Of a stretch of 64,000 bases of DNA, positions 1 through 64,000 are shown piece after piece. The notes beneath the pieces are model-generated. The model was given only the letters and a program-made list of their open reading frames with translations. It was not told where the DNA came from and ran no database searches. The DNA lies in the IMG/VR virus record IMGVR_UViG_3300047472_000248, positions 52,315-116,314 of that record. The stretch is one strand, 5' to 3'. Numbering within the stretch: the stretch's first letter is position 1; every line of letters starts with the position of its first letter. Source of the stretch: a virus. Its lineage: Duplodnaviria > Heunggongvirae > Uroviricota > Caudoviricetes. A program made the position numbers and the translations under genes.

Positions 1-209
1 CCACGGTGCGACTGAACGCGACGGACGTTCGGAATGCCCTTCATGACTACATCGTCAAGATCTTCCCGAGCGTTGAGACGGCTGGAGCGGTAGGCCAAAT
101 CGACGTCTATGGCGATCGTGACCGCGCCACCATGGCGGTCCTTCACCATGTCGAGGCTATCCAAGTGCGCTACGTGGTGCCTGTGAGAACCATCGGTGTT
201 GAACCCTGA
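1..209 (+). CDS. 3' end of an upstream gene (partial), function unknown
   Basis: reading frame open to the window edge; stop at 207-209; overlaps the next start. Confidence 0.25.
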   Translation, partial: TVRLNATDVRNALHDYIVKIFPSVETAGAVGQIDVYGDRDRATMAVLHHVEAIQVRYVVPVRTIGVEP

Positions 210-1287
210 GCTTCAGCGCGCGCTCGACAAGATCGATGTCGAAGCCTACCTTGACCGGGAGGCGATCGACTACCGCATGTCGCATGGCACGCGCGGGCTG
301 CAGCTCAACCTGCAGGAGTGCCCCTTCTGCCACGGCACTGGCCGCAAGACCTACGTCAATGCCGAGTCGGGCCTGGGCAACTGCTTCCACGGCAGCTGCT
401 CGACACCGAAGTTCAACCTGTTCAAGCTGATCCGCGGCGTGAGCGGCCTGGCCGGGCCCGCGCTGGACGAGCACATCTTCTCGGTCGCTGCCGAGCAGGG
501 CTGGCTCCCGAAGAAGGCGAGGGTCGAGATCGTCAAGCGCGACCTGGCACTGCCGAGCAAGACAACGTCGCTGCCGCTGCAGACGCCGGCCGGGCCGCGC
601 AACCTGCGCTACCTGGAAGAGCGGGGCGTGCCGGCCGACGTCGCCGCCTACTTCAACCTCGCCTACTGCAAGGGCGGCTGGTATCGCTACGAGGCCGAGG
701 GCGCGGAGAAGTTCGTCAGCTTCGACCGGCGCGTCATCATCCCGATCACGGACCTGGCCGGCACGCTGGTGTCGTTCCAAGGCCGCGACACGACCGGCAA
801 ACAGCTGCCGAAATACCTGTTCCCTGCGGGTTTCGCGGTCGCGGGCAGCCACCTCTTCAACGCGCAGAACTTCCAGAACGGGGTGACACGCCACGTGATC
901 GTGGGGGAAGGCGCGTTCGACACGATCGCGACGCACATGGCGATCGACGGCCAGGCCGGGTTCGACTCGGTGCTGCCGATCGCCACCTTCGGCATGCACC
1001 TGTCTGGCGGTCCGGATGGCCAGGTTGCTAAGTTCGTCGAGCTCCGCGACCGCGGGCTGGAGCTGGTGACCTTCATGTGGGACGGCTCGAGGGATGCGCT
1101 TGCGGCGTCCGTCAAGTCAGGGCTGACTTTGATGGGGGTGGGGCTGAAGGTGCGCATCGCACGCCTGCCACTGGACAAAGACCCCAACGAGGTGCCTCCG
1201 GCGACCGTTCGGGATGCCTTCTATAAAGCGACTTCCCTCTCGCGGCTCTCTGCCGTGCGGCTGCTCACGGAAATCGCAAGGCTGTAG
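196..1287 (+). CDS. DNA primase (CHC2 zinc-ribbon + TOPRIM-like domains)
   Basis: CPFCHGTG...NCFHGSC zinc-binding motif; acidic TOPRIM-like motifs VIVGEGAFDTIA and MWDGSRD; GTG start overlapping upstream stop (ATG at 268 is an alternative). Confidence 0.65.
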   Translation: MLNPELQRALDKIDVEAYLDREAIDYRMSHGTRGLQLNLQECPFCHGTGRKTYVNAESGLGNCFHGSCSTPKFNLFKLIRGVSGLAGPALDEHIFSVAAEQGWLPKKARVEIVKRDLALPSKTTSLPLQTPAGPRNLRYLEERGVPADVAAYFNLAYCKGGWYRYEAEGAEKFVSFDRRVIIPITDLAGTLVSFQGRDTTGKQLPKYLFPAGFAVAGSHLFNAQNFQNGVTRHVIVGEGAFDTIATHMAIDGQAGFDSVLPIATFGMHLSGGPDGQVAKFVELRDRGLELVTFMWDGSRDALAASVKSGLTLMGVGLKVRIARLPLDKDPNEVPPATVRDAFYKATSLSRLSAVRLLTEIARL

Positions 1288-1291
1288 CGCG

Positions 1292-1318
1292 GTCAGCATT
1301 GACTGACTTTCTATAATG
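1292..1318 (+). promoter_or_regulatory. degenerate palindrome GTCAGCATTGACTGACT + TATAAT
   Basis: followed by a small hairpin and ATTTATGGGGG before ATG 1358. Confidence 0.5.
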
Positions 1319-1357
1319 CTGGTGTAAGTCCCTGCGGGGCACATTTATGGGGGCGCA

Positions 1358-1873
1358 ATGGCCAAGTTCATGATCGACTCGTGCTACCTACTGCACGAAG
1401 GCGGGACGAAGTTCTACCAATGCTTTCGGTTCACGGCAGAGGGCGTTGGCAAGTGGCCATTCCCACCAGGGGCCAGCAAGAGGGCGATCTCCCTCAACCA
1501 TTGGGGCCCGCATACGGGCGCGCCAGGCCCGCGGCGTCCGGTCGAAGGCGGCCAGACGAAGCTACTGGATAACGACCAGTATCTCGGCCAGCGTTCCATC
1601 AAGATGGGCCGTGGTTACGAGCTGCTCCAGCTGTCCCACGAGAACACTGAGTCCTTTACGAGCCCCAATGCGCAGCTGAAGTTCCAGCAGGAGCTGACCA
1701 AGCTGGTCGGCGCCAAGACGCGCGACGAGATCCTGATCAAGCTCGGGATCGGCGTCGAGGCTACGCCCATCGCAGCCGAGGACGCAGCCCTAGCGCCGAC
1801 GCCCAGTGCCCACAGTTCGCCCATCGCAACAGAGCCCGATTCGACGAGCGACCCTCGTTGGGGCTCCTGGTAA
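1358..1873 (+). CDS. hypothetical protein
   Basis: 171-aa ORF downstream of a TATAAT site at 1313; co-oriented in operon. Confidence 0.4.
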   Translation: MAKFMIDSCYLLHEGGTKFYQCFRFTAEGVGKWPFPPGASKRAISLNHWGPHTGAPGPRRPVEGGQTKLLDNDQYLGQRSIKMGRGYELLQLSHENTESFTSPNAQLKFQQELTKLVGAKTRDEILIKLGIGVEATPIAAEDAALAPTPSAHSSPIATEPDSTSDPRWGSW

Positions 1874-1882
1874 GGGGGACCT

Positions 1883-2392
1883 ATGACCGCCGAGATTCTG
1901 AACATCGACGCATCGGCCGACGGCCGGCGCAACGCTTACACGTTCCGCTGCACGCCCATCGGCCAGCAGATGCACTACGCGGCCTGCCTGCAGCGCGTGG
2001 ATGCCACGCAGCGCCCCGACGCACCCTCCGACTGGGCCGGGTGCAGGAAGGCCTGTGAGCAGGGTCTATGCCCTGCCAAGGGCATGCGCGAGGAAGAGCT
2101 GCTCAAGGGCAAGTCGGTCTACTTCCGGGCGCGCCAGGCACTGCAAGAGGCAGCCGAGAAAGCACGCACCTGGGTCGACACCTGGAAGAACTCGAAGCCC
2201 GCGGGCAAGCGCGAGAAGGGCTCGGTGCTGGACGCGATGGCATCGATCGACACCAGCTACGCGAAGGCCATCAGCGGGCTGACGACCGCGCCGGTGCTCG
2301 CACCCATCGAGGTCCGCCCCGAAGAGACGCCGCTGCAGGCGGCCCGTCGAAAGCTCGCCGAGCGCAAGGCAGCGGCCACAACGAATCATTGA
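1883..2392 (+). CDS. hypothetical protein
   Basis: 169-aa ORF; RBS-like GGGGGAC before ATG; tight spacing to neighbours. Confidence 0.4.
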   Translation: MTAEILNIDASADGRRNAYTFRCTPIGQQMHYAACLQRVDATQRPDAPSDWAGCRKACEQGLCPAKGMREEELLKGKSVYFRARQALQEAAEKARTWVDTWKNSKPAGKREKGSVLDAMASIDTSYAKAISGLTTAPVLAPIEVRPEETPLQAARRKLAERKAAATTNH

Positions 2393-2402
2393 AGGAGAAG
2401 AC

Positions 2403-3782
2403 ATGCTGATCGTGCGCGACGCCGCGAGCGTCTACAGGGCCATCGAGAAGATCGCGGCCACCCCGGGGAAGAACGACAAGATTGCCATGGTGAAGGAAGC
2501 CATGGGACAGTCGAAGCTGTTCGTGCGCGCCATCAAGGCCGCGCTCGACCCCTTCATCACCTACGGGATCGCCGCGCTGCCCGCGCGCCCCGATGCAGCC
2601 CCGGGCGCGAACACGCTCGACGAGGAGACCTGGTGGGAGATGCTCGAGCAGCTCGCCACCCGCAAGCTGTCGGGCAACGCAGCCCGCGACGCGGTGGCGC
2701 GCGCCCTCGCGTTTCTCACGCCCGAGAGTGGCGAGCTGCTGCGCCGGATCATCAAGAAGGACCTGCGCGCCGGCTTCAGCGAAGAGACCGTCAATAAGGC
2801 GGTCAAGGGCACGCTCCCGGCCTTCCCCTACATGCGCTGCAGCCTGCCGAAGGACAGCTACATCGAGAAGTGGAACTGGGGCGCTGGCATCGTCGTGCAG
2901 GAGAAGGCAGACGGTGAGTTTGCCAACATCAATCACGAGGTCGGGGGCATTGTGACGATCACGTCGCGCCAGGGCCGACCCATGGATCTCGGCCAGCTGG
3001 GCGCCCTCGTCGATGACATTCTCAACGCCCTGCCTGCCGGCACGCAAACGCATGGCGAGCTCGTCGTCTACCGCGATGGCCAGCCGTTGCCGCGGCAGGA
3101 GTCGAACGGGATCATGAACAGCATCGCGCAAGGCGGCGATCGCCCGCTGGGTCACGAGATTCGCTACCTGGCCTGGGATCAGATTCCCCTGTCAGCCGTG
3201 GTCGCCAAGGGTAAGCATGAAGTGCCGTATCGCGAGCGCCTAAAAGCACTGCTGGTCGGCATCACGGGATACAAGGGCGGCACGTCGACGGTGCGCCTGG
3301 TGCCGACGAAGATCGTTCACTCGAAGGCCGAAGCGCTGGCAATCTACTCGACCTACCTGTCGCAGGGCAAGGAAGGCGCCGTCATCAAGCACCCGCTCGC
3401 CATCTGGAAGGACGGCACCAGCAAGGACCAAGTGAAGTTCAAGCTGGAGGTCGTCGTCGATCTCCGGGTGAAGGGCTTCGTCGAGGGCACGGGCAAATAC
3501 GCCGGCATGCTCGGTGCGTTCGAGATGGAGAGTGAGTGCGGCCTGCTCAAGACGAACGTCAACGGCCGCGGCGACGACATGCGGGCCGCGGTCTGGGCGG
3601 ACAGGGCGGACTGGCTCGACAGCGTGCTTGCGGTGAGGGCCAACTCGATCATGCCGCCCAGGAAGGAGGGCGACCCGCACTCGTTGTTCCTGCCGGTGAT
3701 GGTCGAGCGCCGGACCGACAAGAGCGAAGCGGACACCCTGCAGCGCGTGCGCGAGCAGTTCGAGGCGGCGGTGGCAGCATGA
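2403..3782 (+). CDS. ATP-dependent DNA ligase
   Basis: motif I KADGEFANINHE (KxDG); motif IV-like EGAVIK; OB-fold region; RBS GAAGGAGAAGAC upstream. Confidence 0.8.
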   Translation: MLIVRDAASVYRAIEKIAATPGKNDKIAMVKEAMGQSKLFVRAIKAALDPFITYGIAALPARPDAAPGANTLDEETWWEMLEQLATRKLSGNAARDAVARALAFLTPESGELLRRIIKKDLRAGFSEETVNKAVKGTLPAFPYMRCSLPKDSYIEKWNWGAGIVVQEKADGEFANINHEVGGIVTITSRQGRPMDLGQLGALVDDILNALPAGTQTHGELVVYRDGQPLPRQESNGIMNSIAQGGDRPLGHEIRYLAWDQIPLSAVVAKGKHEVPYRERLKALLVGITGYKGGTSTVRLVPTKIVHSKAEALAIYSTYLSQGKEGAVIKHPLAIWKDGTSKDQVKFKLEVVVDLRVKGFVEGTGKYAGMLGAFEMESECGLLKTNVNGRGDDMRAAVWADRADWLDSVLAVRANSIMPPRKEGDPHSLFLPVMVERRTDKSEADTLQRVREQFEAAVAA

Positions 3783-4024
3783 ACGGCATCGGGATCGCCT
3801 TGGCGTGTGTTGCCATGGTGGGGCTGACTGTCTCCTGCACGGTTTCTATCGCGCGCTACGACGCACGCACGAACGCAGAGGCAGAAGCTTCATGGCAAAC
3901 CTGGGAGACGGCTCGCGCAGCCGAAGGTTGCAAAGTCACGAGCTTCATCTCCACGGGGCGCGGCTACTTGCGTGAGGTCTACACCTGCCCTGATGGCAGA
4001 GTGGTTCTGGGGAGATGGAAATGA
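3779..4024 (+). CDS. small membrane protein
   Basis: ATGA overlap with ligase stop; hydrophobic N-terminus IGIALACVAMVGLTV. Confidence 0.4.
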   Translation: MNGIGIALACVAMVGLTVSCTVSIARYDARTNAEAEASWQTWETARAAEGCKVTSFISTGRGYLREVYTCPDGRVVLGRWK

Positions 4025-4260
4025 CCGACTTCGACGCGATCGATACGGCCATCCTCAACCGCATTTCCAAGGGCGACAAGCCGACCTTCAATTCGATCTG
4101 GACCGCGGTGCGCGAACTGGCCGACGCGCTTGCGCCTGAGCCGAAACCCGGGCGCGGCCGTGGTCGCGAGGGCTGGCGCGTCGTCGATCGCCGTCTGCAG
4201 GCGCTGCGCAAGAAGGGGCGTTTGCACTACAGCCGCCAGACGGGCTGGGAGGTCGCATGA
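4015..4260 (+). CDS. hypothetical protein
   Basis: 81 aa; RBS GGGGAG 6 nt upstream; overlapping start/stop chain. Confidence 0.45.
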   Translation: MEMTDFDAIDTAILNRISKGDKPTFNSIWTAVRELADALAPEPKPGRGRGREGWRVVDRRLQALRKKGRLHYSRQTGWEVA

Positions 4261-4520
4261 GCGAGCGGGTCATCATCCACATCGGTGGTCAGAACCCGCT
4301 GCTTCTGCAGCACGTCAGACGCTCGCGCGGCGTGATCACCCGTGCCGAGGTGGTCAACGGCGGCTGGGTCTACCGGCAGAAGGATGGCAAGTGCGAAGCG
4401 CGCGACCACAGTCGTGCCGTGAGCACCTGGGACCTCGACCCGCGCCTCGAGGAGACGCCGGTGCCGGAGCACCTGGACGGCGACTACGACGAAATCATCA
4501 ATGAGGTCCTGAAAAAATGA
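4257..4520 (+). CDS. hypothetical protein
   Basis: 87 aa; ATGA overlap with the upstream gene. Confidence 0.45.
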   Translation: MSERVIIHIGGQNPLLLQHVRRSRGVITRAEVVNGGWVYRQKDGKCEARDHSRAVSTWDLDPRLEETPVPEHLDGDYDEIINEVLKK

Positions 4521-4765
4521 AACTCGAAGACATCATCGCCACTGGCCGCCGCTGGGGCTTCTTTCCCGAACCGCCCGCCGGCAAGGGTATTCGGACGCTC
4601 TGGTTCCTATCACCCATCAAAAAGCCGGCCAACCGGCGAGTCGTCGCAACGGTGACGGTCGACGAGGAAACACTTGCCGATCGCACCAAGTTCGCCGCCA
4701 TCATGCGCGACGCTCGCGCTGGGATGCGGCGCTACCACCGCATGAACCCCGCGGCGGCAACATGA
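4517..4765 (+). CDS. hypothetical protein
   Basis: 82 aa; ATGA overlap. Confidence 0.45.
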   Translation: MKLEDIIATGRRWGFFPEPPAGKGIRTLWFLSPIKKPANRRVVATVTVDEETLADRTKFAAIMRDARAGMRRYHRMNPAAAT

Positions 4766-5061
4766 GCCTACTCTCCTGGTTCCTGCTACTGATCGTCCAG
4801 AACGCGGCATTCACCTGGGTGAGCCGCGCCCGCAATAGCAGCTCGATCGCTTACCACGCGGTCGCGTCCATTTTCAGCAATGGCATCTTCTTCGTGAGTC
4901 AGTTCATGCTGATCGGCCTCGCGACACATCCGGGCATGGGCGCGCGCGAAGTGCTCACCCTGGGCGTCACCTACATCGCTGGCACCGTAACTGGCTCGCT
5001 GCTGATGCACTGGGTCGCGCTGCGCTATCTCGAACGGGGCAAGCGAAGGGTGGGCGCGTGA
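4762..5061 (+). CDS. small membrane protein
   Basis: 99 aa, two or three hydrophobic helices; ATGA overlap. Confidence 0.45.
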   Translation: MSLLSWFLLLIVQNAAFTWVSRARNSSSIAYHAVASIFSNGIFFVSQFMLIGLATHPGMGAREVLTLGVTYIAGTVTGSLLMHWVALRYLERGKRRVGA

Positions 5062-5234
5062 ACGTCAACGACCTCCGCAAGCACCACCCCTTTCCCTGGC
5101 GCTCGTCCGAAGGCCCGGATGCCGGCCAGATTCGCGTGCTCGATGCGCAGGGTAACGAGATCCCCATCCTAGTCATGACCGACTTCATCGTCGGCATCAC
5201 CACCAAGCTGGCAGAGCACCCGGTCCGGCCATAG
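5058..5234 (+). CDS. hypothetical small protein (58 aa)
   Basis: GTG start overlapping upstream TGA; below the 60-aa cutoff of the supplied ORF track. Confidence 0.25.
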   Translation: MNVNDLRKHHPFPWRSSEGPDAGQIRVLDAQGNEIPILVMTDFIVGITTKLAEHPVRP

Positions 5235-5247
5235 GGGTCAGTCTCTC

Positions 5248-5272
5248 TATAATCGGTAAGTCACCACTGACT
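5248..5272 (+). promoter_or_regulatory. TATAAT + GTAAGTCACCACTGACT
   Basis: CTCTATAATCGGTAAGTCACCACTGACTGACC. Confidence 0.5.
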
Positions 5273-5291
5273 GACCAAACGAGAGACATCC

Positions 5292-5729
5292 ATGAAATTC
5301 TTCGCATTCATCGCCTCCTTCTTTGCCGGCCTCAAGAGCTGGCTTGTCGCCAAGTTCGGGGGCGAGATCCGCCCGAAGGTCCAGGCCATCATCGACGTGC
5401 TGGAAAGCCACCCGAGCACGTTCACGGCACAGCTGCTCGACGTCTACGGCGACACCGTGAAGACCGCGACCGACGGTGCTACAGCCATCGAAAGCGCCCT
5501 GACGGCGGTGAACGACGTGAAGGTGGTAGCAGCCGATGCCGAAAACCTGGGCGAGAGCGTCGCGACCTTCGTGCACTACATCGGCACCGAGATCCATATC
5601 ATCGCCGGCAAGCTGCACATCAGCGACGAGTTCGGCTCGATCGCGCTGAACTGGGGCGAGGCCGCCGCCATGAAGAACGCCCTCGAAGCCTGGGCCAAGA
5701 GCTACTTCACCGCGCCGGCGGCCGAGTAA
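5292..5729 (+). CDS. hypothetical protein with hydrophobic N-terminus
   Basis: 145 aa; follows TATAAT/palindrome element at 5248-5272. Confidence 0.5.
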   Translation: MKFFAFIASFFAGLKSWLVAKFGGEIRPKVQAIIDVLESHPSTFTAQLLDVYGDTVKTATDGATAIESALTAVNDVKVVAADAENLGESVATFVHYIGTEIHIIAGKLHISDEFGSIALNWGEAAAMKNALEAWAKSYFTAPAAE

Positions 5730-5733
5730 GGCC

Positions 5734-6336
5734 ATGGCGGTCATCACCCTCACGGGCCCGACTTGCGCCGGCAAGTCGACGCTCGAAGCCCTGCTGAGGC
5801 GCACTGGCGTGTTCTGCAACGCAATCTCACACACGACGCGCGCACCGCGGCCGGGCGAGGTTGATGGCCAGGCCTACCACTTCGTCACGCCCCGTGCCTT
5901 TCAGGCACTGCTCGACGCCGGCTGGTTCGTCGAGAAGGTGGACTTCGACGGCAATCGCTACGCGATGAGCAAGGGGGCAATCCGCCATGCACTCGACCAG
6001 GCACGTCACGTCGCGATCGTCGTCGACCCGCACGGCGCCGACCAGATTCAGGCCTGGTGCGAAGAGCAGGGCATCCCGTCGGCGGCCGTCTGGCTCGACA
6101 CCGGCACGGAGACGCAGGCGCTGCGCTTCATGGAGCGCGTCGCGACCACCGACAACCTGGCGCCGCTCGTGACGCGCCTGGCCTCGATGCTCTCGGACGA
6201 GGTGCGCTGGCGCTACTTGGCGTCATCGAACCAGATCAGCCTGGAGCGCACCTACAACCTGCAGCTCTTCGGCATCGACCAGAGCAGGTCTGCCGAGGCC
6301 GTCCGCCTGGTCACCGAGCTCGCCGACAGCCTCTAA
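5734..6336 (+). CDS. gmk: guanylate kinase-like nucleoside monophosphate kinase
   Basis: P-loop GPTCAGKSTL; TTRAPRPGEVDGQAYHFV matches the GMP-kinase TTRxxRxGExDGxxYxF signature. Confidence 0.65.
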   Translation: MAVITLTGPTCAGKSTLEALLRRTGVFCNAISHTTRAPRPGEVDGQAYHFVTPRAFQALLDAGWFVEKVDFDGNRYAMSKGAIRHALDQARHVAIVVDPHGADQIQAWCEEQGIPSAAVWLDTGTETQALRFMERVATTDNLAPLVTRLASMLSDEVRWRYLASSNQISLERTYNLQLFGIDQSRSAEAVRLVTELADSL

Positions 6337-6354
6337 AACCCTCGGGTGCGTCCC

Positions 6355-6360
6355 TATAAT
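6355..6360 (+). promoter_or_regulatory. TATAAT -10-like hexamer
   Basis: CCCTATAATGGG 20 nt before ATG 6381. Confidence 0.4.
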
Positions 6361-6380
6361 GGGTCGCACTTGGAGGGCGA

Positions 6381-7040
6381 ATGCAGCTTCTCAACATCGG
6401 CCGGGTGAGGGATCACCTCGGCCAATCTCCGCTTGTGGACGACCCGCTGTGGGCTTGCGAGTCGCACAAGGTCCAGTCGCGTGACCTGACGATGTTCGTC
6501 GCCCGCTGGGCGGCAAGGGAGCAGGGTCCCATCGCGAACACCGCGATCGGTGTGCTGCAGGCAGAGGCGATCAAAGACATCGTGCGCGGCCGTCTCGGCG
6601 GCACGCTGGCCTGGCTCGACTACCGCATCGACCAGCCGCGCTTCATGGCAGATGAACTGGTCGACGGCCTGGCGCGGCTCCCGCTGCCGCGCCGCGGCGC
6701 CTGCCTATTCGCCCTGGAGGCCAAGATGGGCCTGCAAGACGTCGCCGACCTGACCTGGAAGGACGTGCCGCATCGGACCGAGATCCCGCAGACGGGTCTG
6801 TGCCAGGAGGTGCTGCGCGCCCAGCCGCGGCACATCCGCCTCAGCTACGTGTTCTGGGAGGAGGTCGGCCCGCGCGTCGCCGCGCCGCTGCTCGAGCTGG
6901 ACTACAGCGTCAAGATGGCCTTCGCGTGCGCCTGGCACGAGCTGCAGGAGAACTACGACGCGATGCTGATGGTCGACCGCCAGGCCGACGCTGTGAGCCT
7001 GCTCGAGATCGCAGGCGAGATCCGCCGCGGCGAACTCTAG
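6381..7040 (+). CDS. hypothetical protein
   Basis: 219 aa; RBS GGAGGG; follows TATAAT at 6355. Confidence 0.5.
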   Translation: MQLLNIGRVRDHLGQSPLVDDPLWACESHKVQSRDLTMFVARWAAREQGPIANTAIGVLQAEAIKDIVRGRLGGTLAWLDYRIDQPRFMADELVDGLARLPLPRRGACLFALEAKMGLQDVADLTWKDVPHRTEIPQTGLCQEVLRAQPRHIRLSYVFWEEVGPRVAAPLLELDYSVKMAFACAWHELQENYDAMLMVDRQADAVSLLEIAGEIRRGEL

Positions 7041-7366
7041 GCCCGCGCCGGCCTGGCTGATCCTGCCGTGGCGATCAGGCCGCACGCGGCGATGAGACCG
7101 AGCACCCCGAAGACCATCATCAGGGTGCGCCCGTTCTCAGCCCGCCCCACGCGCGCCATCGAGATCACGCCGCGCTTGTCCAGCGTCTCGGTCAGCGGCA
7201 GCTTCAGGTAAGCCTGGCGCAGCTCGATGTCGCGCTCGTGCTCATCCTGGTAGAACATCTCGGTCACGCGCGAGGTCGGGTCGGCTGACGCGAACTGGAT
7301 GTAGCCGTAGCCCAGCCCGAGGAGGGCGACCAGAAGTAGCAGCGACGCGAATAGCCGAACGTTCAA
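7037..7366 (-). CDS. membrane protein
   Basis: 109 aa with terminal TM helices; RBS GGAGTG upstream on the minus strand. Confidence 0.4.
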   Translation of the reverse strand: MNVRLFASLLLLVALLGLGYGYIQFASADPTSRVTEMFYQDEHERDIELRQAYLKLPLTETLDKRGVISMARVGRAENGRTLMMVFGVLGLIAACGLIATAGSARPARA

Positions 7367-7394
7367 TTTTCACTCCGAGTTGACATAAGAAAGA

Positions 7395-7649
7395 TTAGAG
7401 CGCATCGCCCAGATCGGACATTTCGCGTGCGATCGCCGGCACGAATGCCAGCCATGTCGGCCCAGTTCGATCGATGGCTTCTGCCAGCGTGTAGCCCATG
7501 TCGGCAAGCCAGTCCGGCCGGTTCAGCACGAGCGCGACAGCAACCTTCTCGCCGGTCGACTGCGCGCTCCAGGCATCGCGGCCGCCGCGGCGCGCGTCGT
7601 TGGCTTTACCGAACAGGTGCCGAAACTCGGCGCTCTTGGGGTCGTTCAT
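7395..7649 (-). CDS. hypothetical protein
   Basis: 84 aa; co-oriented with the plasmid-like module. Confidence 0.35.
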   Translation of the reverse strand: MNDPKSAEFRHLFGKANDARRGGRDAWSAQSTGEKVAVALVLNRPDWLADMGYTLAEAIDRTGPTWLAFVPAIAREMSDLGDAL

Positions 7650-7684
7650 GCTGGTGGTAGTTCCAAGGGGCAGATCGCACTATA

Positions 7685-7957
7685 GTGGTCCCTGAATTTC
7701 AACCCGAAACGATGACCGACGAAACCTCCAACCTGGTGCTCGAGCACCTGCGCCACATCCGCGGCAAGGTCGACGCGATCGCCGATGACGTGCAGCTGCT
7801 GAAGACTCGCATGACGTCGATCGAGGCGCAGGTCGCGGGCCTGCACACTCAGGTCGCGCTGGTGCACGGTGACATGGCAACGGTGCATGGTCGAATGGAC
7901 AAGATCGACATTCGCCTGACGCTCATCGAGCGCCGTCTCGAACTGGTCGAGCCGTAG
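7685..7957 (+). CDS. coiled-coil protein
   Basis: 90 aa; heptad-like repeats; overlaps a competing minus-strand ORF (7646-8020). Confidence 0.3.
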   Translation: MVPEFQPETMTDETSNLVLEHLRHIRGKVDAIADDVQLLKTRMTSIEAQVAGLHTQVALVHGDMATVHGRMDKIDIRLTLIERRLELVEP

Positions 7958-7970
7958 CGTCACGGTTGGA

Positions 7971-8771
7971 CTATGCCCGCGACACCATAAGCAGGTCGGT
8001 GCGCGGGTCGATCGCGGCACTCGAGAAGAACCCGGTCTCCACCAGGCGGCCGGCCGCCAGCTTCAGCTTGTAGCGGAACTTGCGCAGCTCGGCGATCTCG
8101 CTGCCGCACAGCTCGTGCAGCTTGGCCACGCTGTAGGGATACGGCTCCGCGTGGGTGATGTAGAAGCTGTGCAGCCACTTGGCCAGGGGCGACAGCTTCA
8201 GCCGCATCTTCCAGTCCAGGCGCGAGTAGGTCGCCGGCCCGAACAGGCTGATGATCTCGCGCTCGAGAAGGATCTCCCACTGCCGCAGGGTCGCCCCGCC
8301 GGCATCCTCCTTCCAGCGAAACGACCGGATCAGCGACCCGGTGTAGTTCTGCCGCGCGCCGGCGCCAGGTAGTTCAACGGTGACGGCCACCGCCGACGCC
8401 TTCAGCCGGTCGAGACAGTCGACCAGGCGCCGGTAGCTCGCGCTGTTCTTCGTCCAGCCCAGCTCGGTGAGCATCGAGTAGGCGGTGAACTGCACGTGCG
8501 TGCCCAGCGGGTGCATCCGGGCGATGTGCAGGATCTGCAGGAAGACATCCTCGTCGTCCTGCCGCAGCTCTTCGCCGGTGTAGGTGATCTCGATCCCACG
8601 CAGCGCCGCGATCGGCCGGCGCTTCAGGTTGTCCCGGGCCCCTGCCCTGACGTTGGCGACATTGAAGAGCGCCGAGCGGGCGAAGCAGTTGGGCAGGCCC
8701 CGAAGGTCGGCCGGCCAGATCGGCAGCTGGTCAGGCGAGACCGTCACGGTTGAACTACGTCGGGCGGGCAT
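7971..8771 (-). CDS. TrfA-like plasmid replication initiator
   Basis: 266 aa; LFNVANVR...LRGIEITYTGEEL...DEDVFLQILHIA resembles the RK2 TrfA family; start abuts the iteron array. Confidence 0.55.
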   Translation of the reverse strand: MPARRSSTVTVSPDQLPIWPADLRGLPNCFARSALFNVANVRAGARDNLKRRPIAALRGIEITYTGEELRQDDEDVFLQILHIARMHPLGTHVQFTAYSMLTELGWTKNSASYRRLVDCLDRLKASAVAVTVELPGAGARQNYTGSLIRSFRWKEDAGGATLRQWEILLEREIISLFGPATYSRLDWKMRLKLSPLAKWLHSFYITHAEPYPYSVAKLHELCGSEIAELRKFRYKLKLAAGRLVETGFFSSAAIDPRTDLLMVSRA

Positions 8772-8824
8772 TCGGGCTCCGGCAGCTGGATGCGCGCGAG
8801 TTTGCCGTCGGGCGCCCTGCCCTG

Positions 8825-8951
8825 TCCATAGCGCAACGGTGACGCTGCATAGTGCAAGGGTGGCGTCTCATAGTCGGAGGGTGACACCAGCGTCCTCTCC
8901 ATAGTCGAAGTGTGACGCCCTCCCCGTTCGAGCCATAGTCGAAGCGTGACG
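8825..8951. repeat. five direct iterons CATAGTCGAAGNGTGACGCC (candidate oriV)
   Basis: copies at ~8825, 8846, 8867, 8898, 8932; 21-22 bp period for the first three; immediately upstream of the TrfA-like gene. Confidence 0.7.
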
Positions 8952-8999
8952 CCCGGCCTGGGCGAACCACCCTTCTAAAAGCTGTCTTTTCTCTGGAGT

Positions 9000-9008
9000 T
9001 ATCCACAG
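9000..9008. promoter_or_regulatory. DnaA box TTATCCACA
   Basis: perfect consensus 9-mer between the iterons and an AT-rich patch (CCATTTATCAG). Confidence 0.5.
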
Positions 9009-9168
9009 GGGCGTAGTCCAACGGTGGCAAAGTTGTCCCGGTTATAGAGGGATTACCATTTATCAGCGGGTCACGGTTGCACTAGGCCGCCGTCACCGTT
9101 GCGCCGTCGCTCGCGCGAAACGGTCACCCTTGCGCCGTGCCTGCATTCTGCCGGGCGTCACGCTTGAA

Positions 9169-9507
9169 CTAGCCCCCTGCCCTCACCCGCTCCATCTTCT
9201 CGGCGATCGCCTCGAGGATGAACCGGTGCATCGACATCGACGGCAGCGTGTGCACCAGGGCCATCAGCTCGAAGTGATCCGTCTCGGGCATCTTCAGGTT
9301 CACCTGCTTGAGCACCCGGGGATTGAGGCCATTTGCAGGCGCTGCAGGCTTCTGTCGCTGGGTGGGTGGCGGGGCTGGCACTGGCGGGGGCTGTGGGGCC
9401 GCGGCGGGCTCTTCCTGGGGCTGGTCGGCCGTCAGGTTGGTCTTCGCCTGCTCGACGAACTCTTCTGGCGTGCGCGGCGGTTTGATTCGGCGCAGCGTCC
9501 CCGTCAT
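9169..9507 (-). CDS. ParG-like ribbon-helix-helix partition / centromere-binding protein
   Basis: 112 aa; disordered Pro/Ala-rich N-terminus and C-terminal RHH-like segment; translationally coupled to parA-like gene. Confidence 0.45.
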   Translation of the reverse strand: MTGTLRRIKPPRTPEEFVEQAKTNLTADQPQEEPAAAPQPPPVPAPPPTQRQKPAAPANGLNPRVLKQVNLKMPETDHFELMALVHTLPSMSMHRFILEAIAEKMERVRAGG

Positions 9508-10163
9508 GCGGCCTCCTTCGCGGTCTCGAACATCTCTTTGTAGAGCCGGCGCATCTCGAACATCGCCTTCTCGTCGCCCTTCCCTTGCTCGGTCACCGCC
9601 AGGCCGTCGCGTGCGGCCCGCCTGAAGGCGACGCGATCGCGCAGCACGGCATCGGCCAGCTGCACGTTCGTCAGGTCGCCCACGACCTCGCGCATGTCGT
9701 CCGCATCGGTCATGGTCGCGTGGGTCGGGGCGCAGTTCACGACCACGTAGGCGCGCAACTTCTGGTTGAAGGTCTGGACGTCGCCCACCACCCGATCGAT
9801 CGCGGCCAGGCCGTGGATGTCGAACTGGCTCGGCCGCGCCGGGATGAGCATCACCTGGGCGACGAGCATGGCCTGGCGCAGCTCGATCGAATCACGGCCG
9901 CCGGCGTCGATGACCACGTCGTCGTAGCGTGGCGAGAGCTTGCGCAGCTCCTCGGTGACGCCCTTCCCTTTCAGCTGGATGCAGCTGATCTTCGGCTCGA
10001 CGCCCTCCTCCGTTCGGATCTCCGCCCATGAGGTGGCGCTCTGTTGCGTGTCGGTGTCGACCAGCAGCACGTCGCGCCCCGCAGCCGCCCGGATGGCCGC
10101 CAGGTTCGTCGCGATCGTCGTCTTGCCAGTGCCGCCCTTCTCTCCGCCAACGAGGACTATCAT
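9504..10163 (-). CDS. parA: ParA/ParF-family partition ATPase
   Basis: deviant Walker A GGEKGGTGKTT; DTD motif; 219 aa, small type-Ib ParA. Confidence 0.8.
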   Translation of the reverse strand: MIVLVGGEKGGTGKTTIATNLAAIRAAAGRDVLLVDTDTQQSATSWAEIRTEEGVEPKISCIQLKGKGVTEELRKLSPRYDDVVIDAGGRDSIELRQAMLVAQVMLIPARPSQFDIHGLAAIDRVVGDVQTFNQKLRAYVVVNCAPTHATMTDADDMREVVGDLTNVQLADAVLRDRVAFRRAARDGLAVTEQGKGDEKAMFEMRRLYKEMFETAKEAA

Positions 10164-10169
10164 GCTCTC

Positions 10170-10410
10170 TCCTATGCTAGGGTATCAAAGCAGATGCCAG
10201 TGCCCCATGGGCTAGGCGATCGCAGGCGATGCCAGCATAGGACAGCGTGGTGTAGGAGAGGATAGCACCCCCTTCCCTGCCCTCGGCTAGGGTTTGCGAT
10301 GCTAGGCTATGCCACCAGACCGATGCATAGCATATGAGAGGGGAGGGTAGGCGACCCTATGCGATGAGCCCGCATGCCACCATAGGCTAGGCTATCGCAG
10401 GCTATGCGAG
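10170..10410. repeat. centromere-like array of short CTAGG / TATGC / GCATAG repeats (candidate parC and par promoter)
   Basis: about 12 degenerate hexamer copies in alternating orientation directly upstream of parA. Confidence 0.5.
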
Positions 10411-10414
10411 GGGC

Positions 10415-10447
10415 ATAAAAAAGGCGCCCACGAGGGGCGCCACTGAG
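10415..10447 (-). terminator. intrinsic terminator downstream of the HTH regulator gene
   Basis: GGCGCCCCTCGTGGGCGCC hairpin followed by TTTTTTAT on the minus strand. Confidence 0.55.
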
Positions 10448-10467
10448 GGGAAGGGGTGGCCTGGAGC

Positions 10468-10977
10468 CTAAGCTGCCTTGCGATGCGACGTGCCCAGCGT
10501 GCGCGCCACTGCAGCATGTGCTGCCTTGCGCTGATCGCGGAGCTTTCGCAGAACAGGGATGAGCGCCTCGACAAAGGCAGGCTCCGCGGCCAGGTCGATG
10601 TCCATGTCCTGCAGCTCGTGGTTCACCAGACGCAGCAGGTTCGCATCCTTCTGCGAGACCATCCGGGTCGTCATGATTTCCTCCAAGGTCTTGTAAGTCT
10701 CGGGGGTGTATTCCTTCATGACCAGGCGAAAGAGATAGACGGGATCGCCGTCGATGGCCTTGCACAGCGCGGCAATCTTGTTGATCGGCAGCTTCATCTC
10801 GCCGGTCTCGATCATCGTCATGATGTTGCCGGTGGCATAGCCGAGCGTGGACGCGACTTCCCTGCGCGTCTTACCGCTGGCATCCATCAGTCGCGCGATG
10901 TAGTCGGAGACGGCGCCCTTGTATCCCCGCTCGCGCTCCTTGACTACCTCCGTCGATCCCTTCTTTTGCGTGGCCAT
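10468..10977 (-). CDS. HTH (XRE-family) transcriptional regulator, candidate repressor
   Basis: helix-turn-helix REVASTLGYATGNIMTMIETGEMKLPINKIAAL; divergent from early operon. Confidence 0.6.
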   Translation of the reverse strand: MATQKKGSTEVVKERERGYKGAVSDYIARLMDASGKTRREVASTLGYATGNIMTMIETGEMKLPINKIAALCKAIDGDPVYLFRLVMKEYTPETYKTLEEIMTTRMVSQKDANLLRLVNHELQDMDIDLAAEPAFVEALIPVLRKLRDQRKAAHAAVARTLGTSHRKAA

Positions 10978-10984
10978 GCTGTTC

Positions 10985-11268
10985 TTCCTTCCTTCAATAA
11001 AGAGGATAAATGACCGCTTGGCGGCCCTGCTTCCCTGTGGGTAGCGAGGGCATTATATGAGAGTCAGCGCTGAGTGATCAGCTCTAGACGTGCCAGATAT
11101 CGGGATTTACCTCTAGAAACTAGGGGGTCGCTTCTATCTGATCAGTCTCCCCTGACTGAGGGTGCACGTCAGACGACACCTACATTCTCCCTATAATGCA
11201 GGGGCTTCGAGACACCCCGTAACCATAGACTGCCAAGCAGTCAGCCCTGACTTAGGAGACATCGACAG
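10985..11268. promoter_or_regulatory. divergent switch region
   Basis: two CTCTAGA repeats; degenerate palindrome AGTCTCCCCTGACT at 11144; TATAAT at 11192; perfect palindrome AGTCAGCCCTGACT at 11239 overlapping RBS TAGGAGA. Confidence 0.55.
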
Positions 11269-11451
11269 ATGGCCGGCCAACTAAACGGAAAAGAAGTCAC
11301 GAGTGACGAGTTTGTTCGAGTCATGCAGTCAGCTGAGTCTGTAACACGCCTCGATATGGGGCTCGGCGACATCTACATCCTGAGGTTCAAAGCTGGCGAT
11401 CGTGCCGCGATCGCGATGGACGGGCGCTACGCCCTGGTCGACATCGGCTGA
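11269..11451 (+). CDS. first gene of rightward operon (60 aa)
   Basis: ATG 12 nt after RBS TAGGAGA; promoter-proximal position. Confidence 0.35.
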   Translation: MAGQLNGKEVTSDEFVRVMQSAESVTRLDMGLGDIYILRFKAGDRAAIAMDGRYALVDIG

Positions 11452-11536
11452 CGCATCGGCTGCTGTTGCAGCCCCGCCCCGAATCCGAGGGGCAATTTTT
11501 AGAGTTCGTTCATTGCAGCGAACGAAGGGGAGCGCG

Positions 11537-13762
11537 ATGCGCAAGGACATCATGGTGGTTCGGGAGTCGATCGGAAAGATCGTCACGCTCCTGACGGATC
11601 GCAAGATCAACGTAACACAGCGTGGCACCGACGCATACGTGCGCTACGCTCCGGACGGTCAGGTTCTCCAGCTCAACGTCCCCTACCTGCCCGATGATGC
11701 CGACGATACGCTGATCGCGGCGATCCAGGGCTTTCTGGATCATGAAGTCGGTCACGTTCTGCACACCGACCACAAGGTCGTGGTGTCGGCCGCGAAGCAG
11801 GGCACGCGCATCAAGAAGATGGCCAACCTCGTCGAGGACGTCTACGTCGAGAAGATGATGGCCAAGACATTCCCGGGCAGCGAGTCGAACCTCGAGCGCC
11901 TGCGTGAAGTCTTCCTGAACCGGATGATCAAGCCCGAGCTCGACAAGGCGATCGCCGCGGGCGACACGACCTTCGCGTCTGGCTCGCTGATGATCGTGCA
12001 GTTCCGGGCGTGGGGCGGGCAGCGCGCGTGCGCTGACTTTCTGAAGGCGAAGGCTGCCGTCTACGACCCGCTGCTGGCAGACCTGCGCGACGCCCTGGGC
12101 GCCGACATCGCCGAGCAGCTCGGGCAGACCCGCAGCAGCGCCGACTGCCTGCACCTGGCCAAGCGGGTGATCGCCCGGATCGAACAGTGGGAGGAAGACC
12201 GCAAGAAGAAGGAGATGGAGCGCCGCCGCAAAGAGCGCGAGGCAGCCAAGAAGGAAGAGGAGGAAAAAGAGCCACCGCCGCCGCCCAAGGACGACCCCCG
12301 CGAGGAGTCTGAAGAGCAGCCGCCCAAGGAAGGGGAGGGCGAAGAAGAGCCTCCAGAGGAGGCCGAACCGGGCGAGGGTGGCGAGGGCGAGCCGGCACCC
12401 GAAGAGGGCAGCTCGGAAGAGGAGGGCGAGCCCGCCCCGGGCGACGACGAGGGTGAAGAGCCTGCCCCCAGCGAAGAGCCCACGGAAGAGGGCGCACCGC
12501 CACCCGAACTGAAGCCGTCGGGTGAGGAGTCCGCCGGCGAACCCGAGCCCGGGGAAGAGCCTGAAGAAGATGAGGGTGCCGGCATGGGCGCCAGCGAACC
12601 CGAGCCGACCCCTGAACCCGGGGAGAGCAGTGCGGGCGCTGAGGAGGAGGGTGAGGAGGGTGAGGAGGGCACAGCACCGTCTGAAGAGCCGGCATCGGCG
12701 GCCGCCGAAGAGGGTGGGGAGGAAGAAGAGGAGGAAGACCTCGGTCCCGAGCCGGAACCGTCGTCGCTGCTGCCGGCGCTGGACGAAGCCGAGGGGACCG
12801 ACTTCAGCAAGGATCTGGCCAAGATTCTGGGCGAGGATTCCCGAGAGACTATGGTCAAGTCGGACTACTGCATCTTCTCCACCGAGTGGGACAAGGTCGA
12901 GATCTTCGAGCCGCCCGGCGCGGTGCCCGACCGCCAGGTCACCGACCTGGTGGAGACCACGACGTCGATGGTGGGCGTCATGGCCAAGAACCTCGAGCGC
13001 GCGATCGCCGCGATGACCAAGGTCGCCTGGAACCCCGGGCTGCGCCGCGGCCGCATCAACCCGTCCGCCCTGGCCAAGTCGGGCGTGGGCGACGATCGTC
13101 TCTTCCGCAAGCGCTACGAGCACCGGGCGAAGGACACGGCGGCGACCCTGCTGATCGACTGCTCCGGGTCGATGCAGGGCCCGAAGATGCGCACCGCTGC
13201 GCTGGCGGGCTACGCGCTGTCGATGGTGCTGGAGCGCCTTCGTGTGCCGCACGAGGTGGTGGGGTTCACGACGAGGATCTCCACCGAGATGGAGGCGGCA
13301 CTCGACCGTGAGCGTCGCAGTCACGGACGCTCCGTGAACTATTCGCGGGACGAGTCGCTCTACATGCCGATCTTCAAGGAATTCCACGAGCGGGTGACGG
13401 CAGTCGTCACGCGCCGTATGGCTTACCTGGTCCCTGGCTACCCCGAGGGCGTGATGCGGAACAACGTCGACGGCGAGAGCGTGCAGATCGCTGCGCATCG
13501 CCTGCGCCAGCAGCGTGCCAGTCGGCACGTCCTGATGGTGCTGTCGGATGGGCGGCCGGCCTGCTCGCCAGGCTATGGGCTGAACGAGCACCTGCAGAAG
13601 GTCGTTCGGAACGTCGAAGCGAGCGGCATCGATGTCATCGGCATCGGCATCGGCACCTCGGTCGTCGAGCAGTTCTATCCACGCAACGTCGTGGTCGACG
13701 ACATCAAGGAACTGCCGCAGGTCGTCATCAGCCAACTCGGAAAGTTGCTCTTGGCTGTGTGA
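11537..13762 (+). CDS. CobT-like von Willebrand factor A protein with long acidic E/P/G-rich linker
   Basis: C-terminal MIDAS LLIDCSGSM; ~250-aa low-complexity poly-E/P region; RBS AAGGGGAG; 11402 is the ORF-track start, 11537 is the preferred ATG. Confidence 0.6.
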   Translation: MRKDIMVVRESIGKIVTLLTDRKINVTQRGTDAYVRYAPDGQVLQLNVPYLPDDADDTLIAAIQGFLDHEVGHVLHTDHKVVVSAAKQGTRIKKMANLVEDVYVEKMMAKTFPGSESNLERLREVFLNRMIKPELDKAIAAGDTTFASGSLMIVQFRAWGGQRACADFLKAKAAVYDPLLADLRDALGADIAEQLGQTRSSADCLHLAKRVIARIEQWEEDRKKKEMERRRKEREAAKKEEEEKEPPPPPKDDPREESEEQPPKEGEGEEEPPEEAEPGEGGEGEPAPEEGSSEEEGEPAPGDDEGEEPAPSEEPTEEGAPPPELKPSGEESAGEPEPGEEPEEDEGAGMGASEPEPTPEPGESSAGAEEEGEEGEEGTAPSEEPASAAAEEGGEEEEEEDLGPEPEPSSLLPALDEAEGTDFSKDLAKILGEDSRETMVKSDYCIFSTEWDKVEIFEPPGAVPDRQVTDLVETTTSMVGVMAKNLERAIAAMTKVAWNPGLRRGRINPSALAKSGVGDDRLFRKRYEHRAKDTAATLLIDCSGSMQGPKMRTAALAGYALSMVLERLRVPHEVVGFTTRISTEMEAALDRERRSHGRSVNYSRDESLYMPIFKEFHERVTAVVTRRMAYLVPGYPEGVMRNNVDGESVQIAAHRLRQQRASRHVLMVLSDGRPACSPGYGLNEHLQKVVRNVEASGIDVIGIGIGTSVVEQFYPRNVVVDDIKELPQVVISQLGKLLLAV

Positions 13763-13789
13763 GATTTTTCTCGCTCGCCCGTTGCGATA

Positions 13790-13811
13790 AGTCAGCCCTG
13801 ACTGTATGATT
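13790..13811 (+). promoter_or_regulatory. AGTCAGCCCTGACT + TGTATGAT
   Basis: between the CobT-like and CobS-like genes. Confidence 0.5.
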
Positions 13812-13877
13812 GCCGAGAACCAGAGCGCATAGTTCGTTCTGTCGCATTTAGCTAAACCTTTTTTGGGGAGCACCTTT

Positions 13878-15086
13878 ATGAGCGAAGTCGCCACCGTCGA
13901 AGAACTCGACACCCGGATCAGCTGCGAAATCTGTGGTGCCAAGTGCCACGGCATTCAGACGCACCTGAAGGATGATCACGCCGACTGGACATTGGCACGC
14001 TACGAGAAGGAGTTCCCCGGCAAGCCGCTGCTCTCCGAGCTGGCCAAGATGAAACTCGCCGAGCACCAGGCCGCAAAGAAGGCTGCCGCAAACCCGGCGT
14101 CGTCATCAGTCAGCACTGACTCGAAGCAGCGCGCTGAGACGAAGTTCTTCCATGAAGTCTTCGGGCTGGGCATGGTGCCGGCGGCGCTCAGCACCCCGTC
14201 GAAGGACGGGAAAAAGAAGGCACGGCCGATCCCGATCACGACGCTGATCAACACGCCGGAATCGCAGCCGATGGTGCCGGCGATCGACCCGAACTACGTC
14301 TTCAACCTCGACGTCCTCAAGAGCGTGATGCTTGCCGCCGAGATGGGCGTCGCGGCCTATCTCTGGGGCCACGCCGGCACGGGGAAGACCTCCCTGTTCG
14401 AGCAGCTGTTCGCGCGGACCAACCGCCCGATGATCCGGGTGCAGCACACCGCCAACATGGAAGAGTCGCACATCGTCGGCCAGTGGGTGCTGCGTGAGGG
14501 CGAGACGGTGTTCGAACTCGGCCCGCTGCCGCTGGCCATGATCAATGGGTGGGTCTACCTCGCCGACGAATACGACTTCGGCCGCCCCGAGGTGCTGTCG
14601 GTCTACCAGGCCGTGCTCGAGGGCAAGGCGCTGGTGATCAAGGAAGCTGACGCGAAGAACCGCGTCATCAAGCCGCACCCGAACTTCCGCTTCGTCGCGA
14701 CGGGCAACACCAACGGCACGGGCGACGAGTCGGGCCTGTATTCGGGCACGAACATCCAGAACGCCGCCAACTACGAGCGCTTCGCCATCGTCGAGCGCAT
14801 GCCCTACATGGAGCCCGAGCTGGAGGCACGCCTCGTGTCGCAGCAGGCCGCCATCGCGATTCTCGACGCGCGCAAGCTGGTCGACTACGCCGGGCGCATC
14901 CGCACCGAGTTCGACAACGGCAAGGTGACCTCGCCGATCTCCCCGCGCTCGCTGATCTACGCCGGGAAGATCGGGATGATCCGCGCCAACTACCGCATCG
15001 GCCTCGAGAAGGCCTACATCAACCGCCTGTCCTCGGTCGACCGAGAGACGGCATTGCAATTCGCCCAGCGCGTTTTCGGAGCTTGA
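13878..15086 (+). CDS. AAA+ ATPase, CobS/MoxR-like
   Basis: Walker A GHAGTGKTS, Walker B-like VYLADEYD; N-terminal Cys/His cluster CEICGAKCHGIQTH. Confidence 0.65.
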   Translation: MSEVATVEELDTRISCEICGAKCHGIQTHLKDDHADWTLARYEKEFPGKPLLSELAKMKLAEHQAAKKAAANPASSSVSTDSKQRAETKFFHEVFGLGMVPAALSTPSKDGKKKARPIPITTLINTPESQPMVPAIDPNYVFNLDVLKSVMLAAEMGVAAYLWGHAGTGKTSLFEQLFARTNRPMIRVQHTANMEESHIVGQWVLREGETVFELGPLPLAMINGWVYLADEYDFGRPEVLSVYQAVLEGKALVIKEADAKNRVIKPHPNFRFVATGNTNGTGDESGLYSGTNIQNAANYERFAIVERMPYMEPELEARLVSQQAAIAILDARKLVDYAGRIRTEFDNGKVTSPISPRSLIYAGKIGMIRANYRIGLEKAYINRLSSVDRETALQFAQRVFGA

Positions 15087-15742
15087 GCATGACGGCAGTA
15101 ACCAAAGAGCAGTTCGCCAACGACGGCAGCTATGAGTCGGTCGAGCGCATGTTGCGCCAGCTGGCGGGCAAGTGCTTCAAGCGCGTGTCGGGCATGGGTC
15201 TTTCGATGGACTTCGATGACTGCATGGGCATCATGAACGTCGGCTATGCCGAGTCCCTGCGCACCTGGGACCCCGAGAAGTCCAAGTTCGCGACGTGGTG
15301 CCAGTTCGTCGGGCTGCAGCACTTCAACCGCGCGATCGCGAAGGAAGAGCGCGAACGTGCCGAGATGGGCATGGTGTCCTTCACCGACATCATGGGCTCG
15401 AGCGAGGAGGGCAGCGACGACTTCACCGAGTTCTTCGCGGCCGCCGAGTCCGATGCAGAAGAGGCGCCCGACGAGCGACGGGCCCGGTTCGAGCTGAACA
15501 TGGAGCGTCTGCGCACGCTGTCGCCGGCGGCCAAGCGCCTGGTCAAGGCGCTGATCGAGTCGGAGATGGCCGTCAGCCGCGAGATCGTCACGCTGCACAG
15601 CCTGACCCAAGCCCTGGGCATGGACCCCAAGACCGTCTCCGGCGTCTGCCGTGAGCTGAAGCACGTCTACAGCCTGACGAACCTGCGTGTGGTCGCGCCG
15701 GCCAGGCCGAAGGGCGAAGCGCAGGAGCAGACCGCGGCGTGA
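15083..15742 (+). CDS. sigma-70-family-like RNA polymerase sigma factor
   Basis: region-2-like FATWCQFVGLQHFNRAIAKEER (cf. FxTYAxWWIRQAIxRAI); C-terminal HTH-like region 4. Confidence 0.45.
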   Translation: MSMTAVTKEQFANDGSYESVERMLRQLAGKCFKRVSGMGLSMDFDDCMGIMNVGYAESLRTWDPEKSKFATWCQFVGLQHFNRAIAKEERERAEMGMVSFTDIMGSSEEGSDDFTEFFAAAESDAEEAPDERRARFELNMERLRTLSPAAKRLVKALIESEMAVSREIVTLHSLTQALGMDPKTVSGVCRELKHVYSLTNLRVVAPARPKGEAQEQTAA

Positions 15743-16317
15743 AACCCGTTTGCTATGGCATGGTGAGCATGCACGAGCCGGGCAGCCGCGTCTGCCAGGA
15801 ATGCCCGCATCAGGCCGGCTGCTCCAGCGCGGCCTACCAGCTGCTCGACCGGCTGCCCGACACGCCCGAGGTGCGCACGACGCGCCAGCAGCTCGCAGCG
15901 GTGCGCGCAGCGACCGCAGACTCGCCAGAGGGGCAGGGGAGGGAGGTGCAGCGCAGCAAGCGCGGCGTGCTCAGAATCGCCCTCACGGTGGCCGAGTTGG
16001 CGGCGATCGAGCGGTTGCCCGCGGCGGTCGGTGCGCGCGTCAAGACGCTGGCCGAGCGTGGCTGGTTTGCGTTCGCCCGGGCCGAGCTCCAGGCCGGCCG
16101 CAACCCCGCCCCGAGCGGGACGATGAAGGTGGCGATGGACGCGCTGCTCGCCGGCGGCTGCACCCGCAAGGGACTGATCCAGGCCTTCGTCACGCAGCTC
16201 GGCATCAAGCCCGCGTCTGCTGCCGTGCAGGCTTCGGTGCTGGTCTCCGTGCTGGCCTTCGGGAAGATCGCAGTGGACAACTACGGGAAGCTGGTCCCGA
16301 CGCCGAACAACAACTGA
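15739..16317 (+). CDS. Cys-rich hypothetical protein
   Basis: 192 aa; N-terminal CxxC...CPHQAGC. Confidence 0.45.
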   Translation: MKPVCYGMVSMHEPGSRVCQECPHQAGCSSAAYQLLDRLPDTPEVRTTRQQLAAVRAATADSPEGQGREVQRSKRGVLRIALTVAELAAIERLPAAVGARVKTLAERGWFAFARAELQAGRNPAPSGTMKVAMDALLAGGCTRKGLIQAFVTQLGIKPASAAVQASVLVSVLAFGKIAVDNYGKLVPTPNNN

Positions 16318-16329
16318 GAGACTGCCCCT

Positions 16330-16575
16330 ATGTCAGAAGTCACGATCACCATGCCCAAGGAACTCACGGGCGAAATGCTGCGCGCGGTGCGTGAGCATCC
16401 ACTCACGAAGGTCGAAGACCGCGACGAGATGAACCTGCGCATCGGCTGGCTGATCTGCGCCTGGGACGTGCTCGCGGAGCACCGCCGGCCGCCACCCGTG
16501 CCGTATCGACCGCCACAGCCGACCCCACTGGGGGCGATTCCCAACGATCCGAGAGTGAAGTGGTCCTGGAAATGA
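16330..16575 (+). CDS. hypothetical protein
   Basis: 81 aa; RBS AGAGACTGCCCCT; ATGA overlap with dnaE start. Confidence 0.45.
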   Translation: MSEVTITMPKELTGEMLRAVREHPLTKVEDRDEMNLRIGWLICAWDVLAEHRRPPPVPYRPPQPTPLGAIPNDPRVKWSWK

Positions 16576-19500
16576 ACCCCCTTCAGATCGCCCCATCGAT
16601 TCGCTCCGACTTCTCGATCGGCGAATCCTCTGCGCAGATCCCGAAGCTGGTCGACCGCGCGAAGGAGCTGGGCTACAAGGCGCTCGCGCTCGTGGACACC
16701 ATGAGCGTCTCGTCGATGCCCAAGTTCGCCAGCGCGTGCAAGAAGGCCGAGATCAAGCCCATCGTTGGCTGCACCGTCCGGGTCGTCAACGATCCCGCCG
16801 AGCGGGTGAAGGACCGCGAGAATGGCGGCTACCGCCTGAAGGTCTACGTCAAGACCGAGCGGGGCCTGCAGTCGCTCTACCGGTTGCTGACGACGGCGCT
16901 CCAGCCCGACCACTTCTACTATCACAGCCGCTGCTCGCTCGACGAGGTCCTGCAGCTCGAGGACGTGATCGTCACCACGGGCGACATGCACAACCTCTGG
17001 CACCGGCAGGACGCGGCCGCGATCGACAGCCACCTGATTCACCGCTTTGGGAACGACTACGGGGTGGAGCTGGTCGCGCTGAAGACGCCACTCTTCGACC
17101 GCCTGAACCGCACCGCCTGGGAAGTGGCACAGTCTCAAAGCCGCAACATCATCGTCACCCGGCCGGTCTTCTACCTCACGCCGGAGGATGCCGACAGCAC
17201 CGACGTGCTGCGGGCGATCTCGTCCAACACGTCGGTCGACAGCATCTTCCTCCCGCAGCCCTACGTGCGCGACATGGCGCTGCTCGACCCCAAGGACTAC
17301 CTGAAGCACCTGCAGGCGCTCGACGAGACGCTGGGCGCCAAGGTGGCAAGCCGCGGGCTGCACCACGTCAAGGGCATCGCCGACAACTGCACCTACGAAT
17401 TCAAGAAGCTCCCACCCTCCATGCCCAAGATGGCAGAGGACGAGTTCGTCACTCTCTGCGGCATCGTGCGCGACGGCTGGACCGAACGCTTCTCGAAGAC
17501 CGTCTGGGGCCACGCGCCGGCGCCCGCCGAGCTGCAGGTCTACAAGGACCGCCTCAGCTTCGAGCTGAGCGTCCTGAAGAAGATGGGCTTCAGCGGCTAC
17601 TTCCTGCTGGTGCACGACATCGTCCAGTGGTCGAAGGACAACGGCATCCGCGTGGGCCCCGGGCGGGGCTCCGCCGGCGGCAGTCTGGTCGCCTACCTCA
17701 TGGGGATCACTGACCTCGACCCCGTGCGCTTCGACCTCCTGTTCGAGCGCTTCATCAATCCCGACCGGATCGACTTGCCCGACGCCGACCTCGACTTCAT
17801 GTCCGGGCGCCGGCACGAGGTGATCGAATACATCACCAACAAGTGGGGCAAGGATCACGTCGCGGGCATCGTCAACTTCTCCACCCTGGGCGCTGCGTCT
17901 GCGCTGCGCGACAGCGCGCGCCTGCACGGCCTGAAGCCCTACGAGTATTCGTGCTCGAAGCAGATGGAGAAGGAGCACGGGGTCGCGCTCAGCCTCGAGA
18001 AGTCCGCCGAGCTGGTGCCCGACATCGAGAAATTCAAGCTGGACCGCCCGGTGATATGGAACCACGCGGTGCGCATCGAGGGCGCCAACCGCAACCTCTC
18101 GCAGCACGCCGCGGGCGTGGTCGTCGCCGGCGAGCCGATCGTCAACCGGGCGGTGGTCTCCACCCAGCCGGGGCACGCGGTCATCCAGTGGGACAAGAGC
18201 CAGGTCGAAGAGTTCGGCCTGATCAAGATGGACATCTTGGGCCTGACGACGCTCGACGTGATCGATGCGATCCTCACCTACGTGAAGGAGCGCCATCACA
18301 AGACGATCGACACGCTGCGGCTGCCGCTCGACGACGACAAGACCCTGAAGGCATTCGCCAAGGGCGACACCGTGGGGGTGTTCCAGTTCACGGGGTCGGG
18401 CATGCGCAAGCTGCTCAAAGAGATGGCGATGGGCGGGCCGCTGACGTTCGACGATGCGTGCGCTGCCACCGCGCTGTTCCGGCCGGGCCCGCTCGACGCC
18501 GGCCTGTGTGACCGCTACGTTCAGGTGAAGCAGGGAGCCGCGACGCCCTACTACGAGCACCCCGCGCTCGAGGAGTGCCTCAGCGACACCTTCGGCGTGA
18601 TCGTCTACCAGGAGCAGGTCATGAAGATCTGCCGGGTGCTCTGCGGGTTTACCCCGGGTGAAGCCGACGGTGTGCGCAAGGCCATCGGGAAGAAAGACCC
18701 GGTGAAGATGGCCGAATACGGGGAGCAGTTCGTCGCCGGCGCCGTCAAGGCAGGCATGGACAGCTTCCGCGCCGAGGCGCTTTGGGAGCAGATTCTGGGC
18801 TTCGCGGGCTACGCCTTCAACAAGTCGCACAGCTACGCCTACACGCTGCTCAGCTACACCACCATGTGGCTGAAGGTGAACTACCCGCTGGAGTTCTTCG
18901 CGGGCTCGCTGTCGGTGGTCGACGACTCGGACGCCCAGGCGATCCTGATCGCCGACGCGCAGAGCAGGGGCATCCGTGTGCTGCCGCCCGACGTGAACTA
19001 CAGCAGCGCGCGCATCGAGATCAAGGGCGAGGACGAACTCTACGCGCCGCTGCAGGCCGTCAAGGGCATCAGCAGCAACGTCGCCGCGTCGATCCTGAAG
19101 CTGCGCGAGGCCACCTCGGAGCACGTCCACGTCGGGCCGCCCGTGGTCAGAACGAAATCCCCGCTGACGATGACGGACTTCGATCCGGCGCGCCAGAAGG
19201 AGATTTTGGGGCGGGTCAAGGTCAACGCCGCGCACCGCGCTGCGCTCGATAAGGTGGGCGGGTTCTTCTCGATCACCGGTGGCGTGCCCCCGACGCACCC
19301 TGACCGCTTGCGCGACCGACTGGCACTCATGCCCGGGTTCACCGTCGAGACGGTGAAGGCCGATCGGAAGCTCACCGTCGAGCACCTGGCCAAGATCAAG
19401 ATCACCCGCCTGGTGGAAGAGGCGCGGACCTGCGAGGGCTGCTCGTTCAAGGGCAAGACGCACCCCGTGGTCCGCATGGGCGACGCGCCGAAGTTCATGC

Positions 19501-19961
19501 TGGTCTTCGACACCCCGAGCTACCAGGACGACCGGGCGGGCAAACTGCTCGCAGAGGGGAGCGACGAGCGCCCGGGCAACTACGAGGTCGTGCGCGCCGC
19601 GCTGAAGGGCATTGGGCTTCGGGTCGGCGACGGCTACTACACCGCGCTGGTGAAGGCCGCGAAGAACAAGGGCCAGAAGGAGCTGACGAACGAGCAGATC
19701 AACGGGTGCAGCAAGTTCCTGATGGAGGAGATTGCGATCCTGAAGCCGCCCGTCATCGTCGCCATGGGGAGCAATGCGGTGCGCTTCTTCGCGCCGGGTA
19801 TCAAGGGCTCGCCGGCTGACCTCGCCGGCAAGGCCATCTATCGCAGCGATCTGGACGCAACCGTCATCTTCGGCATCAACCCGGCGTCGCTGTTCTTCGA
19901 CCCGAGCAAAGAGGCGCTGATCGTTGCGGCATTCGACAAACTGGGCGAGCTTTTGAGCTGA
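16572..19961 (+). CDS. dnaE: DNA polymerase III alpha (DnaE-type) with C-terminal family-4-UDG-like domain
   Basis: PHP domain; [17 protein letters not shown]...[26 protein letters not shown]...DLDF polymerase core; C-terminal CEGCSF...FDTPS...[21 protein letters not shown]...GINPAS parallels UDG family 4 with GEAPG replaced. Confidence 0.85.
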   Translation: [1129 protein letters not shown]

Positions 19962-19968
19962 GCCAGTA

Positions 19969-19987
19969 AGTCAGCCCTGACTATAAT
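19969..19987 (+). promoter_or_regulatory. GTAAGTCAGCCCTGACTATAAT
   Basis: canonical unit after dnaE stop. Confidence 0.6.
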
Positions 19988-20008
19988 CGGTTCACTTACG
20001 GGGGATAC

Positions 20009-20470
20009 ATGACAGTCAAGATTCAACTCGATGCCGGGGCACTCGACCGCCTCTTTCCTGAGGGCAGCGAAGCCCGCGCCGACCTGGCGCGCGGTGTCGC
20101 CGTCTCGCTCTGCGAGAAGCTCGCGATCAAGGAAGTCAAGCACCTGTCGGACGGAGCGAAGCAGGCCGTAACCGATGCCATTCGTGGCGTGTGCCGCGAC
20201 GACAAGCTGTTTCTCGGGTATGACGAGCACACCCACCGTGTTCATGACAACCTGATGGCAAAGATCCGCATCGCGGTGCGCAAGCAGGTTGACGAAGCGA
20301 TCGCCGAGGAGCTCCGGGTCGCTGTGCGCGACAGCGTCGAAGCTGCCAAGCTCGACATCGCACCGGTGGTGCAGTCCCGCCTCGAAGCCTGGATGACGCC
20401 GGCGATGGACGAACGTCTGCGCCAGCGCGTCGCTCAAGTCCTGACCAACCTGATCTCACCGAAGGCCTGA
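20009..20470 (+). CDS. hypothetical protein
   Basis: 153 aa; follows palindrome/TATAAT site at 19969-19987. Confidence 0.5.
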   Translation: MTVKIQLDAGALDRLFPEGSEARADLARGVAVSLCEKLAIKEVKHLSDGAKQAVTDAIRGVCRDDKLFLGYDEHTHRVHDNLMAKIRIAVRKQVDEAIAEELRVAVRDSVEAAKLDIAPVVQSRLEAWMTPAMDERLRQRVAQVLTNLISPKA

Positions 20471-20472
20471 AC

Positions 20473-21006
20473 ATGAGCGACGACGCCGTCATCAAGTCAT
20501 TCATCGACCTCGCGCAGATGCGCCAGGACATCGCGATCAACCCGACCGACCTGACGACCGCGCTGCAGCAGCACGCGAGCCTGGCGGTGACCTACGGCCT
20601 GGCCGCGCAAGACGCCCGCCGCCAGCACGAGCGCTGGAAGACGGCACTCGAGCTGCTGGAAGCCAAGCTCGATGCCGAGCACCGGGCGACGCTGAAGGAA
20701 GAGAACCCGAAGACCACCGAGGCACAGGTCCGCTCGGCCGTCGTGAGCGACGCCCGCTGGCGCAGCGCCCAGACCCGCGTGATCGACGCGCAGCACCACT
20801 TCCGGCAGTGCGAGGTCGTCTACTCCAACTTCTCCCAGCGCGGCGACATGCTGCTGCAGATGGCCCGTGACTCCGCCCGGGAAATGGCCGGTGGCAGCGT
20901 CCGTATGCAGGTAGTGGCCGGCGCCATCGCGAACGGTTCGGACGGTCGTCAGCGCATGCTCGACAAGATGCAGGCGAATCGCGAAACTGCCACAGCTTCG
21001 ACTTAG
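20473..21006 (+). CDS. coiled-coil protein
   Basis: 177 aa. Confidence 0.5.
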   Translation: MSDDAVIKSFIDLAQMRQDIAINPTDLTTALQQHASLAVTYGLAAQDARRQHERWKTALELLEAKLDAEHRATLKEENPKTTEAQVRSAVVSDARWRSAQTRVIDAQHHFRQCEVVYSNFSQRGDMLLQMARDSAREMAGGSVRMQVVAGAIANGSDGRQRMLDKMQANRETATAST

Positions 21007-21012
21007 CCAGTA

Positions 21013-21031
21013 AGTCAGGACTGACTATAAT
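21013..21031 (+). promoter_or_regulatory. GTAAGTCAGGACTGACTATAAT
   Basis: canonical unit before the SSB-like gene. Confidence 0.6.
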
Positions 21032-21086
21032 CTAAGCGTGCAGATAGCACACTCAGAAAACTACCCACCACAGGAAATCAGCAACC

Positions 21087-22100
21087 ATGACCTCCTCACT
21101 TCTCCAGGCCATTCGCGACAAGAAGCAGGCGATGTCCGCCGGCCGCAAAGAACGCACCGCCAAGATCCCCGACGGCCGCAGCCGCTGGAAGATCTTCGGC
21201 ACCTGGCGCGCCGAGGGTGACCAGTTCTGGCACGACTTCGGCCAGCACTTCGTCAAGAACGCCGCGGGCGAGATGAAGGCGGTCTACATCTGCACCGACA
21301 AGACCTTCGGGCGTCCGTGCGGGATCTGTGACCAGATCTTCCCGGCGCTCAAGAGCGCGAAGCACAACGGCGACACGGCGCTCGAGAAGATTCTGAAGGG
21401 CGCCCTGGCCAACGGCCGCGTGCTGGTCAACGCCGCGCAGCTCGACGGCAAAGAGCCGAACAAGATCGTCATCCTGGAGCTGGCACCGACCGCGTTCGGG
21501 ATGCTGATGACGGCGATGGAGGAATACATCGACGCCGGCCAGGACGTTCTGAACCCGACGACGGGCAAGGACTTCACCTTCACCAAGGAAGGCACGGGGC
21601 TCGATACGAAATACACCGTCGGCGTCTCGGCGGCGTTCGTGCCCTGGAAGAGCGAGATCAAGCTGAACGACCTGGACGAATACGTCAAGCAGGAATCCAG
21701 CGATGCCAGCCTGCGTGCGCTGAACACCGTGCGCCAGGTCGCGGGCCTGCTGCCGGCGCCGGCCGCCGCGTCTTCCGCCGCCGCAATGTCGACGGTCATC
21801 GACGAAGAAGAATACGCCCCCGCCCGCATGCCGGCCAGCGCTCGCGCAGCTGCCCCGGCTCCGGTCGAAGAGGTGGAAGACGTGACCGCCTCGGTTGGTG
21901 CCAGCGAAGAAGACGAAGAAGCTGCAGCGATCGCCGCAGCCGAAGCGGAACTCGCCGCGAAGAAGGCAGCGATCGCCGCCAAGAAGACCGCAGCGGCCGC
22001 ACCGAAGCCGGCTGCACCCGCGCCGGCACCCGCCGAAGCTGCGGCCGTCGAGAGCACCGGTGACCCGGACGTCGACGACCTGCTGCGCATGCTGGACTAA
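21087..22100 (+). CDS. gp32-like single-stranded DNA-binding protein
   Basis: H...C-x9-C-x2-C zinc site (HDFGQHF...YICTDKTFGRPCGIC) with T4 gp32 spacing; acidic C-terminal tail DPDVDDLLRMLD. Confidence 0.5.
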   Translation: MTSSLLQAIRDKKQAMSAGRKERTAKIPDGRSRWKIFGTWRAEGDQFWHDFGQHFVKNAAGEMKAVYICTDKTFGRPCGICDQIFPALKSAKHNGDTALEKILKGALANGRVLVNAAQLDGKEPNKIVILELAPTAFGMLMTAMEEYIDAGQDVLNPTTGKDFTFTKEGTGLDTKYTVGVSAAFVPWKSEIKLNDLDEYVKQESSDASLRALNTVRQVAGLLPAPAAASSAAAMSTVIDEEEYAPARMPASARAAAPAPVEEVEDVTASVGASEEDEEAAAIAAAEAELAAKKAAIAAKKTAAAAPKPAAPAPAPAEAAAVESTGDPDVDDLLRMLD

Positions 22101-22121
22101 GCACCCCTTTCCCCGTGACCC

Positions 22122-22152
22122 CGCCGAGCCTACGGGCTCGGCATTTTTCTCT
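22122..22152 (+). terminator. intrinsic terminator
   Basis: GCCGAGCCTACGGGCTCGGC hairpin followed by ATTTTTCTC. Confidence 0.6.
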
Positions 22153-22169
22153 CCAGGGAAAGCTGCTGC

Positions 22170-23135
22170 ATGTCTATCACGATCGACATCATCGACGGCA
22201 ACTCGATCGCCCACGCCTGTCACGAGGCACCCCCGCTGACCGTCAATGGGATGCAGGTGCAGGCCATCTACGGCTTTCTGCGCACCCTGCGTTCGATGCT
22301 GCGCGAAGCGCCCTCGAAGCCGATCGTGCTGTGGGACGGCACCGCGCAGTTCCGCTTCGACCTCTACCCCGACTACAAGATCCGCCGGCGCACGCCGGGC
22401 GACGCAGAGCACGAGGCGAGTCGCGCCGCGTTCAAGAAGCAGGGGCCGCTCCTCGAGAAGGCACTCGAGTTCCTGGGCGTCATCCAGATGCGCAGCCCGC
22501 TGCTCGAGGCGGACGACCTCGCCCACCACCTGGTGCAGGCGATGCCCGGCCGGAAGATCCGCATGGTCACGGGCGACCGCGACTGGCTCCGGATGGTGCG
22601 GCCCAACTGCTCGTGGCACGACCCGATCCGCAGCCGTCGGGTGACGACGATCAACTTCCTGGACTTCACGGGCTACCACAGCCCGGATGAATGGGCGCAG
22701 GGCAAGTGCATCACTGGCGACATGGGCGACGACGTGCCCGGCATCAAGGGCATGGGGGAGGGGAGCAAGGAAACGCCCGTCTTCATCGCGAAGTGGAAGA
22801 CCGTGCAGGCCTTCTTCGACGCGGTCGACAACGGCACCTACACGCCCAAGTCCCGGGCGAGCAAGACGGCCAAGACGCTGCACCCCGAACAGTTCCTGGC
22901 CAGCCCCGAGGGCCGCGCGATCTTCGCGCGCAACGTCAAGCTGCTCGACCTGCGGCACGCCCGCAAGCCCCTGCCGGGCGAGGTCGTCACGACCCACGGG
23001 GCACCACAACCCGAACGCTTCAAGGCGCTGTGCGAGCGCCTGGCATTCCTGTCGATCCTCAGAGAGCTGCCGGAGTTCCTGCAGGCCTTTGGGGTTGACC
23101 GGGCGAGCACAAGCCCCGCGCTTGAGGCCGCCTGA
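22170..23135 (+). CDS. 5'-3' exonuclease / flap endonuclease (T4 RNase H / Pol I exo family)
   Basis: PIN-like N-terminus IDIIDGNSIAH, LWDG...DYKIRRR, GDRDWLRMVRPN; H3TH region. Confidence 0.75.
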   Translation: MSITIDIIDGNSIAHACHEAPPLTVNGMQVQAIYGFLRTLRSMLREAPSKPIVLWDGTAQFRFDLYPDYKIRRRTPGDAEHEASRAAFKKQGPLLEKALEFLGVIQMRSPLLEADDLAHHLVQAMPGRKIRMVTGDRDWLRMVRPNCSWHDPIRSRRVTTINFLDFTGYHSPDEWAQGKCITGDMGDDVPGIKGMGEGSKETPVFIAKWKTVQAFFDAVDNGTYTPKSRASKTAKTLHPEQFLASPEGRAIFARNVKLLDLRHARKPLPGEVVTTHGAPQPERFKALCERLAFLSILRELPEFLQAFGVDRASTSPALEAA

Positions 23136-23157
23136 CACCACCATCTGAAAGACAATC

Positions 23158-24201
23158 ATGACTCTCGACGCAGCCGCACTCGCGGCACTCTCCGCAGGTC
23201 TGGAAGACCTGCAAAGCGAAAGCGGAGAAGTTCTCGAGCCGAAGTTCTGGCTCGACCTGGGCTACGCGCCGATCAACAAGATCCTCAGCGGGGACTACAC
23301 CCGCGGGTTCCCCTACGGCCGCATGATCGAGATCGCCGGGCCGTCTGCCACGGGCAAGACCCTGATCGCTACCCTGGCGATGATCGTCGCACAGCGCGCC
23401 GGCGGTATCGCGATCTTCGTGGACTGGGAGCGCAGTTTCAACAAGACGTTCGCCGAGCAGCTGGGCCTCAATACGGCGTTCCCCTACTTCATGTATGACC
23501 GGGCGAAGACCTGGGAGTCCGGCAACACGTTCGCGATGCAGATCGCCGAGCGGGTGCGCGAGAAGAAGCTGATCGCGCCCGAGGCACCGATCGTCGCAGT
23601 GCTCGACTCGATCGCCGCTGCGGTGCCCAAGTCCGTGATGTTCGATGCCAAGGGCAACAAGCGCGGCATCGAAGAGCTGTCCATGAACGACACGACGGCG
23701 CTCGCCCGCATCACCAGCACGACGCTCAAGTCCGTCAACCAGTATGTCGGCGACTTCGACATGACGGCGATCTACCTCAACCAGATCCGCACCAAGCCGG
23801 GCGTGGCCTATGGTGACCCGCGCACCACCCCGGGCGGCGGTTCGATGGAGTTCTATGCCTCGCAGCGCCTCTTCACGGGCCGCAAGAAGATCATGGAAGG
23901 CACGGGCTCGGACAAGGAATTTAAGGGCTCCTTGATCGGCCTGGAGACGGTGAAGAACAAGCTCACCCGTCCATTTCAGGAAACCAACCTGCGCCTGATG
24001 TATGACGGCGAGGAAGGCAAGGGCATCGCCAAGTTCGACTTCACGCAGGGGATGATCGAGCACCTGGTGGAGCAGAGGGCGCTCCCGATGGACGGCAAGA
24101 TGATCGTCTTCGAGGGAAAGAAATACTACGCGGGCGTGCTCGCAAAGAAGATCGACGCCGAAGGCAAATACCCCGCACTCGTGGAGATGCTGCCAGTTTA
24201 A
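23158..24201 (+). CDS. RecA/UvsX-family recombinase
   Basis: GRMIEIAGPSATGKT Walker A in RecA-core context; 347 aa. Confidence 0.7.
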   Translation: MTLDAAALAALSAGLEDLQSESGEVLEPKFWLDLGYAPINKILSGDYTRGFPYGRMIEIAGPSATGKTLIATLAMIVAQRAGGIAIFVDWERSFNKTFAEQLGLNTAFPYFMYDRAKTWESGNTFAMQIAERVREKKLIAPEAPIVAVLDSIAAAVPKSVMFDAKGNKRGIEELSMNDTTALARITSTTLKSVNQYVGDFDMTAIYLNQIRTKPGVAYGDPRTTPGGGSMEFYASQRLFTGRKKIMEGTGSDKEFKGSLIGLETVKNKLTRPFQETNLRLMYDGEEGKGIAKFDFTQGMIEHLVEQRALPMDGKMIVFEGKKYYAGVLAKKIDAEGKYPALVEMLPV

Positions 24202-24234
24202 GTCGACGGGGCTGCTGCTGACTATCATGAATCG

Positions 24235-24579
24235 ATGATGCAGCAGCTTAAGTTCTCCTATCCACGTCGCGGCCTAGTCGGGAGCTTCAACACCTTCAGG
24301 CTCGGGCTCGCGCCCTCCCGCAATCTGAAGCCCGGCGAGCAAGTGGAGCTCGTCGCAGCCCGAACGGGCAAGCACCTGGGCTATGCCACGGTGCAGTCGC
24401 TGCACACCGGGTCGCTCGACACGATGGCATCGGCGCACGCAGCGCTCGCCCACAACTGGAAGGACCACCCAGCCGAGCAACGCGCGGAGCTGTTGAAGGG
24501 GTCCATGAAAAAGCGATACCCGCCTGGCCGCTGTGCTGATGATTCAGCGGTCACGGTCATTTATCTGGAGGCTTCATGA
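24235..24579 (+). CDS. hypothetical protein
   Basis: 114 aa; TATCAT -10-like element upstream. Confidence 0.4.
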   Translation: MMQQLKFSYPRRGLVGSFNTFRLGLAPSRNLKPGEQVELVAARTGKHLGYATVQSLHTGSLDTMASAHAALAHNWKDHPAEQRAELLKGSMKKRYPPGRCADDSAVTVIYLEAS

Positions 24580-24863
24580 ACGTCTACCGCATCACCTACC
24601 CCGAGTCGTTGGTGGCGGCTTCCCCCGACACTTGGAGACCCGTCTTCCGAGCGACGAAAGAGGCAGCGCACGTCACGGCAAAAGAGACGGTGAACGCTGC
24701 CTACTGGACTGACGTCTACATCGACGAGCTGGCGGTGGAAGCTGACAAGGGGGCGCTCATCACGGCATTGAATGGCTGCGGCATGTCGAACCCGAAAGTC
24801 CTCAAGTCCTGGACGCTCACCGAGCGTGGAGGCATGCACGAGTGCGAGAGGGCCGAAGCGTGA
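24576..24863 (+). CDS. hypothetical protein
   Basis: 95 aa; ATGA overlap. Confidence 0.4.
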   Translation: MNVYRITYPESLVAASPDTWRPVFRATKEAAHVTAKETVNAAYWTDVYIDELAVEADKGALITALNGCGMSNPKVLKSWTLTERGGMHECERAEA

Positions 24864-25039
24864 GCGCCCCCGACGACGAATCGATCGGCGAAAAGGACGC
24901 CTGGAATCGGGGCTACATGGCGGCCTCGCACGGCCGCAGCGAGACGAGCAACCCCTACGACGTGAACTCCGACCAGCACCTGTCGTGGAACGACGGCTAC
25001 CAGGCGTGGGTGGACGAGAACGAGGGGACCGACGAATGA
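24860..25039 (+). CDS. hypothetical small protein
   Basis: GTGA overlap start; 59 aa. Confidence 0.3.
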   Translation: MSAPDDESIGEKDAWNRGYMAASHGRSETSNPYDVNSDQHLSWNDGYQAWVDENEGTDE

Positions 25040-25398
25040 AGACGATCATCGCCGGCAGCCGCGAGATCATGGACTACGCGACCGTGCGTGACGTGGTCAA
25101 CGATCTGGTTTGGAATCGTGCCTGGGATATCACCGAAGTCGTCAGTGGTGGTGCCAAGGGCGTCGACCAGATGGGCGAGACGTGGGCCAACCGCAACCAC
25201 GTGCCGATCAAGCAGTTCATTCCCGACTGGAACGGCTACGCGGGCATGCGTGCCGGCCTTGTGCGCAACTCCAAGATGGCCGACTATGCCGACGCATTGA
25301 TCGCGATCTGGAACGGTCACAGCACTGGCACAGAGCATATGATTCGCGTCGCTCGCGAGCGTGGCCTGAAGGTGCACGTCGAGATCGTCAATGGCTGA
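25036..25398 (+). CDS. Rossmann-like (SLOG/DUF2493-like) nucleotide-binding protein
   Basis: IIAGSR...VVSGGAKGVD pattern; ATGA overlap; 120 aa. Confidence 0.4.
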   Translation: MKTIIAGSREIMDYATVRDVVNDLVWNRAWDITEVVSGGAKGVDQMGETWANRNHVPIKQFIPDWNGYAGMRAGLVRNSKMADYADALIAIWNGHSTGTEHMIRVARERGLKVHVEIVNG

Positions 25399-25870
25399 CA
25401 CCAAGATCGGCGAGGCCAAGCCCGACCCCTCGGGGCTGTGGACGTCCCGGGTGGTCCGCCGCGATCGCAAGTTCTACGGCGAGATTCGCAGCTACAAGCG
25501 GGTCAAGCTGGCCGTCTACTGGGCGCACCGCCGCACCGACGAGGAGTTCAGGGAGCTGGAGGCCTGGGCGGTCGATGTCGACACGATCGCCGCCTTGAAG
25601 TCCTACGCGGTGACGCACGTCGGCATCCTGGTCGAAGACGGCCGCCGCTACCTCGCGCCAATCAGTCTCTTCGGCCCCGCGGGCAAGGACGTGGGCGTGC
25701 AGGTGCTCGACTACTCCAAAGCGAAGGGCAGGGCACCCGGGGCGAAGGGTAAGTTCGGCGCGCTGCAGTATTACGTGCCGATCGCGCTGTTCAAGGCGCA
25801 CATCCCACCCATCGAGACGCGCGAAGAGACGCTCTTGGAGCGCATGCGTATTTCTGCTCGAAAGAGGTAG
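25391..25870 (+). CDS. hypothetical protein
   Basis: 159 aa. Confidence 0.45.
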   Translation: MADTKIGEAKPDPSGLWTSRVVRRDRKFYGEIRSYKRVKLAVYWAHRRTDEEFRELEAWAVDVDTIAALKSYAVTHVGILVEDGRRYLAPISLFGPAGKDVGVQVLDYSKAKGRAPGAKGKFGALQYYVPIALFKAHIPPIETREETLLERMRISARKR

Positions 25871-25897
25871 TCAGTCCTGACTTAGTCTACCTATAAT
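25869..25897 (+). promoter_or_regulatory. AGTCAGTCCTGACT + 9 nt + TATAAT
   Basis: GTAGTCAGTCCTGACTTAGTCTACCTATAATG. Confidence 0.55.
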
Positions 25898-25920
25898 GTG
25901 ACCTCATTGATACCAACCAG

Positions 25921-26625
25921 ATGAAAGGTCAAAGCATGAGAGACGAACGGGGTTACGCGATGGGTGGCGTGCTGTCTGACGACCAGGTTCTCGCCATGTG
26001 GGATATGGCGCATCGTCGGATGATCGACAAGGTCCGGGTCGTCGACCCGTCGGGCTTCACCCCGCACGAAGACAACGAGCTGATGCGCATGGCCGAGTTG
26101 CCCCACTGCGGCATCGACATGATGGCCCACTTCCTGCGCAAGACGCCGCTACAGATCTCGTCGCGGCTTGCCTACCTCAAGGGGCGCAAGGCACCCGAGA
26201 AGGTCGTCACGATCAACATCAACGGCGCCTTCGACACGGCAATCGTGGACGTGAAGAAGGCTGCGGAGGCCGCCAAGGCAGAAGCTCACCACCCGGGCGC
26301 CCTCACGAAGGACGGCTGCGTCTCGGCCCCGCCGAAGGCGCGCACGCACGCCGCGGTGATCAAGGCATGGGCGGACGGTGCCGACATTCAGTCGTTCTAT
26401 GCCGGCGCCTGGCGCGAGGACCCGCACCCGGCGTTCAGCCCGAAGGTCTCCTACCGCTTGAAGCCGGCGCCGCTGCCGAGCGCCGATGACCTGGCGAAGG
26501 CACTGCTGTGGCAGTCCATGAACCCTTCCACCTTCCTCAAGACCGATCCGGGCGCCGCGCACTACGACACCGTCATGGCGCAGGTCAAGGCGCACAACAA
26601 GCCGCTCACCTCGCTCGTCGCGTGA
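25921..26625 (+). CDS. hypothetical protein
   Basis: 234 aa; follows palindrome/TATAAT at 25869-25897 (alternative ATG at 25936). Confidence 0.45.
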   Translation: MKGQSMRDERGYAMGGVLSDDQVLAMWDMAHRRMIDKVRVVDPSGFTPHEDNELMRMAELPHCGIDMMAHFLRKTPLQISSRLAYLKGRKAPEKVVTININGAFDTAIVDVKKAAEAAKAEAHHPGALTKDGCVSAPPKARTHAAVIKAWADGADIQSFYAGAWREDPHPAFSPKVSYRLKPAPLPSADDLAKALLWQSMNPSTFLKTDPGAAHYDTVMAQVKAHNKPLTSLVA

Positions 26626-26990
26626 TGGCGCAGCAGCACCACGAAGCCATGATGCCCTCCTGGACCCGCTCGGCATGGGCGCTCATTCTCGTCAGCGACG
26701 GCATGGGTGACACCATCGTCGCCGGCAGTTTCGGCATCTGGTCCGACGTGCAGGAGATTGGCAACAACCCTGCCGAGATCGGCCTCCCCTACGACATCGA
26801 AGCCACCGGCAGCGCGCCGGGCTTCTACCTGTGGGAGGGCACCGTGTCGTTCGATGGCCTGGACGGCATTGACTACGATGGCAATGCGAAGCACCTCACG
26901 TGGGAAGAGGCAAAGCCGTGGTTCGACAAGGGTGCTGAAGCGCCGGAAGCCGACACGTCGACCGACGGCACGGTCACGCTGCTCGCTTGA
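26625..26990 (+). CDS. hypothetical protein
   Basis: ATG overlapping upstream TGA; 121 aa. Confidence 0.4.
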   Translation: MAQQHHEAMMPSWTRSAWALILVSDGMGDTIVAGSFGIWSDVQEIGNNPAEIGLPYDIEATGSAPGFYLWEGTVSFDGLDGIDYDGNAKHLTWEEAKPWFDKGAEAPEADTSTDGTVTLLA

Positions 26991-27394
26991 TCGCCGCCAC
27001 CGCGGCACTCTGCCTCGCGCTCAACGTGTATCACGAGAGTCGCGGGCAACTGATCCCGGGCCAATACGCCGTCGCGCTCGTGACCATGAACCGTGCCAAG
27101 GTGCTGGGGAGGGTCTGCGCGACGGTGTTCGCACCGAAGCAGTTCAGCTGGGCCAACCACGGGGTTCACCGCACCCGTGCCGGCTGGGTCATCCCGACGG
27201 CCCTACAGCCCCGTGACGAGGGTGCCTGGCAGCTCGCGCAGACCATCGCGAACCGCACCCTGGGCGGCCGCATGCCCGACTTCACCTGGGGCGCCACCTT
27301 CTACCACACGACCGCCGTCTCCCCGGCCTGGCGGCATGCAATGGTGGACATCAAGACGATCGGCGACCACCGTTTTTATGCGGTGCCGCAGTAA
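26987..27394 (+). CDS. SleB-like cell-wall hydrolase (Hydrolase_2 family)
   Basis: NVYHESRGQ...AVALVTMNRAK...FAPKQFSW...ANRTLGG pattern; TTG start. Confidence 0.55.
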   Translation: MIAATAALCLALNVYHESRGQLIPGQYAVALVTMNRAKVLGRVCATVFAPKQFSWANHGVHRTRAGWVIPTALQPRDEGAWQLAQTIANRTLGGRMPDFTWGATFYHTTAVSPAWRHAMVDIKTIGDHRFYAVPQ

Positions 27395-27420
27395 GTCAGG
27401 GCTGACTCGCTACCTATAAT
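27394..27420 (+). promoter_or_regulatory. GTAAGTCAGGGCTGACT + 7 nt + TATAAT
   Basis: after the SleB-like gene stop. Confidence 0.55.
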
Positions 27421-27428
27421 CGACACAT

Positions 27429-27454
27429 GCGGGGCGACTGCCCCGCGCTTTTAT
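27429..27454 (+). terminator. promoter-proximal terminator-like hairpin
   Basis: GCGGGGC-GACT-GCCCCGC then GCTTTTAT; 9 nt after TATAAT, 13 nt before ATG 27467. Confidence 0.5.
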
Positions 27455-27466
27455 CGGGGAGGGCTT

Positions 27467-28612
27467 ATGAAGCCAGCATACGGTCTCGCGGCAGACCTCC
27501 ATTTCCATAACTGGTCTGCGTTCTCGACGGTGAACCTCGACGGGTTGAACAGCCGTCTCGCGGGCCAGATCGAAGAGCTCCACCGCCTGTGCGCCGAGAC
27601 GCGTGCCGCCGGTGGCCAGATCGTGGTGCTCGCGGGCGACATCTTCCACGTGCGGGGCTCGGTGGCACCCTCGGTGCTCAACCCTGTGCGTGATGCCATC
27701 TTGCACGAGGTCGGCGCCAACCTGATGCAGTTCTACATCCTGGCCGGCAACCACGACCTGGAAGGCAAAGAGGCGACCCGCATCGGAAGCGCCGTCACCG
27801 CGCTTGAGATGGACGGCGTGGTCGTCATCAACGAGCCTGAATACGTCGAATATATCGGCGGCGGTGCCTACTTGGTGCCCTGGCATGAAAAGATCGACGA
27901 CCTGAAGAAGGCCATCGAGTTCGGGACGCGCAGCTGGGAGCGCGAGGACACCGACCTGATCCTGCACGCCCCGATCGACGGCGTGATCGAAGGCCTTCCG
28001 CCGCACGGGCTGACGCCGGAATACCTGGCCGGCCTGGGCTTCAAGCGCGTGTTCTCGGGCCACTACCACAACCACAAGACGTGGAAGTTTGAGCGCCCGT
28101 GTGTGATCAAGGGCACGCCCGGCTTTGGCACGACCCTGACGCAGGTGACAAGCATCGGCGCCCTGTCGCATCACAGCTGGTCGGACATCGGCAGCAAGGC
28201 GGGCTTCGTGCTCGTGCACCCCGACCGCATCGACTGGCGCAAGTCGCACCTGCCGGCCTTCATCGACCTGGGCGAGCTCGTCGAGGTGGAAGAGGACGAC
28301 CTCTTCCAGGCCGTCGACGGGAACTACGTCCGGGTGAGGGTCGAGGGCAGCAAGGTCGCCGAGATGAAGGCGGTCGTCGAAGACCTGAAGGGTCTGGGCG
28401 CCCGGGGCGTGATCGTTCAACCGACCCCCGCGGCTCCCGTGCGTGAGCGTGCAGATGGGACCGCGCTGAGCGCCAGCGTCGCAGCGGGGGCGTCGATCGA
28501 AGCATCGGTCGGCGACTTCATCAAGACGGCGAAGCTGGTCGCGGCCGAAGCGCTGGTGACGGCCGCGGCGATGAACGTGCTCGAAGCCGCCGCAGAACTG
28601 GAGACCGAATGA
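27467..28612 (+). CDS. sbcD: SbcD/Mre11-like nuclease (T4 gp47-like)
   Basis: phosphoesterase motifs DLHFHNW, LAGDIFH, GNHD. Confidence 0.8.
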   Translation: MKPAYGLAADLHFHNWSAFSTVNLDGLNSRLAGQIEELHRLCAETRAAGGQIVVLAGDIFHVRGSVAPSVLNPVRDAILHEVGANLMQFYILAGNHDLEGKEATRIGSAVTALEMDGVVVINEPEYVEYIGGGAYLVPWHEKIDDLKKAIEFGTRSWEREDTDLILHAPIDGVIEGLPPHGLTPEYLAGLGFKRVFSGHYHNHKTWKFERPCVIKGTPGFGTTLTQVTSIGALSHHSWSDIGSKAGFVLVHPDRIDWRKSHLPAFIDLGELVEVEEDDLFQAVDGNYVRVRVEGSKVAEMKAVVEDLKGLGARGVIVQPTPAAPVRERADGTALSASVAAGASIEASVGDFIKTAKLVAAEALVTAAAMNVLEAAAELETE

Positions 28613-30552
28613 AGATCTACTCGCTATCCATCGACAACTTCCTCACGATCGGGAACGCCTGTCTGCAGCTCGCGAGCAAGGGCTTGAACCTGATCGACGG
28701 CGTCAACGACGAAGACAGCTCGGCCACCAGCAACGGGGCGGGCAAGTCCAGCGTCGTCGATGCGCTCTGCTGGTGCCTGCACGGGGTGACGGCACGCGGC
28801 GCGAAGGGAGACGCGATCGTCAACAACGTGGCCAAGAAGGGCACGTGCGTTCAGATTCAAATGGGCGACGAGGTCGTGATCTATCGGGTCACCCGCTACC
28901 GCAAGCATCCGGAGCACAAGAACCAACTTCGCATCGAAATGCGAGCGGTCGGCACGAGTAACTGGGCGGACCTCAGCAAGGGCACCGAGGCGGAGACGCA
29001 GAAGGTCGTCGACCAGGCGCTCGGGTGCACCTACGAGGTCTTCGTGGCGGCCGTCTACGCAGGCCAGGAGAAGATGCCCGACCTGCCCAACATGACCGAC
29101 GCAGAGCTGAAGCGCACGATCGAAGAAGCAGCCGGCATGCGGCGCCTGGAGCGGGCGTTCGAGATCGCCAAGAGCCGGCGCACCGCCGCTGTCGGGGCGC
29201 ACAGCACCGCCGAAGACAAGCTGACCGTGCTGCAAGCCCGCAAGCTGCGGATCGAAACCGACCTCGTCGATGTCGAAGCCCGGATGACTGCCTGGGCCGA
29301 CGGCCGCAAGACAATGATCGATTCGGCAGGACTGATTGTCGAGGTCACGCACGAAAAGCTGCGCACTGCGCGCGTCGCTGTCGGTGCGTGGGACCCGACC
29401 CGCATCGAGCTCGAGGAGCAGAAGGCCAAGATCGACGTCGAGCTGGCCGAACACAGCAAGAAGGCCGCGGCCGTCAAGGCGGCGAGCGATGCTGCCGCGG
29501 CCGCCGACCGGGCGATCGATCGGGCGAAACTGTCGACTGCCACCAGCGCGGTCGCTTCGCTCCAGAAGGACCTCGACAACGCGCCGGCGGCCATGGCCAA
29601 GCCCTGCGGGGAGTGCGGCAAGGCACACACCGCCGACGAGCTGGAGACGTTCACCGCGCACCTGAAAAAGCGGCTCTCGGACGCGCAGCTGACGCTCGGC
29701 TTCATCAAGATCGCCGTCACCGAGCAGGCCAAGACCGCGGTCGCCGCCAAGAAGGCCGCCGAGAAGGCCGCCAGCGAGCTTCCGGACGTGTCGACCCTGG
29801 CCGCTACCCGCCGCGAGCTGGAGAAGCGCCTGGGGCGCACGGCAGAGCTTGCTGCGGCCGTCGAACGCACGATGAAGGACCATGAGGCCGCCAAGGTCAC
29901 GCTCGCGCACCGCAAGGCCGAGCCGAACCCCGATGCCTCGCTGCACGCGACGCTCACGAAGCAGCTGGCCGAGATCGCATCGGAGCTGGGCGGGGCACAG
30001 GCCAACGTCGACAAGCTGCTCGTCGAGCGCGAGGTTGCCGAAGACGTGGTGAAGGTCTTCGGGCCCGCCGGCGTGCGCGCGCAGATCCTCGACACCGTCA
30101 CGCCCTACCTGAACACCCGCACGGCGCACTACCTCTCGGCGCTAAGCGACGGGAACATGGTCGCCACCTGGACGACGCTCACGAAGAACGCCAAGGGTGA
30201 GCTGCGGGAGAAGTTCTCCATCGAGGTGGAGCTCAAGACCGGCGGCGACTCGTTCACGCTGCTGTCGGGCGGGGAGAAGCGCAAGGCACGCCTCGCGTGT
30301 GCCCTCGCGCTGCAGGACCTGGTGGCATCCCGGGCGGCCAAGCCGATCGAGCTCTGGATCGGTGACGAGATAGACGCAGCGCTCGACCCGGCCGGCCTCG
30401 AGCGCCTGATGGGCCTGCTGGAGCTGAAAGCGCGTGACCACGGCACCGTCATCGTCATCTCGCACAACGACATGAAGGACTGGATCGATCGAACGACGAC
30501 CGTGACGAAGGGGACCGATGGCATCTCGACGGTCGCGGGGGCGATGGTATGA
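28609..30552 (+). CDS. sbcC: SbcC/Rad50-like ATPase (T4 gp46-like)
   Basis: Walker A GAGKSS; zinc hook CGECGK in coiled coil; signature LSGGEKRKARLA; Walker B LWIGDEID. Confidence 0.8.
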   Translation: MKIYSLSIDNFLTIGNACLQLASKGLNLIDGVNDEDSSATSNGAGKSSVVDALCWCLHGVTARGAKGDAIVNNVAKKGTCVQIQMGDEVVIYRVTRYRKHPEHKNQLRIEMRAVGTSNWADLSKGTEAETQKVVDQALGCTYEVFVAAVYAGQEKMPDLPNMTDAELKRTIEEAAGMRRLERAFEIAKSRRTAAVGAHSTAEDKLTVLQARKLRIETDLVDVEARMTAWADGRKTMIDSAGLIVEVTHEKLRTARVAVGAWDPTRIELEEQKAKIDVELAEHSKKAAAVKAASDAAAAADRAIDRAKLSTATSAVASLQKDLDNAPAAMAKPCGECGKAHTADELETFTAHLKKRLSDAQLTLGFIKIAVTEQAKTAVAAKKAAEKAASELPDVSTLAATRRELEKRLGRTAELAAAVERTMKDHEAAKVTLAHRKAEPNPDASLHATLTKQLAEIASELGGAQANVDKLLVEREVAEDVVKVFGPAGVRAQILDTVTPYLNTRTAHYLSALSDGNMVATWTTLTKNAKGELREKFSIEVELKTGGDSFTLLSGGEKRKARLACALALQDLVASRAAKPIELWIGDEIDAALDPAGLERLMGLLELKARDHGTVIVISHNDMKDWIDRTTTVTKGTDGISTVAGAMV

Positions 30553-31070
30553 ACGACACCGAGATCGCCCGGGTGCTCGGGATCGGCGACATCAATCCGG
30601 CCGAATGGCAGTGGATGCAGGAGAAGGTCGCGCGACTCGTCAGTGGCCACATTGCAGAGGGCGACAAGTGCCTCGTGACGGTGAGCGGGCCGCGCAAGCT
30701 GCCCTGCACATTGCGCGCTGGCAAGGCAGCGCATGTCGGCATGCCTGTAGCAGTCCCCTTCATGGGTGGCGAACAACTGCTTGTCCAGTCGGTCTTCCAT
30801 CACATCGCTCGCGACACGGTCTTCGTCAGCCTGTCCGCTGCGTGCGCTCGTCTCGCCCGACAGAACGTCAAATCTGTGGACCTGAACTTCGTCGAGGCTT
30901 GCGCCATCTTGGAGGGCTTCGACGCCTGGGTGGCGAAGATCATCGAGCAAACGCCCGGTGCTGCCGATCGCATAACGGGGCGTGAAGAAATGCGCAGGCT
31001 GGAAGAGGCTGCAGAACAACGCGAGCGCGAGTATGAAGCCACGCGCCCGGCACTTTGGGGGACCTGGTAA
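30549..31070 (+). CDS. hypothetical protein
   Basis: 173 aa; ATGA overlap. Confidence 0.45.
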   Translation: MNDTEIARVLGIGDINPAEWQWMQEKVARLVSGHIAEGDKCLVTVSGPRKLPCTLRAGKAAHVGMPVAVPFMGGEQLLVQSVFHHIARDTVFVSLSAACARLARQNVKSVDLNFVEACAILEGFDAWVAKIIEQTPGAADRITGREEMRRLEEAAEQREREYEATRPALWGTW

Positions 31071-31759
31071 TGGACTGGCTAATGGACGACGACCACCGCA
31101 TGCTCGGGCCGGTCGTCAACTCGATCAACCGCCTCTGCAGAAGCGAGCCGATCCCGGTGCAGTTCTATGCGCCGTCGGTGATCTTGCGGGTTGAAGAAAC
31201 AACGGCAGACGAGAACATCGCCGGGACGTTCACCCACGAGGGCCCGGCCTACCCGGTGCTGGTGGGCGCACAGGACTACCCCAGGCCGATGCTCTTCTTC
31301 CGGAAGTTCACCCCTGCCACGGGCAAGGTGAGTGGCGGCAATCGCTACTACATGCCGATGCGCGAGGCATGCGACCAGGTGGTGGGCCTGAGGGGCGCGC
31401 TGGAGGCCATGCTCGGTGTGCCGATCCCATCGAGCGAACTGCCCCGCACATTCGGGCCGCCGGACCCGCCCAAGCAGCCGCCGGAGCCGCTGTGGGAGAG
31501 GTATCCGTTCACGCCATCTGTATTGGTAGGGGCGTCCTGGGTGCCATTGCCACCACCGCCTGCCGCGCCTGTTCCTCCGCCACCCGCCCCGAACCCCGTG
31601 CCTGAGAACCCCTTCGAACCGGAGCCAGGGCCAGAGACGACAGTGGAAGTGCCGGACCTTCCCATCATCAAGGACCAGCCTGCCGAACTCGACGACGACC
31701 TGCTGCACGAGATCGCCGATGCCGCCGACATCCACCCCGAGGGGTGGGGCGCCTGGTGA
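31070..31759 (+). CDS. hypothetical Pro-rich protein
   Basis: TAATG overlap; PPPAAPVPPPPAPNPVP stretch. Confidence 0.45.
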   Translation: MDWLMDDDHRMLGPVVNSINRLCRSEPIPVQFYAPSVILRVEETTADENIAGTFTHEGPAYPVLVGAQDYPRPMLFFRKFTPATGKVSGGNRYYMPMREACDQVVGLRGALEAMLGVPIPSSELPRTFGPPDPPKQPPEPLWERYPFTPSVLVGASWVPLPPPPAAPVPPPPAPNPVPENPFEPEPGPETTVEVPDLPIIKDQPAELDDDLLHEIADAADIHPEGWGAW

Positions 31760-31772
31760 AACCCAAAATCTG

Positions 31773-31817
31773 GCGCCGAGAAAAGTCCGTGCGCCCAAAT
31801 ATGTAACAAGGAAACCC
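31773..31817 (+). promoter_or_regulatory. conserved 45-nt leader element, copy 1
   Basis: GGCGCCGAGAAAAGTCCG...CCCAAATATGTAACAAGGAAACCC immediately before ATG; near-identical to 37691-37736. Confidence 0.5.
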
Positions 31818-32396
31818 ATGAACCCCACCGTCACCATCGTCGGCATCGACCCGAGCTTTCGCAACACCGGGCTGGCACGCGCCAGCTACGACCTCGTGAC
31901 CGGCGAGTGGCAGGTCACGCACCTGCTGCTGTCCGAGACCGAGAAGGGCAAGGCCAAGCTCGTCCGAAAGTCCAGCGACGACCTCTCGCGCTGCAAGATT
32001 CAGCACGACGCCGTCGTCGCCTTCTGCAAGGACGCGCACTTCGCGGTCGCCGAAGTCCCGAGCGGGGCGCAGAGCGCTGCCGCAGCCTTCAGCAACGGGG
32101 TCTGCTGCGCGGTGCTTGCCGCGGTGCCGTGCCCCCTGATCGAGGTCAACCCCACCGAGGTCAAGCTGGCGAGCGTGGGCGACAAGTGGGCCGCGAAGGA
32201 GCAGATGATCGAATGGGCCGTCGCGCGCTTCCCCAAGGCCGGCTGGCTCACCCGTAAGCTGAAGGGCAACGTCGAGCTGGTCGCCAAGAACGAGCACCTG
32301 GCCGACGCCTGTGCCGCGATCGCCGCCGGCCTCAAGACCCAGCAGTTCCTGCAGTCGACCGCGATGCTGAAGGCCGCCATGAGGATTGCTGCCTAA
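31818..32396 (+). CDS. RuvC-like Holliday junction resolvase
   Basis: N-terminal IVGIDPSFRNTGLA (cf. RuvC ILGIDPGSRVTGYG); acidic catalytic residues spaced as in RNase H-like fold. Confidence 0.55.
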   Translation: MNPTVTIVGIDPSFRNTGLARASYDLVTGEWQVTHLLLSETEKGKAKLVRKSSDDLSRCKIQHDAVVAFCKDAHFAVAEVPSGAQSAAAAFSNGVCCAVLAAVPCPLIEVNPTEVKLASVGDKWAAKEQMIEWAVARFPKAGWLTRKLKGNVELVAKNEHLADACAAIAAGLKTQQFLQSTAMLKAAMRIAA

Positions 32397-32415
32397 AAGT
32401 TCGCCTTACATGGTA

Positions 32416-32429
32416 AGTCAGGCCTGACT
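32416..32429. promoter_or_regulatory. AGTCAGGCCTGACT palindrome
   Basis: family member preceded by GTA; no clear TATAAT. Confidence 0.5.
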
Positions 32430-32479
32430 GACGTAGCATCGCTGCCCCTTTCCGATCGATAACAACAGGAGTTCCCTGA

Positions 32480-34819
32480 ATGCATTCCTCATGGGACACG
32501 CCGGCGCGTGTCTACGCCCCGGGCATCGGTGACGCCGTCGCCGACCGCACCGTCAACCGCAAGCTCGACCCCACCACCCGCCAAGAACTCCCGGCCTGGA
32601 CCGAGAAGGGCGCCGACCCGCGCCCGTTCGCCCGTGAAGTCTGGGCAGACGTCGCCAAGCGCGTCGCCCTGGGAAACACCGGCCTGCGCGACCAGGACGC
32701 CCCGTTCGAGTTCGAACCGCTGCACCACCACCTGCGCCAGGCATCGCTGCTGATGTCGGGCCGCCACCTGCAGCACGGCGACCTGCACCAGTCGACCCGC
32801 AACCAGGAAGTCTTCACGAACTGCAGCACGGCCGCCGCCAGCTTCCTCGAGTTCTACCTGCTGCTCAACGGCTCGGGCGTCGGCCGCAGCTACGACGACG
32901 CGATGATGCTCGTCGACTGGCGCAAGATGCCCAAGGTGCGCGCGTGCCTGCGCCCCGACCATCCGGACGTGGTGAGCGGCGAGATCGCCGACCCGAACGA
33001 CGAAAGCTACGGCGACTACGTGCACATGCACGTGATGCATGTCGAAGACAGCCGCGAGGGCTGGGCGAAGGCGGTCGAGAAGATCGAGTTCATGACCTGG
33101 CTCGGCGTGCACCGCGACGACGTGCTGCTGATCGACTTCTCGGATGTGCGCCCCCGCGGCGCCCCGATCGGTGGCATGCAGAACCGGCCGGCCAGTGGCC
33201 CGGGCCCGCTGATCGAAGCGATCCGCAAAACCGCCAAGCTGCGCGACGCCGGCATGGAGCCCTGGGAGGCCACCATGCACGCCGACCACTACTACGCCGA
33301 GTGCGTGCTGGTGGGCGGGGCGCGCCGGGCTGCCCGCATGGCGACGAAGAGCTGGCGCGACAAGAGCGTGCTGCGCTTCATCGACATCAAGAAGGGCGGG
33401 GTGCTCTGGAGCTCCAACAACTCCATCACGGTCGACGAGGAGTTCTGGGAGGGCGTGCGCAACGTGAAGCGCTTCGTCGATGCGGGTCACACGCGCATTG
33501 TGGCGACCGACCTCGAGTGGCATGCCTTCAAGGTCTTCCAGGCTACCACCAAAGCCTCCTACTTCCACAAGACCGGCGAGCCCGGCTTCATCAACGTCGA
33601 CAAGCTGACGCAGAAGAACGAAGGCGTCGAGATGCTGTTCGACGGCCAGTTCGCGGGCAGCAAGCGCTTCCAGCTCGAACCCGAGACGGAGATGCTGACG
33701 ATGGCGCTGGCATCGGTCTTCGCCAAGCTGCCGTTCTCGATGATCGTGAACCCGTGCGGCGAGATCCCGCTGTCACTGCTGGGCGGCTACTGCGTGATCG
33801 CGGACACCGTGCCCTACCACGCACAGCCGGTTTGGGGTCCTAGTTGGCGCAGCACCGAGCAGTGGCATGCAGCATGGGATCACGAGGCAGAGGCAGCCTT
33901 CCGCACGGGCGCCCGTGCGCTGATCCGCACCAACACGATGGACTGCCTCTACCACAAGGAAGTCCAGCGCACGAACCGCATCGGCGTGGGCTTCACGGGC
34001 ATCTTCGAATACGCCTGGGCCCGCTTCGGCTTCGGGTGGAAGGACCTGGTGGATGAGCAGCGCTCGCTTGCCTTCTGGCAGACGATGTCCCGCTTCAGCA
34101 ACGCCGCCGTCGACGAGGCACGCAGCTACTCGGCCAAGCTGGGCGTGGCGATGCCGCACACCGTCACGACTGTGAAGCCGGCCGGCACGACCAGCAAGCT
34201 CTTCGGACTGACCGAGGGGGCGCACCTGCCGAGCATGCGCAAGTATCTCCGCTGGGTGCAGTTCCGCAACGACGACCCGCTGATCGAGCAATACGCTGCC
34301 AAGGGCTACCCGATCAAGCGTCTGAAGACCTATAGCGGCACGACCGTGGTGGGCTTCCCGACGGTGCCGGAGATCTGCAAGCTGGGCATGGGTGACGCGC
34401 TCGTGACGGCAGGGGAGGCAACGCCTGAAGAGCAATACGAGTGGCTCCGGCTGCTCGAGAAGTATTGGCTTAACGGCTACGAAGACACCGTGCGCGGCGG
34501 AGACATCTGCGTGGGTGGCCACGGCTGTGCCGGCCAGGTCAGCTACACGCTGAAATACAAGCCGGAGCTGGTGAGCTTCGAGGACTTCCAGCGCACGCTG
34601 CTGGAGGGCCAGTCGTCCATCAAGTGCTGCTCGGTGATGCCGCAGACGGACACCTCCGCCTACGAGTATCAGCCCGAAGAGCCGATCAGCGACGAGGACT
34701 TCGACGCCTTGGTCGCACGGATCAACGATCCCGAGATGAAGCAGAGCATCGGTTTCGAGCACGTGGACTGCGCGTCGGGTGCCTGCCCTATCGACTTCTT
34801 GGGCAGCGAAGCCGCGTAA
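32480..34819 (+). CDS. nrdJ: ribonucleotide reductase, class II (adenosylcobalamin-dependent, NrdJ-like)
   Basis: 779 aa single chain; active-site MIVNPCGEIPL motif; C-terminal Cys pair. Confidence 0.75.
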   Translation: MHSSWDTPARVYAPGIGDAVADRTVNRKLDPTTRQELPAWTEKGADPRPFAREVWADVAKRVALGNTGLRDQDAPFEFEPLHHHLRQASLLMSGRHLQHGDLHQSTRNQEVFTNCSTAAASFLEFYLLLNGSGVGRSYDDAMMLVDWRKMPKVRACLRPDHPDVVSGEIADPNDESYGDYVHMHVMHVEDSREGWAKAVEKIEFMTWLGVHRDDVLLIDFSDVRPRGAPIGGMQNRPASGPGPLIEAIRKTAKLRDAGMEPWEATMHADHYYAECVLVGGARRAARMATKSWRDKSVLRFIDIKKGGVLWSSNNSITVDEEFWEGVRNVKRFVDAGHTRIVATDLEWHAFKVFQATTKASYFHKTGEPGFINVDKLTQKNEGVEMLFDGQFAGSKRFQLEPETEMLTMALASVFAKLPFSMIVNPCGEIPLSLLGGYCVIADTVPYHAQPVWGPSWRSTEQWHAAWDHEAEAAFRTGARALIRTNTMDCLYHKEVQRTNRIGVGFTGIFEYAWARFGFGWKDLVDEQRSLAFWQTMSRFSNAAVDEARSYSAKLGVAMPHTVTTVKPAGTTSKLFGLTEGAHLPSMRKYLRWVQFRNDDPLIEQYAAKGYPIKRLKTYSGTTVVGFPTVPEICKLGMGDALVTAGEATPEEQYEWLRLLEKYWLNGYEDTVRGGDICVGGHGCAGQVSYTLKYKPELVSFEDFQRTLLEGQSSIKCCSVMPQTDTSAYEYQPEEPISDEDFDALVARINDPEMKQSIGFEHVDCASGACPIDFLGSEAA

Positions 34820-34849
34820 TAAATCACGCAGCCAGCGGGAGGGGCTCAC

Positions 34850-34874
34850 TATAATGAGTAAGTCAGCCCTGACT
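34850..34874 (+). promoter_or_regulatory. TATAAT followed by AGTCAGCCCTGACT palindrome
   Basis: CACTATAATGAGTAAGTCAGCCCTGACTG. Confidence 0.55.
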
Positions 34875-34976
34875 GTTGATCAAATCGACTGGCCAGAGCC
34901 GGCGCTTCCACCGATCAATCTGTGGAATGCGCCCGCCCTGGTCACAAGGTCACCATCATTTTTGAAGGAGAAACCC

Positions 34977-35429
34977 ATGACCAAGACCAGCTACACCGCC
35001 GACGTGCGCCCCGCGAAGGGCTACGTCGCGCTCGACGGCGTCACCTACGAGACGCAGAAGGCCGCGATCACCGCGAGCCACGACTTCAAGGTCATGGCGG
35101 CCCTGAAGGACTTCGCGGCAGCATGCCCGAGCTTCGACGGCACCGAGCCGAAGGACGGCGCGACGTTCGACGACCGTGACAACCCGGTGCTCTACCAGGA
35201 CGGTCTGGCGACGTTCATCTTCGTGCATCGCAACGCCATCCTCGCCGCTCTGAAGCAGGAAGTCTCGCTGCGCAAGCCTTACGCCCGCAAGCCGAAGACG
35301 CCGGCGGCGCCCGGCCTGCGCGGTGCCGTGCTCACCCAGGGCGACGCCGATGCCGACCTCGCGGGCACCCCGCGGCCGAACAACGCGACCGTCAGCCTGA
35401 AGGGCACCGATCTGCCGATCGCGGCCTGA
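34977..35429 (+). CDS. hypothetical protein
   Basis: 150 aa; RBS GAAGGAGAAACCC. Confidence 0.5.
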   Translation: MTKTSYTADVRPAKGYVALDGVTYETQKAAITASHDFKVMAALKDFAAACPSFDGTEPKDGATFDDRDNPVLYQDGLATFIFVHRNAILAALKQEVSLRKPYARKPKTPAAPGLRGAVLTQGDADADLAGTPRPNNATVSLKGTDLPIAA

Positions 35430-35628
35430 CCGATCAACGGCGCAGTCGCAAGCGAAAACAAGTAGTGATCCCAGGCACTGATAAGGCCTGGGCGAGTGAA
35501 CGGAAGTAGCTGGGCGAGGCTAATCAGACACGCGCGATGCACACGGACCTCTGGTTCAAGTCCGCTCTCTCGCATGTGATCGCCGTCGGATCGTTCCCGA
35601 CCTGCGTCTCCACCCTTCCGGAGGTTCG

Positions 35629-35820
35629 ATGTTCAAGCTCGTCCTGATCGCAGCGCTGGTCTTCGCCTTCGCCTGTTGGTTCATCAACATCGCTCGCAAG
35701 CGCGAGCGGAAGGTGGTTACCACAACGCTGCGCAAGGGCCTCATCCCGCTCGTGATCGGCATCGTCACCCTGTGCGTGCTGATCGCGGTTCTTCTTCTCC
35801 CTTCCATCAAGGTGATCTGA
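35629..35820 (+). CDS. small two-TM membrane protein (possible NfeD-like partner of the SPFH protein)
   Basis: 63 aa, two hydrophobic helices; RBS GGAGG. Confidence 0.45.
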   Translation: MFKLVLIAALVFAFACWFINIARKRERKVVTTTLRKGLIPLVIGIVTLCVLIAVLLLPSIKVI

Positions 35821-35823
35821 CCC

Positions 35824-36663
35824 ATGAAAAGACTCTTCTCCCTGTTCCTGATCGCGTCGTTCGCGCTGCTTGCGGGCTGCACCCGCATCGACAGCGGCAA
35901 CATCGGCATCGACAACACCCTCGGCCAGGTCAAGAGCGAAACGCTCAGCTCCGGCTACTACAGCACGGTCTTCAAGAACGTCCTCGAGATCAGCGGCAAG
36001 CAGACGCACATCGCCTTCGACGGGCTCAAGCCCAAGTCGAAGGACAACATCACGATGGACGACTTCGACGCCGACATCTACTACTCGATCAACTCGTCCG
36101 ACGCCCCCAAGATCCTGACACGCTTCGCCGGTGACATGCAGGCACAGCACGTGCCGGACGGCCAGCACGACGACGGCTCGATGCTGATCGGCAGCAACTT
36201 CGTCAAGCGAATGGCGCGCAGCGCGATCTTCGACGTGGCACAGGGGCACAACGCGGCCGACATGAACGCAGCCCGCAACGACATCGAGAAGGCGATCGCA
36301 ACGCAGCTGCAGGCAATGCTCGACGAGCACGCCGGCAAGGGGTGGTTCAAGGACGTCAACGTCACCGTGCGCAGCATCGTCCCGGACCGCAACCTGCAGG
36401 AACAGATGCGCCTGAACGCCGACCGCACCTTCAAGCTGGCCGCCAAACAGAAGGAGATCGAGCTTGCCAATGCCGAAGCGCAGCGCCTGGCAGCCGAAGC
36501 CCAGGGCGTCGCGAAGGCCAACGAGATCATCAGCGCGTCGCTGACGCCGCAGCTGCTCCGCATGCGTGAGATCGAGACGCAGGCCAAGTTTGCCAGCGCG
36601 GGCACCCACACCGTGATCATGGGCGGCAGTGGCGCAGTCCCGCTCGTCCAGGTCAGCAAGTAA
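35824..36663 (+). CDS. SPFH/band-7 family lipoprotein
   Basis: signal peptide with lipobox LLAGC; SPFH core plus coiled-coil AEAQRLAAEAQGVAKANEII. Confidence 0.6.
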   Translation: MKRLFSLFLIASFALLAGCTRIDSGNIGIDNTLGQVKSETLSSGYYSTVFKNVLEISGKQTHIAFDGLKPKSKDNITMDDFDADIYYSINSSDAPKILTRFAGDMQAQHVPDGQHDDGSMLIGSNFVKRMARSAIFDVAQGHNAADMNAARNDIEKAIATQLQAMLDEHAGKGWFKDVNVTVRSIVPDRNLQEQMRLNADRTFKLAAKQKEIELANAEAQRLAAEAQGVAKANEIISASLTPQLLRMREIETQAKFASAGTHTVIMGGSGAVPLVQVSK

Positions 36664-36750
36664 CCAGCGTCGGGAGACGTCAGAGGCCCGGGAGGGCTTC
36701 CGCATGGGACCCCACAGCCCAAGCGAAAACCTTCCCCAAAGGAGACACAC

Positions 36751-37671
36751 ATGACCACGCAGATCAGCGCCAAGGTCATCGCCGACAGCATCAGCGGCGA
36801 CGACATGCGGCTCACAACCCTCCAGCTCTGCTACCCGCGCTTCATCCACGCAGAAGCGAAGACCCACCGCATTCTGAGCGCGGACTCGGAGCAGGTCGTC
36901 GTGCACACCGGCTCGGCCGGGTTCATGGACGACCCGATGCTGTCGCGCAACGCATCCTCGAGCCGGGCGATCCCAGTCGCGAAGATGATCGAGCAGGTGC
37001 GCAACGACCCGGCGATGCCGGTGCACTGGGGTAAGAACGTCGCCGGCATGCAGGCGCGGGAAGAGCTCACCGGCGACGCGCTCGATGCTGTCAGGTCCTT
37101 GTGGCTTGCAGCTGCGCGTGGTGCGGCAGACCTCGCCGAAAGGATGATGCGACTGGGCGGCCACAAACAGGTCGTCAACCGCATCCTGGAGCCCTTTCAG
37201 TGGATGCACGTCATCGTGACAGCCACCGAGTGGGACAACTTCTTCGAGCTGCGCGACCACGAAGACGCCGAGCCCAACATCCAGGTGCTCGCGCGCTGCA
37301 TGAAAGAGGCGAGGGCGGCATCGACGCCGATCAAGCGCTACGCCAGCGAGGACGGGCGGTGGGAGTCGTCGTGGCACCTGCCCTACGTGGCCGACGCGGA
37401 GCGCGAGCTGTATCGTCTCGACGTGCTGCGCAAGGCATCGGTCGCCCGCTGCGCCCGGGTGTCCTTCCTGAATCACGACGGCACTTACCCGGTGATCGCC
37501 AAAGACGTCGACCTCTACGACCGCCTGGTCGGCGCCCGGCCGCTGCATGCGAGCCCCACCGAGCACGTCGCGATGGCGCTGAAGCACAAAGGCTTCGTCA
37601 AGAACCTTCGCGGCTGGGAGCAGCACCGCGTCGCGGTCGAGAAGATCCACGCACCGAGCGTCTTCGCCTGA
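36751..37671 (+). CDS. flavin-dependent thymidylate synthase ThyX-like protein
   Basis: ThyX-like segments (ATEWDNFFELR cf. NxRxxxHFxxLR); the RHR-x-S signature is degenerate (THRILS). Confidence 0.4.
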   Translation: MTTQISAKVIADSISGDDMRLTTLQLCYPRFIHAEAKTHRILSADSEQVVVHTGSAGFMDDPMLSRNASSSRAIPVAKMIEQVRNDPAMPVHWGKNVAGMQAREELTGDALDAVRSLWLAAARGAADLAERMMRLGGHKQVVNRILEPFQWMHVIVTATEWDNFFELRDHEDAEPNIQVLARCMKEARAASTPIKRYASEDGRWESSWHLPYVADAERELYRLDVLRKASVARCARVSFLNHDGTYPVIAKDVDLYDRLVGARPLHASPTEHVAMALKHKGFVKNLRGWEQHRVAVEKIHAPSVFA

Positions 37672-37690
37672 TTTTCAAAACCGGCATTTC

Positions 37691-37736
37691 GGCGCCGACG
37701 AAAGACCGATTCCCCAAATATGTAACAAGGACACGA
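37691..37736 (+). promoter_or_regulatory. conserved 45-nt leader element, copy 2
   Basis: GGCGCCGACGAAAGACCG...CCCCAAATATGTAACAAGGACACGA immediately before ATG. Confidence 0.5.
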
Positions 37737-38396
37737 ATGGACTTCCAGACCTTCCAACCGCTCGCCTGCGCCACCGAGTCCGTGCCGGCCGAGATTCCCG
37801 ACCACGTCGACTTCTCCGTGGTCCTGGGCGTGCTGAACGGCATCGTGGCGCTCTCCAAGGCCTGCAGCACGCTGCACCGGGCGATCTACTACTCGTCCCC
37901 GGAAAAGACCGTGGCGGTCGATTACGACGCCCTCGAGCGCGCCGGGATCAAGCTGCCCCCTGCGTGCCCCTCGCAGTTCGTGCCCGAGCGGATCGACCTG
38001 CGCGTGCTGCACTGCGTCGTCGGCAAGGCCGCCGAGACGGGCGAACTGGCCGAGCTGGTGCTGCGCGCAGCCTTCGGAGAGGGCTTCGACAAGCACGAGT
38101 TCAAGAAGGAGCTCGGCGACGGCCGCTGGTATGACGCCATCGGCCTGGACGCGGTCGGCTGCAACGACGAGGGCCCGATCCTCGACGCGATCATCGAGAA
38201 GCTGCGCAAGCGCTACGGCGACAAGTTCGACGGGCTTGCGGCCGTCAATCGCGACACCCGCGTCGAGGACATCGCCGCGTGGGCCGCAATGGAGCGGCAG
38301 AACCACACCCTGCAGACTCAGGTGCGGTCGCTGCCGGCGACGGACCGCGAAGTGCGCGAGGTCAGCATCGAAGAGCTGAAGGCGGACCTGGCGTGA
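37737..38396 (+). CDS. hypothetical protein
   Basis: 220 aa; start directly after leader element. Confidence 0.5.
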   Translation: MDFQTFQPLACATESVPAEIPDHVDFSVVLGVLNGIVALSKACSTLHRAIYYSSPEKTVAVDYDALERAGIKLPPACPSQFVPERIDLRVLHCVVGKAAETGELAELVLRAAFGEGFDKHEFKKELGDGRWYDAIGLDAVGCNDEGPILDAIIEKLRKRYGDKFDGLAAVNRDTRVEDIAAWAAMERQNHTLQTQVRSLPATDREVREVSIEELKADLA

Positions 38397-39034
38397 TCAC
38401 GCTCGCGGGTAGCCACAGAACAGGGAAGACGACGCTCGCGCACGCCTTTGCCCAGGCGCAGGGCATCCCCTTCCTGCGCACGTCTGCTGTCGAGGCTTTC
38501 AGAGCGATGGGGAAGGACCCGAAGGTCCAATACCCCATCGAAGAGCGCTTTGCCATCCAGAAGGCGCTGCTGCACGTATTCGTCAAGCAATACGTCTCGG
38601 CGCAGCAGAGCGCCGGCACGAGCGGGCTTTTCATCACCGACCGGTCGCCGCTCGACCTGGCGGCCTACATGCTCGCCGACATGAACCGCGGCACCGCCGA
38701 CAGCGGGATGGGGCAGGCAGTCAAGGACTTCGTCGGCGAGTGCATCGACGCGACGAATCGCTTCTTCTCGCTCGTGATGGTCGTCCAGCCTGGCATCCCG
38801 GTGACGGAAGAGGAGGGTAAGGCGCCCACCTGCCCCGGCTACATGGAGCACCTCAACACGCTCATGCTCGGACTGCTGCTCGACCCTCGGCTTGCGAGCG
38901 CGCACTACTACATCCCGCGGGCCTACGTCGCGCTGGAGACGCGCCTGCAGGCGACCTACAACGTGGTGCGCTCGCTTATGGAAGCGCAGGTCGAGGCAAC
39001 CCGCACATATCGGGGGGCGAAAGCCTTACACTGA
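38393..39034 (+). CDS. P-loop NTPase, predicted nucleotide kinase
   Basis: Walker A GSHRTGKTT near N-terminus; GTGA overlap start. Confidence 0.45.
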   Translation: MITLAGSHRTGKTTLAHAFAQAQGIPFLRTSAVEAFRAMGKDPKVQYPIEERFAIQKALLHVFVKQYVSAQQSAGTSGLFITDRSPLDLAAYMLADMNRGTADSGMGQAVKDFVGECIDATNRFFSLVMVVQPGIPVTEEEGKAPTCPGYMEHLNTLMLGLLLDPRLASAHYYIPRAYVALETRLQATYNVVRSLMEAQVEATRTYRGAKALH

Positions 39035-39036
39035 TC

Positions 39037-39055
39037 AGTCAGCCCTGACTATAAT
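39037..39055 (+). promoter_or_regulatory. AGTCAGCCCTGACTATAAT palindrome/-10 unit
   Basis: GATCAGTCAGCCCTGACTATAATGGG directly after the kinase stop. Confidence 0.6.
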
Positions 39056-39076
39056 GGGCACAGCTAGAACGACACC

Positions 39077-39105
39077 GAGACACCCGAAAAGGTGTCTCCT
39101 TTTTA
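39077..39105 (+). terminator. promoter-proximal intrinsic terminator / attenuator
   Basis: GAGACACC-CGAAAA-GGTGTCTC 8-bp stem then CTTTTTAT; followed by mini-ORF ATG GTC GCT GAC GGT TAG (39105-39122). Confidence 0.6.
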
Positions 39106-39120
39106 TGGTCGCTGACGGTT

Positions 39121-39134
39121 AGTCAGCCCTGACT
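39121..39134. promoter_or_regulatory. AGTCAGCCCTGACT palindrome abutting RBS TAGGAG
   Basis: same 20-mer AGTCAGCCCTGACTTAGGAG as at 11239. Confidence 0.55.
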
Positions 39135-39144
39135 TAGGAGCACG

Positions 39145-39555
39145 ATGGACGCAGTGCCGAGCCCACGTGAAGAACTCGAACGCAAGGCGGTCGAGACACT
39201 CGAGGACATCGAGTGGCGCCGGCAGCAGGGCACCTTGAGCGGCGATGCCGCGGCCGCTGCAGCGCGGGCGATCTACCACGTGACCAGCGGGCTCGTGGAC
39301 TACTCGGTGACCGAGCTGGTGCAGGCGGTCGAAGCCCAGGCAAGCCCGATCATGAAGCGCCACTTCCTCGAACGCGCCACCGGCACCTCGGTCGTCATCG
39401 GCTGGAACCGCACGCGCCAGGTCTTCGGGATTGTGAAGCGCCAGGTCGGGCAAGACCCCAAGGTCAACCGCATCGAGTGCGGCGAAGAACCCCCGCCCGA
39501 GAAGATCGCCAAGGTCGTCAAGGCCCTGACCGCCAAGGGCTACATCGAAATCTGA
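39145..39555 (+). CDS. hypothetical protein
   Basis: 136 aa; RBS TAGGAG. Confidence 0.5.
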   Translation: MDAVPSPREELERKAVETLEDIEWRRQQGTLSGDAAAAAARAIYHVTSGLVDYSVTELVQAVEAQASPIMKRHFLERATGTSVVIGWNRTRQVFGIVKRQVGQDPKVNRIECGEEPPPEKIAKVVKALTAKGYIEI

Positions 39556-39572
39556 ACCCACGAAAGGAATCT

Positions 39573-40061
39573 ATGAGCAACATCCTCTCCCGCATGCGCG
39601 ATCTGGTTGTCTACAACAGCGAGCACCACGCGCTGGCGCTCTCCCTGAAGCTGGAGAAGCTGCCGGTGAACGAGCGTCGCAAGTGGTTCGGCGGCTCGCA
39701 CCCGACCGGCTGGCTCTACCTCTTCCGCGACCCCGAGTTCCCCGACATCGTGCTGGAGACGGTGCAGTCGCAGTTCGGCGGGGACGCGATCACCAGCACC
39801 TACATCGGCAACCACAGCTCACTCGCCAACGTCGGCACGCTGATCAGCGCACGCGAAGACCTGATCCGTGCGATCGCGCAGGAGATCGGGCTCAGCATCC
39901 CCGCGATCGGCATCCCGGACCCGGTGCGCGGCCGCGACCTGTCGCTGAAGGAGCTCTCCACCGGCCAGCTGATCGACCTGCTGGCAGAGCGCAACGGCGT
40001 CGGCCTGATTCAGGTCGTCAGCGACACGCACAACGTCGCCGCGCCGATCGCGACGGTCTGA
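39573..40061 (+). CDS. hypothetical protein
   Basis: 162 aa; RBS GAAAGGAATCT. Confidence 0.5.
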   Translation: MSNILSRMRDLVVYNSEHHALALSLKLEKLPVNERRKWFGGSHPTGWLYLFRDPEFPDIVLETVQSQFGGDAITSTYIGNHSSLANVGTLISAREDLIRAIAQEIGLSIPAIGIPDPVRGRDLSLKELSTGQLIDLLAERNGVGLIQVVSDTHNVAAPIATV

Positions 40062-40087
40062 CGCGCCCACAACCACAAGGAACAGCC

Positions 40088-40357
40088 ATGGACAGCTACC
40101 CCGTCTACAGCCTCACCGACCGCCCGGTGCGCCTCGTGCAGCACTACCTGAAGGCCGACCCGAGCGTCATCACCTACCTCGGCTTCGTCAGCAAGCCCTT
40201 CGTGCTGGAGGCGGCCGAGGGCCCCGCCGTCATCAGCCCCGAGACGGTCGAGGGCTGGGAGGGCGGCTACGTCATCAGCTACCCGCCGGGCGGCGAGAAG
40301 CCGAGCCCGCTGTCGCCGAACACCGTGCGCGCCGACTACGTGATGGTGGTGGGCTGA
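40088..40357 (+). CDS. hypothetical protein
   Basis: 89 aa; RBS AAGGAACAGCC. Confidence 0.45.
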   Translation: MDSYPVYSLTDRPVRLVQHYLKADPSVITYLGFVSKPFVLEAAEGPAVISPETVEGWEGGYVISYPPGGEKPSPLSPNTVRADYVMVVG

Positions 40358-40358
40358 C

Positions 40359-40739
40359 ATGGACGACTTTCAGAAGCGCGTCGACGAGTGGATGCTCGTC
40401 TGCTTCAACGAGACGATCGCGGCCGACGTGGTCGAGCGCAGCCACCGCTTTCTCGAGGAGGCGATCGAGCTCGCCCAGGCATCGGCCTGCACCGCCAACG
40501 AGGCGCACCAGCTGGTGGACTACGTCTTCAGCCGTCCCGTCGGTGAGCGCACGCAGGAGGTGGGCGGGGTAGGGGTCACGCTCGCTGCGCTCTGCACGGC
40601 CTACGGCATCGACATGCAGGCGGCGTTCGGCGCCGAGATCGCCCGGTGCTTCACCAAGGTCGCGCAGATTCGCGCCAAGCAGGCCATGAAGCCCAAGTTC
40701 GGCCCGCTGCCCGGCAGCACGTTCGCGGTTGCTGCATAG
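40359..40739 (+). CDS. MazG-like nucleotide pyrophosphohydrolase
   Basis: all-alpha 126 aa with EEAIEL (EExxEL-type) metal-binding motif. Confidence 0.4.
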   Translation: MDDFQKRVDEWMLVCFNETIAADVVERSHRFLEEAIELAQASACTANEAHQLVDYVFSRPVGERTQEVGGVGVTLAALCTAYGIDMQAAFGAEIARCFTKVAQIRAKQAMKPKFGPLPGSTFAVAA

Positions 40740-40757
40740 CCGACGCGCAGCGCCCAA

Positions 40758-40774
40758 AGTTCAACCATCGCAAC
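40758..40774 (+). promoter_or_regulatory. class-2 motif AGTTCAACCATCGCAAC
   Basis: 17 nt upstream of RBS GGGG and ATG 40792. Confidence 0.5.
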
Positions 40775-40791
40775 ACGTTAGGGGAAATCAC

Positions 40792-41418
40792 ATGGCGAGC
40801 AAGCCCAAGCGCATCGTCGTCACCATCAGCCAGGCGAAAGACATCGCCGAGCGCCTCGCGACGCGGCTGCTGGCTGAAGAGAGGGCGGACGCCCACGATC
40901 AGCTCGAAAGGGCAGGCGCCCGGGCGCTTCAGAGTCTCTGGCCGGTCGATACGCACGTGCTCGACTGGTTGCGCAGCAGTGAATCCGACAAGTTCGTTCA
41001 CAAGAATCGCAGTCGAACCCATGCCTGTGTCAGCGCGTCGTCTTCAGGCCCGCTCAAGGGTCGATGCTCTCTGAAAGCCAGCACTGCGCTGCTCCAGGAC
41101 TACGACCCGCTGCCGGACAACTATTCCGAGGTTTCCGACGCGGAATACCTCGCGCTCGAGGCGGCGCACAAGCGCGTCTATGACGCCGCCCAGGCGTTCC
41201 CCAAGCTGCGCGACGACCTGTTTCAGCAGATCCGCCTCGCCCGCTACCGGGACACGCTGATCGAGGCCTGGCCCGAGGCGACGGACATCATCGACTCGGT
41301 CATCAAGGCGCCGGCTGCGATCCCCGAGCCGGCCGCGATCGAGAAGCCGCTGGTGGCGATCGTCGGCAAATACCTGATGCGCCTGCCGGCGCCCGTGACC
41401 AACGTCTTCATGGCCTGA
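40792..41418 (+). CDS. hypothetical protein
   Basis: 208 aa; follows class-2 motif. Confidence 0.5.
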   Translation: MASKPKRIVVTISQAKDIAERLATRLLAEERADAHDQLERAGARALQSLWPVDTHVLDWLRSSESDKFVHKNRSRTHACVSASSSGPLKGRCSLKASTALLQDYDPLPDNYSEVSDAEYLALEAAHKRVYDAAQAFPKLRDDLFQQIRLARYRDTLIEAWPEATDIIDSVIKAPAAIPEPAAIEKPLVAIVGKYLMRLPAPVTNVFMA

Positions 41419-41477
41419 AAACAGCACCGCCGCGGCGCTGGTAAGACGCGGCATTCACGACGAAGGAGACGCAGACA

Positions 41478-41828
41478 ATGAAAATGAAGTTCCTCATGAC
41501 CGCGGCCGTTGCCGCCTTGATCGGCATGGCCGCACCCGCGGTCGAGGCCTATGCACCGCCCGTGGCAGCGCCGGCGACCGTCGGCTGGCTCACCGACGCG
41601 CAGACCGCGGCGCTGATCTACCTGGCCGACCAGAAGACGGCGGGCAACGACACGCTGATGTCCGACTTCCTGGTCGCGGCGGTTCCCACGCTGCTGTTCG
41701 CCGAGTTCCACGGGCTGATCGCCGGCGGCTACATCCGCTACACCGCGCCGTCGACGACCCCGGGCTATCCCGACCTCGTGACGATCACCGTCGCCGGCGT
41801 CGTCCGCTCGCACCAGACGAACCCCTGA
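41478..41828 (+). CDS. secreted/periplasmic small protein
   Basis: signal peptide MKMKFLMTAAVAALIGMAAPAVEA; RBS AAGGAGACG. Confidence 0.5.
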   Translation: MKMKFLMTAAVAALIGMAAPAVEAYAPPVAAPATVGWLTDAQTAALIYLADQKTAGNDTLMSDFLVAAVPTLLFAEFHGLIAGGYIRYTAPSTTPGYPDLVTITVAGVVRSHQTNP

Positions 41829-41834
41829 TCTGAC

Positions 41835-42032
41835 ATGGCTCGGTCGACCTACATCTACGTCATCGTGCTGGGCGAGGCGATGGCGCCGTTCACGGTGAAG
41901 CACGAGGCCAAAGCCTGGCTCGAGAAGAAGTGCCCACCGTCGTGGGTCGACCAGGCCGTGGTCAAGAAGTTCGCCGACAACGCGGGCGGCCTGCGCAAGG
42001 TCATGCCCGCACGGGAGTTCCTCGAGTCATGA
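41835..42032 (+). CDS. hypothetical protein
   Basis: 65 aa. Confidence 0.4.
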   Translation: MARSTYIYVIVLGEAMAPFTVKHEAKAWLEKKCPPSWVDQAVVKKFADNAGGLRKVMPAREFLES

Positions 42033-42256
42033 ACGACATCGTCGCCTACCACGACATGCACGAGACGGCCGTCGACGGCCTACCAGGCAAGCCGGGCATC
42101 TACAAGACGGCCGGCAGCCCCAGCGGCGTCTCGTTCTTTCGGCGCTTCGACGGGTCCGCCTGGTCGTCGGTATTCTGCTCGCCCGGCGAAGCCGTCGATG
42201 CAGAGTGCACCGTGTGCAACCCGCCCAAATTCTGGAAAGAGATCGAAGCATCATGA
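42029..42256 (+). CDS. hypothetical protein (paralog A)
   Basis: 75 aa; shares PG(I/V)YKT(A/S)G...FWRR(F/Y) with the next ORF. Confidence 0.4.
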   Translation: MNDIVAYHDMHETAVDGLPGKPGIYKTAGSPSGVSFFRRFDGSAWSSVFCSPGEAVDAECTVCNPPKFWKEIEAS

Positions 42257-42483
42257 GCCAAGAAACGACCCCCTGGTTCAACACCGTCCGTGACGGCCAA
42301 CCGCTCGAGCACCGTCCGGGCGTCTACAAAACGTCGGGGCGCAAGAACGCACGGAAGACCTTCTGGCGGCGCTACGAAGCGGGCTGGTGGTCGGTGCCGT
42401 GCGCGACGTTCGAATACGCCCAGACGGCGCCGATCTCCATCCACTACCTGCCGCCGCTGTGGTGGCAAGGGACGACGGGATGA
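42253..42483 (+). CDS. hypothetical protein (paralog B)
   Basis: 76 aa; tandem paralog of 42029-42256. Confidence 0.4.
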   Translation: MSQETTPWFNTVRDGQPLEHRPGVYKTSGRKNARKTFWRRYEAGWWSVPCATFEYAQTAPISIHYLPPLWWQGTTG

Positions 42484-43061
42484 CGATCATCGGCGGCGTC
42501 GACATCGAGACGACCGGCATCGACTGGGACAAGGGTCACCGGATCATCGAGTTCGCCATCTCCCTCTACGAGTTGGAGACCAAGCGCAAGCTCGGCAGCT
42601 TCGAGACGCGCGTAAACCCCGAGCGTCCGATTGACCCCAAGGCCCAGGCGGTGCACGGCATCAGCTTCGAGGACCTGGCCGACAAGCCACTGTGGCCCGA
42701 GGTCGCGCCCAAGGTCTCCAAGCTGCTGTCGAAGTGCAACTACCTCGTGATGCACAACGGCGAGGGCTTCGACGCGCCCTTCATCTTCCACGAGCTGTTC
42801 AGGGCGGGCGTGCCCATTCCCCCGATGTTCGTGGTGGACACGATGCTGCGCGGCCGCTGGGCGACGCCCGACGGCGCGGTGCCCAACCTGCAGGCGCTGA
42901 GCTTCGCCTGCGGCGTGCCCTACGACAAGGAAAAGGCCCACGGCGCCCTATACGACGTGGACGTGATGATGGACTGCTTCTTCAGCCAGTTCGACGCGGG
43001 CTTCTTCCCGCTGCCGACGGCCGAGCTGGCGGTTCGAGCAACCAGGAGTGCAACAGCATGA
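42480..43061 (+). CDS. DnaQ-like 3'-5' exonuclease (DEDDh)
   Basis: Exo I VDIETTG, Exo II HNGEGFDAPFI, Exo III HGALYDVDVM. Confidence 0.7.
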   Translation: MTIIGGVDIETTGIDWDKGHRIIEFAISLYELETKRKLGSFETRVNPERPIDPKAQAVHGISFEDLADKPLWPEVAPKVSKLLSKCNYLVMHNGEGFDAPFIFHELFRAGVPIPPMFVVDTMLRGRWATPDGAVPNLQALSFACGVPYDKEKAHGALYDVDVMMDCFFSQFDAGFFPLPTAELAVRATRSATA

Positions 43062-43447
43062 GCGAAGCATTGAACGTCGCGCTGAGCGCGAATGAGGTCA
43101 CCGGTCTGGTTCACAAGGCGATCACTGCCGCCGTCGTTGAGCGGATCGGCAGGGGTAGCGGCCTCTACAGCATTTCCAGGCAGATCGATCTTGCGATCGA
43201 GCACGGCATGAACGAGCGCCGGGGGCATATCGCCAGCGCCTTTGCTGCGGCGATCGACAAGTGCGTCACGTCGCCCGAGTTCGAGCAGGCGGTGCGCGAC
43301 GCGCTGCTGAAGCGGATCTCTGACAAGTTCGCCGGCGCGTTCGACGGGGTCATCGTCTCCGCTGCGCGCAAGGCGGCCGGCGACGCAGCGACGCATGCGC
43401 GTCTCGGCGGCCTGCTGTTCAAGCCCGACCTGGTGGTCAAGGCATGA
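43058..43447 (+). CDS. hypothetical protein
   Basis: 129 aa; ATGA overlap. Confidence 0.45.
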   Translation: MSEALNVALSANEVTGLVHKAITAAVVERIGRGSGLYSISRQIDLAIEHGMNERRGHIASAFAAAIDKCVTSPEFEQAVRDALLKRISDKFAGAFDGVIVSAARKAAGDAATHARLGGLLFKPDLVVKA

Positions 43448-43692
43448 CAGCCCAACCCATCCTGCCCGAGGGCTGGCGCTTCCGCACCGAGATTCAGCGC
43501 ACCGGCCTGTTCTCGGGCCATCGGACCATGCTCGTGCTCCAGCGCGAGGTGTCCGTGATGAGCGCCCTGGGTCCGTGGCCCAGTAGCGAGACTTATTGGG
43601 TCGATGCCAAGACTCCCGACATGCACGACTTCTTCGCCGCACTCGCAGCCGAGAAGTTCGCCCCAAAGCCGAGCGTCGAAACTCAAAGTTAA
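43444..43692 (+). CDS. hypothetical protein
   Basis: 82 aa. Confidence 0.4.
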   Translation: MTAQPILPEGWRFRTEIQRTGLFSGHRTMLVLQREVSVMSALGPWPSSETYWVDAKTPDMHDFFAALAAEKFAPKPSVETQS

Positions 43693-43725
43693 CCCATCGC
43701 GAGCGGTTCGCGATTGGGGACAAAG

Positions 43726-44061
43726 ATGAACATCGAACGCCTGAAATTCGCTGTCGCCCGGGGTGCCCGGGTGCAGATCAGAACGGGGGCCGAACCGGAG
43801 TGGCGTGACCACCCGTCGGGCTACCTGGGCTACCGGCACGCCGACTATCGCGTGCACCCGGACGACGCAGCGCTCGAATACGGGCCGCTATCTGCAGCGC
43901 TGAAACATCGGATCGTGTGGTCCGAGTGGACTGAAGGCGCCGCTGCCGCTTTGATATTCGCGCGGCACCTTGGATTCGAACAGGTGCACTACGCGAGCGA
44001 CGCCGAGCATCTTCACTACTGGGACTTCGTCGCCGAATACCTGGCGGACCAAGGACTATGA
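43726..44061 (+). CDS. hypothetical protein
   Basis: 111 aa (alternative start 43714). Confidence 0.4.
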   Translation: MNIERLKFAVARGARVQIRTGAEPEWRDHPSGYLGYRHADYRVHPDDAALEYGPLSAALKHRIVWSEWTEGAAAALIFARHLGFEQVHYASDAEHLHYWDFVAEYLADQGL

Positions 44062-44627
44062 GCACACCGATCTACTACTTCCCGAGCTTCCTGGCCACCG
44101 ACGCGACCTACGTGTTCGATCGGCTGTGGGCTGATCTGGACTGGGTCCGCGCCGAGGGCTCGAACCGTCGCGAATACTACGTTGCACGCGCGGGCATCGG
44201 TGCCTACACCTACGGGCGCGGCGCCGGCCGCCGCACCTACGAACCGCAGTTCGCGCACATCCTGATCAGGTCGGTCTGGAACATGGTCGAGACCATGACC
44301 GGCGTCAAGTTCGACGTGTGTTTCCTGAACGGCTACGAGAACGAGCGTGACGCCCTCGGCTGGCATGCCGACGACTCGCCCGAGATGGACGACGCGCGCC
44401 CGATCGCGATCGTCAGTCTGGGCGCCGAGCGGGAGATCATGTTCCGTCCGAAGGGCACCGACCAGGCGCGCCAGAACCTGCTGCGCGAGACGTTGATGCT
44501 GCAGAACGGCAGCCTGTGCCTGATGGCTTCCGGCATGCAGGACACGCACGAGCACAAGATTCCCAAGGCGGGCAGGGCGGTGGGCCCGCGCATCTCGTTC
44601 ACCTTTCGAGGCTACGTGAAGCAATGA
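44058..44627 (+). CDS. alkB: AlkB-like 2OG-Fe(II) dioxygenase (nucleic-acid demethylase)
   Basis: HxD as GWHADD, second His in HEHKIP, RISFTFR (RxSxTxR) 2OG-binding. Confidence 0.65.
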   Translation: MSTPIYYFPSFLATDATYVFDRLWADLDWVRAEGSNRREYYVARAGIGAYTYGRGAGRRTYEPQFAHILIRSVWNMVETMTGVKFDVCFLNGYENERDALGWHADDSPEMDDARPIAIVSLGAEREIMFRPKGTDQARQNLLRETLMLQNGSLCLMASGMQDTHEHKIPKAGRAVGPRISFTFRGYVKQ

Positions 44628-44821
44628 AGCGCTACGCACTCTTCGCAGGCGACCACTACTACCCGAGCGGAGGTTGGCACGACTTCGCAGGGTTCTTCGA
44701 CTCGCCCGGGCAAGCGAAGGCCCGTGCCTCCAAGCTGCCCCGAGAGCCATGGGAACGTGCGGACGACAAATGGTGGCACATCGTCGATCTTCAAACGGGC
44801 GAAATCATCGAGAAGGACTGA
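44624..44821 (+). CDS. hypothetical small protein
   Basis: 65 aa. Confidence 0.35.
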   Translation: MKRYALFAGDHYYPSGGWHDFAGFFDSPGQAKARASKLPREPWERADDKWWHIVDLQTGEIIEKD

Positions 44822-44822
44822 T

Positions 44823-46073
44823 ATGCAAGTGATCAAGGAAGAAGGCTCGCGCCCGATCAAGGCGTGGGTGGGCACGAAGAACAGCGGCAGCTTCAATTGG
44901 GAAGAGCCGTCGCTGGTGCCCGACATCGAAGACTCGGCGATGCAGCAGCTGAAGAAGCTGGCCAAGATGCCCTTCATCGCGCCCAACGGCGTCGCGGTGA
45001 TGCCCGACGTCCACGCCGGCATCGGCTCGACCGTGGGCAGCGTCATCGCGACCGACAAGGCCATCATCCCCGCGGCGGTTGGGGTCGACATCGGGTGCGG
45101 GATGAACGCGGTGCGCCTGTCGCTGAAGGCGAGCGACCTGCCCGACTCGCTGCTGGCCGTCCGCCACCAGATCGAGCGCGACGTGCCGATGGGCAATAGC
45201 TCACACACCCGCGCTGAGGATGTGGACGCGAACCGCCGGCGCCTGCCGATCGCCGACGACGTCAGGGGGCGTATGGCTGTCAGCTCTGCGGTCGGCGGCT
45301 GGTATCAGGCTGAGAGCAAGGCGGCGTCGCAGCTCGGCACGCTCGGCAGCGGCAACCACTTCATCGAGCTGTGCCTCGACGAGAATCAGAACGTCTGGAT
45401 CATGCTGCACTCGGGCTCGCGCGGCATCGGCAACATGATCGGCCGGCACTACATCGCCAAGGCCAAGCGGTCGATGGAGCAATTCTTCATCAAACTGCCC
45501 GACGGCGACCTGGCCTACTTCCCCGAGGACACCGACGACTTCGAGGACTACACCCGGGCCGTCCAGTGGGCGCAGGACTACGCGCTCGAGAACCGGAAGG
45601 TGATGATGACCGCGGTGATCGCGGCGCTGCGCCTGCACATCCCCGTGCCGTTCGAGGTCACGACCGAAGCGATCAACTGCCACCACAACTACGTCGAGAA
45701 AGAGAACCACTTCGGCCGCAACCTGTGGGTGACCCGCAAGGGTGCCATTCGGGCGCGTGAGGGCGACCTGGGCATCATCCCTGGCTCGATGGGACAGCAG
45801 AGCTACATCGTGCGTGGCAAGGGCAATCCCGAGTCCTACTGCAGCTGCTCGCACGGCGCCGGCCGCGTCATGTCGCGCACCGAGGCCAAGCGCCGCTTCA
45901 GCCTGCAGGACCTGGTGGCGCAGACCGAGGGCGTCGAATGCCGGAAGGACGCCGATGTGATCGACGAGATCCCGGGCGCTTACAAGCGGCTCGACGTCGT
46001 CATGGAGAACCAGAAGGACCTGGTCGAAGTCGTCCACACGCTCCGCGCGGTCCTTTGCTGCAAGGGCTCGTGA
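44823..46073 (+). CDS. rtcB: RtcB RNA 3'-phosphate/5'-OH ligase
   Basis: MPDVHAGIGSTVG, GVDIGCGM, GSGNHFIELC signature motifs. Confidence 0.8.
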   Translation: MQVIKEEGSRPIKAWVGTKNSGSFNWEEPSLVPDIEDSAMQQLKKLAKMPFIAPNGVAVMPDVHAGIGSTVGSVIATDKAIIPAAVGVDIGCGMNAVRLSLKASDLPDSLLAVRHQIERDVPMGNSSHTRAEDVDANRRRLPIADDVRGRMAVSSAVGGWYQAESKAASQLGTLGSGNHFIELCLDENQNVWIMLHSGSRGIGNMIGRHYIAKAKRSMEQFFIKLPDGDLAYFPEDTDDFEDYTRAVQWAQDYALENRKVMMTAVIAALRLHIPVPFEVTTEAINCHHNYVEKENHFGRNLWVTRKGAIRAREGDLGIIPGSMGQQSYIVRGKGNPESYCSCSHGAGRVMSRTEAKRRFSLQDLVAQTEGVECRKDADVIDEIPGAYKRLDVVMENQKDLVEVVHTLRAVLCCKGS

Positions 46074-46333
46074 TGAAGCCGATCTACGAACACTGGGGGA
46101 CGCCCGAGGGGCGCGAGGGCATTCAGCGCACCCTCGTAGAGGAAGATCCCGACGACGCGCTGTTCGCTGCTGTGGGTATCCGAGAGGTCGACGAGCGCGG
46201 CAACGTGCGCACGCTGACCGTCGAGGAGCTGAACGCCCGCGGCGTGCGTCGTAGCGTCGCGGCAAAGAACATCACCACGGGCGAGATGAAGCCAAGTCGC
46301 TCCGGGCCATTCTTCATCGTCAAGGGGTCGTGA
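46070..46333 (+). CDS. hypothetical protein
   Basis: 87 aa; overlapping stop/start. Confidence 0.4.
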   Translation: MMKPIYEHWGTPEGREGIQRTLVEEDPDDALFAAVGIREVDERGNVRTLTVEELNARGVRRSVAAKNITTGEMKPSRSGPFFIVKGS

Positions 46334-46644
46334 TGAAGTTCTCCGAGATTGTTCGGCGCTTCTGCGCGTTCAGAGAGTGGATGGAGCCGACGGATGACGG
46401 CACGGTCTACTGCCTACCGGAGGCTTCGCTCGAAGACCTGGACGACCAGATCGAAGTGTGCACGCTGTGGCAAGACGCCGCGCGCTACCGCCACCTGCGT
46501 GAGCACGGCCGCTGCGACTCGAAGCATGGCCACGGCCTGGTGCTTGGCGGTCGGGACAAGGCGAGCATGGCATTCCGCTACTGGGGCACGCCCGAAGAGC
46601 TGGACCGCTCGGTCGACGCCGACATGGCCGTCAGGAGCCAATAG
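46330..46644 (+). CDS. hypothetical protein
   Basis: 104 aa. Confidence 0.4.
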   Translation: MMKFSEIVRRFCAFREWMEPTDDGTVYCLPEASLEDLDDQIEVCTLWQDAARYRHLREHGRCDSKHGHGLVLGGRDKASMAFRYWGTPEELDRSVDADMAVRSQ

Positions 46645-47015
46645 TGAAAGATCCGATCATCTACCGCTCTTGGCCGCGTGACACGATCTCCGAAGCGATC
46701 AGTGAGTTCAACCACCACATGCACGATGGTGCCGGGATCGAGGAGATCGAGGCGGGCCTGCACGGGCTGGACTTTTTAACCCGCGCGTCAGAGCTTGGCA
46801 GCGACCTGGAGGCCCGTCTCGACGGAGCCGTCACAGAGGGGCGCATGCGGATCACGCTGATGCTTGAGCAACTGGACCAGCAGGAGAAGGTGCAGCGCGC
46901 GATCACGGCGCTGAAGCACCTACAGGTGACCATTCGGGGTATTCAGCGCCGCATCGAGTGTCCGCCCGATGCAGAGGAGTATCTCGCGCAGCGACGGATG
47001 GGAGCCGTCCTATGA
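46644..47015 (+). CDS. hypothetical protein
   Basis: 123 aa; GTG start. Confidence 0.4.
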   Translation: MKDPIIYRSWPRDTISEAISEFNHHMHDGAGIEEIEAGLHGLDFLTRASELGSDLEARLDGAVTEGRMRITLMLEQLDQQEKVQRAITALKHLQVTIRGIQRRIECPPDAEEYLAQRRMGAVL

Positions 47016-47170
47016 CGAGCCACAAAGAGATGCTGGCCTGGCACCGCGCCACCATTCGCAAGACGCTGAAGGAGCTGGCCAAGCTCTGCCCGGGCGCGTT
47101 CGATGCGGAGGGTAACCCGAAGCCCGCGACAGCCTACCCACGTCCAAAGCGCACAGTCAATACTGACTGA
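47012..47170 (+). CDS. hypothetical small protein
   Basis: 52 aa; ATGA overlap. Confidence 0.3.
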   Translation: MTSHKEMLAWHRATIRKTLKELAKLCPGAFDAEGNPKPATAYPRPKRTVNTD

Positions 47171-47200
47171 CATCGAAATCAGCCCAACGCAAACACCACC

Positions 47201-47557
47201 ATGGATGCAGTCAAAATCACCCCCGAAGTAGCCGCTGACTGGCGCTCCTGGGTCGCCGTCGCAAAGGCGGCGCGGGAAACGCCGGCAATGCAGCTGCACG
47301 TGTCGGTCCAGACGATCTCGGTCGTCAACGCGATCCTCTCGCAGCAGGACAAAATGCTGCACAACATGCAGGCGATCTGCCAGGTGGCCACCAAGCGCCA
47401 CAACGAGATTGCCGCGCAGTTCCAGGCACTTGCCGATGCCGTGCGTCGCATGCACGACGTAGAGGACACCTACGGGTGCGGCTTCTCCGAAGCTGCCGCT
47501 TGGAACGATGCCAACAACGAAGCCCGCCGCCTGGCCGGCATGAAGGGCCGCACATGA
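47201..47557 (+). CDS. hypothetical protein
   Basis: 118 aa. Confidence 0.45.
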   Translation: MDAVKITPEVAADWRSWVAVAKAARETPAMQLHVSVQTISVVNAILSQQDKMLHNMQAICQVATKRHNEIAAQFQALADAVRRMHDVEDTYGCGFSEAAAWNDANNEARRLAGMKGRT

Positions 47558-48204
47558 GCCAGCCCTTCTTCACCTCCGACCTGCACGCCTGGCACCGCAG
47601 CCGGGCGGAGTTCCGCGGCTTCTCGACCATGGAAGCGATGAACGAGGCGATCATCGCCGACTGGAACCGCGTCGTGCGGCCGGTCGACGAGGTCTACCTG
47701 CTCGGTGACGTGTGCTTTGCCGGCACGACCAAGACGCTCGACTTCCTGGACCAGCTGAACGGTCGCATCCACCTGGTGCGCGGCAACCACGACAAGGGCA
47801 TGAGCGGCCAGGTCCTGCAGCGCTTCGAGTCGGTGGACAAGATGATGTCCATCAAGGTGCCTGTGGCGCGTGGCGATGGCATCAACACCGTCTACCGCAT
47901 CGAGCTGTGCCACTTCCCGATGCTGTCGTGGGACCTGGCGCACTACGGTGCCTGGCACCTGCACGGGCACTCGCACGGCAACTGCAAATACCCGCACGAG
48001 AACGCCCGGATGATGGACGTCGGGATCGACACGCAGACGCCCTATGTGCCGCTGCGTGGGGAAGCGCCGAACTGGCAGGGGCGCTTTCGCCCCTACTCAT
48101 TCCAAGAGGTGCGCGACATCATGCTCGCTCGTGAAAACTGGTCGCCCGATCATCGGGTGCGCAGTGAAGACGAATCGCGAGAGTTTCTCAGGGAGGCTGT
48201 ATGA
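47554..48204 (+). CDS. calcineurin-like metallophosphoesterase
   Basis: SDLHAW, LLGDV, GNHD, HGHSH motifs. Confidence 0.65.
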   Translation: MSQPFFTSDLHAWHRSRAEFRGFSTMEAMNEAIIADWNRVVRPVDEVYLLGDVCFAGTTKTLDFLDQLNGRIHLVRGNHDKGMSGQVLQRFESVDKMMSIKVPVARGDGINTVYRIELCHFPMLSWDLAHYGAWHLHGHSHGNCKYPHENARMMDVGIDTQTPYVPLRGEAPNWQGRFRPYSFQEVRDIMLARENWSPDHRVRSEDESREFLREAV

Positions 48205-48338
48205 CACCGCAAGAAAAACGCCTTACGGCGTTCATGAACCGCATCTCGATGGTGACGCTGGCCGACGTGCTGCGCATCTTCGGCGCGGGGCTCGCGTTCG
48301 GGATCGCGCTCGGCTTGAAGTTTGGGGCGCACGCTTGA
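48201..48338 (+). CDS. tiny membrane protein (45 aa)
   Basis: RBS GGGAGG 8 nt upstream; ATGA overlap; hydrophobic C-terminus; below ORF-track cutoff. Confidence 0.3.
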   Translation: MTPQEKRLTAFMNRISMVTLADVLRIFGAGLAFGIALGLKFGAHA

Positions 48339-48730
48339 CGGACCGTCCGAAATACATCATCAACCCGCTGCTGGCACCCCGCACCTGGAATGCCGAGTTC
48401 TGGCAGCTGACCGTAGCGCGCAACCCGAGCTGGATCAACAGCTGCTGGCTTGGCACGGGGTGGCAGGTCGTCGACTTCCCATCCCGAATCCTGCGCGAGA
48501 TCGTCGCGCCGGCGATGACGGGGAACCTGCGCCTGACCGCCAAGACGCTGGTCTGGACACCCATCAGCATGCTGGCGTTTCTCTTCGCGGGCATCACCGG
48601 CCGTCTGGTCGCGCTACCGCTGCCTGCCCGTGTGATCGAGCAGGCGGTCGTGCTCGACACCGCCACAGCCCGGATCGCAGCGAAGCGCCCGAAAGCGCAG
48701 TTCGTCACCGTTCGCCCCGAGGCCGACTGA
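48335..48730 (+). CDS. membrane protein (TTG start)
   Basis: 131 aa with TM segments; TTGA overlap. Confidence 0.25.
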   Translation: MTDRPKYIINPLLAPRTWNAEFWQLTVARNPSWINSCWLGTGWQVVDFPSRILREIVAPAMTGNLRLTAKTLVWTPISMLAFLFAGITGRLVALPLPARVIEQAVVLDTATARIAAKRPKAQFVTVRPEAD

Positions 48731-48915
48731 TGGGGCGTCGTCTGATGGGCTACGCGCTCGCCGCGGTCGTGAACCTGTGTCTGCTCGCAGTGGGCGCGTG
48801 GCTCACCTGCACGCACCTTGCATCGCAGTCCCGATCGTTCGGGGTGGCACTGATCTTCATCAACCTCGCATCGCTACTGGCGGTGCTGGGCCTCTTCGGA
48901 AGGGAAGCAACATGA
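48730..48915 (+). CDS. tiny two-TM membrane protein (61 aa)
   Basis: ATGA overlap; hydrophobic. Confidence 0.3.
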   Translation: MGRRLMGYALAAVVNLCLLAVGAWLTCTHLASQSRSFGVALIFINLASLLAVLGLFGREAT

Positions 48916-49313
48916 CGGAAGCGGAAATCACCGCGCTGATCGCCGAAGAGGTCGACCTCGGCGACGAGCCGCCGCACATGGTCACCACCAGCGAGGCGAC
49001 CCTGCGACGCATCGTTCGGCGAGCAAGCGGTGGCTGGCGGCCGATGGAGACGGCTCCGAGGGACGGCACGGCCGTGCTGTTGTTTATCGAAGACGCTGAA
49101 CATCCATTCGAGGACGAGTCGACGACGGTCTCTATCGGCTCGTATGGGGTTGAAGGTGGCCCAGAACAAGACCCGACGTGGAGCTTCGCGGGTTGGTGCT
49201 GGCAGCAAGACTGCTACTGCCGGGGCGCGGGTCGACCGATAGGTTGGATGCCACGTCCAGCCGCGCCCGGCTGGGCACTCCCAAACAGCCTATTGTCAGC
49301 GCCCACTGCCTAG
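48912..49313 (+). CDS. hypothetical protein
   Basis: 133 aa; ATGA overlap. Confidence 0.4.
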   Translation: MTEAEITALIAEEVDLGDEPPHMVTTSEATLRRIVRRASGGWRPMETAPRDGTAVLLFIEDAEHPFEDESTTVSIGSYGVEGGPEQDPTWSFAGWCWQQDCYCRGAGRPIGWMPRPAAPGWALPNSLLSAPTA

Positions 49314-49324
49314 CCCCGGGCGCG

Positions 49325-49343
49325 ACAGTTCACCTGTCGCAAC
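49325..49343 (+). promoter_or_regulatory. class-2 motif ACAGTTCACCTGTCGCAAC
   Basis: preceded by GC hairpin; 15 nt before ATG 49359. Confidence 0.5.
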
Positions 49344-49358
49344 AAACAGGGGTCCCCA

Positions 49359-49736
49359 ATGCAGGGTGCACACTGTCTCATCCGGGTCAAGAAGACCTAC
49401 CGTCCAACCTCACGTGAGATCGTGGGCATGCGCCTTCAAGCGTGCGTGCCCAACGAAGCGCAGCGCAAGATGTTCGGGCGCGACGACGGGTCCTTCGTCA
49501 TCACGAAGAAGATGGTCCCGTCCTTCAAGGGCCCCTACCTGATCGCCGAGGGCAGTGACCTGGGCGAAGTCACGCCCGCCGACATCGAGCGCTTCAAAGA
49601 GCGCCTGCGCTTCTCGGGCTACACCGAGTTCCACATGATCGAAGCGTCCGAGCCCAAGCAGCCGAAGGTCAGCCCTGCGGTGCAGGCCAAGGTCGACGCG
49701 ATGCTTGCCCGCCTTCGCGAGCAAGGCTTCTGCTGA
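49359..49736 (+). CDS. hypothetical protein
   Basis: 125 aa. Confidence 0.45.
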   Translation: MQGAHCLIRVKKTYRPTSREIVGMRLQACVPNEAQRKMFGRDDGSFVITKKMVPSFKGPYLIAEGSDLGEVTPADIERFKERLRFSGYTEFHMIEASEPKQPKVSPAVQAKVDAMLARLREQGFC

Positions 49737-49779
49737 TTCGCAGCCGACGACCTGAGCCCGCTGCCGGGCCGCGGTCGTC

Positions 49780-49799
49780 ACAGTTCACCCTGTCGCAAC
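49780..49799 (+). promoter_or_regulatory. class-2 motif ACAGTTCACCCTGTCGCAAC
   Basis: preceded by GACGACC...GGTCGTC hairpin. Confidence 0.5.
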
Positions 49800-49843
49800 G
49801 AAACGCGACGTTTATGTCAGACCACCCTTTATCAGGAGGCCCC

Positions 49844-50671
49844 ATGGGCAAGAAACAAACCGCTCCCGCCACCACCGAAGTCACCAGCATCGAGGTCATC
49901 GAAGGCGCGATCGACGCGCTCGATTCGAACCCGGCGCTCGACGAGCTGATGGCAGCGCTCGAATCGGTCCCGGCCGACGAAGTGCAGGTCGAGACGCACG
50001 ACGACCACGACGCCGAAGCGATCGACGCTGCGGTGAGCGGTGCCGAAGCGATCGAAGCGTCCATCAAGGCCGCGACCGTCGACGAGCACGACGATGGCAG
50101 CGCCCCGACCGAACCGACGGGCGAAGACGCGGCGATCGCCGCCGATGCGACCGAAGCTCCCAAGGGCAAGAAGAAGGGCACGGGTGCCAAGCGCGTGCAC
50201 TACAGCGACAAGACGCAGCGGATCATCGACCGCCTGGGCGACAAGGCGAGCGAGTTCACCGTGCTGACCCTGGCCGACGCCGAGCTCGACGAGGACGCGA
50301 TCAAGCTGGTGATGGCCGAGACGTTCGACACCATCCGCAAGATGAACAAGAAGCAGCAGGCACGCGCCGGGCTGCTGATGGACTTCGTCTCGGGCAAGTC
50401 GACGCGGCTGAACGAAGTCGCGACGCGCACCCTGAAACTGCTGCACAGCTCCGGCGCGGTCAGCATGGGCAAAGACGGCAACCTGCTGAAGGACCTGCTC
50501 GCCAAGCCCTACAGCCCGGGCGCTGCGCGTGCCATGGGCGGGAATACGGTCGGCATGTTCGAAGACCTCAAGCTGGTCGTGAAGGACGGGGTGAACTACC
50601 GCGTCAACCCGGAGTCGCTGCTGCTCGCGAAGACGAACTCGCTGCTCGGTCTGAAGGCCGCAGCGGTCTGA
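49844..50671 (+). CDS. acidic hypothetical protein
   Basis: 275 aa; RBS CAGGAGG; D/E-rich N-terminal half. Confidence 0.5.
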   Translation: MGKKQTAPATTEVTSIEVIEGAIDALDSNPALDELMAALESVPADEVQVETHDDHDAEAIDAAVSGAEAIEASIKAATVDEHDDGSAPTEPTGEDAAIAADATEAPKGKKKGTGAKRVHYSDKTQRIIDRLGDKASEFTVLTLADAELDEDAIKLVMAETFDTIRKMNKKQQARAGLLMDFVSGKSTRLNEVATRTLKLLHSSGAVSMGKDGNLLKDLLAKPYSPGAARAMGGNTVGMFEDLKLVVKDGVNYRVNPESLLLAKTNSLLGLKAAAV

Positions 50672-50738
50672 TCGGCACGCCCCGGGTGCTAGCATAGGCT
50701 ATGCCCCGGGGCGGTCACACCACCCACAGGAGAGGGCG

Positions 50739-51053
50739 ATGCGTCACGACATCATGAACAAGATCGAGGCAGTCCTGGGGACGCTCGATGAGCTGGAACT
50801 GCACGAGGTCAATCGGCGCTGCGTCGACAAGATACGTCAGATCCATCAGGCGAAGGCATTTGCCAAGCTGTCCGCGTTCCGGGTGGGCGACCTGGTGGCG
50901 TTCAACGATCGCTACGGCCGCCCGACCACGATCCTGGTCGACCGCATCAACCAGCGCTCGGTGAGCGGCTTCACGAACGACGCGATGCGCAAGAAGTGGC
51001 GCGTCGATGCCTCGCTGTGCCGCCTGGTGGGCGCGGATAAACTCGCAGCATGA
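50739..51053 (+). CDS. hypothetical protein
   Basis: 104 aa; RBS AGGAGAGGG. Confidence 0.45.
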   Translation: MRHDIMNKIEAVLGTLDELELHEVNRRCVDKIRQIHQAKAFAKLSAFRVGDLVAFNDRYGRPTTILVDRINQRSVSGFTNDAMRKKWRVDASLCRLVGADKLAA

Positions 51054-51208
51054 GCGAGAAAATCTACCGCGTCACGGTGACGCTCGACGTCTACGGACAA
51101 ACGAGCAAGGCAGCTGCTGCCGAGTTTCTCGAGGAAGCGCTGCACGTCGATGGCATGATCGTCGTCTCGGAGACGAAGCCCGAGATCGTCAAGCAGGACC
51201 CAGCCTAA
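51050..51208 (+). CDS. hypothetical small protein (52 aa)
   Basis: ATGA overlap; below ORF-track cutoff. Confidence 0.3.
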   Translation: MSEKIYRVTVTLDVYGQTSKAAAAEFLEEALHVDGMIVVSETKPEIVKQDPA

Positions 51209-51261
51209 CGCCCGCAAGGGCCTTCCTGCCTAGGCCCGCCCACAGCCTCCCGCTAGGCTGC

Positions 51262-51282
51262 CCCGAGCCCCTCGGGGCTACC
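51262..51282 (+). other. perfect GC hairpin CCCCGAG-CCC-CTCGGGG in a 330-bp non-coding region
   Basis: 7-bp stem; no U-tract. Confidence 0.4.
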
Positions 51283-51408
51283 TACCCCTTGCCCTGATCG
51301 TTCCGACGCAAGGCGGGCCCATCTGGTGGGTCCCAGGGCTAGGCGCAAGCCCGCTCAAACCCCCGATTTGCGTGAAGTAATGCCCGTCAGGCTGCGACGA
51401 TCGCTTCC

Positions 51409-51434
51409 TATAATGCGCGCAGTCAGTCCTGACT
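51409..51434 (+). promoter_or_regulatory. TATAAT followed by AGTCAGTCCTGACT palindrome
   Basis: CCTATAATGCGCGCAGTCAGTCCTGACTTG. Confidence 0.5.
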
Positions 51435-51516
51435 TGCAGGGCTAACCTTCGTTTCGTTGACCTAGCGGTCGCGCGAGCAGCACTGCTCCAGGGTGATCGG
51501 TGCGCCTGTGTAACAA

Positions 51517-51529
51517 AGTCAGGACTGAC
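51517..51529. promoter_or_regulatory. AGTCAGGACTGAC palindrome near start of 51540 gene
   Basis: preceded by TGTAACAA; 10 nt before ATG. Confidence 0.4.
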
Positions 51530-51539
51530 GGAACCATTT

Positions 51540-52229
51540 ATGAAGATCATTCGAAGGTTTTTGTGGATGAAGGACGAAGACTTCGGGACCGACGGGTGGA
51601 TGTCCGCATGGATCGGCCGCTCTCGCGGGTTCAACGTGAACACCCAGGGCTTCGGCCTGGTGCACGACATGCTGGAGCACGCGCTGACCGACACCGGAAC
51701 GTTCCATGAGGAGCTGATGGCATTCGGCCGCATGGAGGTGCTTCGGGCCGACAGCGGGGTGCTCGCCTACAACAGCCCCTACATGGGGAACTGGCAGACG
51801 GCGCTCGGCCGGGAGCTGCATGGCATTTGGATGACCGCCTACTGTCCGGAGCTCGAGCAGGCACCGCCGATCGACCTCGAGGACGGCTGGGAGCACGCGA
51901 GCGGCATCGTCAGGGCATTCCGCGGCCTTTGTGAAGACCTGGGTGACGAAAAGCCAGACGAGGACTTTTACCGAAGCCTGGGCGCCTGGGTGCAGATCGG
52001 TCACCGCGATGCGCTTCGTCGCTACGGCGGCAGCAGCGAGTGCTACGAGTTGGGCTGGATCGGCCACAGCCTGAGCGAGGCACTGGACGAGCGAAAGACC
52101 CACGGCCACGACGAGGGCGACGTGCTGCGTCTCGCGATCGACACCGACGCCCGGAGTTTCCAAATCGATGTGCGCGAGCACTACCTACCGAGCAGCCAGC
52201 GGCTGCTGAACAACTGGATGAGGAGCTAA
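51540..52229 (+). CDS. hypothetical protein
   Basis: 229 aa. Confidence 0.5.
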   Translation: MKIIRRFLWMKDEDFGTDGWMSAWIGRSRGFNVNTQGFGLVHDMLEHALTDTGTFHEELMAFGRMEVLRADSGVLAYNSPYMGNWQTALGRELHGIWMTAYCPELEQAPPIDLEDGWEHASGIVRAFRGLCEDLGDEKPDEDFYRSLGAWVQIGHRDALRRYGGSSECYELGWIGHSLSEALDERKTHGHDEGDVLRLAIDTDARSFQIDVREHYLPSSQRLLNNWMRS

Positions 52230-52231
52230 AC

Positions 52232-52495
52232 ATGAGCTTCAAGGCACAACTTTCGGCGCTGCTTGTCGCTGCGTCGCTGATCGAACTCGACGACATGGAC
52301 GCCGGCCTGATGGAGGCCGAAACCGAAACGGTCAGCGTCATCATCCGCGAGCACGAGCGCGAGGTGTTCTTCCTCGACCAGGAAGTGGAGGTCGATGAAG
52401 GTGGTGTCGCGCTCGTTGCCGACGTCGACGGGATCGAGCATCGGCTCTTCCTGGCCAAGGTGCGCGAGATCCGGGCATCGGACATCAGCGCATAG
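52232..52495 (+). CDS. hypothetical acidic protein
   Basis: 87 aa. Confidence 0.4.
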   Translation: MSFKAQLSALLVAASLIELDDMDAGLMEAETETVSVIIREHEREVFFLDQEVEVDEGGVALVADVDGIEHRLFLAKVREIRASDISA

Positions 52496-52531
52496 CCGAG
52501 CAGCGCACCCCACTGCCGAGCGCTGACCTCG

Positions 52532-52550
52532 ACAGTTCAACCATCGCAAC
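52532..52550 (+). promoter_or_regulatory. class-2 motif ACAGTTCAACCATCGCAAC
   Basis: 16 nt before ATG 52567. Confidence 0.5.
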
Positions 52551-52566
52551 AACAAGGGGAGCACCG

Positions 52567-52857
52567 ATGTTCGGGCTTACCACGAAAGCCAAGCTGCGCG
52601 AGGCGCAGGGCGCTCTGCGTCTGGAGCGCAGTAACCACATCGACACGATCAGCGCCGCCGGCGAGCAGCTCGGAACTGTTCTCAACGCGGTAAACGCACT
52701 GGGGCGTGCGGCCTACATCCTCGAACAGAAGATCGAGGACCCGCACGACGACGGCACTGGCAACGGCGCTCGGCCGCCAACGGGCGGCGACTACAACACG
52801 CTGATGGAGCTGGTGCGTCTTTGCATTGCCAAGACGCAAGAGGCGGTGCAGCTGTGA
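52567..52857 (+). CDS. hypothetical protein
   Basis: 96 aa. Confidence 0.45.
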   Translation: MFGLTTKAKLREAQGALRLERSNHIDTISAAGEQLGTVLNAVNALGRAAYILEQKIEDPHDDGTGNGARPPTGGDYNTLMELVRLCIAKTQEAVQL

Positions 52858-53156
52858 GCGACAAGCCCCAAGATTCCTACATCGACCACCACCGCGGTGG
52901 CACGATGCTGGTCGGTCCGGATGCGATGAAGCTGTTCAAGGCTGCGACCCTCAAGTCGAGCCTCACGCTCTACGACAAGACGAAGCTGATCCCCACGCGC
53001 GGCGTCACCATCACCGTGATGCTCCGCATGGCCACCGAGTTCACGAACAAGACCTACAAGCGCACGCAGGTCCTGCAGGCGGCCGCCGACCTGCAGGTCT
53101 GGATCGATACCATGCGGGCGGCGATTCCACACCTCGAGGACGGGAAGCAGGTATGA
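52854..53156 (+). CDS. hypothetical protein
   Basis: GTGA overlap; ~100 aa. Confidence 0.35.
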   Translation: MSDKPQDSYIDHHRGGTMLVGPDAMKLFKAATLKSSLTLYDKTKLIPTRGVTITVMLRMATEFTNKTYKRTQVLQAAADLQVWIDTMRAAIPHLEDGKQV

Positions 53157-53557
53157 CCAAGGACCAGGCAATGGAAGCGCTGAGCACGAAGCTCGGCGTC
53201 TGGCTGCCGCTCGGGCAGCAGCAATTCCTCGCGAGCGCATTGCGCGGCGAGGAGGCACAGAACTTCATCGACAAGATCGAGGAGCTGGTCACGACCATCG
53301 ACGCGATGCCGGTCACCTACGAGCAAGAGTCGCTCGGCGACCAGGCAATCGTCCACCTGCACTACTTCCGCGGCGGTGCCGACTGGTGGATCACCGAGAA
53401 GGACAAGCAGGGTGGGGTGCTGCAAGCCTTCGGCTGGGTGCAGCTGCACGGCGGCGACCCCGAGCCGGGCTACATCGACATCACGGAGGTCATCGCCCTC
53501 GGTGTGGAGATGGATTTCTACTGGACTGCCAAGACCGTGAAGGACGCGATCAAGTAG
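53153..53557 (+). CDS. hypothetical protein
   Basis: 134 aa; ATGA overlap. Confidence 0.45.
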   Translation: MTKDQAMEALSTKLGVWLPLGQQQFLASALRGEEAQNFIDKIEELVTTIDAMPVTYEQESLGDQAIVHLHYFRGGADWWITEKDKQGGVLQAFGWVQLHGGDPEPGYIDITEVIALGVEMDFYWTAKTVKDAIK

Positions 53558-53585
53558 CACGCCCAACGCCTGACCCCGGGCGTCA

Positions 53586-53603
53586 AGATTCAACCATCGC
53601 AAC
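53586..53603 (+). promoter_or_regulatory. class-2 motif AGATTCAACCATCGCAAC
   Basis: preceded by ACGCC...GGCGT hairpin; 17 nt before ATG 53621. Confidence 0.5.
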
Positions 53604-53620
53604 AACGCAGGGCCCATGCC

Positions 53621-53983
53621 ATGCTGAAGGTCTATCACCTGACCCACCGCACCCCGCGCGCATTCGTCGAGTGCCGCATCGTCGATAACGCGGTGCGCTA
53701 CTGGACGGGCATGCACCCGGATATCCACTACGTCCATGTCGCCGACGTCAACGTGGAGGGTGCGGTCGCACCTGAAGACGCCTTCCACCTGACCAACAAC
53801 ATCGACCAGCCCTGGGTCCGCAACGCGGGCGTCACGGTGATGCTCGAGGACTGGCAGCGCGGCATTCGCTCCACGTCGGTGGGCGACGTGGTTGTCGATG
53901 CCGCCGGCGTCGTGTGGTTTTGCGCACCGTTCGGCTGGGAGGAGATGGCCGGCGTGCCGCTCATCCCTTTCGCACCCGCCTGA
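53621..53983 (+). CDS. hypothetical protein
   Basis: 120 aa. Confidence 0.45.
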   Translation: MLKVYHLTHRTPRAFVECRIVDNAVRYWTGMHPDIHYVHVADVNVEGAVAPEDAFHLTNNIDQPWVRNAGVTVMLEDWQRGIRSTSVGDVVVDAAGVVWFCAPFGWEEMAGVPLIPFAPA

Positions 53984-53986
53984 GTA

Positions 53987-54005
53987 AGTCAGCTCTGACT
54001 ATCAT
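53987..54005 (+). promoter_or_regulatory. GTAAGTCAGCTCTGACTATCAT palindrome/-10-like unit
   Basis: TATCAT variant of TATAAT. Confidence 0.5.
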
Positions 54006-54018
54006 GAAAGAGTCCATC

Positions 54019-54354
54019 ATGAAGTTCCACACCCACAACGACGCCGCAACCACCGGGCCGATCGTCGTCACCTTCACGGCCCTGCAGGGGTTCATCCAGG
54101 GGACGATCGAGCAGATCTGGGCGGCCTTCGGACCGCCCAAGCTGCACCCGAACGGCGAGCGCATGACGCACGAGTGGCACGTCCAGTTCGGAGACGGCAC
54201 CGTCGCCACGATCTACAACTGGCTGCAGCAGGTGGAGCCCAAATGGGTGATCGACTGGCGCATCGGTGGCCACAACAGCCGATCCAACACCCTGGTGCAC
54301 GAGGCCTTCCGGGCTGCACTGCACCGTGATCAAGACGAACGGAGAGCCGCATGA
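54019..54354 (+). CDS. hypothetical protein
   Basis: ~112 aa; RBS AAAGAG. Confidence 0.45.
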   Translation: MKFHTHNDAATTGPIVVTFTALQGFIQGTIEQIWAAFGPPKLHPNGERMTHEWHVQFGDGTVATIYNWLQQVEPKWVIDWRIGGHNSRSNTLVHEAFRAALHRDQDERRAA

Positions 54355-54719
54355 GCATGGTCGCCGAAACCTTGCGCCTCGTCGCGGCGCACTTGCCGCG
54401 AGTGCGTGCGGACGAAGGGAACAGTGCCGACGGCTACGGCCGCGCCAAATCCCCTTACATCTGCGACACGCTCGGCGTTGCCAGAGGTGCCTGGATCGAT
54501 AACGAATACGCGCCGGACTGGAACCAGGCGGATATCGGGCCGACATGGCAGCACGAGGCACATAGCTTCCTGGTCGACCTCGGCATGGGCACGGGCAAGA
54601 CCGTCTTCAGCCGACATGATCCCCGCGCGCTGACCGACGCCGAATACGCCGACGCCCAAGAGCGGCGCGTTGCCTGGCTGATCTTCGCTGCCGACCTGGC
54701 GAAGGAGTGGGACGTATGA
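54351..54719 (+). CDS. hypothetical protein (paralog 1)
   Basis: 122 aa; shares SPYICD, LGMG(T/S)G, WL(I/L)FAADLA(K/E)EW with the next gene. Confidence 0.45.
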   Translation: MSMVAETLRLVAAHLPRVRADEGNSADGYGRAKSPYICDTLGVARGAWIDNEYAPDWNQADIGPTWQHEAHSFLVDLGMGTGKTVFSRHDPRALTDAEYADAQERRVAWLIFAADLAKEWDV

Positions 54720-55045
54720 ACAAGATTGCCGAGGCGCTGCGCTACGTCGCCGAGATCATCCCGCGCACCAAGCGCGAGGCTGTCGACAGGTCGCCTTACA
54801 TCTGCGACCTGGTGGACGATATCCGGTCTTCCTTCCATCCCGGGGACGCTGAGCATGCGCAGTGCATTCGGCGTGCGCACGACTTCCTGCACTTTCTCGG
54901 CATGGGCTCGGGGCTGTGCGAGTTCGTCGACAACGGCAGGGCCATGAGCGGCCTCAGTCCGCTCCCCTATGCCAAGGCGCAGAACCTGCGCATCACGTGG
55001 CTGCTGTTCGCGGCCGACCTCGCAGAGGAGTGGAAGGTCCGATGA
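54716..55045 (+). CDS. hypothetical protein (paralog 2)
   Basis: 109 aa; tandem duplicate of 54351-54719. Confidence 0.45.
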   Translation: MNKIAEALRYVAEIIPRTKREAVDRSPYICDLVDDIRSSFHPGDAEHAQCIRRAHDFLHFLGMGSGLCEFVDNGRAMSGLSPLPYAKAQNLRITWLLFAADLAEEWKVR

Positions 55046-55323
55046 GCACGATCACCCCTGTCTGTCCCGCGTGCGGCTCCCGCGAGTTCCGCAGTAACGA
55101 CCACGTGCTGTGCTCGACGGACATCGCCGAGATGACCCTGCAGCCCGACGGCACGTTTTCGATCGAATACTCCACGTGCGGCTCGGAGACCTACGACGAC
55201 ACGACCGAGCCGGTCAACCCCGAGAAGCCCTACGAGTGCGCCGAGTGCCAGCACCCGATGAGCGAGGTGGACCTGATCGCGTGCCATGCGGCCGAGGTCG
55301 AAGAAGAGGAAGAAGGCGAATGA
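55042..55323 (+). CDS. zinc-ribbon protein
   Basis: 93 aa; CPACGS...CSTD...CGSE...CAECQH; acidic tail. Confidence 0.45.
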   Translation: MSTITPVCPACGSREFRSNDHVLCSTDIAEMTLQPDGTFSIEYSTCGSETYDDTTEPVNPEKPYECAECQHPMSEVDLIACHAAEVEEEEEGE

Positions 55324-55496
55324 GCACCAATGCAATCACCCTACTCGATGATGGGCGCGACATGCCGCTTACAGACGCGCAGGCCCGGCGCTTGATGGAA
55401 ATGGGTCTGATCACTCCCTACGAAGATGATGACAGCTTCTTTCACCTTTACGGTATGGAGACGACCTGGGCCGATGTCGACGCGGCGCTCGCATGA
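55320..55496 (+). CDS. hypothetical small protein
   Basis: 58 aa. Confidence 0.3.
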   Translation: MSTNAITLLDDGRDMPLTDAQARRLMEMGLITPYEDDDSFFHLYGMETTWADVDAALA

Positions 55497-55596
55497 GCGA
55501 CCGCTACTGCCTCTTCTGCGGTCACGGCGGGCATCGCTCCCACGCATGCACTGGGCGCCCAATCACGCAGCCTGACTTCGCACGCCCGCTGCCGTC

Positions 55597-55615
55597 AGTC
55601 AGCACTGACTATACG
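55597..55615 (+). promoter_or_regulatory. AGTCAGCACTGACTATACG palindrome/-10-like unit
   Basis: TATACG variant. Confidence 0.45.
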
Positions 55616-55634
55616 TCATCGCAAACGACAGGGG

Positions 55635-55862
55635 ATGACGATGACGCTGATGCAGATGGTGACCGCGGTCTTTGCCTCACCGGCACCGAAGGACCATGAC
55701 GTGATCATGACCGAAGACGGCTGCTTCCGCGGCGTGGTCTACACCGGCACGCGCCGCGAGTGCGAGCGCTACCTGGCCACGCACGACTCGACCTCCTCGC
55801 GGCAGCTGGCCCTGTCGCAACGCAGCCTGGTCGACGAGCCCATGTCCTGCGACGCGCTGTAA
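55635..55862 (+). CDS. hypothetical protein
   Basis: 75 aa; RBS AGGGGATGACG. Confidence 0.4.
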   Translation: MTMTLMQMVTAVFASPAPKDHDVIMTEDGCFRGVVYTGTRRECERYLATHDSTSSRQLALSQRSLVDEPMSCDAL

Positions 55863-55880
55863 CGATTCACCTGTCCCAAC
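55863..55880 (+). promoter_or_regulatory. class-2 motif variant CGATTCACCTGTCCCAAC
   Basis: 15 nt before an ATG at ~55897. Confidence 0.4.
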
Positions 55881-56011
55881 CACCGAGCACCCGACATGAC
55901 AACGCTCGCTCTTCAACAGCTGCACATCCGCGTCAAGGTCTTGGGCGCGATCACCGAGTGTCTGCTCGCGCAGCGTCGCATGTGCTGGTTGCGCAACCAC
56001 CAGGAAGTCCA

Positions 56012-56299
56012 ATGAGCTACAGCCCCTACAACCGCCTCCCATCCGAGCACGAGATCGCCGAGCAGCGTCGTCGCACCAGCCGCATCGCCCGGGCGAAGTC
56101 CAAGCGGCAGATCAACGACGCGCGCCGCATGCCGTGCAAGGTCTTCAAGCCGCTCGCTGAAGACGGGGGCCTGGTCTGCACCGAAATGTGGGCGCAGACC
56201 CGCGAGGACCTGGAAGCGGCAATGGGCGCCGACACCAACCCGACGGTCGGCTATGCCGAAGCCGTCGAAGAAGCACAGCAGCAACTGGAGGCCGTATGA
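56012..56299 (+). CDS. hypothetical basic protein
   Basis: 95 aa. Confidence 0.45.
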   Translation: MSYSPYNRLPSEHEIAEQRRRTSRIARAKSKRQINDARRMPCKVFKPLAEDGGLVCTEMWAQTREDLEAAMGADTNPTVGYAEAVEEAQQQLEAV

Positions 56300-56658
56300 C
56301 CCCCAGACAGAAACTTCTCCTCGAAGCACTGTGCCTGCTGCAAGCAGGGCGCATGCTGATCGATCGACGTGCCAACTGGGGCACGGGTGATTACGCCACA
56401 GACGCCGATGGTGAAGTCTGCTCCACCCGTTCCCCCAGTGCGACCTGCTTCTGTTCTGTTGGCGCGATGAGCGCTGTGGTTTCACCCCATCGGCTCTATG
56501 GCTGGCTTGTTGCGCGCTCTCGCCTGGATAACAGGTTCAGGGCCCGCGGCTTCAAGGACACGATCGACGGCAACGATCGGTCCACCCATCGTGAAGTCAA
56601 GAAGGTCTGGGATGAAACCATCGAGGCGCTTGCTCTCGAACTGGAGTTTGCCAAGTGA
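56296..56658 (+). CDS. hypothetical protein
   Basis: 120 aa; ATGA overlap. Confidence 0.45.
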   Translation: MTPRQKLLLEALCLLQAGRMLIDRRANWGTGDYATDADGEVCSTRSPSATCFCSVGAMSAVVSPHRLYGWLVARSRLDNRFRARGFKDTIDGNDRSTHREVKKVWDETIEALALELEFAK

Positions 56659-56900
56659 CCTACTCGTGCTCCGACTTCGCCGACAGCATTCTCGAATCGC
56701 TGGACCACCACAAGCTGGTCAACCTCGACGACATGACCGAGGAAGATCGAGACGAGTTCAACGACTCGCCATCGGACCAGGCCGACGTGTGCCTCGAAGC
56801 GATCGATCGGCTCGTGCGCGAGCGCGACCTGCTCCGGGACGCACTGAAGGCGGCCGCCGCACCAGCGCTCGCACTCATCGACCAGGAGCTGGCCAAGTGA
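56655..56900 (+). CDS. hypothetical acidic protein
   Basis: 81 aa. Confidence 0.45.
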   Translation: MTYSCSDFADSILESLDHHKLVNLDDMTEEDRDEFNDSPSDQADVCLEAIDRLVRERDLLRDALKAAAAPALALIDQELAK

Positions 56901-56985
56901 CCCACATCCTCAACACCTGCCTCCTGGCCCTGGTCGCCACCATCGTGGTGGTCGCGCAGGCTCTCCTCTTCAACGACACGACACC

Positions 56986-57552
56986 ATGACGAACACCCAA
57001 GAGCTGATCGGCAAGCTGGTCGCCGAAGAAGCGCAGCGCGACGCAATCCACATCGCCGTGCTGCCCGTGATCGCGAACGAATACCTGACGCCCGGCACGC
57101 GCGTGGGCATCATGCAGGGCACCGTCAATCGCGTGTCGGCCGACGCCACGAAGATCGCCGAGGGTCGCACCATCGGCATCGTCGACCCCTTCTTGCGCAC
57201 CGCGCCGATTGACGGTGAGCGTGTGTGGCTGTTCCTCGACCCGAACACCATCACGTCGTTGCGGCACAACTGGACGCACCCGCTGATCGGCGAAGAAGTG
57301 CCGGCCGGCGCCGACATCTCGAAGGCGTATGCCGAGAAGGTGTTGCGCGGTTTCGCGGCGACCTCTGACGCCCGATACAGCGACGAGCCGTTCGACAAGC
57401 TGCTATCGATGCTAGGCGACATGAGCAAGAAGGGCTATGTCTACGGCAACGATGCATCCGGCGAGATCCCCGCCAACGTGTGGGATGCCTACGAAGCCTA
57501 CACGGGCGAAAGGGCGGGCGAGCGGCCCGAGTATTTCTCCTGCAGCTGCTGA
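56986..57552 (+). CDS. hypothetical protein
   Basis: 188 aa. Confidence 0.5.
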   Translation: MTNTQELIGKLVAEEAQRDAIHIAVLPVIANEYLTPGTRVGIMQGTVNRVSADATKIAEGRTIGIVDPFLRTAPIDGERVWLFLDPNTITSLRHNWTHPLIGEEVPAGADISKAYAEKVLRGFAATSDARYSDEPFDKLLSMLGDMSKKGYVYGNDASGEIPANVWDAYEAYTGERAGERPEYFSCSC

Positions 57553-57561
57553 TCGAGCGCT

Positions 57562-57804
57562 ATGACCCTGCCTGTCCCCACCATCGAGCCGCTCGGCAGA
57601 CTCGACAGACCCGGCAAGCTCCGCTGCTGGTCGACGCGCCCGGCTGCGTGGGGTGGTGTCCATGTGGTTGAGGGCACGGGCTACACCGAGGACGATGCCT
57701 ACGAGAAGTGGCTCAACGCGCTGTGTCGTGCAGAGGGCCTCAAGCGTTCCGACTACCACGGGCTGAAATACGTTCATCGCAACCCGACACCGACACCACG
57801 ATGA
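57562..57804 (+). CDS. hypothetical protein
   Basis: 80 aa. Confidence 0.4.
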   Translation: MTLPVPTIEPLGRLDRPGKLRCWSTRPAAWGGVHVVEGTGYTEDDAYEKWLNALCRAEGLKRSDYHGLKYVHRNPTPTPR

Positions 57805-58097
57805 AACGCCTCACGCCTCAGCAAGAGAGCGCCGCACACCGGGCGCTGTTTGCCCTCCACCGCATGCATTGGAAAGAGGGTGGTGAGAAGGCTCGCCCGC
57901 GCGTCGTGCGCAAGCTGAAGGCCCAGATCCTGACGCTGGTGGGTGCCGATGGGCCGTGCTACATGCTCGACCCCGACCTGTGGTCGCTCTACAGCGACTG
58001 CCACAAAGACCGCTACGGGTTCCGCCCGCGGGGCAGCTTGTCGGTCACATGGTGCGAACAGGAGCTGAAGGACTGGGCCGATCGGGGTGCGCTATGA
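57801..58097 (+). CDS. hypothetical protein
   Basis: 98 aa; ATGA overlap. Confidence 0.45.
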   Translation: MKRLTPQQESAAHRALFALHRMHWKEGGEKARPRVVRKLKAQILTLVGADGPCYMLDPDLWSLYSDCHKDRYGFRPRGSLSVTWCEQELKDWADRGAL

Positions 58098-58300
58098 AAC
58101 GTCCAACCTACTACGTGGTGCGCACCGGCCCGGACAGCTTCGACCTTCGGCAAGAGCGATTTCGCTCGGAGCTTGAGCAGGGCAAGGAACACCCGCACGA
58201 CCTGATGGCAACGAGCTTCACCGCTGCAGGCATGCGCGAGATCCTGGACAAGTGGTTCTCGGACACCGACGATTCGGCACTGCCTCCGGAGACACCATGA
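58094..58300 (+). CDS. hypothetical protein
   Basis: 68 aa. Confidence 0.4.
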   Translation: MKRPTYYVVRTGPDSFDLRQERFRSELEQGKEHPHDLMATSFTAAGMREILDKWFSDTDDSALPPETP

Positions 58301-58572
58301 GCAGGCTCACCTGGCCGGACAAGAGCCCGCGACATGGCTTCGCCTACGACCGCGTCCCAACGAAACGCGGCTCGGTCTATGGTGGCAGCCTCGACGCGCA
58401 CGACCACGTCGAATACGGCTCGATCCTTGACAGCGTGTTCGAGATGGCGAGCGATATCGAGGCAGCGAACAACGCCCCGGCGAGCGCCGCGATCGACCAG
58501 GTGCTGAAGGACGAGCGTTGGCGCATCCTTCCTCGGCACCGCAAACTGATCGTCGAAAGGCTCGCAGCATGA
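58297..58572 (+). CDS. hypothetical protein
   Basis: 91 aa. Confidence 0.4.
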   Translation: MSRLTWPDKSPRHGFAYDRVPTKRGSVYGGSLDAHDHVEYGSILDSVFEMASDIEAANNAPASAAIDQVLKDERWRILPRHRKLIVERLAA

Positions 58573-58877
58573 ACCACCAGGCAATGATCGAGCACGACAG
58601 TATGCGGCTCTATCGCAACCGCGACTACGTGCAGCACTTCCTGGACCTCCGCGTCTTCGACCTGCTCAATGACGCCACGGACGGGCTCCACCTGATGACC
58701 ACCGGGTGCCTCGACGCGCTCGAACACATGCCTACTGGGTCGATGTGCTCGAGCTCCTACGGGCCGTTCATCATGGACGTCGGGCGCGGCAGCACCCCCG
58801 AGCTTCGCAAGTGGCAGCAGGAGATGTCCAAGAAGCTGATCGCGCAGCTGCGGGCTGAAGAGGGCAGCAGGGCCTGA
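58569..58877 (+). CDS. hypothetical protein
   Basis: 102 aa. Confidence 0.4.
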   Translation: MNHQAMIEHDSMRLYRNRDYVQHFLDLRVFDLLNDATDGLHLMTTGCLDALEHMPTGSMCSSSYGPFIMDVGRGSTPELRKWQQEMSKKLIAQLRAEEGSRA

Positions 58878-59035
58878 TGATGCTCACGAAGGCTGATGTC
58901 AACGCACTGCGCTCCGAGATGAACGCGCAGTTTGGCGCGCACCTGCGTGCCATCCGGTCGCTCAGAAGGTGGATCGTCGGGACGACGATCGCGCTCGGCA
59001 TCGTGGGGTTCATGGTGTTCCTGCATGCACAATGA
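58877..59035 (+). CDS. small C-terminally membrane-anchored protein (52 aa)
   Basis: hydrophobic C-terminus IALGIVGFMVFL; below ORF-track cutoff. Confidence 0.3.
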   Translation: MMLTKADVNALRSEMNAQFGAHLRAIRSLRRWIVGTTIALGIVGFMVFLHAQ

Positions 59036-59038
59036 GCC

Positions 59039-59416
59039 ATGAGTGATGCCAACCGCCGCACCCGCCTTCTGGAGCTCTTCAACGGCCCTCGGTTCAACGG
59101 TGACCGATCGGCGCTGATCGCCGAGACCGGGCTCACCAAAGGCAGGGTCGCGCAGTTCTTCAATCCGGCACAGCCGTTCGGCGAGCGCGCAGCTGCCAAC
59201 CTGGCAGAGAGGCTGGGCCTGCCCGCGAGCTACTTCGATGCAGAGTCTGGCCCGTATCAGCGTGCGATCGAATGGATCGCCTCCAGCGACGTGCGGGTCG
59301 CGGTGCCGCTTGTTGCGCATGCGTTTCAGGTGCCTCACACGAAGGTCCTGCGAGACGTTCGTGAAGCCCGTGCGAGCCTGACGAAGCTCGCTGCTGCCGC
59401 ACCCGGGGCGCGATAG
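59039..59416 (+). CDS. Cro/CI-type HTH DNA-binding protein
   Basis: LLELFNG...ALIAETGLTKGRVAQFFN...LAERLGLPASYFD helix-turn-helix. Confidence 0.55.
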   Translation: MSDANRRTRLLELFNGPRFNGDRSALIAETGLTKGRVAQFFNPAQPFGERAAANLAERLGLPASYFDAESGPYQRAIEWIASSDVRVAVPLVAHAFQVPHTKVLRDVREARASLTKLAAAAPGAR

Positions 59417-59431
59417 TTCACTCATCGCAAC
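59413..59431 (+). promoter_or_regulatory. class-2 motif ATAGTTCACTCATCGCAAC
   Basis: 20 nt before ATG 59452. Confidence 0.45.
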
Positions 59432-59451
59432 CGACCACCAGAAAGCACAGC

Positions 59452-60000
59452 ATGCAGACCTTCTCCGACTTCGTCACTGCCTACAAGAAGCACGTCCACG
59501 GGTGGGATGACGCGATGTGCGATTGGGCCAATGTCCCGAGTGCCGAGAACAAGAGCGTCCACCTGACGAACTTCCAGCTCAACGCGATCGAGACGACCAT
59601 CCGTCAGCACGACCTTTGCGACTTCGGTGAGGGGCACCTTTCCGAGGTCTACCCGATCGTCCAGTCCGCCTTCGCAGCCCACCCGGGCGCTTCGCTCGAC
59701 TTCGACCTTGAGTCCAGCTATTCGCTAGCCTCACCGTGGTGCTATGAGTGCCACAGCGCCGACGAATACATGGTGCGCATCGCGCGCTGCCTGGTTGAAA
59801 CGGAAGACGGGTGCGTGGGCGATGCCGACTACAACGACGAGCAGCTCCAGCGCACGCGCACGATTCTCGGCGCCCTGGTCGCTGTCGGGGTGCCGATCAA
59901 CTACGTGAACAGTCAGGTTCCTGCGATCGCCCATTGCGAGGATGGGGACAACCCTGTGCAGCAAGCCTTCTTGCGCAAGCTGTTGGGCCTGACGCCCTGA
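59452..60000 (+). CDS. hypothetical protein
   Basis: 182 aa; last gene before a strong terminator. Confidence 0.5.
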   Translation: MQTFSDFVTAYKKHVHGWDDAMCDWANVPSAENKSVHLTNFQLNAIETTIRQHDLCDFGEGHLSEVYPIVQSAFAAHPGASLDFDLESSYSLASPWCYECHSADEYMVRIARCLVETEDGCVGDADYNDEQLQRTRTILGALVAVGVPINYVNSQVPAIAHCEDGDNPVQQAFLRKLLGLTP

Positions 60001-60004
60001 ATTC

Positions 60005-60052
60005 CGAAGGGCGGGAAGGGCGAATTCGGCCCTCCCGCTTTGCTTTTAGCGC
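60005..60052 (+). terminator. intrinsic terminator ending the long rightward operon
   Basis: GGGCGGGAAGGGCGAATTCGGCCCTCCCGC stem-loop followed by TTTGCTTTT, then AT-rich spacer. Confidence 0.65.
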
Positions 60053-60213
60053 CCATTCGCCTAGGCCCTTGTAAGTCCTTGATTTATAAGGCTTTTTAGA
60101 CACATTGGCTCGCACAATTGCAGTCACAGGCGCAATCTACCCGAGAAGCACCGAATTCACGCACGACCAGGCGCAGAAATCTGCACCAGCCGATCGGAAT
60201 CCGCACGCAAAGC

Positions 60214-60705
60214 CTACGACAAGGCTGCCCCGATCAACGCAAAGCACCTACCCCTACGACCGAAACCTCCGAGGGGCAGGCTGCCCGATTCAAAGCCCCG
60301 ACCCACCAGGCCCAAAACGTAGAAGAACAACCAGAAGACGAACACCAGCAGCAAGCGCGCCGAACCGTAGAAGAAGACCAGCAGCGCACCACGGCAAAGG
60401 CGAACCACCAGCACCGAAACACCCCGGGTCGGCAGAGCGCCAAACACGTAGACGAACAACCACCCGGCAGTCACCACCGACAACGCCGACACCCACACGG
60501 GCACAGACCAAGGCTCACCCTCCTCTGGGATAGAAGGAGAGGGTAGACACAGGTAGGTAGAGAAGGACCAGGACAGGGGGCGCAGCCCAGGCTCACACCA
60601 GGCGAACGCAGTGAGCCGTTGGCGTGCTTCCTTGTCGTCGTCCCAGTCCTCCAAGTCCTTACCGCTGGCGTCCACCTGGCAGGAGCCTCGGCTGCACTGG
60701 GCCAA
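60214..60705 (-). CDS. possible multi-TM membrane protein (TTG start), reverse-oriented
   Basis: + strand A/C-rich and G-poor, consistent with a minus-strand L/V/F/G-rich gene; four hydrophobic segments; weak start. Confidence 0.25.
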   Translation of the reverse strand: MAQCSRGSCQVDASGKDLEDWDDDKEARQRLTAFAWCEPGLRPLSWSFSTYLCLPSPSIPEEGEPWSVPVWVSALSVVTAGWLFVYVFGALPTRGVSVLVVRLCRGALLVFFYGSARLLLVFVFWLFFYVLGLVGRGFESGSLPLGGFGRRGRCFALIGAALS

Positions 60706-60961
60706 ACACCCTCATTGCCATAGGTAAAACACCCACGCGCAGGCTCAGGCAGCGTGGTCCTAGGCCCCTCGGAAACCGTGCCAAATTGCCCGATGGGACC
60801 CGTATCAGGGCCTTCGGCGTAGCTGTCGTTCCTTACAGCAAAACTACAATGTGACTTATACGTAAAGCGAATTCCCTGTAAGGGTAGTCCGTTCGGCTTA
60901 CACGTAGGCACCCTCGGCGAGTTCCCACGGGGGTCAGAAACGTCTTATAGAAGGCATTCTC

Positions 60962-61369
60962 TTGAAGAAACCGATCCCCCACTTCCGCCCGAAGCTCGCC
61001 TGGTCGAACACCTCCGCTGCGGCACTGCCTGAAGCCAACAGTGCCCCCACCCAGGACGACCAGGCTGAGGACCGCCGACACGGCGAGCGCCGGCAGCTGA
61101 CGACCCATCCGATCGCTGCACACCGGGAAGAAGCGCTCGCCCCCGTCGGCGTCCCCGCAGTGCACAGAGAGCGCAGCCGATTCAAGGTGCAGATTCGCAC
61201 CTGGGACGGCGAGCTCCAGACGATCATGGTCTCGTCTTCTCGGCAGTTCAGCCACCCGGACCGACTGCGCGCAGCCTTCAAGGCAGCGTTTGACATCCTC
61301 GAGCCGGGGTTCACGCTGGTGACCCTTGAGATGTTCGCGTCGCAGACCATCGAGGTCGACGTCGCCTAA
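60962..61369 (+). CDS. hypothetical protein (TTG start)
   Basis: 135 aa; non-repetitive C-terminal half. Confidence 0.3.
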   Translation: MKKPIPHFRPKLAWSNTSAAALPEANSAPTQDDQAEDRRHGERRQLTTHPIAAHREEALAPVGVPAVHRERSRFKVQIRTWDGELQTIMVSSSRQFSHPDRLRAAFKAAFDILEPGFTLVTLEMFASQTIEVDVA

Positions 61370-61401
61370 CCCCCGATAGTCCTGAAGGAGCAGCACACCC
61401 C

Positions 61402-61671
61402 ATGCCACACCGACTTGAGGCCATTCCCTCCCTGCTTGAAGGCACCGAGGTTCGGATCATCTACACCGACGCCGTGGGGCAGCCCCATGAAGGCATCTTC
61501 TCAACCACGCAGGTCTTCCCCGACCGTGGGCTGGACCTGGCCATGAAGATGCGCAGCGTGCTCGAGGACCTGATGCAGGACACCGGTGCCACCTTGTTGT
61601 CGGTGGGGCTGGTGTCGTCCGAGTTCTCGAGCGTGCCGGTCGAGTCGCACTTCGTGGGCCTCAACGGCTAG
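61402..61671 (+). CDS. hypothetical protein
   Basis: 89 aa; good RBS GAAGGAG. Confidence 0.4.
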   Translation: MPHRLEAIPSLLEGTEVRIIYTDAVGQPHEGIFSTTQVFPDRGLDLAMKMRSVLEDLMQDTGATLLSVGLVSSEFSSVPVESHFVGLNG

Positions 61672-61820
61672 GCACCAGGCTTCGAAGCTCCCGGCACGGC
61701 ATACGGCTCGGGGCCTCGATAGGCCCTTCAGGCTCAGGCCCACCCACCCCGGCTTGGCTCATCCCGACACATAGCCTAGGCTAGGGTAGTCCGGGCTGCC
61801 CGCTGCCTTCCCCTGGTTGC

Positions 61821-61840
61821 GACAGTCCCACCTGTCGAAC
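61821..61840 (+). promoter_or_regulatory. class-2 motif variant GACAGTCCCACCTGTCGAAC
   Basis: palindromic CGACAG...CTGTCG arms; 29 nt before ATG 61868. Confidence 0.4.
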
Positions 61841-61867
61841 ACAACCACCCACCAGGGGAAGACAACC

Positions 61868-62026
61868 ATGCCGTCCCGATCGCTCATCCAGCTGCTCAAG
61901 CGTGCCATCAACCTGAAGAAGTCGCTCGGGGTGCGCTGCGCCGCGGGCTACCTCCGAAACCGGGAGGTGCAGTTCGATGTCGCCTACTTCGCGATGTTCG
62001 GCCGTCTGCCGCGCGAGCTCGCATGA
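61868..62026 (+). CDS. hypothetical small protein (52 aa)
   Basis: RBS GGGGAAGACAACC. Confidence 0.35.
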   Translation: MPSRSLIQLLKRAINLKKSLGVRCAAGYLRNREVQFDVAYFAMFGRLPRELA

Positions 62027-62247
62027 CGCCGATCTACTGGGAGCCTTGGGAGCACTCCTACGCCATTGAGGAGCGCAACCTCATGCTCGGCATCGACCAC
62101 AACGGGATGCCGCTCTACGCCGACGGCCTGACGATCGCCGAGCTGATGCACGAGGCCGAGTCCCAGCGCAGCGCCCGGAAGAAGGTCGAGACGGCCCAGA
62201 AGCGCCGCTGCAGGGCTGGCCAAGAGAAGGGCACGCGACGCGCGTAG
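62023..62247 (+). CDS. hypothetical protein
   Basis: 74 aa; ATGA overlap. Confidence 0.4.
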   Translation: MTPIYWEPWEHSYAIEERNLMLGIDHNGMPLYADGLTIAELMHEAESQRSARKKVETAQKRRCRAGQEKGTRRA

Positions 62248-62551
62248 ACGCCTGCAGCAACGCCCACACAGCGCCCGGGGTTCGGCATCGCCGCCCTGGG
62301 CGTTTTCATGTTCGGCTGACTGCCTGTAAGCAGGGCCTAGGACGCGGCGCTGTCCTGGTGCCTTGATATTCGGCGAGGGTCCTTTAAGGCGGCGTTTGGA
62401 CCAGGCGGCCCGCCCTGGGCTCCGCCCCCGCGCTGCCAAATGCGAACGGGCCTCAACAACCGCGGTCCTTCTCACGCCCCGCGTGCCAAGTCAAGCGAAT
62501 TCGAATACCCGACCGCCTTATTCAAGATACGGGTTTGCCCTAGGTGCGATC

Positions 62552-62578
62552 AGTCAGAACTGACTTACATTATCTATA
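62552..62578 (+). promoter_or_regulatory. AGTCAGAACTGACT palindrome + AT-rich -10-like TACATTATCTATAC
   Basis: in a 380-bp non-coding spacer before the low-GC3 gene. Confidence 0.5.
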
Positions 62579-62631
62579 CCGCATCAATTGATGACGGTGT
62601 TTATGAAACCTAACCCAAAGGGGATTTTGAA

Positions 62632-63255
62632 ATGAACGCTTCGACCACCACCTACGCCCGCGGTATCGCCCTCTTGAACGCGCATCCCGCCCGTGCAAGC
62701 GCTGATATTAGCGCGGTTCTGAACCCGCGCAGTGCATTCGGTTTCGTCGAGAAGACTGCGCAAGCATTCGACCGTTTCGGTATCGATGCAGACATCGTCT
62801 TTTCTCTCCCGCAGAAGCAAGTCAAGCGCGCGGTTCAGATGGTCAATGCAGTCGTGTCGGGCACGTATGACAAAATCGACGCGACTACCGCGTGCGGGCT
62901 GTATGCCCTGCGTCTCTCCCCCGATAACGCCCTCGAATACGATGCGCTTCACCTGCTCATCTCTGGGGTTGTGCGCAAAGAAGATTCGCTGATCGATCAG
63001 AAGGGGGTTTCGCGCTCGATTCTGCGTCGATTGTTCGCCCGGGTAGGGGCTAACACCGTCTCGACGCAGAAGTCGCGCAGCTTCGGGAATAACGGGTTCT
63101 GTGACGCCCTGGGCATGACGGGTGCAACGCACGGTAAGGTGAACCGCATGGTCGACCTGAACCCCGCGCACCCCCTTACTGTCGCATTCTTCGAAATGGT
63201 CGACAAAGCAAATCCCGCGCAAATCGACGCGATCGGTGGGGGCAAGGGAGAGTAA
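62632..63255 (+). CDS. hypothetical protein, atypical codon usage
   Basis: 207 aa; many T/A-ending codons unlike the rest of the window; RBS AAAGGGGAT. Confidence 0.5.
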   Translation: MNASTTTYARGIALLNAHPARASADISAVLNPRSAFGFVEKTAQAFDRFGIDADIVFSLPQKQVKRAVQMVNAVVSGTYDKIDATTACGLYALRLSPDNALEYDALHLLISGVVRKEDSLIDQKGVSRSILRRLFARVGANTVSTQKSRSFGNNGFCDALGMTGATHGKVNRMVDLNPAHPLTVAFFEMVDKANPAQIDAIGGGKGE

Positions 63256-63260
63256 GGGCA

Positions 63261-63278
63261 GAGGGGCGTTAACGCGCC
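63261..63278 (+). other. GC hairpin GGGGCG-TTAACG-CGCCCC after the gene
   Basis: contains palindrome GCGTTAACGC; weak U-tract. Confidence 0.3.
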
Positions 63279-63288
63279 CCTTCTGCTA

Positions 63289-63302
63289 AGTCACCCCTGA
63301 CT
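63289..63302. promoter_or_regulatory. AGTCACCCCTGACT palindrome
   Basis: CTAAGTCACCCCTGACTTAC before 63321 gene. Confidence 0.45.
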
Positions 63303-63320
63303 TACTACACCGAGACCACC

Positions 63321-63512
63321 ATGACGACACTACAGCAAGCCCCACGCACGAAGCCCCGTCTGCGCAAGCCCGATGCACGCATGTGGGCACGCATCGACGG
63401 TGACGAAGACGATGCACAGCAGCAGATCGAGCGCGCACGCATGGGGTATGACGACGAGCGCGACCCATGCGATACCCTCGACTTCATGCTTTCGCTAGGG
63501 CTTCCCCTGTGA
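63321..63512 (+). CDS. hypothetical acidic protein
   Basis: 63 aa. Confidence 0.35.
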   Translation: MTTLQQAPRTKPRLRKPDARMWARIDGDEDDAQQQIERARMGYDDERDPCDTLDFMLSLGLPL

Positions 63513-63730
63513 AGCGCGCTCTGATCTATCGCTTCGAGTGCGAGACGCACGGGGACACTGTCACCATGCACAACACCGTGCAGCGCGACGGGTGCGACGG
63601 TGCCCCGTTCATCGTCACGCATGCGTCGCTTGAGGGTGAGGTCTCTTACCGTGCGACGCTCGATGACTACGATGCAGCAAAGGGCGCGTTCATCTCGCGC
63701 GTCATGCACGAGATGTCAAGCGCGGGGTAA
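63467..63730 (+). CDS. hypothetical protein (start probably GTG ~63509)
   Basis: CETHGD...CDG Cys/His pattern. Confidence 0.35.
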   Translation: MRYPRLHAFARASPVKRALIYRFECETHGDTVTMHNTVQRDGCDGAPFIVTHASLEGEVSYRATLDDYDAAKGAFISRVMHEMSSAG

Positions 63731-64000
63731 CCCTCTAGACCTTGACCCCCTCACGGGGGTTTCAAGCTCGTGAATCCATTGCCGCCTAATTTTTCGCCAC
63801 AGGACCCACCCCGCCTTATACCTAGCCGTCCTGCCGACACGCCACAGGTCCGCCCAGCCCCGCGAGAGCACCCGGAGCGCAAGGCAACGGGCCCACGTGC
63901 ACCGCTGGAATCCTGGCGGCCGCGCACCAGACCCTCTGCCTTATACAGACCCCTAGTTTCGTGCCTCGCCTACCGGCGCGGGGGGGGGGGGGGGGGCCCC

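Follow-up and report, generated by a model that had tools for sequence, protein, structure and literature searches.

What purpose is served by a promoter that is followed, within a few dozen nucleotides, by an apparent transcription terminator? The question is raised by a 64-kb stretch (the window) of the 116-kb phage-plasmid genome of an uncultured temperate phage from a large uncultured family, for which a preliminary description proposed three such sites (at 27415, 39050 and 1313–1358). The first two were borne out, the one at 39050 base by base. Both junctions (27395–27466 and 39038–39144) carry, in this order, the palindrome GTCAGNNCTGAC, TATAAT, a GC-rich hairpin with a U-run, a ribosome-binding site and the gene. 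Judging from the nucleotide sequence and its comparison among phages, this promoter-then-terminator module is a real control element, since the nearest relatives retain the layout; its exact role is a proposal.

At the first junction, the palindrome GTCAGGGCTGAC (27395–27406), a candidate repressor operator, comes directly after the TAA stop codon of the upstream hydrolase gene, and 8 nt further on lies the −10 box TATAAT (27415–27420, plus strand) of the putative sbcD promoter, with a predicted start at A27427. A terminator-like hairpin, (U)GCGGGGC-GACU-GCCCCGC(G) with CUUUUAU behind it (27428–27454, plus strand), begins near position +2 of the predicted transcript; in it, positions 27428–27435 are paired with 27440–27447 and CTTTTAT occupies 27448–27454 (−16.5 kcal/mol; z-score −3.8 against dinucleotide shuffles). 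The ribosome-binding site GGGGAGGG (27456–27463) and the ATG at 27467 (together 27456–27469, plus strand) lead into sbcD (27467–28612), and sbcC comes next (28609–30552). Because there is no promoter after the U-run, with 12 nt left to the ATG, expression of sbcD would require read-through.

This arrangement is kept upstream of sbcD in nine out of nine nearest relatives, each with a different stem sequence. Thus, the stems of L099, L100, L101 and L019–L023, whose SbcD proteins are 50–62% identical, are GCGGGGAC, GCCCT, GCCCGGUC, CCCGCA, GCGCA, CCCGCG, GCCCCG and AUGCCC, and the palindrome is syntenic in L099, L100, L101, L019, L020 and L022. The spacing between TATAAT and the stem is constant at 6–9 nt, the stem is always followed by 4–5 U, and the nine z-scores at this site give a pooled (Stouffer) value of about −8.8. 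In all ten phages, 0–3 unpaired nucleotides are predicted before the stem at the 5′ end. What the analysis establishes is that these elements are present, exceed chance expectation, follow a set order and are retained while their stems change; start sites, termination efficiency, repressor binding and mRNA stabilization are inferred.

At the second junction, the palindrome GTCAGCCCTGAC (39038–39049) abuts the −10 box TATAAT (39050–39055, plus strand; start predicted at about A39062), as it also does at 19970, 21014 and in many relatives. A 15-nt A-rich leader (range 15–25 nt) is followed by the terminator-like hairpin GAGACACC-CGAAAA-GGUGUCUC and then CUUUUUAU (39077–39106, plus strand; −13.4 kcal/mol, z = −3.7 against dinucleotide shuffles). 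Its stem is formed by GAGACACC (39077–39084) and GGTGTCTC (39091–39098) across a 6-nt loop, with CTTTTTAT at 39099–39106. A second copy of GTCAGCCCTGAC (39122–39133) stands directly before TTAGGAG (39134–39140) and the gene ATG (39145), a layout also found at 11240; by its position, this copy is a candidate operator in the roadblock position. Two relatives, L103 and L166, keep the palindrome, TATAAT, a hairpin 21 or 31 nt later and a run of 6–7 U. Segment 39107–39133 is absent from both, and there the U-run passes straight into the ribosome-binding site.

With the U-run hairpin syntenic in 9/9 relatives at the sbcD site and 2/2 at the second site, the hairpins proved to be conserved, contrary to the outcome that the preliminary description had named as refuting. 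Two further details of the preliminary description fared less well. The five-codon ORF ATG GTC GCT GAC GGT TAG (39105–39122, plus strand) does exist, one base from the position implied, but is absent from the relatives, and we judge it to be a chance ORF. Its ATG, which has no ribosome-binding site, overlaps the last part of the U-run and so comes after the hairpin; attenuation by a leader peptide was rejected on the grounds of this placement and the absence of the ORF from the relatives. The supposedly shared tail TTTATSG is not a motif and reflects a U-run meeting a ribosome-binding site (in the relatives, 4–7 T and an A lead into a purine-rich ribosome-binding site).

Could AT-rich, promoter-like hexamers and hairpins have simply come together by chance in intergenic DNA? 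The window contains 12 copies of TATAAT against 0.9 expected (13-fold enrichment), all 12 intergenic, with 11 oriented like the genes on their strand and one facing the sole minus-strand gene block, and the extended −10 consensus cT(g/c)aC-TATAAT is found at 40 of 40 sites in the clade. By this context, the boxes are real promoter signals, of −10-only promoters, and transcripts begun at the two junctions would reach a terminator-like hairpin within 30–55 nt, as the preliminary description had supposed. The 64 kb hold approximately six strong terminator-like hairpins, three of which lie no more than 25 nt downstream of a TATAAT. Coincidence applies solely to the mini-ORF and to the third site, where a one-mismatch palindrome (1292–1303) and TATAAT (1312–1317; 1292–1317 in all, plus strand) form what appears to be a real promoter, but the hairpin at ∼1330–1345 folds at the level of shuffled sequence (z = +0.6; 138 of 200 shuffles fold equally well) and was not found in L002, the sole relative with this junction. 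As a general account it is scarcely credible, and for the sites at 27415 and 39050 it is ruled out by the conservation data: besides the excess of TATAAT and the hairpin z-scores, it would have to accommodate 11 hairpins at homologous positions (z from −1.7 to −4.8) and the strict order of elements described below. A possible third, weaker member points leftward and occupies the 5′ UTR of the gene for the HTH repressor (11012–11074, minus strand), with a degenerate palindrome (11063–11074), TATAAT (11057–11052), GGCCGC-CAA-GCGGUC (11026–11012) and then AUUUAU; its fold has a z-score of −2.05.

The palindrome GTCAGNNCTGAC is present in 22 copies against 3.1 expected and adjoins promoters. The preliminary description had mentioned an AGTCAG palindrome, overlooking that it is a dispersed element tied to every promoter. 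Its offset from the −10 box varies, from 0–11 nt upstream to 2–10 nt downstream, and copies also adjoin ribosome-binding sites, including those without a promoter. As RNA it folds weakly (the copy at 39122, −4.4 kcal/mol, z −0.4). Copies border the divergent promoters of the gene for a 169-aa HTH_31 (XRE-type) regulator (10468–10977, minus strand). This gene is the first of a ParA/TrfA-like plasmid-maintenance block, and its product is the candidate palindrome-binding protein, with predicted DNA binding. The palindrome is also found in the temperate-type Rhizobium phage RHEph10, whereas in Pseudomonas phage nickie, the one genome on which this contrast rests, the palindrome and TATAAT are absent from 49 kb of syntenic sequence and the HTH/ParA/Rep block is not annotated. 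Because of the copy excess, the variable placement, the weak RNA fold, the flanking of the HTH_31 gene and the distribution between RHEph10 and nickie, the palindrome probably serves the phage's HTH repressor as its operator. The C1 operators of plasmid-prophage P1 and the Cluster A mycobacteriophage ‘stoperators’ are comparable short sites, present about 20 times at promoters and in transcribed intergenic spacers of temperate phages with their own repressor. Those sites are asymmetric, of 17 and 13 bp, whereas the candidate operator here is a perfect palindrome of 12–18 bp, and the proteins are unrelated. Stoperators are the topic of PMC6550527.

The order of promoter and terminator is strongly biased throughout the family. 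Among 203 gene-strand terminator-like hairpins with a ΔG of −11 or lower, TATAAT occurs within 60 nt upstream of 20 and within 60 nt downstream of none; the antisense-strand control gave 0 and 1. A perfect-consensus promoter just ahead of a terminator would seem wasteful unless the terminator were conditional, which favors regulated, factor-dependent antitermination: efficient terminators would silence sbcCD and the 39145 operon until a phage factor appeared, providing a timing switch. The factor could be loaded at the promoter via the adjacent palindrome, as with lambda Q or AlpA, or be general, like p7 of Xp10. In lambda PR′-tR′ and Pseudomonas PalpB-tB, too, a promoter with a DNA element beside its −10 box is followed by a terminator (PMC9371919), which is the layout seen here with a terminator within 30–55 nt. 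These systems (tR′ yielding 6S RNA) also share with the present modules a strong promoter, a terminator close behind, downstream genes that need read-through and, if the binding we infer here is correct, a protein-bound element by the −10 box. The consistent promoter-first order, 20 cases to none, points the same way, as does the fact that every strong terminator of the window is internal, with essential genes behind it. One such terminator (11476–11500, plus strand) follows a 60-aa ORF in the cro position (11269–11451) and precedes the promoter-less cobT (∼11537), so that the stretch 11269–11493 recalls lambda PR-cro-tR1. Another, after a gp32-like gene (22123–22150, plus strand; −19 kcal/mol, z −5.0), has no promoter nearby and must be read through because the genes at 22170–25870, including those for an exonuclease and UvsX, lack a TATAAT of their own.

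Several observations make antitermination a doubtful, if possible, explanation of the modules. PHROGs and Pfam searches of 56 unannotated ORFs of the window turned up no antiterminator family, whether Q, N, AlpA or another, and none appeared among the individually annotated ORFs or ten upstream ORFs; the part inspected, 64 kb of a 116-kb genome together with 10 kb upstream, leaves room for such a factor. Q and AlpA require a −10-like pause element in the first transcribed bases. Here such an element is not conserved, and A2 and T6 were seen, by inspection, only in L099 (GAGCAT) and L166 (AAGAAT). The palindrome occurs at ∼20 places, some lacking a promoter or a terminator, and also lies downstream of promoters and beside promoter-less ribosome-binding sites; this and its 0–11 nt variation are unlike a loading site. 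RNA elements of the nut or put kind would have no room in the 0–3 nt leader at sbcD. Furthermore, many promoters are involved here instead of one late promoter, and the terminator is much nearer than the +194 of lambda.

The short leader at sbcD is, on the other hand, what would be expected if the hairpins acted as RNA-level elements only, stabilizing the 5′ UTR or assisting translation without terminating. The stem would block 5′-end-dependent decay, and the U-rich stretch, immediately ahead of the Shine-Dalgarno sequence, would be a landing site for the ribosome (S1) or Hfq, possibly the phage's own Hfq-like protein, which this phage and its nearest relatives encode (Pfam Hfq, 30.2 bits). 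Hfq classically binds hairpins that end in a U-rich tail, and stabilizing stem-loops of the E. coli ompA 5′ UTR type require a hairpin near the 5′ end. In agreement with this reading, the stem keeps its distance from the predicted 5′ end in ten sbcD-site sequences despite divergence of the spacer, the U-run always lies 3–12 nt ahead of the ribosome-binding site, and at the promoter of the Hfq-like gene TATAAT is followed after 8 nt by a hairpin that in this phage has no U-run. However, in contrast to the ompA type, the sbcD-site stem leads into a U-run and therefore resembles a terminator; a GC-rich stem with a U-run behind co-directional genes has exactly the form of an intrinsic terminator, and the more distant relatives L107 and L114 carry a plain terminator at the module junction with no promoter ahead. 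The suggestion of a 5′-stabilizing stem-loop fits the sbcD site well but not the one at 39050, where the unpaired leader is long. Six cases in the family have a stem beginning 0–3 nt after TATAAT, which puts the predicted start inside the 5′ arm, so that the promoter's own transcript would contain only part of the stem and a 5′-cap role fails in these distant relatives. We therefore consider a purely RNA-level role improbable.

Still less probable are small-RNA genes, that is, RNAs of ∼28 nt (sbcD site) and ∼45 nt (39050 site) acting in trans. A promoter, a terminator and a phage Hfq-like protein are all available, and there is a precedent in Shiga-toxin phages, where a short RNA that ends shortly behind PR′ is reported to be functional in its own right (PMC7547250). 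A main role of this kind is unlikely because sbcD, like the 39145 gene, has no alternative promoter and its transcripts must read through. Moreover, the window, L103 and L166 show no conservation of the single-stranded 5′ tails, the tails' best antisense matches within the window have three mismatches (about chance level), and the sbcD-site RNA would consist of the hairpin alone. No Rfam match reached the gathering score, with local matches only at E-values of 0.36 or more.

The reading that we tentatively prefer, at slightly less than even confidence, is that of leaky intrinsic terminators nested directly behind operator-controlled promoters, so that the junctions of this temperate phage-plasmid would be composite modules in which a stop codon is followed by a palindromic operator, a −10-only promoter, a terminator-like hairpin with U-run, a ribosome-binding site and the gene. 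While the phage persists as a plasmid-prophage, the HTH repressor, bound to the palindrome, would shut the promoter. Together, hairpin and U-run most likely form a genuine intrinsic terminator in the 5′ UTR, though a leaky one; its efficiency could be low because the runs of 4–7 U begin 1–3 nt after the stem. It would end or thin transcription arriving from the upstream operon and damp what its own consensus promoter delivers, and at sbcD, where the hairpin lies so close to the predicted 5′ end, it may also become a protective 5′-terminal stem-loop on the read-through mRNA. Internal partial terminators, such as that of lambda PR-cro-tR1 or those after highly expressed genes of the gp32 type, are likewise U-run hairpins inside co-directional arrays with needed genes behind them, as at 11476 and 22123. 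In contrast to these, both modules nest a promoter ahead of the terminator, after the stop codon of the upstream gene, and so reverse the usual order of terminator then promoter.

The two main sites have the layout claimed for them in the preliminary description, with TATAAT followed by a terminator-like hairpin. Upstream of sbcD, the TAA stop codon of a cell-wall hydrolase gene is followed by the palindrome GTCAGGGCTGAC (27395–27406), the −10 box TATAAT (27415–27420; 8 nt after the palindrome and 7–8 nt before the hairpin), the hairpin (U)GCGGGGC-GACU-GCCCCGC(G) (27428–27447) with CUUUUAU behind it, GGGGAGGG and the sbcD ATG (27467). At the second site, the palindrome GTCAGCCCTGAC (39038–39049) abuts TATAAT (39050–39055); 21 nt further on lies the hairpin GAGACACC-CGAAAA-GGUGUCUC (39077–39098), which is followed by CUUUUUAU, a mini-ORF of 5 codons (39105–39122), a second copy of GTCAGCCCTGAC (39122–39133), TTAGGAG and the ATG (39145) of an orphan gene. 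Structure prediction bore out both hairpins, with folding energies of −16.5 kcal/mol at the sbcD site (z = −3.8 relative to dinucleotide shuffles) and −13.4 kcal/mol at the second site (z = −3.7), and both were picked out by a consensus terminator scan. At a third site (1313–1358), described earlier as a weaker version, the TATAAT and a palindrome with one mismatch are real. The hairpin there, however, folds at chance level (z = +0.6) and is absent from the same junction in the relative's locus L002, which rules the site out as a hairpin site.

The element that carries these modules is a temperate phage-plasmid, because it encodes an HTH_31/XRE-type regulator, ParA and a TrfA-like replication initiator; their genes form the sole minus-strand block (7037–10977) of a window with a G+C content of 64% and nearly all of its genes on the plus strand. 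The plus-strand genes code for a DnaE-type polymerase with a C-terminal UDG (uracil-DNA-glycosylase-superfamily) domain (16560–19961), a gp32-like SSB, a 5′–3′ exonuclease, a UvsX/RecA-type recombinase, SbcD and SbcC (27467–30552), CobT, CobS, a class II ribonucleotide reductase, RtcB and an ATP-dependent ligase. In one relative (L100, 1–2420), the polymerase gene with the UDG domain is broken in two by an HNH endonuclease gene. An ORF of ∼ 59 aa at ∼ 24860–25039 matches the ribosome modulation factor (Pfam RMF, E = 9.8e-7), which is unusual in a phage. Between the TrfA-like gene and a small gene downstream of parA (8370–9176) there are iteron-like repeats of 16–20 nt, composed of CGTCACCGTTGNACTA and its complement in at least nine copies, that mark a candidate plasmid replication origin; several direct repeats of 25–31 nt built from GCTATGC/GCGATGC units (10170–10410), between the parA start and the terminator behind the HTH gene, mark a candidate partition (centromere-like) site. 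No tRNAs were found in the window.

A megablast search of 50,697 phage records found no nucleotide similarity to the window, and the best protein matches in phages (Rhizobium phage RHEph10, Pseudomonas phage nickie, Stenotrophomonas phages and SSU5) were ∼ 42% identical. Records of the window SbcD come from a 116,314-bp JGI contig and from Logan run SRR26075506, and the nearest SbcD in a search of 5.8 billion proteins was 62% identical. The family is widespread, with hundreds of uncultured SbcD relatives in metagenomes, some of them on contigs of ∼ 110 kb, and with plasmid-like contigs of 103–131 kb in a Chitinibacter genome, a Magnetospirillum genome and a Betaproteobacteria metagenome-assembled genome. 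Because there were no close relatives for base-level covariation, the relatives were compared by synteny and not by nucleotide alignment.

Lack of hairpin conservation in relatives had been named as the outcome that would speak against the preliminary description; we found the opposite, with the module kept upstream of sbcD in 9/9 nearest relatives. Its carriers include L099 (62% SbcD identity) and L100, L101 and L019–L023 (50–55%), and the order is that of the window: palindrome, 4–8 nt, TATAAT (TACAAT in L023), 6–9 nt, GC-rich hairpin, 4–5 U, ribosome-binding site and ATG. The stems are all different (GCGGGGAC, GCCCU, GCCCGGUC, CCCGCA, GCGCA, CCCGCG, GCCCCG and AUGCCC), and the bases that separate TATAAT from the stem have changed while their number has been kept. 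In L100 the module is intact and is separated from sbcD by an inserted HNH endonuclease gene. Alignment of nine sbcD-site sequences with MAFFT and RNAalifold left the stems out of register and gave no consensus pairs. A hand-fitted alignment was not used for counting pairs because it would be circular; hairpin support was instead taken from per-sequence shuffle z-scores, which range from −1.7 to −4.6 in individual relatives and yield about −8.8 when combined with that of the window by Stouffer's method.

The second site is kept in L103 and L166, which share their contigs with L020 and L019, and consists there of palindrome, TATAAT, 21 or 31 nt, a hairpin (GGGGAGG/CCUCCCC or GGGAGGC/GCCUCCC), 6–7 U, ribosome-binding site and ATG of a gene whose N-terminus resembles that of the window gene. 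In both loci the mini-ORF and the second palindrome are absent and the U-run directly joins the ribosome-binding site, so that these two elements are a window-specific insertion. The mini-ORF is best regarded as a chance ORF. It starts in the U-run, past the hairpin, and this position together with its absence from L103 and L166 led us to reject the proposed attenuation through a leader peptide; at the sbcD site there is no ORF that could serve as one, and the leaders, at 0–25 nt, leave no space for an alternative antiterminator fold. In the more distant loci L107 and L114, the same junction has a plain terminator straight after the stop codon, with no promoter ahead of it.

Where a consensus promoter and a terminator adjoin in this family, the terminator lies within the promoter's own transcript. 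Using a purpose-built finder of hairpins followed by T-runs on the window and the loci of ∼ 165 relatives (duplicates removed), we found 203 gene-strand hairpins with ΔG ≤ −11 kcal/mol, of which 20 had TATAAT within 60 nt upstream and none had it within 60 nt downstream. For hairpins on the antisense strand, the corresponding counts were 0 and 1, and with a looser ΔG cut-off of −9 there were 22 TATAAT upstream versus 3 downstream. The distance from TATAAT to the stem is either 0–12 nt or 18–38 nt. Usual junctions have a terminator and then a promoter, whereas in these modules the order is reversed. The modules persist at syntenic junctions although the proteins have diverged to 50% identity; the terminator is therefore meant, as we see it, to sit in the promoter's own transcript.

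The promoter component is equally distinctive. TATAAT occurs in the window 12 times versus 0.9 expected, always (12/12) in intergenic regions, 20–126 nt upstream of a start codon; 11 copies are on the plus strand and the twelfth (11057–11052, minus strand) faces the minus-strand block. The −35 hexamer is generally missing, as only two of the 12 sites (21004 and 25868) pass a two-hexamer scan for TTGACA at 16–18 nt, and a position-by-position count of 40 clade sites showed no conserved positions upstream of −17. The flank cT(g/c)aC-TATAAT is common to these 40 sites, which were drawn from the window and the relatives closest to it; position −13 is C in 37/40 and position −16 is T in 32/40. Compared with sigma-70-type promoters, these are −10-only promoters with a flank of their own. 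The region 40–64 kb of the window has a single TATAAT. Directly after cobS, the window encodes a sigma-70-family protein (15083–15742; Sigma70_r2 at 24.1 bits, a score right on the Pfam threshold) whose target may be a later promoter class without TATAAT; RHEph10 gp045, in the same place after cobS, bears the annotation of an RNA polymerase sigma factor.

A copy of the palindrome accompanies every one of these 40 TATAAT sites, 0–11 nt upstream or 2–10 nt downstream. In the window, GTCAGNNCTGAC with one mismatch allowed is found in 22 copies versus 3.1 expected, nearly always intergenic and frequently extended to TAAGTCAGNNCTGACTTA. Further copies adjoin ribosome-binding sites directly upstream (11240, 39122), and others flank the divergent promoters beside the HTH_31 gene, which has two copies next to it. 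Two perfect copies are located within predicted ORFs, one towards the 3′ end of the primase gene (1116–1127) and the other early in the cobS ORF (14109–14120); they may be internal operators or reflect mis-set gene starts. The core across the family is GTCA-N4-TGAC. RHEph10, which has a replication-protein block, carries the palindrome as AGTCAGTCAATATTGACTGACT; in Pseudomonas phage nickie (L189, 40000–89000), there is neither a GTCA-N4-TGAC intergenic palindrome nor a TATAAT in the syntenic 49 kb, and no HTH/ParA/Rep block is annotated between the ligase gene and cobT. With TATAAT wholly absent from these 49 kb, the promoters of nickie must be of a different type.

As an RNA hairpin the palindrome is weak, at −4.4 kcal/mol (z = −0.4) and −6.7 kcal/mol (z = −1.9), and a DNA site was preferred; a role as −35 element, or as an activator site in a fixed position, was rejected in view of its distance of 0–11 nt to TATAAT and its occurrence also downstream of the −10 box. 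The best reading is a dispersed repressor operator, because the position varies, the site has dyad symmetry and it co-occurs with the lysogeny module; it would presumably be bound by the HTH_31 regulator (10468–10977, minus strand), a candidate repressor of 169 aa. The P1 C1 operators and the stoperators of Cluster A phages work in a similar way. Five loci, L082, L083, L086, L090 (∼ 17570–17600) and L120 (∼ 3170), have the half-sites GTAA...TTAC instead of GTCA...TGAC (as in GTAAGCGCTTAC-TATAAT and GTAATTCGTTAC), which suggests that operator and repressor specificity co-evolve and define different immunity groups.

The hairpins lie 35–45 nt behind co-directional genes and, being terminator-like, should block or reduce the transcription that comes in from the operon upstream. 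These hairpins are not complete stops, because no promoter is found between the U-run and sbcD and the window's other strong terminators likewise precede promoter-less essential genes: at 11476, between a 60-aa ORF and cobT; at 22123, between the gp32-like gene and the exonuclease and UvsX genes; and at 10443 on the minus strand, between the HTH gene and parA. In the window, the U-tracts CUUUUAU and CUUUUUAU have 4–5 U beginning one base past the stem and, in relatives, 4–7 U follow 1–3 other bases. Set against the criterion of about 7–9 nt immediately after the stem for an intrinsic terminator, such tracts would be compatible with a moderate or leaky terminator and fit moderate efficiency. 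The 60-aa ORF (11269–11451), which has no family match, occupies the cro position, rightward of the divergent control region; it is preceded by TATAAT at 11192 and a palindrome at 11240 and followed by the terminator at 11476–11493, a layout that recalls PR-cro-tR1 of lambda.

We tentatively favour a dual-use element, in which a leaky terminator would insulate and damp transcription behind an operator-controlled promoter and, at sbcD, the stem would additionally cap the read-through mRNA. The cap concerns the earlier suggestion of 5′ stabilising stem-loops. Those of the ompA type require a stem that begins within about 0–4 nt of the mRNA 5′ end. The predicted geometry of the sbcD site would agree with this, the stem lying 0–3 nt from the 5′ end in 10/10 phages provided that the transcript begins 7 nt downstream of TATAAT; that of the second site, where the distance is 15 nt, would not, nor would that of L103 and L166 (all starts being predicted). 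That the hairpins act purely at the RNA level, as mRNA stabilizers or landing sites for S1 or Hfq, is improbable in our view: the constant +1 to +3 position of the stem and a phage-encoded Hfq-like protein speak for it, but the hairpins are terminator-like in form and distant relatives have plain terminators at the same junction.

The Hfq-like protein (110 aa; Pfam Hfq, 30.2 bits, E = 3.5e-7) is encoded ∼ 2.1–2.4 kb upstream of window position 1 (7414–7746 of the upstream sequence L190), and the nearest relatives (L192, L193 and L194) retain the gene on their contigs. Its promoter is built like the modules, with palindrome, TATAAT, 8 nt and hairpin; the hairpin is without a U-run in this phage and has one in L192. 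A literature search did not find the phrase 'phage-encoded Hfq'.

The idea that the modules are genes for small RNAs of ∼ 50 nt, also raised in the preliminary description, now looks very unlikely, since read-through is obligatory, the single-stranded tails are not conserved, an antisense search of the window gave no target matches above the chance level and no Rfam family was recognized (no match to the whole window at the gathering score, with permissive local scans giving only SorY and mir-344 at the chance level of E = 0.36–0.45).

Factor-dependent antitermination, also put forward earlier, is a more serious competitor, although we consider it doubtful. The module layout resembles lambda PR′-tR′ and PalpB-tB (PMC9371919), and all strong terminators are internal. 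However, a search with PHROGs and Pfam found no member of the Q, N or AlpA families and no other antiterminator among 56 unannotated window ORFs and 10 ORFs of the 10 kb upstream, a search that covered the window and these 10 kb out of 116,314 bp and was aimed at proteins that are small and divergent. Antitermination of the Q/AlpA type requires sigma-dependent pausing at a −10-like element among the first transcribed bases (PMC9371919), but no such element is conserved: on inspection, a hexamer with A2 and T6 was present in 2/12 homologous leaders. The leaders of 0–25 nt are also too short for a nut/put-type RNA element. A Q/AlpA-type factor would need a DNA element between −35 and −10; the palindrome is 0–11 nt upstream of the −10 box at both modules, but elsewhere it is found where a loading site would not be, such as downstream of promoters or at promoter-less sites.

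There is perhaps a small chance that the palindrome is, in addition, the DNA handle of an antitermination or relay system acting at many promoters, with the modules as checkpoints for transcription from operon to operon. In one version, a phage factor bound at GTCA-N4-TGAC beside each −10 box would be taken up by the polymerase as it initiates; in another, a polymerase coming from the operon upstream would dislodge the repressor and then stop at the terminator just behind. If so, this large uncultured phage-plasmid family would possess a genome-wide timing device of the Q/AlpA-like or relay type, possibly working with the phage Hfq-like protein on RNAs with hairpins and U-tails.

Promoters, intrinsic terminators, operators and 5′ hairpins are each of a known kind. 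What appears to be new is the consistent promoter-then-terminator order, its conservation with changed stems across a large, unstudied phage-plasmid family and its coupling to a dispersed palindromic operator; a search of the literature on SSU5, RHEph10, phage-plasmid operators and promoter-proximal terminators found no description of this family's motifs or of any of these features. At ∼ 70–110 nt, the modules are compact parts (operator, promoter, insulator and ribosome-binding site) suited to reporter constructs. For the phages themselves, either gene dosage would be set by consensus promoters and leaky terminators that double as 5′ caps, or several promoters may be under an unrecognized antitermination switch.

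Follow-up and report, generated by a model that had tools for sequence, protein, structure and literature searches.

A putative intergenic control cassette upstream of the RuvC-like and MazG-like genes in an uncultured family of ~110-kb phages

Why do two genes of one phage, encoding a RuvC-like Holliday-junction resolvase and a MazG-like pyrophosphatase, begin behind the same short sequence? An initial annotation of the 64-kb stretch analysed here (the window) had described a 45-nt element duplicated in front of these genes and had proposed that it is an operator of translation or the site of an RNA-binding protein, or else belongs to a third class of promoter. We compared the two copies with each other, with the homologous regions of related phages and with known regulatory systems of phages.

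Two copies of an intergenic element

The duplication is real. When the two copies, E1 and E2, are aligned together with their flanks (31759-31823 and 37678-37742, gapless alignment, family D15) they are 74% identical, and their gapped local alignment scores 52, compared with 19.5 ± 2.5 for shuffled sequences (maximum 29). The 19-mer CCCAAATATGTAACAAGGA occurs exactly at 31794-31812 and at 37713-37731, both on the + strand. These are the only two copies in the 64 kb that are visible of about 116 kb. No more were found in the window at up to 3 mismatches, where shuffled sequences also lead to an expectation of none, or at up to 6 edits. Each element occupies its intergenic gap entirely. E1 extends over 31760-31817 (+ strand), between a 234-aa ORF (31055-31759) and the RuvC-like gene (31818-32396, + strand; phrog_159, E = 7.5e-43), the product of which has 193 homologues at E ≤ 1e-10. 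E2 extends over 37672-37736 (+ strand), between ThyX (36751-37671) and the MazG-like gene (37737-38396, + strand; phrog_229, E = 4.9e-21).

In both copies the 3′ end of the 19-mer is 5 nt from the ATG (at 31818 and 37737). The element had been said to end exactly at the start codon. The identical block stops instead with AAGGA at -10 to -6, and the 5 nt that follow differ (AACCC in E1, CACGA in E2). The inclusion of AAGGA as a ribosome-binding site (31808-31812 in E1, 37727-37731 in E2, + strand) stands, as does the richness in A+T: the G+C content of the 19-mer is 32%, compared with 64% for the genome. About 22 nt 5′ of the 19-mer is a second box common to both copies, GGCGCCGA..AAAG.CCG, which reads GGCGCCGAGAAAAGTC at 31772-31787 in E1 and GGCGCCGACGAAAGAC at 37691-37706 in E2 (both + strand). 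The start of GGCGCCGA had been placed correctly in E2, and in E1 it is 31772 rather than 31773. Over the 35 nt 5′ of the 19-mer the copies agree at 22 positions. The upstream halves have thus kept only 63% identity, and the 19-mer is the same in both copies, a pattern that suggests selection, or else a conversion confined to exactly the box. If positions agreed at the rate of the flanks (63%), a run of 19 matches would by our own arithmetic have a probability of about 1.5e-4.

A third site, TGTAACAA at 51509 before the gene at 51540, is not significant. By our own arithmetic from base composition, about 2.5 copies of TGTAACA are expected in the window and there are 4, and the region around 51509 aligns to E1 with a score of 19, which is reached by chance elsewhere in the window.

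A homologous cassette in related phages

We defined a cassette from 11 instances in six related phages of ~110 kb (L026, L029, L184, L217, L218 and L219), in which RuvC is 56-64% identical. It consists of GGCGCCGA(A/G)AAAAgT, usually inside a hairpin, followed by CCTATAAGCAC. In all 11 instances TATAAG begins 29-30 nt after the first base of GCCGA, although the intervening sequence diverges. The number of nucleotides between TATAAG and the start codon, by contrast, is variable (6, 11, 11, 15, 19, 19, 21, 21, 21, 34 and 60 nt). About 124 kb of sequence from the relatives contains CTATAAG in 14 places on the + strand and in one on the - strand, and all + strand copies for which the context was read are intergenic and 5′ of genes. 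The downstream box, CC(C)TATAAG, corresponds to the -10 context of the relatives' own TATAAT promoters with one base changed (CCCTATAAT versus CCCTATAAG).

The cassette lies 5′ of RuvC in L029 and L219, 5′ of a ProQ-like gene plus RuvC in L026, and upstream of the MazG-like orthologues of L029 and L217. L029 and L217 have it a few tens of nucleotides downstream of a TATAAT promoter. The relatives' Shine-Dalgarno sequence is usually separate from the box and farther downstream, and upstream of RuvC in L219 there is none, TATAAG being followed by CATCCC and the ATG. A -10 hexamer 6 nt from the ATG is also the layout of a conserved gene after RecA, both in the window (24235) and in L026, L029 and L217, and it recurs 5′ of other genes in L028 and L031. 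The window's 234-aa ORF was considered as a ProQ-like RNA chaperone, as found in L026 and L234, and rejected because it shows no similarity.

A model (A2/R1) built from the 11 cassettes of the relatives alone was searched over the whole window on both strands. Its best match is E1 (31767-31790, 15.6 bits, E = 7e-4), its second-best match is E2 (37686-37708, 10.3 bits, E = 0.035), and it finds no other cassette in the window. Both matches cover only the upstream box (model positions 3-26). Positions 27-45 of the model match TATAAT promoters of the window at 25878-25896 and 27384-27419. The relatives' downstream box CCTATAAG is absent from the window: at offsets of 29/30 nt from GCCGA, where the relatives have TATAAG, the window has TAACAA/AACAAG, inside the 19-mer. 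From the upstream box to the ATG we counted 46 nt on the sequence of E1 and 45 nt on that of L219 RuvC. The placement is also that of the relatives, namely intergenic, on the coding strand, and before RuvC or before a MazG-like or dUTPase gene that follows ThyX. Based on this comparison of sequences, we conclude that E1 and E2 are this phage's version of a putative, previously undescribed intergenic control cassette that its relatives place before the same genes, and that the relatives' downstream box appears replaced in both copies by one shared 19-mer.

Since relatives hold homologous cassettes at both loci, E1 and E2 are old. The description of an element duplicated before two unrelated genes suggests a local duplication, but both copies are at sites where relatives have old, orthologous elements, and the identity of the 19-mer would imply either a concerted change or a strong sequence-specific constraint. 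The age of the elements, together with the register to the ATG, which is kept, also makes it very improbable that the repeat is a recombination scar or the product of recent gene conversion, in which a functionless linker was copied between two module boundaries. Such an origin would fit the occurrence of just two copies and the variable gene content at both loci: the 234-aa ORF before RuvC is absent from L028, L029 and L031, and dUTPase stands in for the MazG-like gene in some relatives. It would also fit the absence of the 19-mer from every relative examined and from exact-match scans, in which an 18-mer in viral contigs and a 17-mer in metagenome contigs gave only unrelated low-G+C chance matches. 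One enterobacterial sequence recurs many times among these.

The cassette was not found in more distant MAG relatives (RuvC 41-54% identical), a megablast search and a blastn search with a relative's cassette returned nothing related among GenBank phages, and degenerate two-box patterns in IMG/VR gave mostly chance matches, with two true family contigs. In the literature on Rhizobium-phage relatives we found no description of regulatory motifs. The closest RuvC relative, L234 (64% identical), has no intergenic region before RuvC and a TATAAG-type box before its RNR gene, and as a consequence no transitional form of the downstream box was found. A possible partial relative of the downstream box, TCGATAACAACAGGAG at 32456-32472 (+ strand), is present in the RNR leader of the window; the likeness is weak and there is no upstream box. 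In most relatives this position is occupied by CCTATAAGGA(G) or by a sequence that differs from it in one base.

Promoter, operator or hairpin

We give about even chances to the reading that E1 and E2 represent a two-part, phage-specific promoter class with a start site adjoining the ATG. The upstream box GGCGCCGA(A/G)AAAAgT would then lie at about -45 to -30, in place of a -35 element, and be read by a phage factor. The downstream box would supply the -10 region, from CCTATAAGCAC in the relatives and from the 19-mer, with TAACAA or TATGTA, in the window. Transcription would start 0-6 nt 5′ of the ATG, and the RuvC-like and MazG-like genes would receive their own short-leader or leaderless transcripts besides read-through from the upstream operons, with the embedded AAGGA as the ribosome-binding site for read-through transcripts. 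The inverted repeat around the upstream box is probably an insulator or partial terminator for upstream transcripts, which is the least certain part of the scheme. We infer promoter activity, start site and reader alongside a repeat, homology, a fixed spacing, an orthologous placement and a sigma factor gene that are observed directly.

The comparative data favour a promoter class, through the fixed spacing of the boxes, the variable distance to the start codon, the TATAAT-like context of the downstream box and the leaderless geometry at RuvC of L219. Several observations go against it. Neither box matches the sigma-70 consensus, and a scan of 30000-40000 for TTGACA-like and TATAAT-like hexamers 16-18 nt apart gave no sites. 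The G at -7 of the hexamer in all 11 instances from the relatives is unfavourable for sigma-70, and both candidate hexamers of the window (in E1, TATGTA at 31800-31805 and TAACAA at 31804-31809, + strand) lack the final T, whereas a sigma-70 -10 hexamer would have A at position 2 and T at position 6. TAACAA is at the spacing of the family but poor as a -10 element; TATGTA is a better -10 element but lies 4-5 nt nearer to the upstream box. The well-placed AAGGA is in the conserved block yet would be outside a transcript starting there, which fits a translational role, and + strand hairpins with G.U pairs in L184, L219 and L217 hint at a role at the RNA level. Readings of TGTAAC or GCAAC as ECF-type -35 elements were rejected: 16-17 nt farther on there is no conserved -10 element, and transcription would begin within the genes.

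For a promoter of this kind, a candidate trans-acting reader can be named, purely by inference, in the divergent ECF-like sigma factor that the phage encodes at 15083-15742 (+ strand); alternatively, the reader would be an activator of host RNA polymerase. The sigma factor matches Pfam Sigma70_r2 at the curated cut-off (E = 3.1e-5) and TIGR02937 over regions 2 to 4 (E = 1.8e-6), and its identity with the nearest homologues does not exceed 40%. One relative has AAA_5, sigma factor and 190-aa gene in the same order as the window. It is a tentative further step, well short of the promoter reading in probability, to suppose that at two old, independent loci of one lineage the downstream box changed in concert from CCTATAAGCAC to CCCAAATATGTAACAAGGA, with the upstream box and the geometry kept, and that this records a switch in the sequence specificity of a phage-encoded reader co-evolving with its sites, such as this fast-evolving sigma factor.

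The window also contains a sibling motif class, D5, represented by GCCGA-N12-AAAGTTCA-N4-TCGCAAC at 40739-40774 (+ strand). Further copies begin at 1795, 49308 and 52515, and in looser ones the hexamer is at 49793, 53597, 57777 and 59425. In D5 a GCCGA-like anchor is 29 nt from the hexamer TCGCAA, which is the same offset as in the cassette. The pattern GCCKA-N24-TMRCAA, picked post hoc, has 6 matches, all of them intergenic and on the + strand, versus 0.2 expected.

Control at the start of translation is possible but considerably less probable than a promoter. The 19-mer, Shine-Dalgarno sequence included, would then work as single-stranded RNA, either as the target of a phage or host factor or as an unstructured A/U-rich enhancer, and it would jointly set the translation of the RuvC-like and MazG-like genes. 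The register of AAGGA in both copies and the low G+C content are consistent with this, and the minimum-free-energy folds of both copies leave the 19-mer unpaired. The target genes are also suitable, since T4 RegA controls genes of the same nucleotide-metabolism and recombination type. The relatives, however, fit an operator poorly: their box is 6-60 nt from the start codon and has its Shine-Dalgarno sequence elsewhere or, in L219 RuvC, not at all, and a translational operator would not need the fixed 29-30 nt spacing. About 60 proteins of the window were scanned with Pfam, and a few also with PHROGs or NCBIfam, and they include no RegA and no other RNA-binding repressor. A RegA-type site would overlap the AUG; the conserved block stops 5 nt before it. 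Searches with the covariance models of Rfam 15 gave no match in the window at the gathering score, a single chance-level match near E1 (E = 4.2) at a relaxed E-value, and only tRNAs in the relatives. Of the functions initially proposed, the promoter is favoured, and an operator agrees with the register of AAGGA in the window.

The evidence from RNA structure is divided. E1 can form the hairpin GGCGCCG.AG-AAAG-UC.CG.UGCGCC (31772-31795, + strand), the left arm and loop of which are the upstream box. Its energy is -11.8 to -12.5 kcal/mol (z = -2.2 to -2.4), and it was equalled by 5 of 200 shuffles in one run and by 3% of 300 in another. Among 13 cassette instances, 9 fold better than 95% of shuffles. 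The hairpin of E2 is degenerate and no better than shuffles (z = +0.65; z = +1.8 for a 49-mer), and a structure common to E1 and E2 was rejected because the two copies fold differently. RNAalifold gave no consensus structure or common register over the 13 instances. The loops are A-rich, their size and register vary by instance, and the A run is sometimes in the stem. A lambda-type nut site, which has a 5-bp stem and a GNRA-like pentaloop of conserved sequence 3′ of a boxA, was rejected on these grounds, and no boxA-like partner was seen. Intrinsic terminators at E1 and E2 were likewise rejected: the scan was negative and the stem of E1 is followed by CAAATATG rather than a T run.

No specific reader would be required if the intercistronic RNA formed a hairpin that terminates, pauses or stabilises the upstream transcript, and if what follows were a plain ribosome-binding region the identity of which is inherited. 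We regard this as unlikely, somewhat more so than translational control. The folding of the 9 instances, with z = -2.2 for E1, supports it, and G.U pairs are present on the + strand only. There is one compensatory change (GCCGAG/CUCGGC versus GCCAAG/CUUGGC), U-rich tracts follow the stem in several relatives (the L217 MazG-like gene, the L219 75-aa gene and L184), and a similar loop, C-GAAAA-G, belongs to a real terminator of the window (39077-39098). E1 and E2, however, have no U tract, and a terminator just 3′ of the TATAAT promoters of L029 and L217 would defeat those promoters. The hairpin also leaves the invariant downstream box and the 19-nt identity unexplained.

Known analogues and implications

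The closest known analogue is the ESAS/SAS cassette of cluster K mycobacteriophages, to which E1 and E2 are similar in layout without being members. SAS motifs are conserved, 13 bp long and include the ribosome-binding site; they stand 3-7 bp ahead of the start codons of non-structural genes, and an inverted repeat is often found upstream of them (Pope et al. 2011, PMC3203893). In Adephagia, the ESAS is a 46-47 bp conserved intergenic sequence 5′ of the start-associated sequence, with an inverted repeat and SigA-like -35 and -10 hexamers 17-18 bp apart (PMC11373665). Membership is defined by the consensus GGGATAGGAGCCC with at most 2 mismatches (PMC3203893, PMC12699233), and the sequences of E1 and E2 are unrelated to it. 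The layout agrees with an RBS-containing block 3-9 bp before the start codon, with an inverted repeat in E1 and two copies seen, and this likeness to the SAS motifs (PMC3203893) speaks for translational control as well.

Both systems comprise a conserved intergenic cassette in one orientation before non-structural genes only, with a short RBS-containing block a few nucleotides from the ATG and an upstream part of ~45-50 bp that has an imperfect inverted repeat (here in E1, and degenerate in E2) and is now read, in ESAS, as -35 and -10 hexamers 17-18 bp apart. Both are tied to the same gene families across related phages with a consensus that differs by sub-lineage, and the functional role is putative in both. 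The differences are that ESAS/SAS phages are about 60 kb in size and have actinobacterial hosts, and that they have 11-19 SAS copies per genome, compared with 2 here in 64 kb. Moreover, outside the lineage of the window the family's downstream box is usually not beside the start codon. The right arm of the repeat, too, varies here in both sequence and register.

Other systems resemble single aspects of the cassette. T4 middle promoters have a MotA box at about -30 and a sigma-70 -10 element, and are used through sigma appropriation by AsiA and MotA. They are similarly two-part: a phage-specific upstream box stands in for the -35 element, and its distance to a -10-like hexamer is fixed. They serve DNA-metabolism genes, often in tandem with early promoters. 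Their box sequence is unrelated, the hexamer here has no T at -7, and no homologue of MotA or AsiA was found among the window proteins scanned. Phage phiEco32 encodes an ECF-like sigma factor, gp36, the promoters of which have a single -10-region element. The likeness lies in a divergent sigma factor, such as the window also encodes, and in a promoter class that departs from the host consensus; the cassette is two-part in contrast, and its link to the sigma factor is that of a candidate. The lambda PRM-cI promoter yields a leaderless mRNA, with the -10 hexamer 6-8 nt from the ATG. A start at or beside the ATG is a layout that the family uses at 24235 of the window and at RuvC of L219, whereas E1 and E2 have a good Shine-Dalgarno sequence and no TAnnnT exactly 6 nt from the ATG.

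Among RNA-level systems, T4 RegA and gp43 have operators that at each of their targets overlap either the AUG or the Shine-Dalgarno sequence, and the gp43 operator combines a hairpin with a single-stranded stretch 3′ of it, in which the Shine-Dalgarno sequence lies. Like E1 and E2 they are at translation-initiation regions of replication and nucleotide-metabolism genes, but the relatives' boxes do not overlap the AUG or the Shine-Dalgarno sequence, and no RegA homologue was seen. PeSLs (promoter-early stem-loops), reportedly described by Arbiol and colleagues in 2010, are said to be mobile regulatory cassettes of T4-type phages. They too are repeated combinations of promoter and stem-loop at the borders of variable gene modules. 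The order is the opposite here, with the stem-loop first and the promoter-like box after it. PeSLs have an early promoter of the usual sigma-70 type, and in the present phages there is no sign of cassette-mediated shuffling.

If the promoter reading is wrong, E1 and E2 would be an ordinary shared ribosome-binding region. If it is correct, they would represent a previously undescribed regulatory class in a family of uncultured ~110-kb phages that are distantly related to Rhizobium phage L338C and carry DnaE, a gp32-like protein, RecA, SbcCD, class II RNR and ThyX. The class would provide a handle on the middle-phase programme for recombination and nucleotide-metabolism genes, and a second independent case of a layout of inverted repeat, promoter-like box and start-associated block, known from cluster K mycobacteriophages (2011). 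Two old sites that arrived at the same new 19-mer would be a compact test of co-change between a phage reader and its DNA site. Should the specificity switch have occurred, the family would offer a natural, small and tractable case of promoter-reader co-evolution, and a proteobacterial counterpart of ESAS/SAS.

Two copies in a recombination and nucleotide-metabolism module

The window is a portion of a ~116-kb phage genome. Within it, the two copies of the element, E1 (31760-31817) and E2 (37672-37736), lie in a recombination and nucleotide-metabolism module in which every gene is on the + strand: SbcD, SbcC, a 173-aa gene, a 234-aa gene, E1, a RuvC-like gene, class II RNR, an SPFH-domain gene, ThyX, E2, a MazG-like gene and an AAA_28 kinase-like gene, the last followed by a terminator at 39077. 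Each copy spans a whole intergenic gap, E1 after the 234-aa ORF of unknown function and E2 after ThyX.

The initial annotation had described a 45-nt leader element duplicated before two genes. This duplication is borne out by a 19-mer, CCCAAATATGTAACAAGGA, with two exact sites in the window scan (31794-31812 and 37713-37731, both + strand), and by the gapless alignment of 31759-31823 with 37678-37742, which shows 74% identity. When both copies were aligned locally with their flanks and with gaps allowed, the score was 52 (shuffles, 19.5 ± 2.5), and the similarity is collinear beyond the 19-mer, with 22 of the 35 nt on its 5' side identical. The upstream box, GGCGCCGA, starts at 37691 in E2, exactly as annotated, and at 31772 in E1, one base from the annotated 31773. 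The ribosome-binding site AAGGA does belong to the element and closes the identical block, but the identity does not extend to the start codons (ATG 31818 and ATG 37737) as had been described: it stops 5 nt short of each, and those 5 nt differ between the copies. There is no third match to the 19-mer in the window at ≤3 mismatches, where chance expectation is also none, or at ≤6 edits, and a further copy before the 51540 gene is unsupported.

The closest named phages are the Rhizobium phages P11VFA, RHph_I4 and L338C (RNR ~54% identical). The best RuvC homologue among 5.8 billion proteins is just 64% identical, thus no close relative has been sequenced. Exact 18-mer and 17-mer scans of viral and metagenome contigs matched nothing but unrelated sequences of low G+C, Rfam had no match for the element, and no paper on regulatory motifs was found in the literature on the related Rhizobium phages. 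The 17/18-mer CCAAATATGTAACAAGGA also has a site 11 nt ahead of an ATG in a single enterobacterial sequence (~50% G+C) that recurs in many prophage-like contigs (L001-L023 plus many of L032-L150); this occurrence was set aside as chance, unrelated to the window. Inside the 19-mer, GTAACAAGG (31803-31811 and 37722-37730) equals 9 nt near the 16S rRNA 3' end, at what we take to be E. coli positions 1497-1505. This 16S stretch falls within the widely used ITSF primer GTCGTAACAAGGTAGCCGTA; E1 matches at 13/15 nt. The likeness is probably a coincidence (estimated chance probability roughly 0.05).

A two-box cassette in related phages

We read the intergenic regions of contigs with RuvC homologues 56-64% identical to that of the window. 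A recurrent cassette was found in 11 instances across contigs L026, L029, L184, L217, L218 and L219, consisting of an upstream box (T/C)GGCGCCGA(A/G)AAAA(G/C)T, a variable stretch, a downstream box CC(C)TATAAG(C/G)AC, a leader and a start codon. Measured between their first bases, GCCGA and TATAAG are 29-30 nt apart in 11/11 cassettes, although the sequence between differs, and TATAAG is 6 to 60 nt from the start codon. Such a combination of fixed box-to-box spacing and free start-codon distance is what marks a two-part promoter, not a translational operator. A count of CTATAAG over ~124 kb gave 14 sites on the + strand and one on the - strand; those + strand sites that were read in context are intergenic and upstream of genes.

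The cassettes precede RuvC (L029, L219), a ProQ-like gene overlapping RuvC (L026), MazG-like orthologues (L217 and L029, the latter 26% identical over its full length, E 8e-15) and dUTPase in the post-ThyX position (L026, L218). In L029 (9965-9985), a mini-ORF of 5 codons (ATG CTT AAT CTA CCG TGA) begins 6 nt after the TATAAG box that precedes RuvC, with its stop 12 nt ahead of the ATG of RuvC; it could encode a leaderless leader peptide or have arisen by chance.

A sequence-only model (A2, R1), trained on the relatives' 11 cassettes, was used to scan the whole window with filters off. The top two matches are E1 (31767-31790, E 7e-4) and E2 (37686-37708, E 0.035), and both align to model positions 3-26 only, that is, to the upstream box. 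The RuvC cassette of L219, TGGCGCCGAGAAAACTCCGCGCC..., is near-superimposable on E1, TGGCGCCGAGAAAAGTCCGTGCGCC..., with 45 and 46 nt, respectively, from box to ATG. The relatives' downstream box was absent from the window when searched for, and the 19-mer occupies its place in both copies. Where the family spacing (29-30 nt) would place the hexamer, the window has TAACAA/AACAAG; TATGTA is at offset 25.

Because orthologous cassettes stand at both loci in relatives, both window copies are old. The flanks of the copies are down to 63% identity, yet 19 consecutive bases are identical; an arithmetic estimate from flank identity puts a run of 19 matches at p ~1.5e-4. This identity reflects either strong sequence-specific constraint or conversion limited to the box. 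The notable feature of the element is the identical replacement of the downstream box at two old loci.

Hairpins, putative operators and other features of the genome

The upstream box usually lies inside an inverted repeat, and 9/13 instances fold better than 95% of shuffles. For E1 the hairpin has z = -2.2; the fold of E2 is no better than shuffles. The arms differ in register between instances, and RNAalifold found no common structure among them. A possible role at the RNA level is suggested by G.U pairing on the + strand, together with one compensatory change. U-rich tails follow the stem in some relatives; E1 and E2 have none, and a terminator scan at both was negative. A plain terminator is also unlikely in L029 and L217, because the cassette there lies directly downstream of a TATAAT promoter with a palindromic operator. 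We treat the hairpin as real.

A dozen intergenic regions of the window have a 14-bp palindrome, AGTCAGnnCTGACT, that adjoins, overlaps or lies just 3' of a TATAAT-type -10 box (13779-13809, 19951-19988, 20995-21032, 25858-25896, 27376-27419, 32398-32429, 34843-34874, 39026-39056, 39103-39134, 51409-51434, 51519-51531, 53969-54006 and 62560-62575). The palindrome is kept in relatives as AGTCA(c/g)nnnTGACT (L026, L028, L029, L217-L219, L234, L235), and looks like a stoperator-like operator through which a phage repressor or regulator may act on sigma-70-type promoters.

A block on the opposite (-) strand, at 7037-11052, has genes for a TrfA-like replication initiator (7971-8771), for a ParA/MinD-type ATPase (9504-10163) and for an HTH protein (10468-10977). 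It is a plasmid-like replication/partition module and could indicate a phage-plasmid lifestyle. The DnaE-type DNA polymerase III alpha subunit (16560-19961, + strand) carries a C-terminal uracil-DNA-glycosylase-superfamily domain (residues 986-1124), a fusion also present in L029. Accessory genes include an RtcB RNA ligase (44823-46073), an AlkB-like 2OG-Fe(II) oxygenase (44058-44627), an RNase T/DnaQ-like exonuclease (42480-43061) and a CobT-like VWA protein with its CobS-like AAA_5 ATPase partner (11402-15086). At the window end, a run of 17 G (63981-63997) followed by CCCC could be an assembly artefact, the genome terminus or a homopolymer tract.

Promoter and translational readings

The relatives' downstream box differs by one base from the -10 context of the TATAAT promoters in the same phages (CCCTATAAT in L218 and L219 vs CCCTATAAG), and the corresponding model positions match the window TATAAT promoters at 25878 and 27384. 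The L219 RuvC start consists of TATAAG, six bases and ATG, without a Shine-Dalgarno sequence. The window has TATCAT-GAATCG-ATG (24217-24237, ATG at 24235) at a conserved small gene after RecA, also without one. The same layout, TATCAT, TATGAT or TATAGT exactly 6 nt ahead of ATG with the Shine-Dalgarno sequence absent, is found at the gene after RecA in L026 (3029-3043), L029 (3898-3912) and L217 (3311-3325) and at other genes in L028 (431-445) and L031 (180-194). Given this recurrence in the window and relatives, leaderless starts belong to the family repertoire. Cassettes with a longer leader have a separate Shine-Dalgarno sequence downstream of the box.

Among the interpretations offered in the initial annotation, a third promoter class is the best supported, on six lines of evidence, and we consider it an even call whether the element functions as a promoter. 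The reading is based on sequence comparison. Against it, neither box resembles the sigma-70 consensus, and all 11 cassettes of relatives have G at -7, where sigma-70 prefers T. The window -10 is ambiguous: TAACAA, 8 nt ahead of ATG, preserves the family spacing, while TATGTA is the better hexamer, 12 nt ahead of ATG, yet 4-5 nt nearer the upstream box. The well-placed AAGGA inside the conserved block is consistent with translation of read-through transcripts. It also fits a translational operator, as initially proposed, which is a live rival in the window lineage; the cassette spacing in relatives fits such an operator poorly.

The closest described layout is that of the ESAS/SAS of cluster K mycobacteriophages. 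There the SAS, a conserved block of 13 bp that includes the ribosome-binding site, lies 3-7 bp ahead of the ATG in non-structural genes, with an imperfect inverted repeat upstream in half of cases; it recurs at the same gene families in different phages, with a consensus that varies by subcluster (PMC3203893). In Adephagia, the ESAS is now interpreted as a 46-47 bp motif with SigA-like -35/-10 hexamers 17-18 bp apart and an inverted repeat (PMC11373665). Its function was described as unverified still in 2025 (PMC12699233). The layout is common to these and the window element, whereas sequence, host group and copy number differ; by this comparison, the element is an analogue and not a member.

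A second repeat motif class in the window, D5, has the form (t)GCCGA-N12-ACAGTTCA-N3-5-TCGCAAC(A) and occurs at 1795-1831, 40739-40775, 49308-49344, 49763-49799, 52515-52551, 53568-53603, 57748-57783 and 59396-59431, with a conserved site in L219 (about 19790-19830). Its sites are 15-21 nt (once 53 nt) ahead of small genes of unknown function, as measured to their start codons. The GCCGA-like anchor precedes the hexamer by 29 nt, an offset shared with E1 and E2. The pattern GCCKA-N24-TMRCAA, picked post hoc, has six matches (0.2 expected), all on the + strand and intergenic. These correspondences suggest that the element and D5 are sibling classes of one architecture.

T4 middle promoters and phage-sigma-dependent promoters provide mechanistic models for the element. 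One window gene (15083-15742, + strand) is for a divergent ECF-like sigma factor (Sigma70_r2, TIGR02937), the closest homologues of which are just 38-40% identical. It lies between the gene of the CobS-like AAA_5 ATPase and a 192-aa gene followed by DnaE, and the order AAA_5, sigma factor, 190-aa gene is also found in one relative. Because this sigma factor is encoded in the window, a phage-specific promoter class would have a plausible reader.

Follow-up and report, generated by a model that had tools for sequence, protein, structure and literature searches.

Two promoter-like classes in a phage-plasmid window

The DNA analysed here is a 64-kb window of a previously unstudied ~116 kb phage-plasmid of the SSU5/RHEph10/nickie lineage, a temperate element without close relatives that encodes TrfA and ParA and is carried as a plasmid prophage. 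A preliminary description had proposed two distinct promoter-like classes that alternate along the DNA, and we recovered both, interleaved in this way. In class 1 sites the palindrome AGTCAG-NN-CTGACT overlaps a nearly perfect TATAAT, its offset varying from site to site, whereas class 2 sites lack an operator-like palindrome. The class 2 sites, their variants and the regulatory genes discussed below are as follows (scores are leave-one-out matrix scores; +1 positions are predicted).

1788–1830, + strand: class 2, before g3 (ATG 1883), within the g2 3′ end; −10 CACAGT at 1811–1816, +1 A at 1823, then TCGCAAC; 32.8 bits
10468–10977, − strand: g20, cI-like HTH regulator divergent from cobT; probable class 1 repressor
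11500–11519, + strand: variant member, before cobT (ATG 11537); TAGAGT-TCGTTC-ATTGCAGC; 9.8 bits (matrix score); terminator-like hairpin (GCCCCGAATCCGAGGGGC then AATTTTT) directly 5′, GCCCaCTGCC block absent
13828–13848, + strand: variant member, before cobS (ATG 13878); CATAGT-TCGTTCT-GTCGCATT; ~20 nt downstream of a class 1 palindrome and TATGAT (13790–13810)
15089–15742, + strand: g23, sigma-70-family protein of 217 aa (Pfam, profiles, AlphaFold); candidate cognate factor
15739–16317, + strand: g24, candidate anti-sigma or co-factor, coupled to g23; four-cysteine motif
40732–40774, + strand: class 2, before g55 (ATG 40792); −10 CAAAGT, +1 A at 40767; 30.5 bits
43661–43703, + strand: degenerate class 2, before g62 (ATG 43726); CAAAGT-TAACCC-ATCGCGAG; 13.5 bits
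49301–49343, + strand: class 2, before g75 (ATG 49359); GCCCACTGCC, 13 nt, GACAGT-TCACCT-GTCGCAAC; −35 block spanned by a stable hairpin; 51.2 bits
49756–49799, + strand: class 2, before g76 (ATG 49844), fully intergenic; 7-nt discriminator, CACAGT-TCACCCT-GTCGCAAC; 47.5 bits
52508–52550, + strand: class 2, before g81 (ATG 52567), fully intergenic; CCCCACTGCC, 13 nt, GACAGT-TCAACC-ATCGCAAC; 43.5 bits
53561–53603, + strand: class 2, before g84 (ATG 53621), fully intergenic; CAAGAT-TCAACC-ATCGCAAC; 41.1 bits
55585–55626, + strand: hybrid site, before g89, read directly from the sequence; CCCGCTGCC, gtc, class 1 palindrome AGTCAGCACTGACT, ATACGTC, ATCGCAAAC
55838–55880, + strand: degenerate class 2, before g90 (ATG 55896); AACGAT-TCACCT-GTCCCAAC, g89 stop codon at the −10; 8.3 bits, marginal
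59389–59431, + strand: class 2, before g102 (ATG 59452); GATAGT-TCACTC-ATCGCAAC, −10 hexamer containing the g101 stop codon; 24.5 bits
61798–61841, + strand: degenerate class 2, before g107 (ATG 61868); GACAGT-CCCACCT-GTCGAAC; 12.0 bits

All eight class 2 sites originally listed are present at their reported coordinates, and their core, TTCAMC-N2-3-TCGCAAC, is matched without mismatch at five places, each on the coding (+) strand, where shuffled sequences predict 0.01 (16 against 2.8 when up to three mismatches are allowed). Scanning both strands of the window with a position weight matrix spanning −36 to +8, at a threshold of at least 12 bits, returned exactly ten class 2 sites. The minus strand contributed none of them, and no score above 8 bits arose in ten random sequences of 64 kb. 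Seven sites kept 24–51 bits under leave-one-out scoring, and the remaining three (43687, 61824 and 55864; 13.5, 12.0 and 8.3 bits) only marginally exceed noise. A relaxed core gave nine matches (chance expectation 0.3 per strand), every one of them again on the + strand, adding the two variants before cobT and cobS and bringing the family to about 12 members in the window. The motif had been thought restricted to 40–62 kb, a limit contradicted by the strong site at 1814 (32.8 bits) and by the variants at 11500 and 13828; the degenerate site at 43687 had been overlooked.

Class 2 sites share an extended, fixed-register layout

Relative to a transcription start that we infer from sequence, conservation runs in fixed register over ~45–60 bp, and not over the compact 17–23 bp first described. 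Its upstream part comprises a weak block GCAGCCGA at about −51 to −44 (conservation thus reaching weakly to about −50) and a −35 block, GCCCaCTGCC, at −35 to −26. A 13-nt GC-rich spacer then leads to a −10 hexamer, (C/G)A(C/A)AGT, at −12 to −7, in which A−11 and T−7 are invariant (10/10 sites), followed by a 6–7 nt discriminator (TCAaCC), a purine at the predicted +1 and TCGCAAC at +2 to +8. Downstream of TCGCAAC lie an AC-rich leader of 23–60 nt, an RBS and ATG. The placement noted earlier held throughout: each predicted +1 is followed, 23–60 nt downstream, by a + strand ATG that has an RBS, although the 70-nt zones in front of + strand starts make up only 11% of the window. The hybrid site (55597), in which a class 1 core sits between class 2 flanking blocks, pins down this register, and further support comes from relatives in which TATGAT, TATTAT or TAGAGT stands exactly 6–7 nt before RTCGCAAC. 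Since five of the ten elements extend into the 3′ end of the preceding ORF and the other five are fully intergenic, their conservation is independent of coding.

In its predicted geometry, this layout is that of sigma-70-family promoters whose −35 is unusual, whose −10 is degenerate and whose start region is conserved. The suggested likeness to T7-like or T4 late promoters, in place of −35/−10 pairs, had to be abandoned given the −35/−10 spacing, the nAnnnT at −10 and the purine 6–7 nt downstream. Conserved positions run without a break from −12 to +8 (~20 bp) and, as in T7-type promoters, include initially transcribed bases, which would suit a phage non-sigma polymerase (T7-like single-subunit or N4-like). 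Such a reader is nonetheless scarcely credible: none is encoded in the 64 kb window, all of whose proteins longer than 600 aa have other assignments (CobT, DnaE, an SbcC-like protein and RNR), none is known from the SSU5, RHEph10 and nickie lineage in the regions examined, and nAnnnT, the sigma-type −35 spacing and a conserved sigma gene better fit a sigma-dependent mechanism.

The sites also recall the PeSL modules of T4-type phages, which combine host sigma-70 early promoters with a consistent terminator stem-loop (PMC2839356, PMC4122927). As with PeSLs, composite intergenic modules recur before small novel ORFs where the genome is plastic, and some copies pair a stem-loop with a promoter. 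They might accordingly be read as recombination cassettes that shuffle small ORFs, with promoter activity secondary, a concept documented for T4-type phages (PMC2839356, PMC4122927). Here ~60 bp of near-identical sequence stands beside unrelated small ORFs in a gene-dense region, and the genes flanking class 2 sites showed no paralogy when compared among themselves. Unlike PeSLs, the −10 and −35 are non-canonical and the stem-loop is inconsistent: the GC-rich hairpin said often to precede the sites is present at only ~4 of 10, without a consensus structure. Members moreover occupy conserved orthologous positions before the core genes cobT and cobS. We consider the cassette reading very improbable as the main explanation; it is in any case compatible with promoter function and not an alternative to it.

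Class 1 sites and the g20 regulator

Class 1 sites resemble promoters driven by their −10, with the operator of a repressor lying across them. Three of their palindromes lie in the 559-bp g20–cobT intergenic region, and g20 is the probable repressor acting on them. The phage-plasmid P1 likewise has many C1 repressor operators scattered over its genome, and its Lpa-dependent late promoters combine a −10 with a palindrome near −22. The present element, though without sequence relationship to P1, resembles it as a plasmid prophage with a genome-wide, multi-copy operator-like palindrome over −10-only promoters and a second tier; in contrast to P1, the second tier lacks a palindrome, and its candidate specificity factor is a sigma rather than an activator.

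g23 is a sigma-70-family protein

The ORF proposed as a sigma-like gene at 15083–15742 proved correct in identity and slightly off in its coordinates, which are best given as 15089–15742, matching the 217-aa protein on record. Several lines of sequence and model evidence identify g23 as a true sigma-70-family protein. The suggested profile search found Pfam Sigma70_r2 at 24.1 bits (cutoff 24), and 43 of 50 aligned homologues also matched. Against solved structures, the g23 family profile aligned with SigA (4e-15) and with RpoS (4e-12), the RpoS alignment running from region 2 to region 4. The AlphaFold model of g23 (pLDDT 85.6) matches sigma factors only, with sigma-2 superposing at 2.2–2.7 Å. 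In g23, an acidic linker joins sigma-2 (~residues 15–93) to sigma-4 (~127–194), which contains a helix-turn-helix. The region 4.2 recognition helix, DPKTVSGVCRE (TRERVRQIQVE in RpoS), is unlike helices that read TTGACA. The sigma gene directly follows cobS in 28 of 29 related loci, and the RHEph10 counterpart next to cobS is annotated as a putative sigma factor. Pfam and PHROGs searches of the 64-kb window revealed no sigma-like or polymerase-like gene other than g23.

Translationally coupled to g23, g24 follows the sigma gene in at least 14 relatives and carries an invariant N-terminal four-cysteine motif, Cx13Cx2Cx5C, on which basis it may be a candidate anti-sigma or co-factor. ECF-type (group 4) alternative sigmas are commonly autoregulated, with a co-transcribed anti-sigma, and have promoters marked by an AAC-type −35 and a CGT-type −10. 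The present system shares with them the sigma-2/sigma-4 architecture at ~200 aa, a cognate-looking promoter before its own operon and a conserved, coupled, Cys-rich downstream gene. It departs from them in that the best profile matches of g23 are group 1/2 sigmas (SigA, RpoS), in that class 2 sites have an nAnnnT −10 and neither ECF hallmark, and in that the g24 motif differs from the HxxxCxxC of zinc anti-sigma factors; the role of g24 is putative.

Orthologous sites in relatives

Before cobT and cobS, relatives keep RTCGCAAC 6–7 nt after a −10 hexamer. The cobT copies read TATGAT-TCAGAC-ATCGCAAC in L208 (following a terminator), TATTAT-TCATAG-GTCGCAAC in L210, TATGAT-CAAACC-ATCGAAC in L211 and TACTAT-TAAGTCT-GTAGCAAC in L214 (both directly after a terminator), and TAGAGT-TCGATC-ATTGAT in L213, whose cobS copy reads GAAGAT-TCAACC-ATCGCAAC. 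Other full-length matches lie at L156:20415 (17.5 bits, after a terminator) and L205:11919 (13.3 bits), and the L196 orthologues of g75 and g76 have TATAGT or TACTAT, N7 and GTTGCA upstream.

Across relatives, +1 to +8 is the best-kept block; most sites in relatives lack the −35 block, as do the variants before cobT and cobS. Recognition by sigma factors does not normally extend to +1 to +8, and this conservation hints at an extra or different reader, or at a function of the RNA 5′ end. RTCGCAAC and the AC-rich tract might then form a 5′ leader or processing site controlling translation, stability or cleavage of polycistronic transcripts, akin to an operator of the T4 translational repressor RegA. 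The block most kept in distant relatives would be transcribed, it lies near the RBS at most sites (leaders of 23–30 nt), and the cobS copy, downstream of a class 1 promoter, would fall within that transcript's leader. Against this, fixed-register conservation reaches 35–50 nt upstream of the block and includes the nAnnnT hexamer, copies directly after terminators (11500 in the window, L208, L211, L214 and L156) need a new promoter, and the block-to-ATG distance varies from 23 to 60 nt. Furthermore, comparison of the sites for conserved RNA secondary structure gave 0 pairs, and an Rfam search of the class 2 elements matched no family. We regard a purely RNA-level element as improbable.

A proposed model of sigma-dependent promoters

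Taken together, layout, placement and conservation make it probable that class 2 sites are promoters, and it is plausible, if tentative, that they depend on g23. We give an even chance to the fuller reading of ~12 sigma-70-family-type promoters read by host core RNA polymerase with g23. Here, g23 sigma-2 would read the nAnnnT hexamer and the divergent sigma-4 helix the non-TTGACA −35 block, each site heading a short transcription unit of small genes without assigned function. Two variants would head cobT and cobS, the operon containing the sigma gene itself. Class 1 promoters would be readable by the host and controlled by g20 as the prophage repressor; these, together with its own family-type promoters, would supply g23, in positive feedback, and g23 would then turn on the class 2 units. 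A two-tier transcription programme is thus a reasonable model. The case for g23 is circumstantial: no other sigma-like gene was found in the window, the g23 4.2 helix is divergent, and family members precede its own operon here and in relatives, which fits the autoregulation common among alternative sigmas and established for ECF sigmas.

Alternatively, a host sigma on host RNA polymerase (primary sigma-70, perhaps with an activator at GCCCaCTGCC) could read the sites, leaving g23 unconnected and serving late genes. The hexamer keeps A−11 and T−7, the positions most critical for sigma-70, and the near-TATAAT −10 elements at 11500 and in relatives (TATGAT, TATTAT, TAGAGT) suggest that host sigma-70 could read at least some members. 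The degenerate cAcAGT versions might work only weakly with the host enzyme or need an activator, and palindrome-free sites could serve as weak constitutive promoters for prophage accessory genes. Phage sigmas usually drive late structural genes, those of this phage fall in the ~52 kb of the contig beyond the window, and the g23 regulon may therefore differ from the class 2 sites. However, cAcAGT matches TATAAT at only 3/6 positions, with neither a TTGACA-like −35 nor a TG extension; a generic scan for canonical sigma-70 promoters in 42–62 kb found none, Pfam and PHROGs searches gave no activator candidate, and the conserved, encoded sigma has a non-canonical 4.2 helix. Overall, we judge exclusive host-sigma reading rather unlikely.

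A phage sigma with its own promoter class is an arrangement of an already known kind. The phiEco32 gp36 promoter is a single element, tAATGTAtA, and that of Salmonella phage 7-11 gp47 is bipartite, GTAAtg-(16)-aCTA (PMC8948821, PMC12276001). These sigmas have no detectable sequence relationship to g23, and the consensus here is GCCCaCTGCC, 13 nt, cAcAGT, with a conserved +1 to +8 block that is not a feature of their promoters. In place of late structural genes, the predicted targets in the window are small accessory genes together with the replication operon, and in place of a lytic podovirus the host element is a temperate phage-plasmid. Common to all three is a small phage-encoded sigma-70-family protein together with a second promoter class (a probable one here), unlike TTGACA/TATAAT, before several operons and beside host-type promoters; with 7-11 gp47, the present system further shares a sigma with region 4 and a bipartite promoter with a spacer of ~16–17 bp.

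Class 2 elements recur on one strand across the window

All eight sites that the preliminary description had proposed for the class 2 element (repeated promoter-like sequences with the core TTCAMC..TCGCAAC) were found where it placed them, whereas their confinement to 40–62 kb gave way to a family of ~12 members that includes 1814, 11500, and 13828. TTCAMC-N2-3-TCGCAAC has five exact matches in the window, all on the + strand (0.01 expected), and a mismatch-tolerant search added copies at 1814 and 43687. With a position weight matrix (44 aligned positions), ten + strand sites and no minus-strand site scored ≥12 bits; scores in random sequences stayed at or below 8 bits. Upon leave-one-out scoring, seven sites reached 24–51 bits and three (43687, 55864, 61824) reached 8–13.5 bits. 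The relaxed core nAnnnT-TC-N4-5-RTYGCA matched nine times on the + strand and 0 times on the minus strand, compared to 0.3 expected per strand, adding two variant members whose downstream start codons are those of cobT (37 nt beyond 11500) and cobS (50 nt beyond 13828). All 12 class 2 sites lie on the + strand, with the inferred +1 located 23–60 nt upstream of an ATG, and several sit after terminators, both in the window and in relatives. Plain k-mer counting failed as a motif search, its signal being dominated by codon bias.

At five sites the upstream blocks extend into the 3′ end of the ORF before them, and at the others the whole element is intergenic; coding therefore does not account for the conservation. 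Two of the hexamers, at 59415 and 55864, contain a stop codon. Repeats arising by duplication of paralogous genes were rejected, as the flanking genes are not paralogues.

Architecture and register of the class 2 element

The alignment was anchored on AGTTCA, and all positions below are relative to the inferred transcription start site (TSS).

Features of the class 2 element
About −51 to −44: weak upstream block GCAGCCGA, seen in the alignment
−35 to −26: −35-type block GCCCaCTGCC, fixed register
13 nt: spacer, GC-rich
−12 to −7: hexamer (C/G)A(C/A)AGT, with its second position always A and its last always T (10/10)
6–7 nt: discriminator TCAaCC
+1 (inferred): purine, A in ..CA.. variants and G in ..TG.. 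variants; examples are 49336, 52543, and 53596
+2 to +8: start-region block TCGCAAC

Three independent observations, from hybrid site 55597, from L196, and from the cobT-upstream sites of relatives, point to a −10 at cAcAGT and a start just before TCGCAAC. The element had been thought compact and distinct from −35/−10 pairs, a view that the alignment contradicts on both counts: conservation extends upstream in fixed register to the −35 block and, weakly, to ~−51, and nAnnnT lies 6–7 nt before the inferred start with GCCCaC placed 17 nt upstream of this hexamer, also in fixed register. The cobT and cobS variants are without the −35 block. At hybrid site 55597, the core of the second repeat class (class 1, an AGTCAG-NN-CTGACT palindrome) and its −10 region are flanked by the class 2 sequences CCCGCTGCC and ATCGCAAAC.

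Other registers were considered and rejected. With TTCAAC as the −35, nothing is conserved 17 nt downstream; with TCGCAAC as the −10, a start after it would put the ribosome binding site (RBS) at the extreme 5′ end. Both registers are also opposed by the TATAAT-like hexamer found upstream in orthologous sites.

The GC-rich hairpin said to often precede the sites was significant at two and moderate at two of the ten, and did not hold at the rest. It was rejected as a defining part of class 2, given a stem-loop at ~4/10 sites and an empty consensus fold (RNAalifold, 0 pairs); a search of the sites against Rfam gave 0 matches. PeSL cassettes are defined by a consistent terminator stem-loop joined to an early promoter and by gene-replacement breakpoints at the cassette. 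We think it very unlikely that the primary role of class 2 is that of PeSL-like recombination cassettes, a role that would be compatible with promoter function. A leader or processing element acting at the RNA level is unlikely, since conservation in fixed register continues upstream of the transcribed block, copies are located after terminators, the distance to the ATG varies, and neither RNAalifold nor Rfam indicates a conserved structure. We consider that class 2 sites are probably promoters.

Class 2 relatives in other viral loci

Sites related to class 2 were found in other viral loci and contigs (L-numbers) of the lineage.

Class 2 relatives in related loci
L208, before cobT: −10 TATGAT, discriminator TCAGAC, start region ATCGCAAC
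L210, before cobT: −10 TATTAT, discriminator TCATAG, start region GTCGCAAC
L211, before cobT: −10 TATGAT, discriminator CAAACC, start region ATCGAAC
L213, before cobT: −10 TAGAGT, discriminator TCGATC, start region ATTGAT
L214, before cobT: −10 TACTAT, discriminator TAAGTCT, start region GTAGCAAC
L213, before cobS: GAAGAT-TCAACC-ATCGCAAC
L156:20415: CTACTGCC, 13 nt, TAAAGT-TCGTTCT-GTCGCAAC, after a terminator
L205:11919: GCCCAAAGCC, 13 nt, GACACT-GTTCCC-ATCGCAAC, then RBS and ATG

Three of the five cobT-upstream elements directly follow an intrinsic terminator. Other relatives carry CACAAT-TC....-ATCGG before cobS, and in L196 the orthologues of g75 and g76 have TATAGT or TACTAT upstream, then 7 nt and GTTGCA. 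Full-length matrix matches in relatives numbered two (L156:20415 and L205:11919). These orthologous and full-length sites indicate that the class 2 family is lineage-wide, its hexamer ranging from TATAAT-like in relatives to the degenerate cAcAGT of this phage, in which the degenerate version has been multiplied, with its own −35 block, before small genes. The pattern nAnnnT-N6-7-RTYGCARC showed no global enrichment across relatives (20 + strand vs 14 − strand matches); for this relaxed pattern, positional orthology alone is informative. A viral contig scan with AGTTCAMCNNTCGCAAC gave single-copy chance matches only.

Class 1 palindromes resemble repressor operators

AGTCAG-NN-CTGACT is present in 24 copies in the window (e.g., 11062, 11144, 11239, 13790, 19969, 21013, 39037, and 53987), three of them between cobT and the divergent cI-like regulator gene g20 (10468–10977, minus strand). 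Any −10 close by is a near-perfect TATAAT lacking a conserved −35, and the palindrome is offset from this hexamer by −23 to +12. This variable offset implies that the palindrome behaves as an operator rather than a sigma element. GTCA-N4-TGAC is enriched 15–30-fold in related contigs. The palindrome is probably the prophage repressor operator, and on our reading class 1 sites are −10-driven promoters gated by that repressor. Phage P1 carries scattered C1 operators, which the class 1 sites resemble.

In contig L129 (IMGVR_UViG_3300047323_000428), AACAGTCAAAAnTGACT occurs in nearly every intergenic gap (eight sites); the left half of this sequence (ACAGTCAA) is similar to the class 2 core ACAGTTCAA, and the copy at 18196 continues into CATTCGCAAC. 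Operator half-sites and class 2 cores may be linked in evolution. In L219–L226, a distant sigma subgroup, a different palindrome (TAAGTAA-N4-TTACTTA) followed by TAGCGCAACGCGAAAGCGC lies upstream of cobS; across lineages the operator sequence varies and the CGCAAC block is kept close to where the cobS leader begins.

g23 is a sigma-like protein with a conserved neighbour

Sigma-like gene and its neighbour
15089–15742, + strand: g23, sigma-like ORF, 217 aa
15739–16317: g24, next gene

Profiles and an AlphaFold model bear out the sigma-like identity first proposed for this ORF and, on that evidence, g23 is a sigma-70-family protein with sigma-2 and sigma-4. The suggested HMM check succeeded in part: Sigma70_r2 passed narrowly (24.1 bits vs a cutoff of 24) and Pfam r4 had no match in g23. 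Sigma70_r2 was matched by 43/50 aligned homologues (best 1.9e-11). For the family as a whole, an exhaustive HMMER search with g23 recovered 108 cluster representatives, which share at most 42% identity with g23; IMGVR_UViG_3300042896_000947 and 3300037467_001949 are among the relatives whose sigmas are closest. Against solved structures, the top matches of the family profile were SigA (4e-15) and RpoS (4e-12), the latter aligning as a single stretch from region 2 to region 4 (profile 20–197 to chain residues 106–321). The region 4.2 helix-turn-helix (HTH) aligns (LrelakelGlegeelrqV vs LEEVGQEIGLTRERVRQI) and is weak as a separate domain. The AlphaFold model (pLDDT 85.6) contains two helical domains and an acidic linker, with a C-terminal helical bundle at 127–194; it matches sigma factors only, and its sigma-2 superposes on SigE, RpoS, and SigA at 2.2–2.7 Å. 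The region 2.3/2.4 segment KFATWCQFVGLQHFNRAI keeps part of the FSTYATWWIRQ aromatic/polar pattern, and DPKTVSGVCRE, the 4.2 recognition helix, bears little resemblance to TRERVRQIQVE, such that recognition of TTGACA would not be expected.

A g23 homologue directly follows cobS in 28/29 related viral loci and also in RHEph10, whose record already annotates it as a putative sigma factor; none was detected in phage nickie. The start of g24 overlaps the sigma stop codon (translationally coupled), and in at least 14 relatives (L206–L218 among the loci compared) g24 again directly follows the sigma. The protein falls in phrog_3616 (unknown function) and has an invariant N-terminal Cx13Cx2Cx5C motif, in fuller form C-[YFH]-G-x11-12-C-x2-C-x5-C. 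We speculate that g24 may be a zinc-binding anti-sigma or sigma co-factor.

Candidate readers of class 2 promoters

Promoter and sigma inferences cover the 64 kb window; late genes lie outside it, in the other ~52 kb of the contig. Within the window, the most likely reader of class 2 is host core polymerase with g23, an assignment that we make tentatively. It is argued for by g23 being the only sigma-like gene present, by sigma-2 and sigma-4 together matching a bipartite element, by both the class 2 −35 and the g23 4.2 helix being non-canonical, and by class 2-family members preceding, in several phages, the operon of the sigma itself, as would fit the self-regulation typical of alternative sigmas. 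Counted against the g23 link are the sigma-70-like hexamers of relatives and the position of the best-conserved class 2 block at +1..+8, which sigmas do not usually read.

Reading by host sigma-70, alone or helped by an activator, is a possible but rather doubtful alternative: the consensus (TTGACA, 16–18 nt, TATAAT, ≥9/12) occurs 0 times in 42001–62000 compared to 2.1 expected, class 2 hexamers match TATAAT at ~3/6 positions, and TTGACA has no counterpart in the −35 block. A phage-encoded non-sigma polymerase is a highly improbable reader, as none is found in the window, where the ORFs >600 aa are CobT, DnaE, an SbcC-like protein, and RNR. The likeness to T7-like promoters drawn in the preliminary description accordingly lacks a single-subunit RNAP gene within the 64 kb, and that to T4 late promoters, which combine TATAAATA at −10 and no −35 with a gp55/gp33-type factor, is countered by the absence of this consensus, the presence of a block at the −35 position, and the sigma-4 of g23. 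ECF (group 4) sigmas, which g23 resembles in its two-domain size, were rejected because class 2 has no AAC-containing −35 or CGT-type −10 and the g23 profile is topped by SigA and RpoS. Consensus sequences for sigma-54, sigma-32, sigma-28, and sigma-E were compared by eye, and none fits class 2.

The g23 gene lies downstream of class 1 promoters, repressor-gated in this reading, and the order predicted from this placement is that, with the repressor off, g23 would be made and would turn on class 2 units. In a broader and more speculative proposal, which we think unlikely as a whole, the cobS-linked sigma (g23 and ~100 cluster representatives) would constitute an uncharacterised phage/phage-plasmid sigma clade, forming with g24 a repressor-gated, self-amplifying switch that acts through unusual promoters and here controls ~10 ORFan accessory-gene cassettes. 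In these promoters, conservation would be highest in the discriminator and the eight bases transcribed first (TC..-RTCGCAAC); if true, either recognition by this sigma or its holoenzyme would reach downstream of the −10, or the nascent 5′ end would be the target of a second factor.

Relation to characterised systems

The closest characterised cases are phiEco32 gp36, with the single element tAATGTAtA, and phage 7-11 gp47, with GTAAtg-(16)-aCTA (PMC8948821). Class 2 and g23 would work like 7-11 gp47; g23 is unrelated in sequence to both proteins and resides in a temperate phage-plasmid. Nothing on the sigma, promoters, or transcription programme of the SSU5/RHEph10-like lineage was found in the literature searched, which apparently contains no description of the promoter family, its register, the sigma–g24 pairing, or the operator class; the g23-type sigma already carries a putative annotation in RHEph10. 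SSU5/RHEph10-like phage-plasmids are widespread and some carry resistance genes (PMC7969092, PMC9600943). If confirmed, the findings would give the lineage a concrete regulatory map, made up of operators for a repressor, a sigma together with its candidate partner protein, and the promoters cognate to that sigma. They would also supply high-GC hosts with a new orthogonal sigma/promoter pair and allow promoters conserved across the initially transcribed region to be studied in a test case. No principle would be overturned, because phage sigma cascades are textbook knowledge.

Genome context and lineage

The window (GC ~64%) holds ~110 genes by GC3-based calling, nearly all on the + strand apart from a short minus-strand block at 7.0–11.0 kb. 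Encoded proteins include primase, ligase, CobT, a CobS-like AAA+ protein, and the small sigma-like protein; the window also encodes DnaE fused to a UDG-like domain, SSB, an exonuclease, a UvsX/RecA-like recombinase, SbcCD-like proteins, a class II RNR, thymidylate synthase, and RtcB, with TrfA, ParA, and a cI-like HTH regulator on the minus strand. On DnaE (36–42% identity) and synteny, the phage is grouped with the ~110 kb SSU5/RHEph10/nickie siphoviruses and phage-plasmids. Close DNA relatives were not found among deposited phages, where megablast matched RtcB only; tblastn of g23 against phages and plasmids gave no match, and a word-indexed protein search recovered only g23 itself, on a 116,314-bp contig in the protein database record. 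Among the genome contigs searched, the sole match was an Ancylobacter contig (CobS identity 46%).

TrfA, ParA, and the HTH regulator form a plasmid-maintenance block (7037–10977, minus strand), on which basis the element is a phage-plasmid; RHEph10 carries repC at the equivalent position. Beside trfA (8843–9168) lie iteron-like direct repeats, CCATAGTCGAAGyGTGACGCCC at 34-bp spacing and GTCACCsTTGCGCCGT at 31-bp spacing, which are probably the plasmid origin. Between parA and g20 (10170–10410) there is a possible parS/centromere array, in which four copies of a ~31-nt repeat (CCATAGGCTAGGCTATCGCAGGCTATGC) are spaced by multiples of 35 bp. CTAGGCTA/CATAGCC words reappear in two distant intergenic gaps (~50690 and ~61775).

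CobT (11537–13762) has an acidic, E/P-rich low-complexity insert of ~200 aa, and the uracil-DNA-glycosylase-like domain of DnaE (16560–19961) is at its C-terminus. The stretch 60001–63565 has lower GC (0.62), AT-rich segments, and long gaps without GC3-supported genes; it includes a terminator-like hairpin (60067–60091), a possible minus-strand ORF (60214–60705), and an ORF missed by GC3 criteria (62632–63255, 207 aa) that may be foreign DNA. A run of ~17 G and then CCCC closes the window (63975–64000); it probably arose in sequencing or assembly and marks a contig end.
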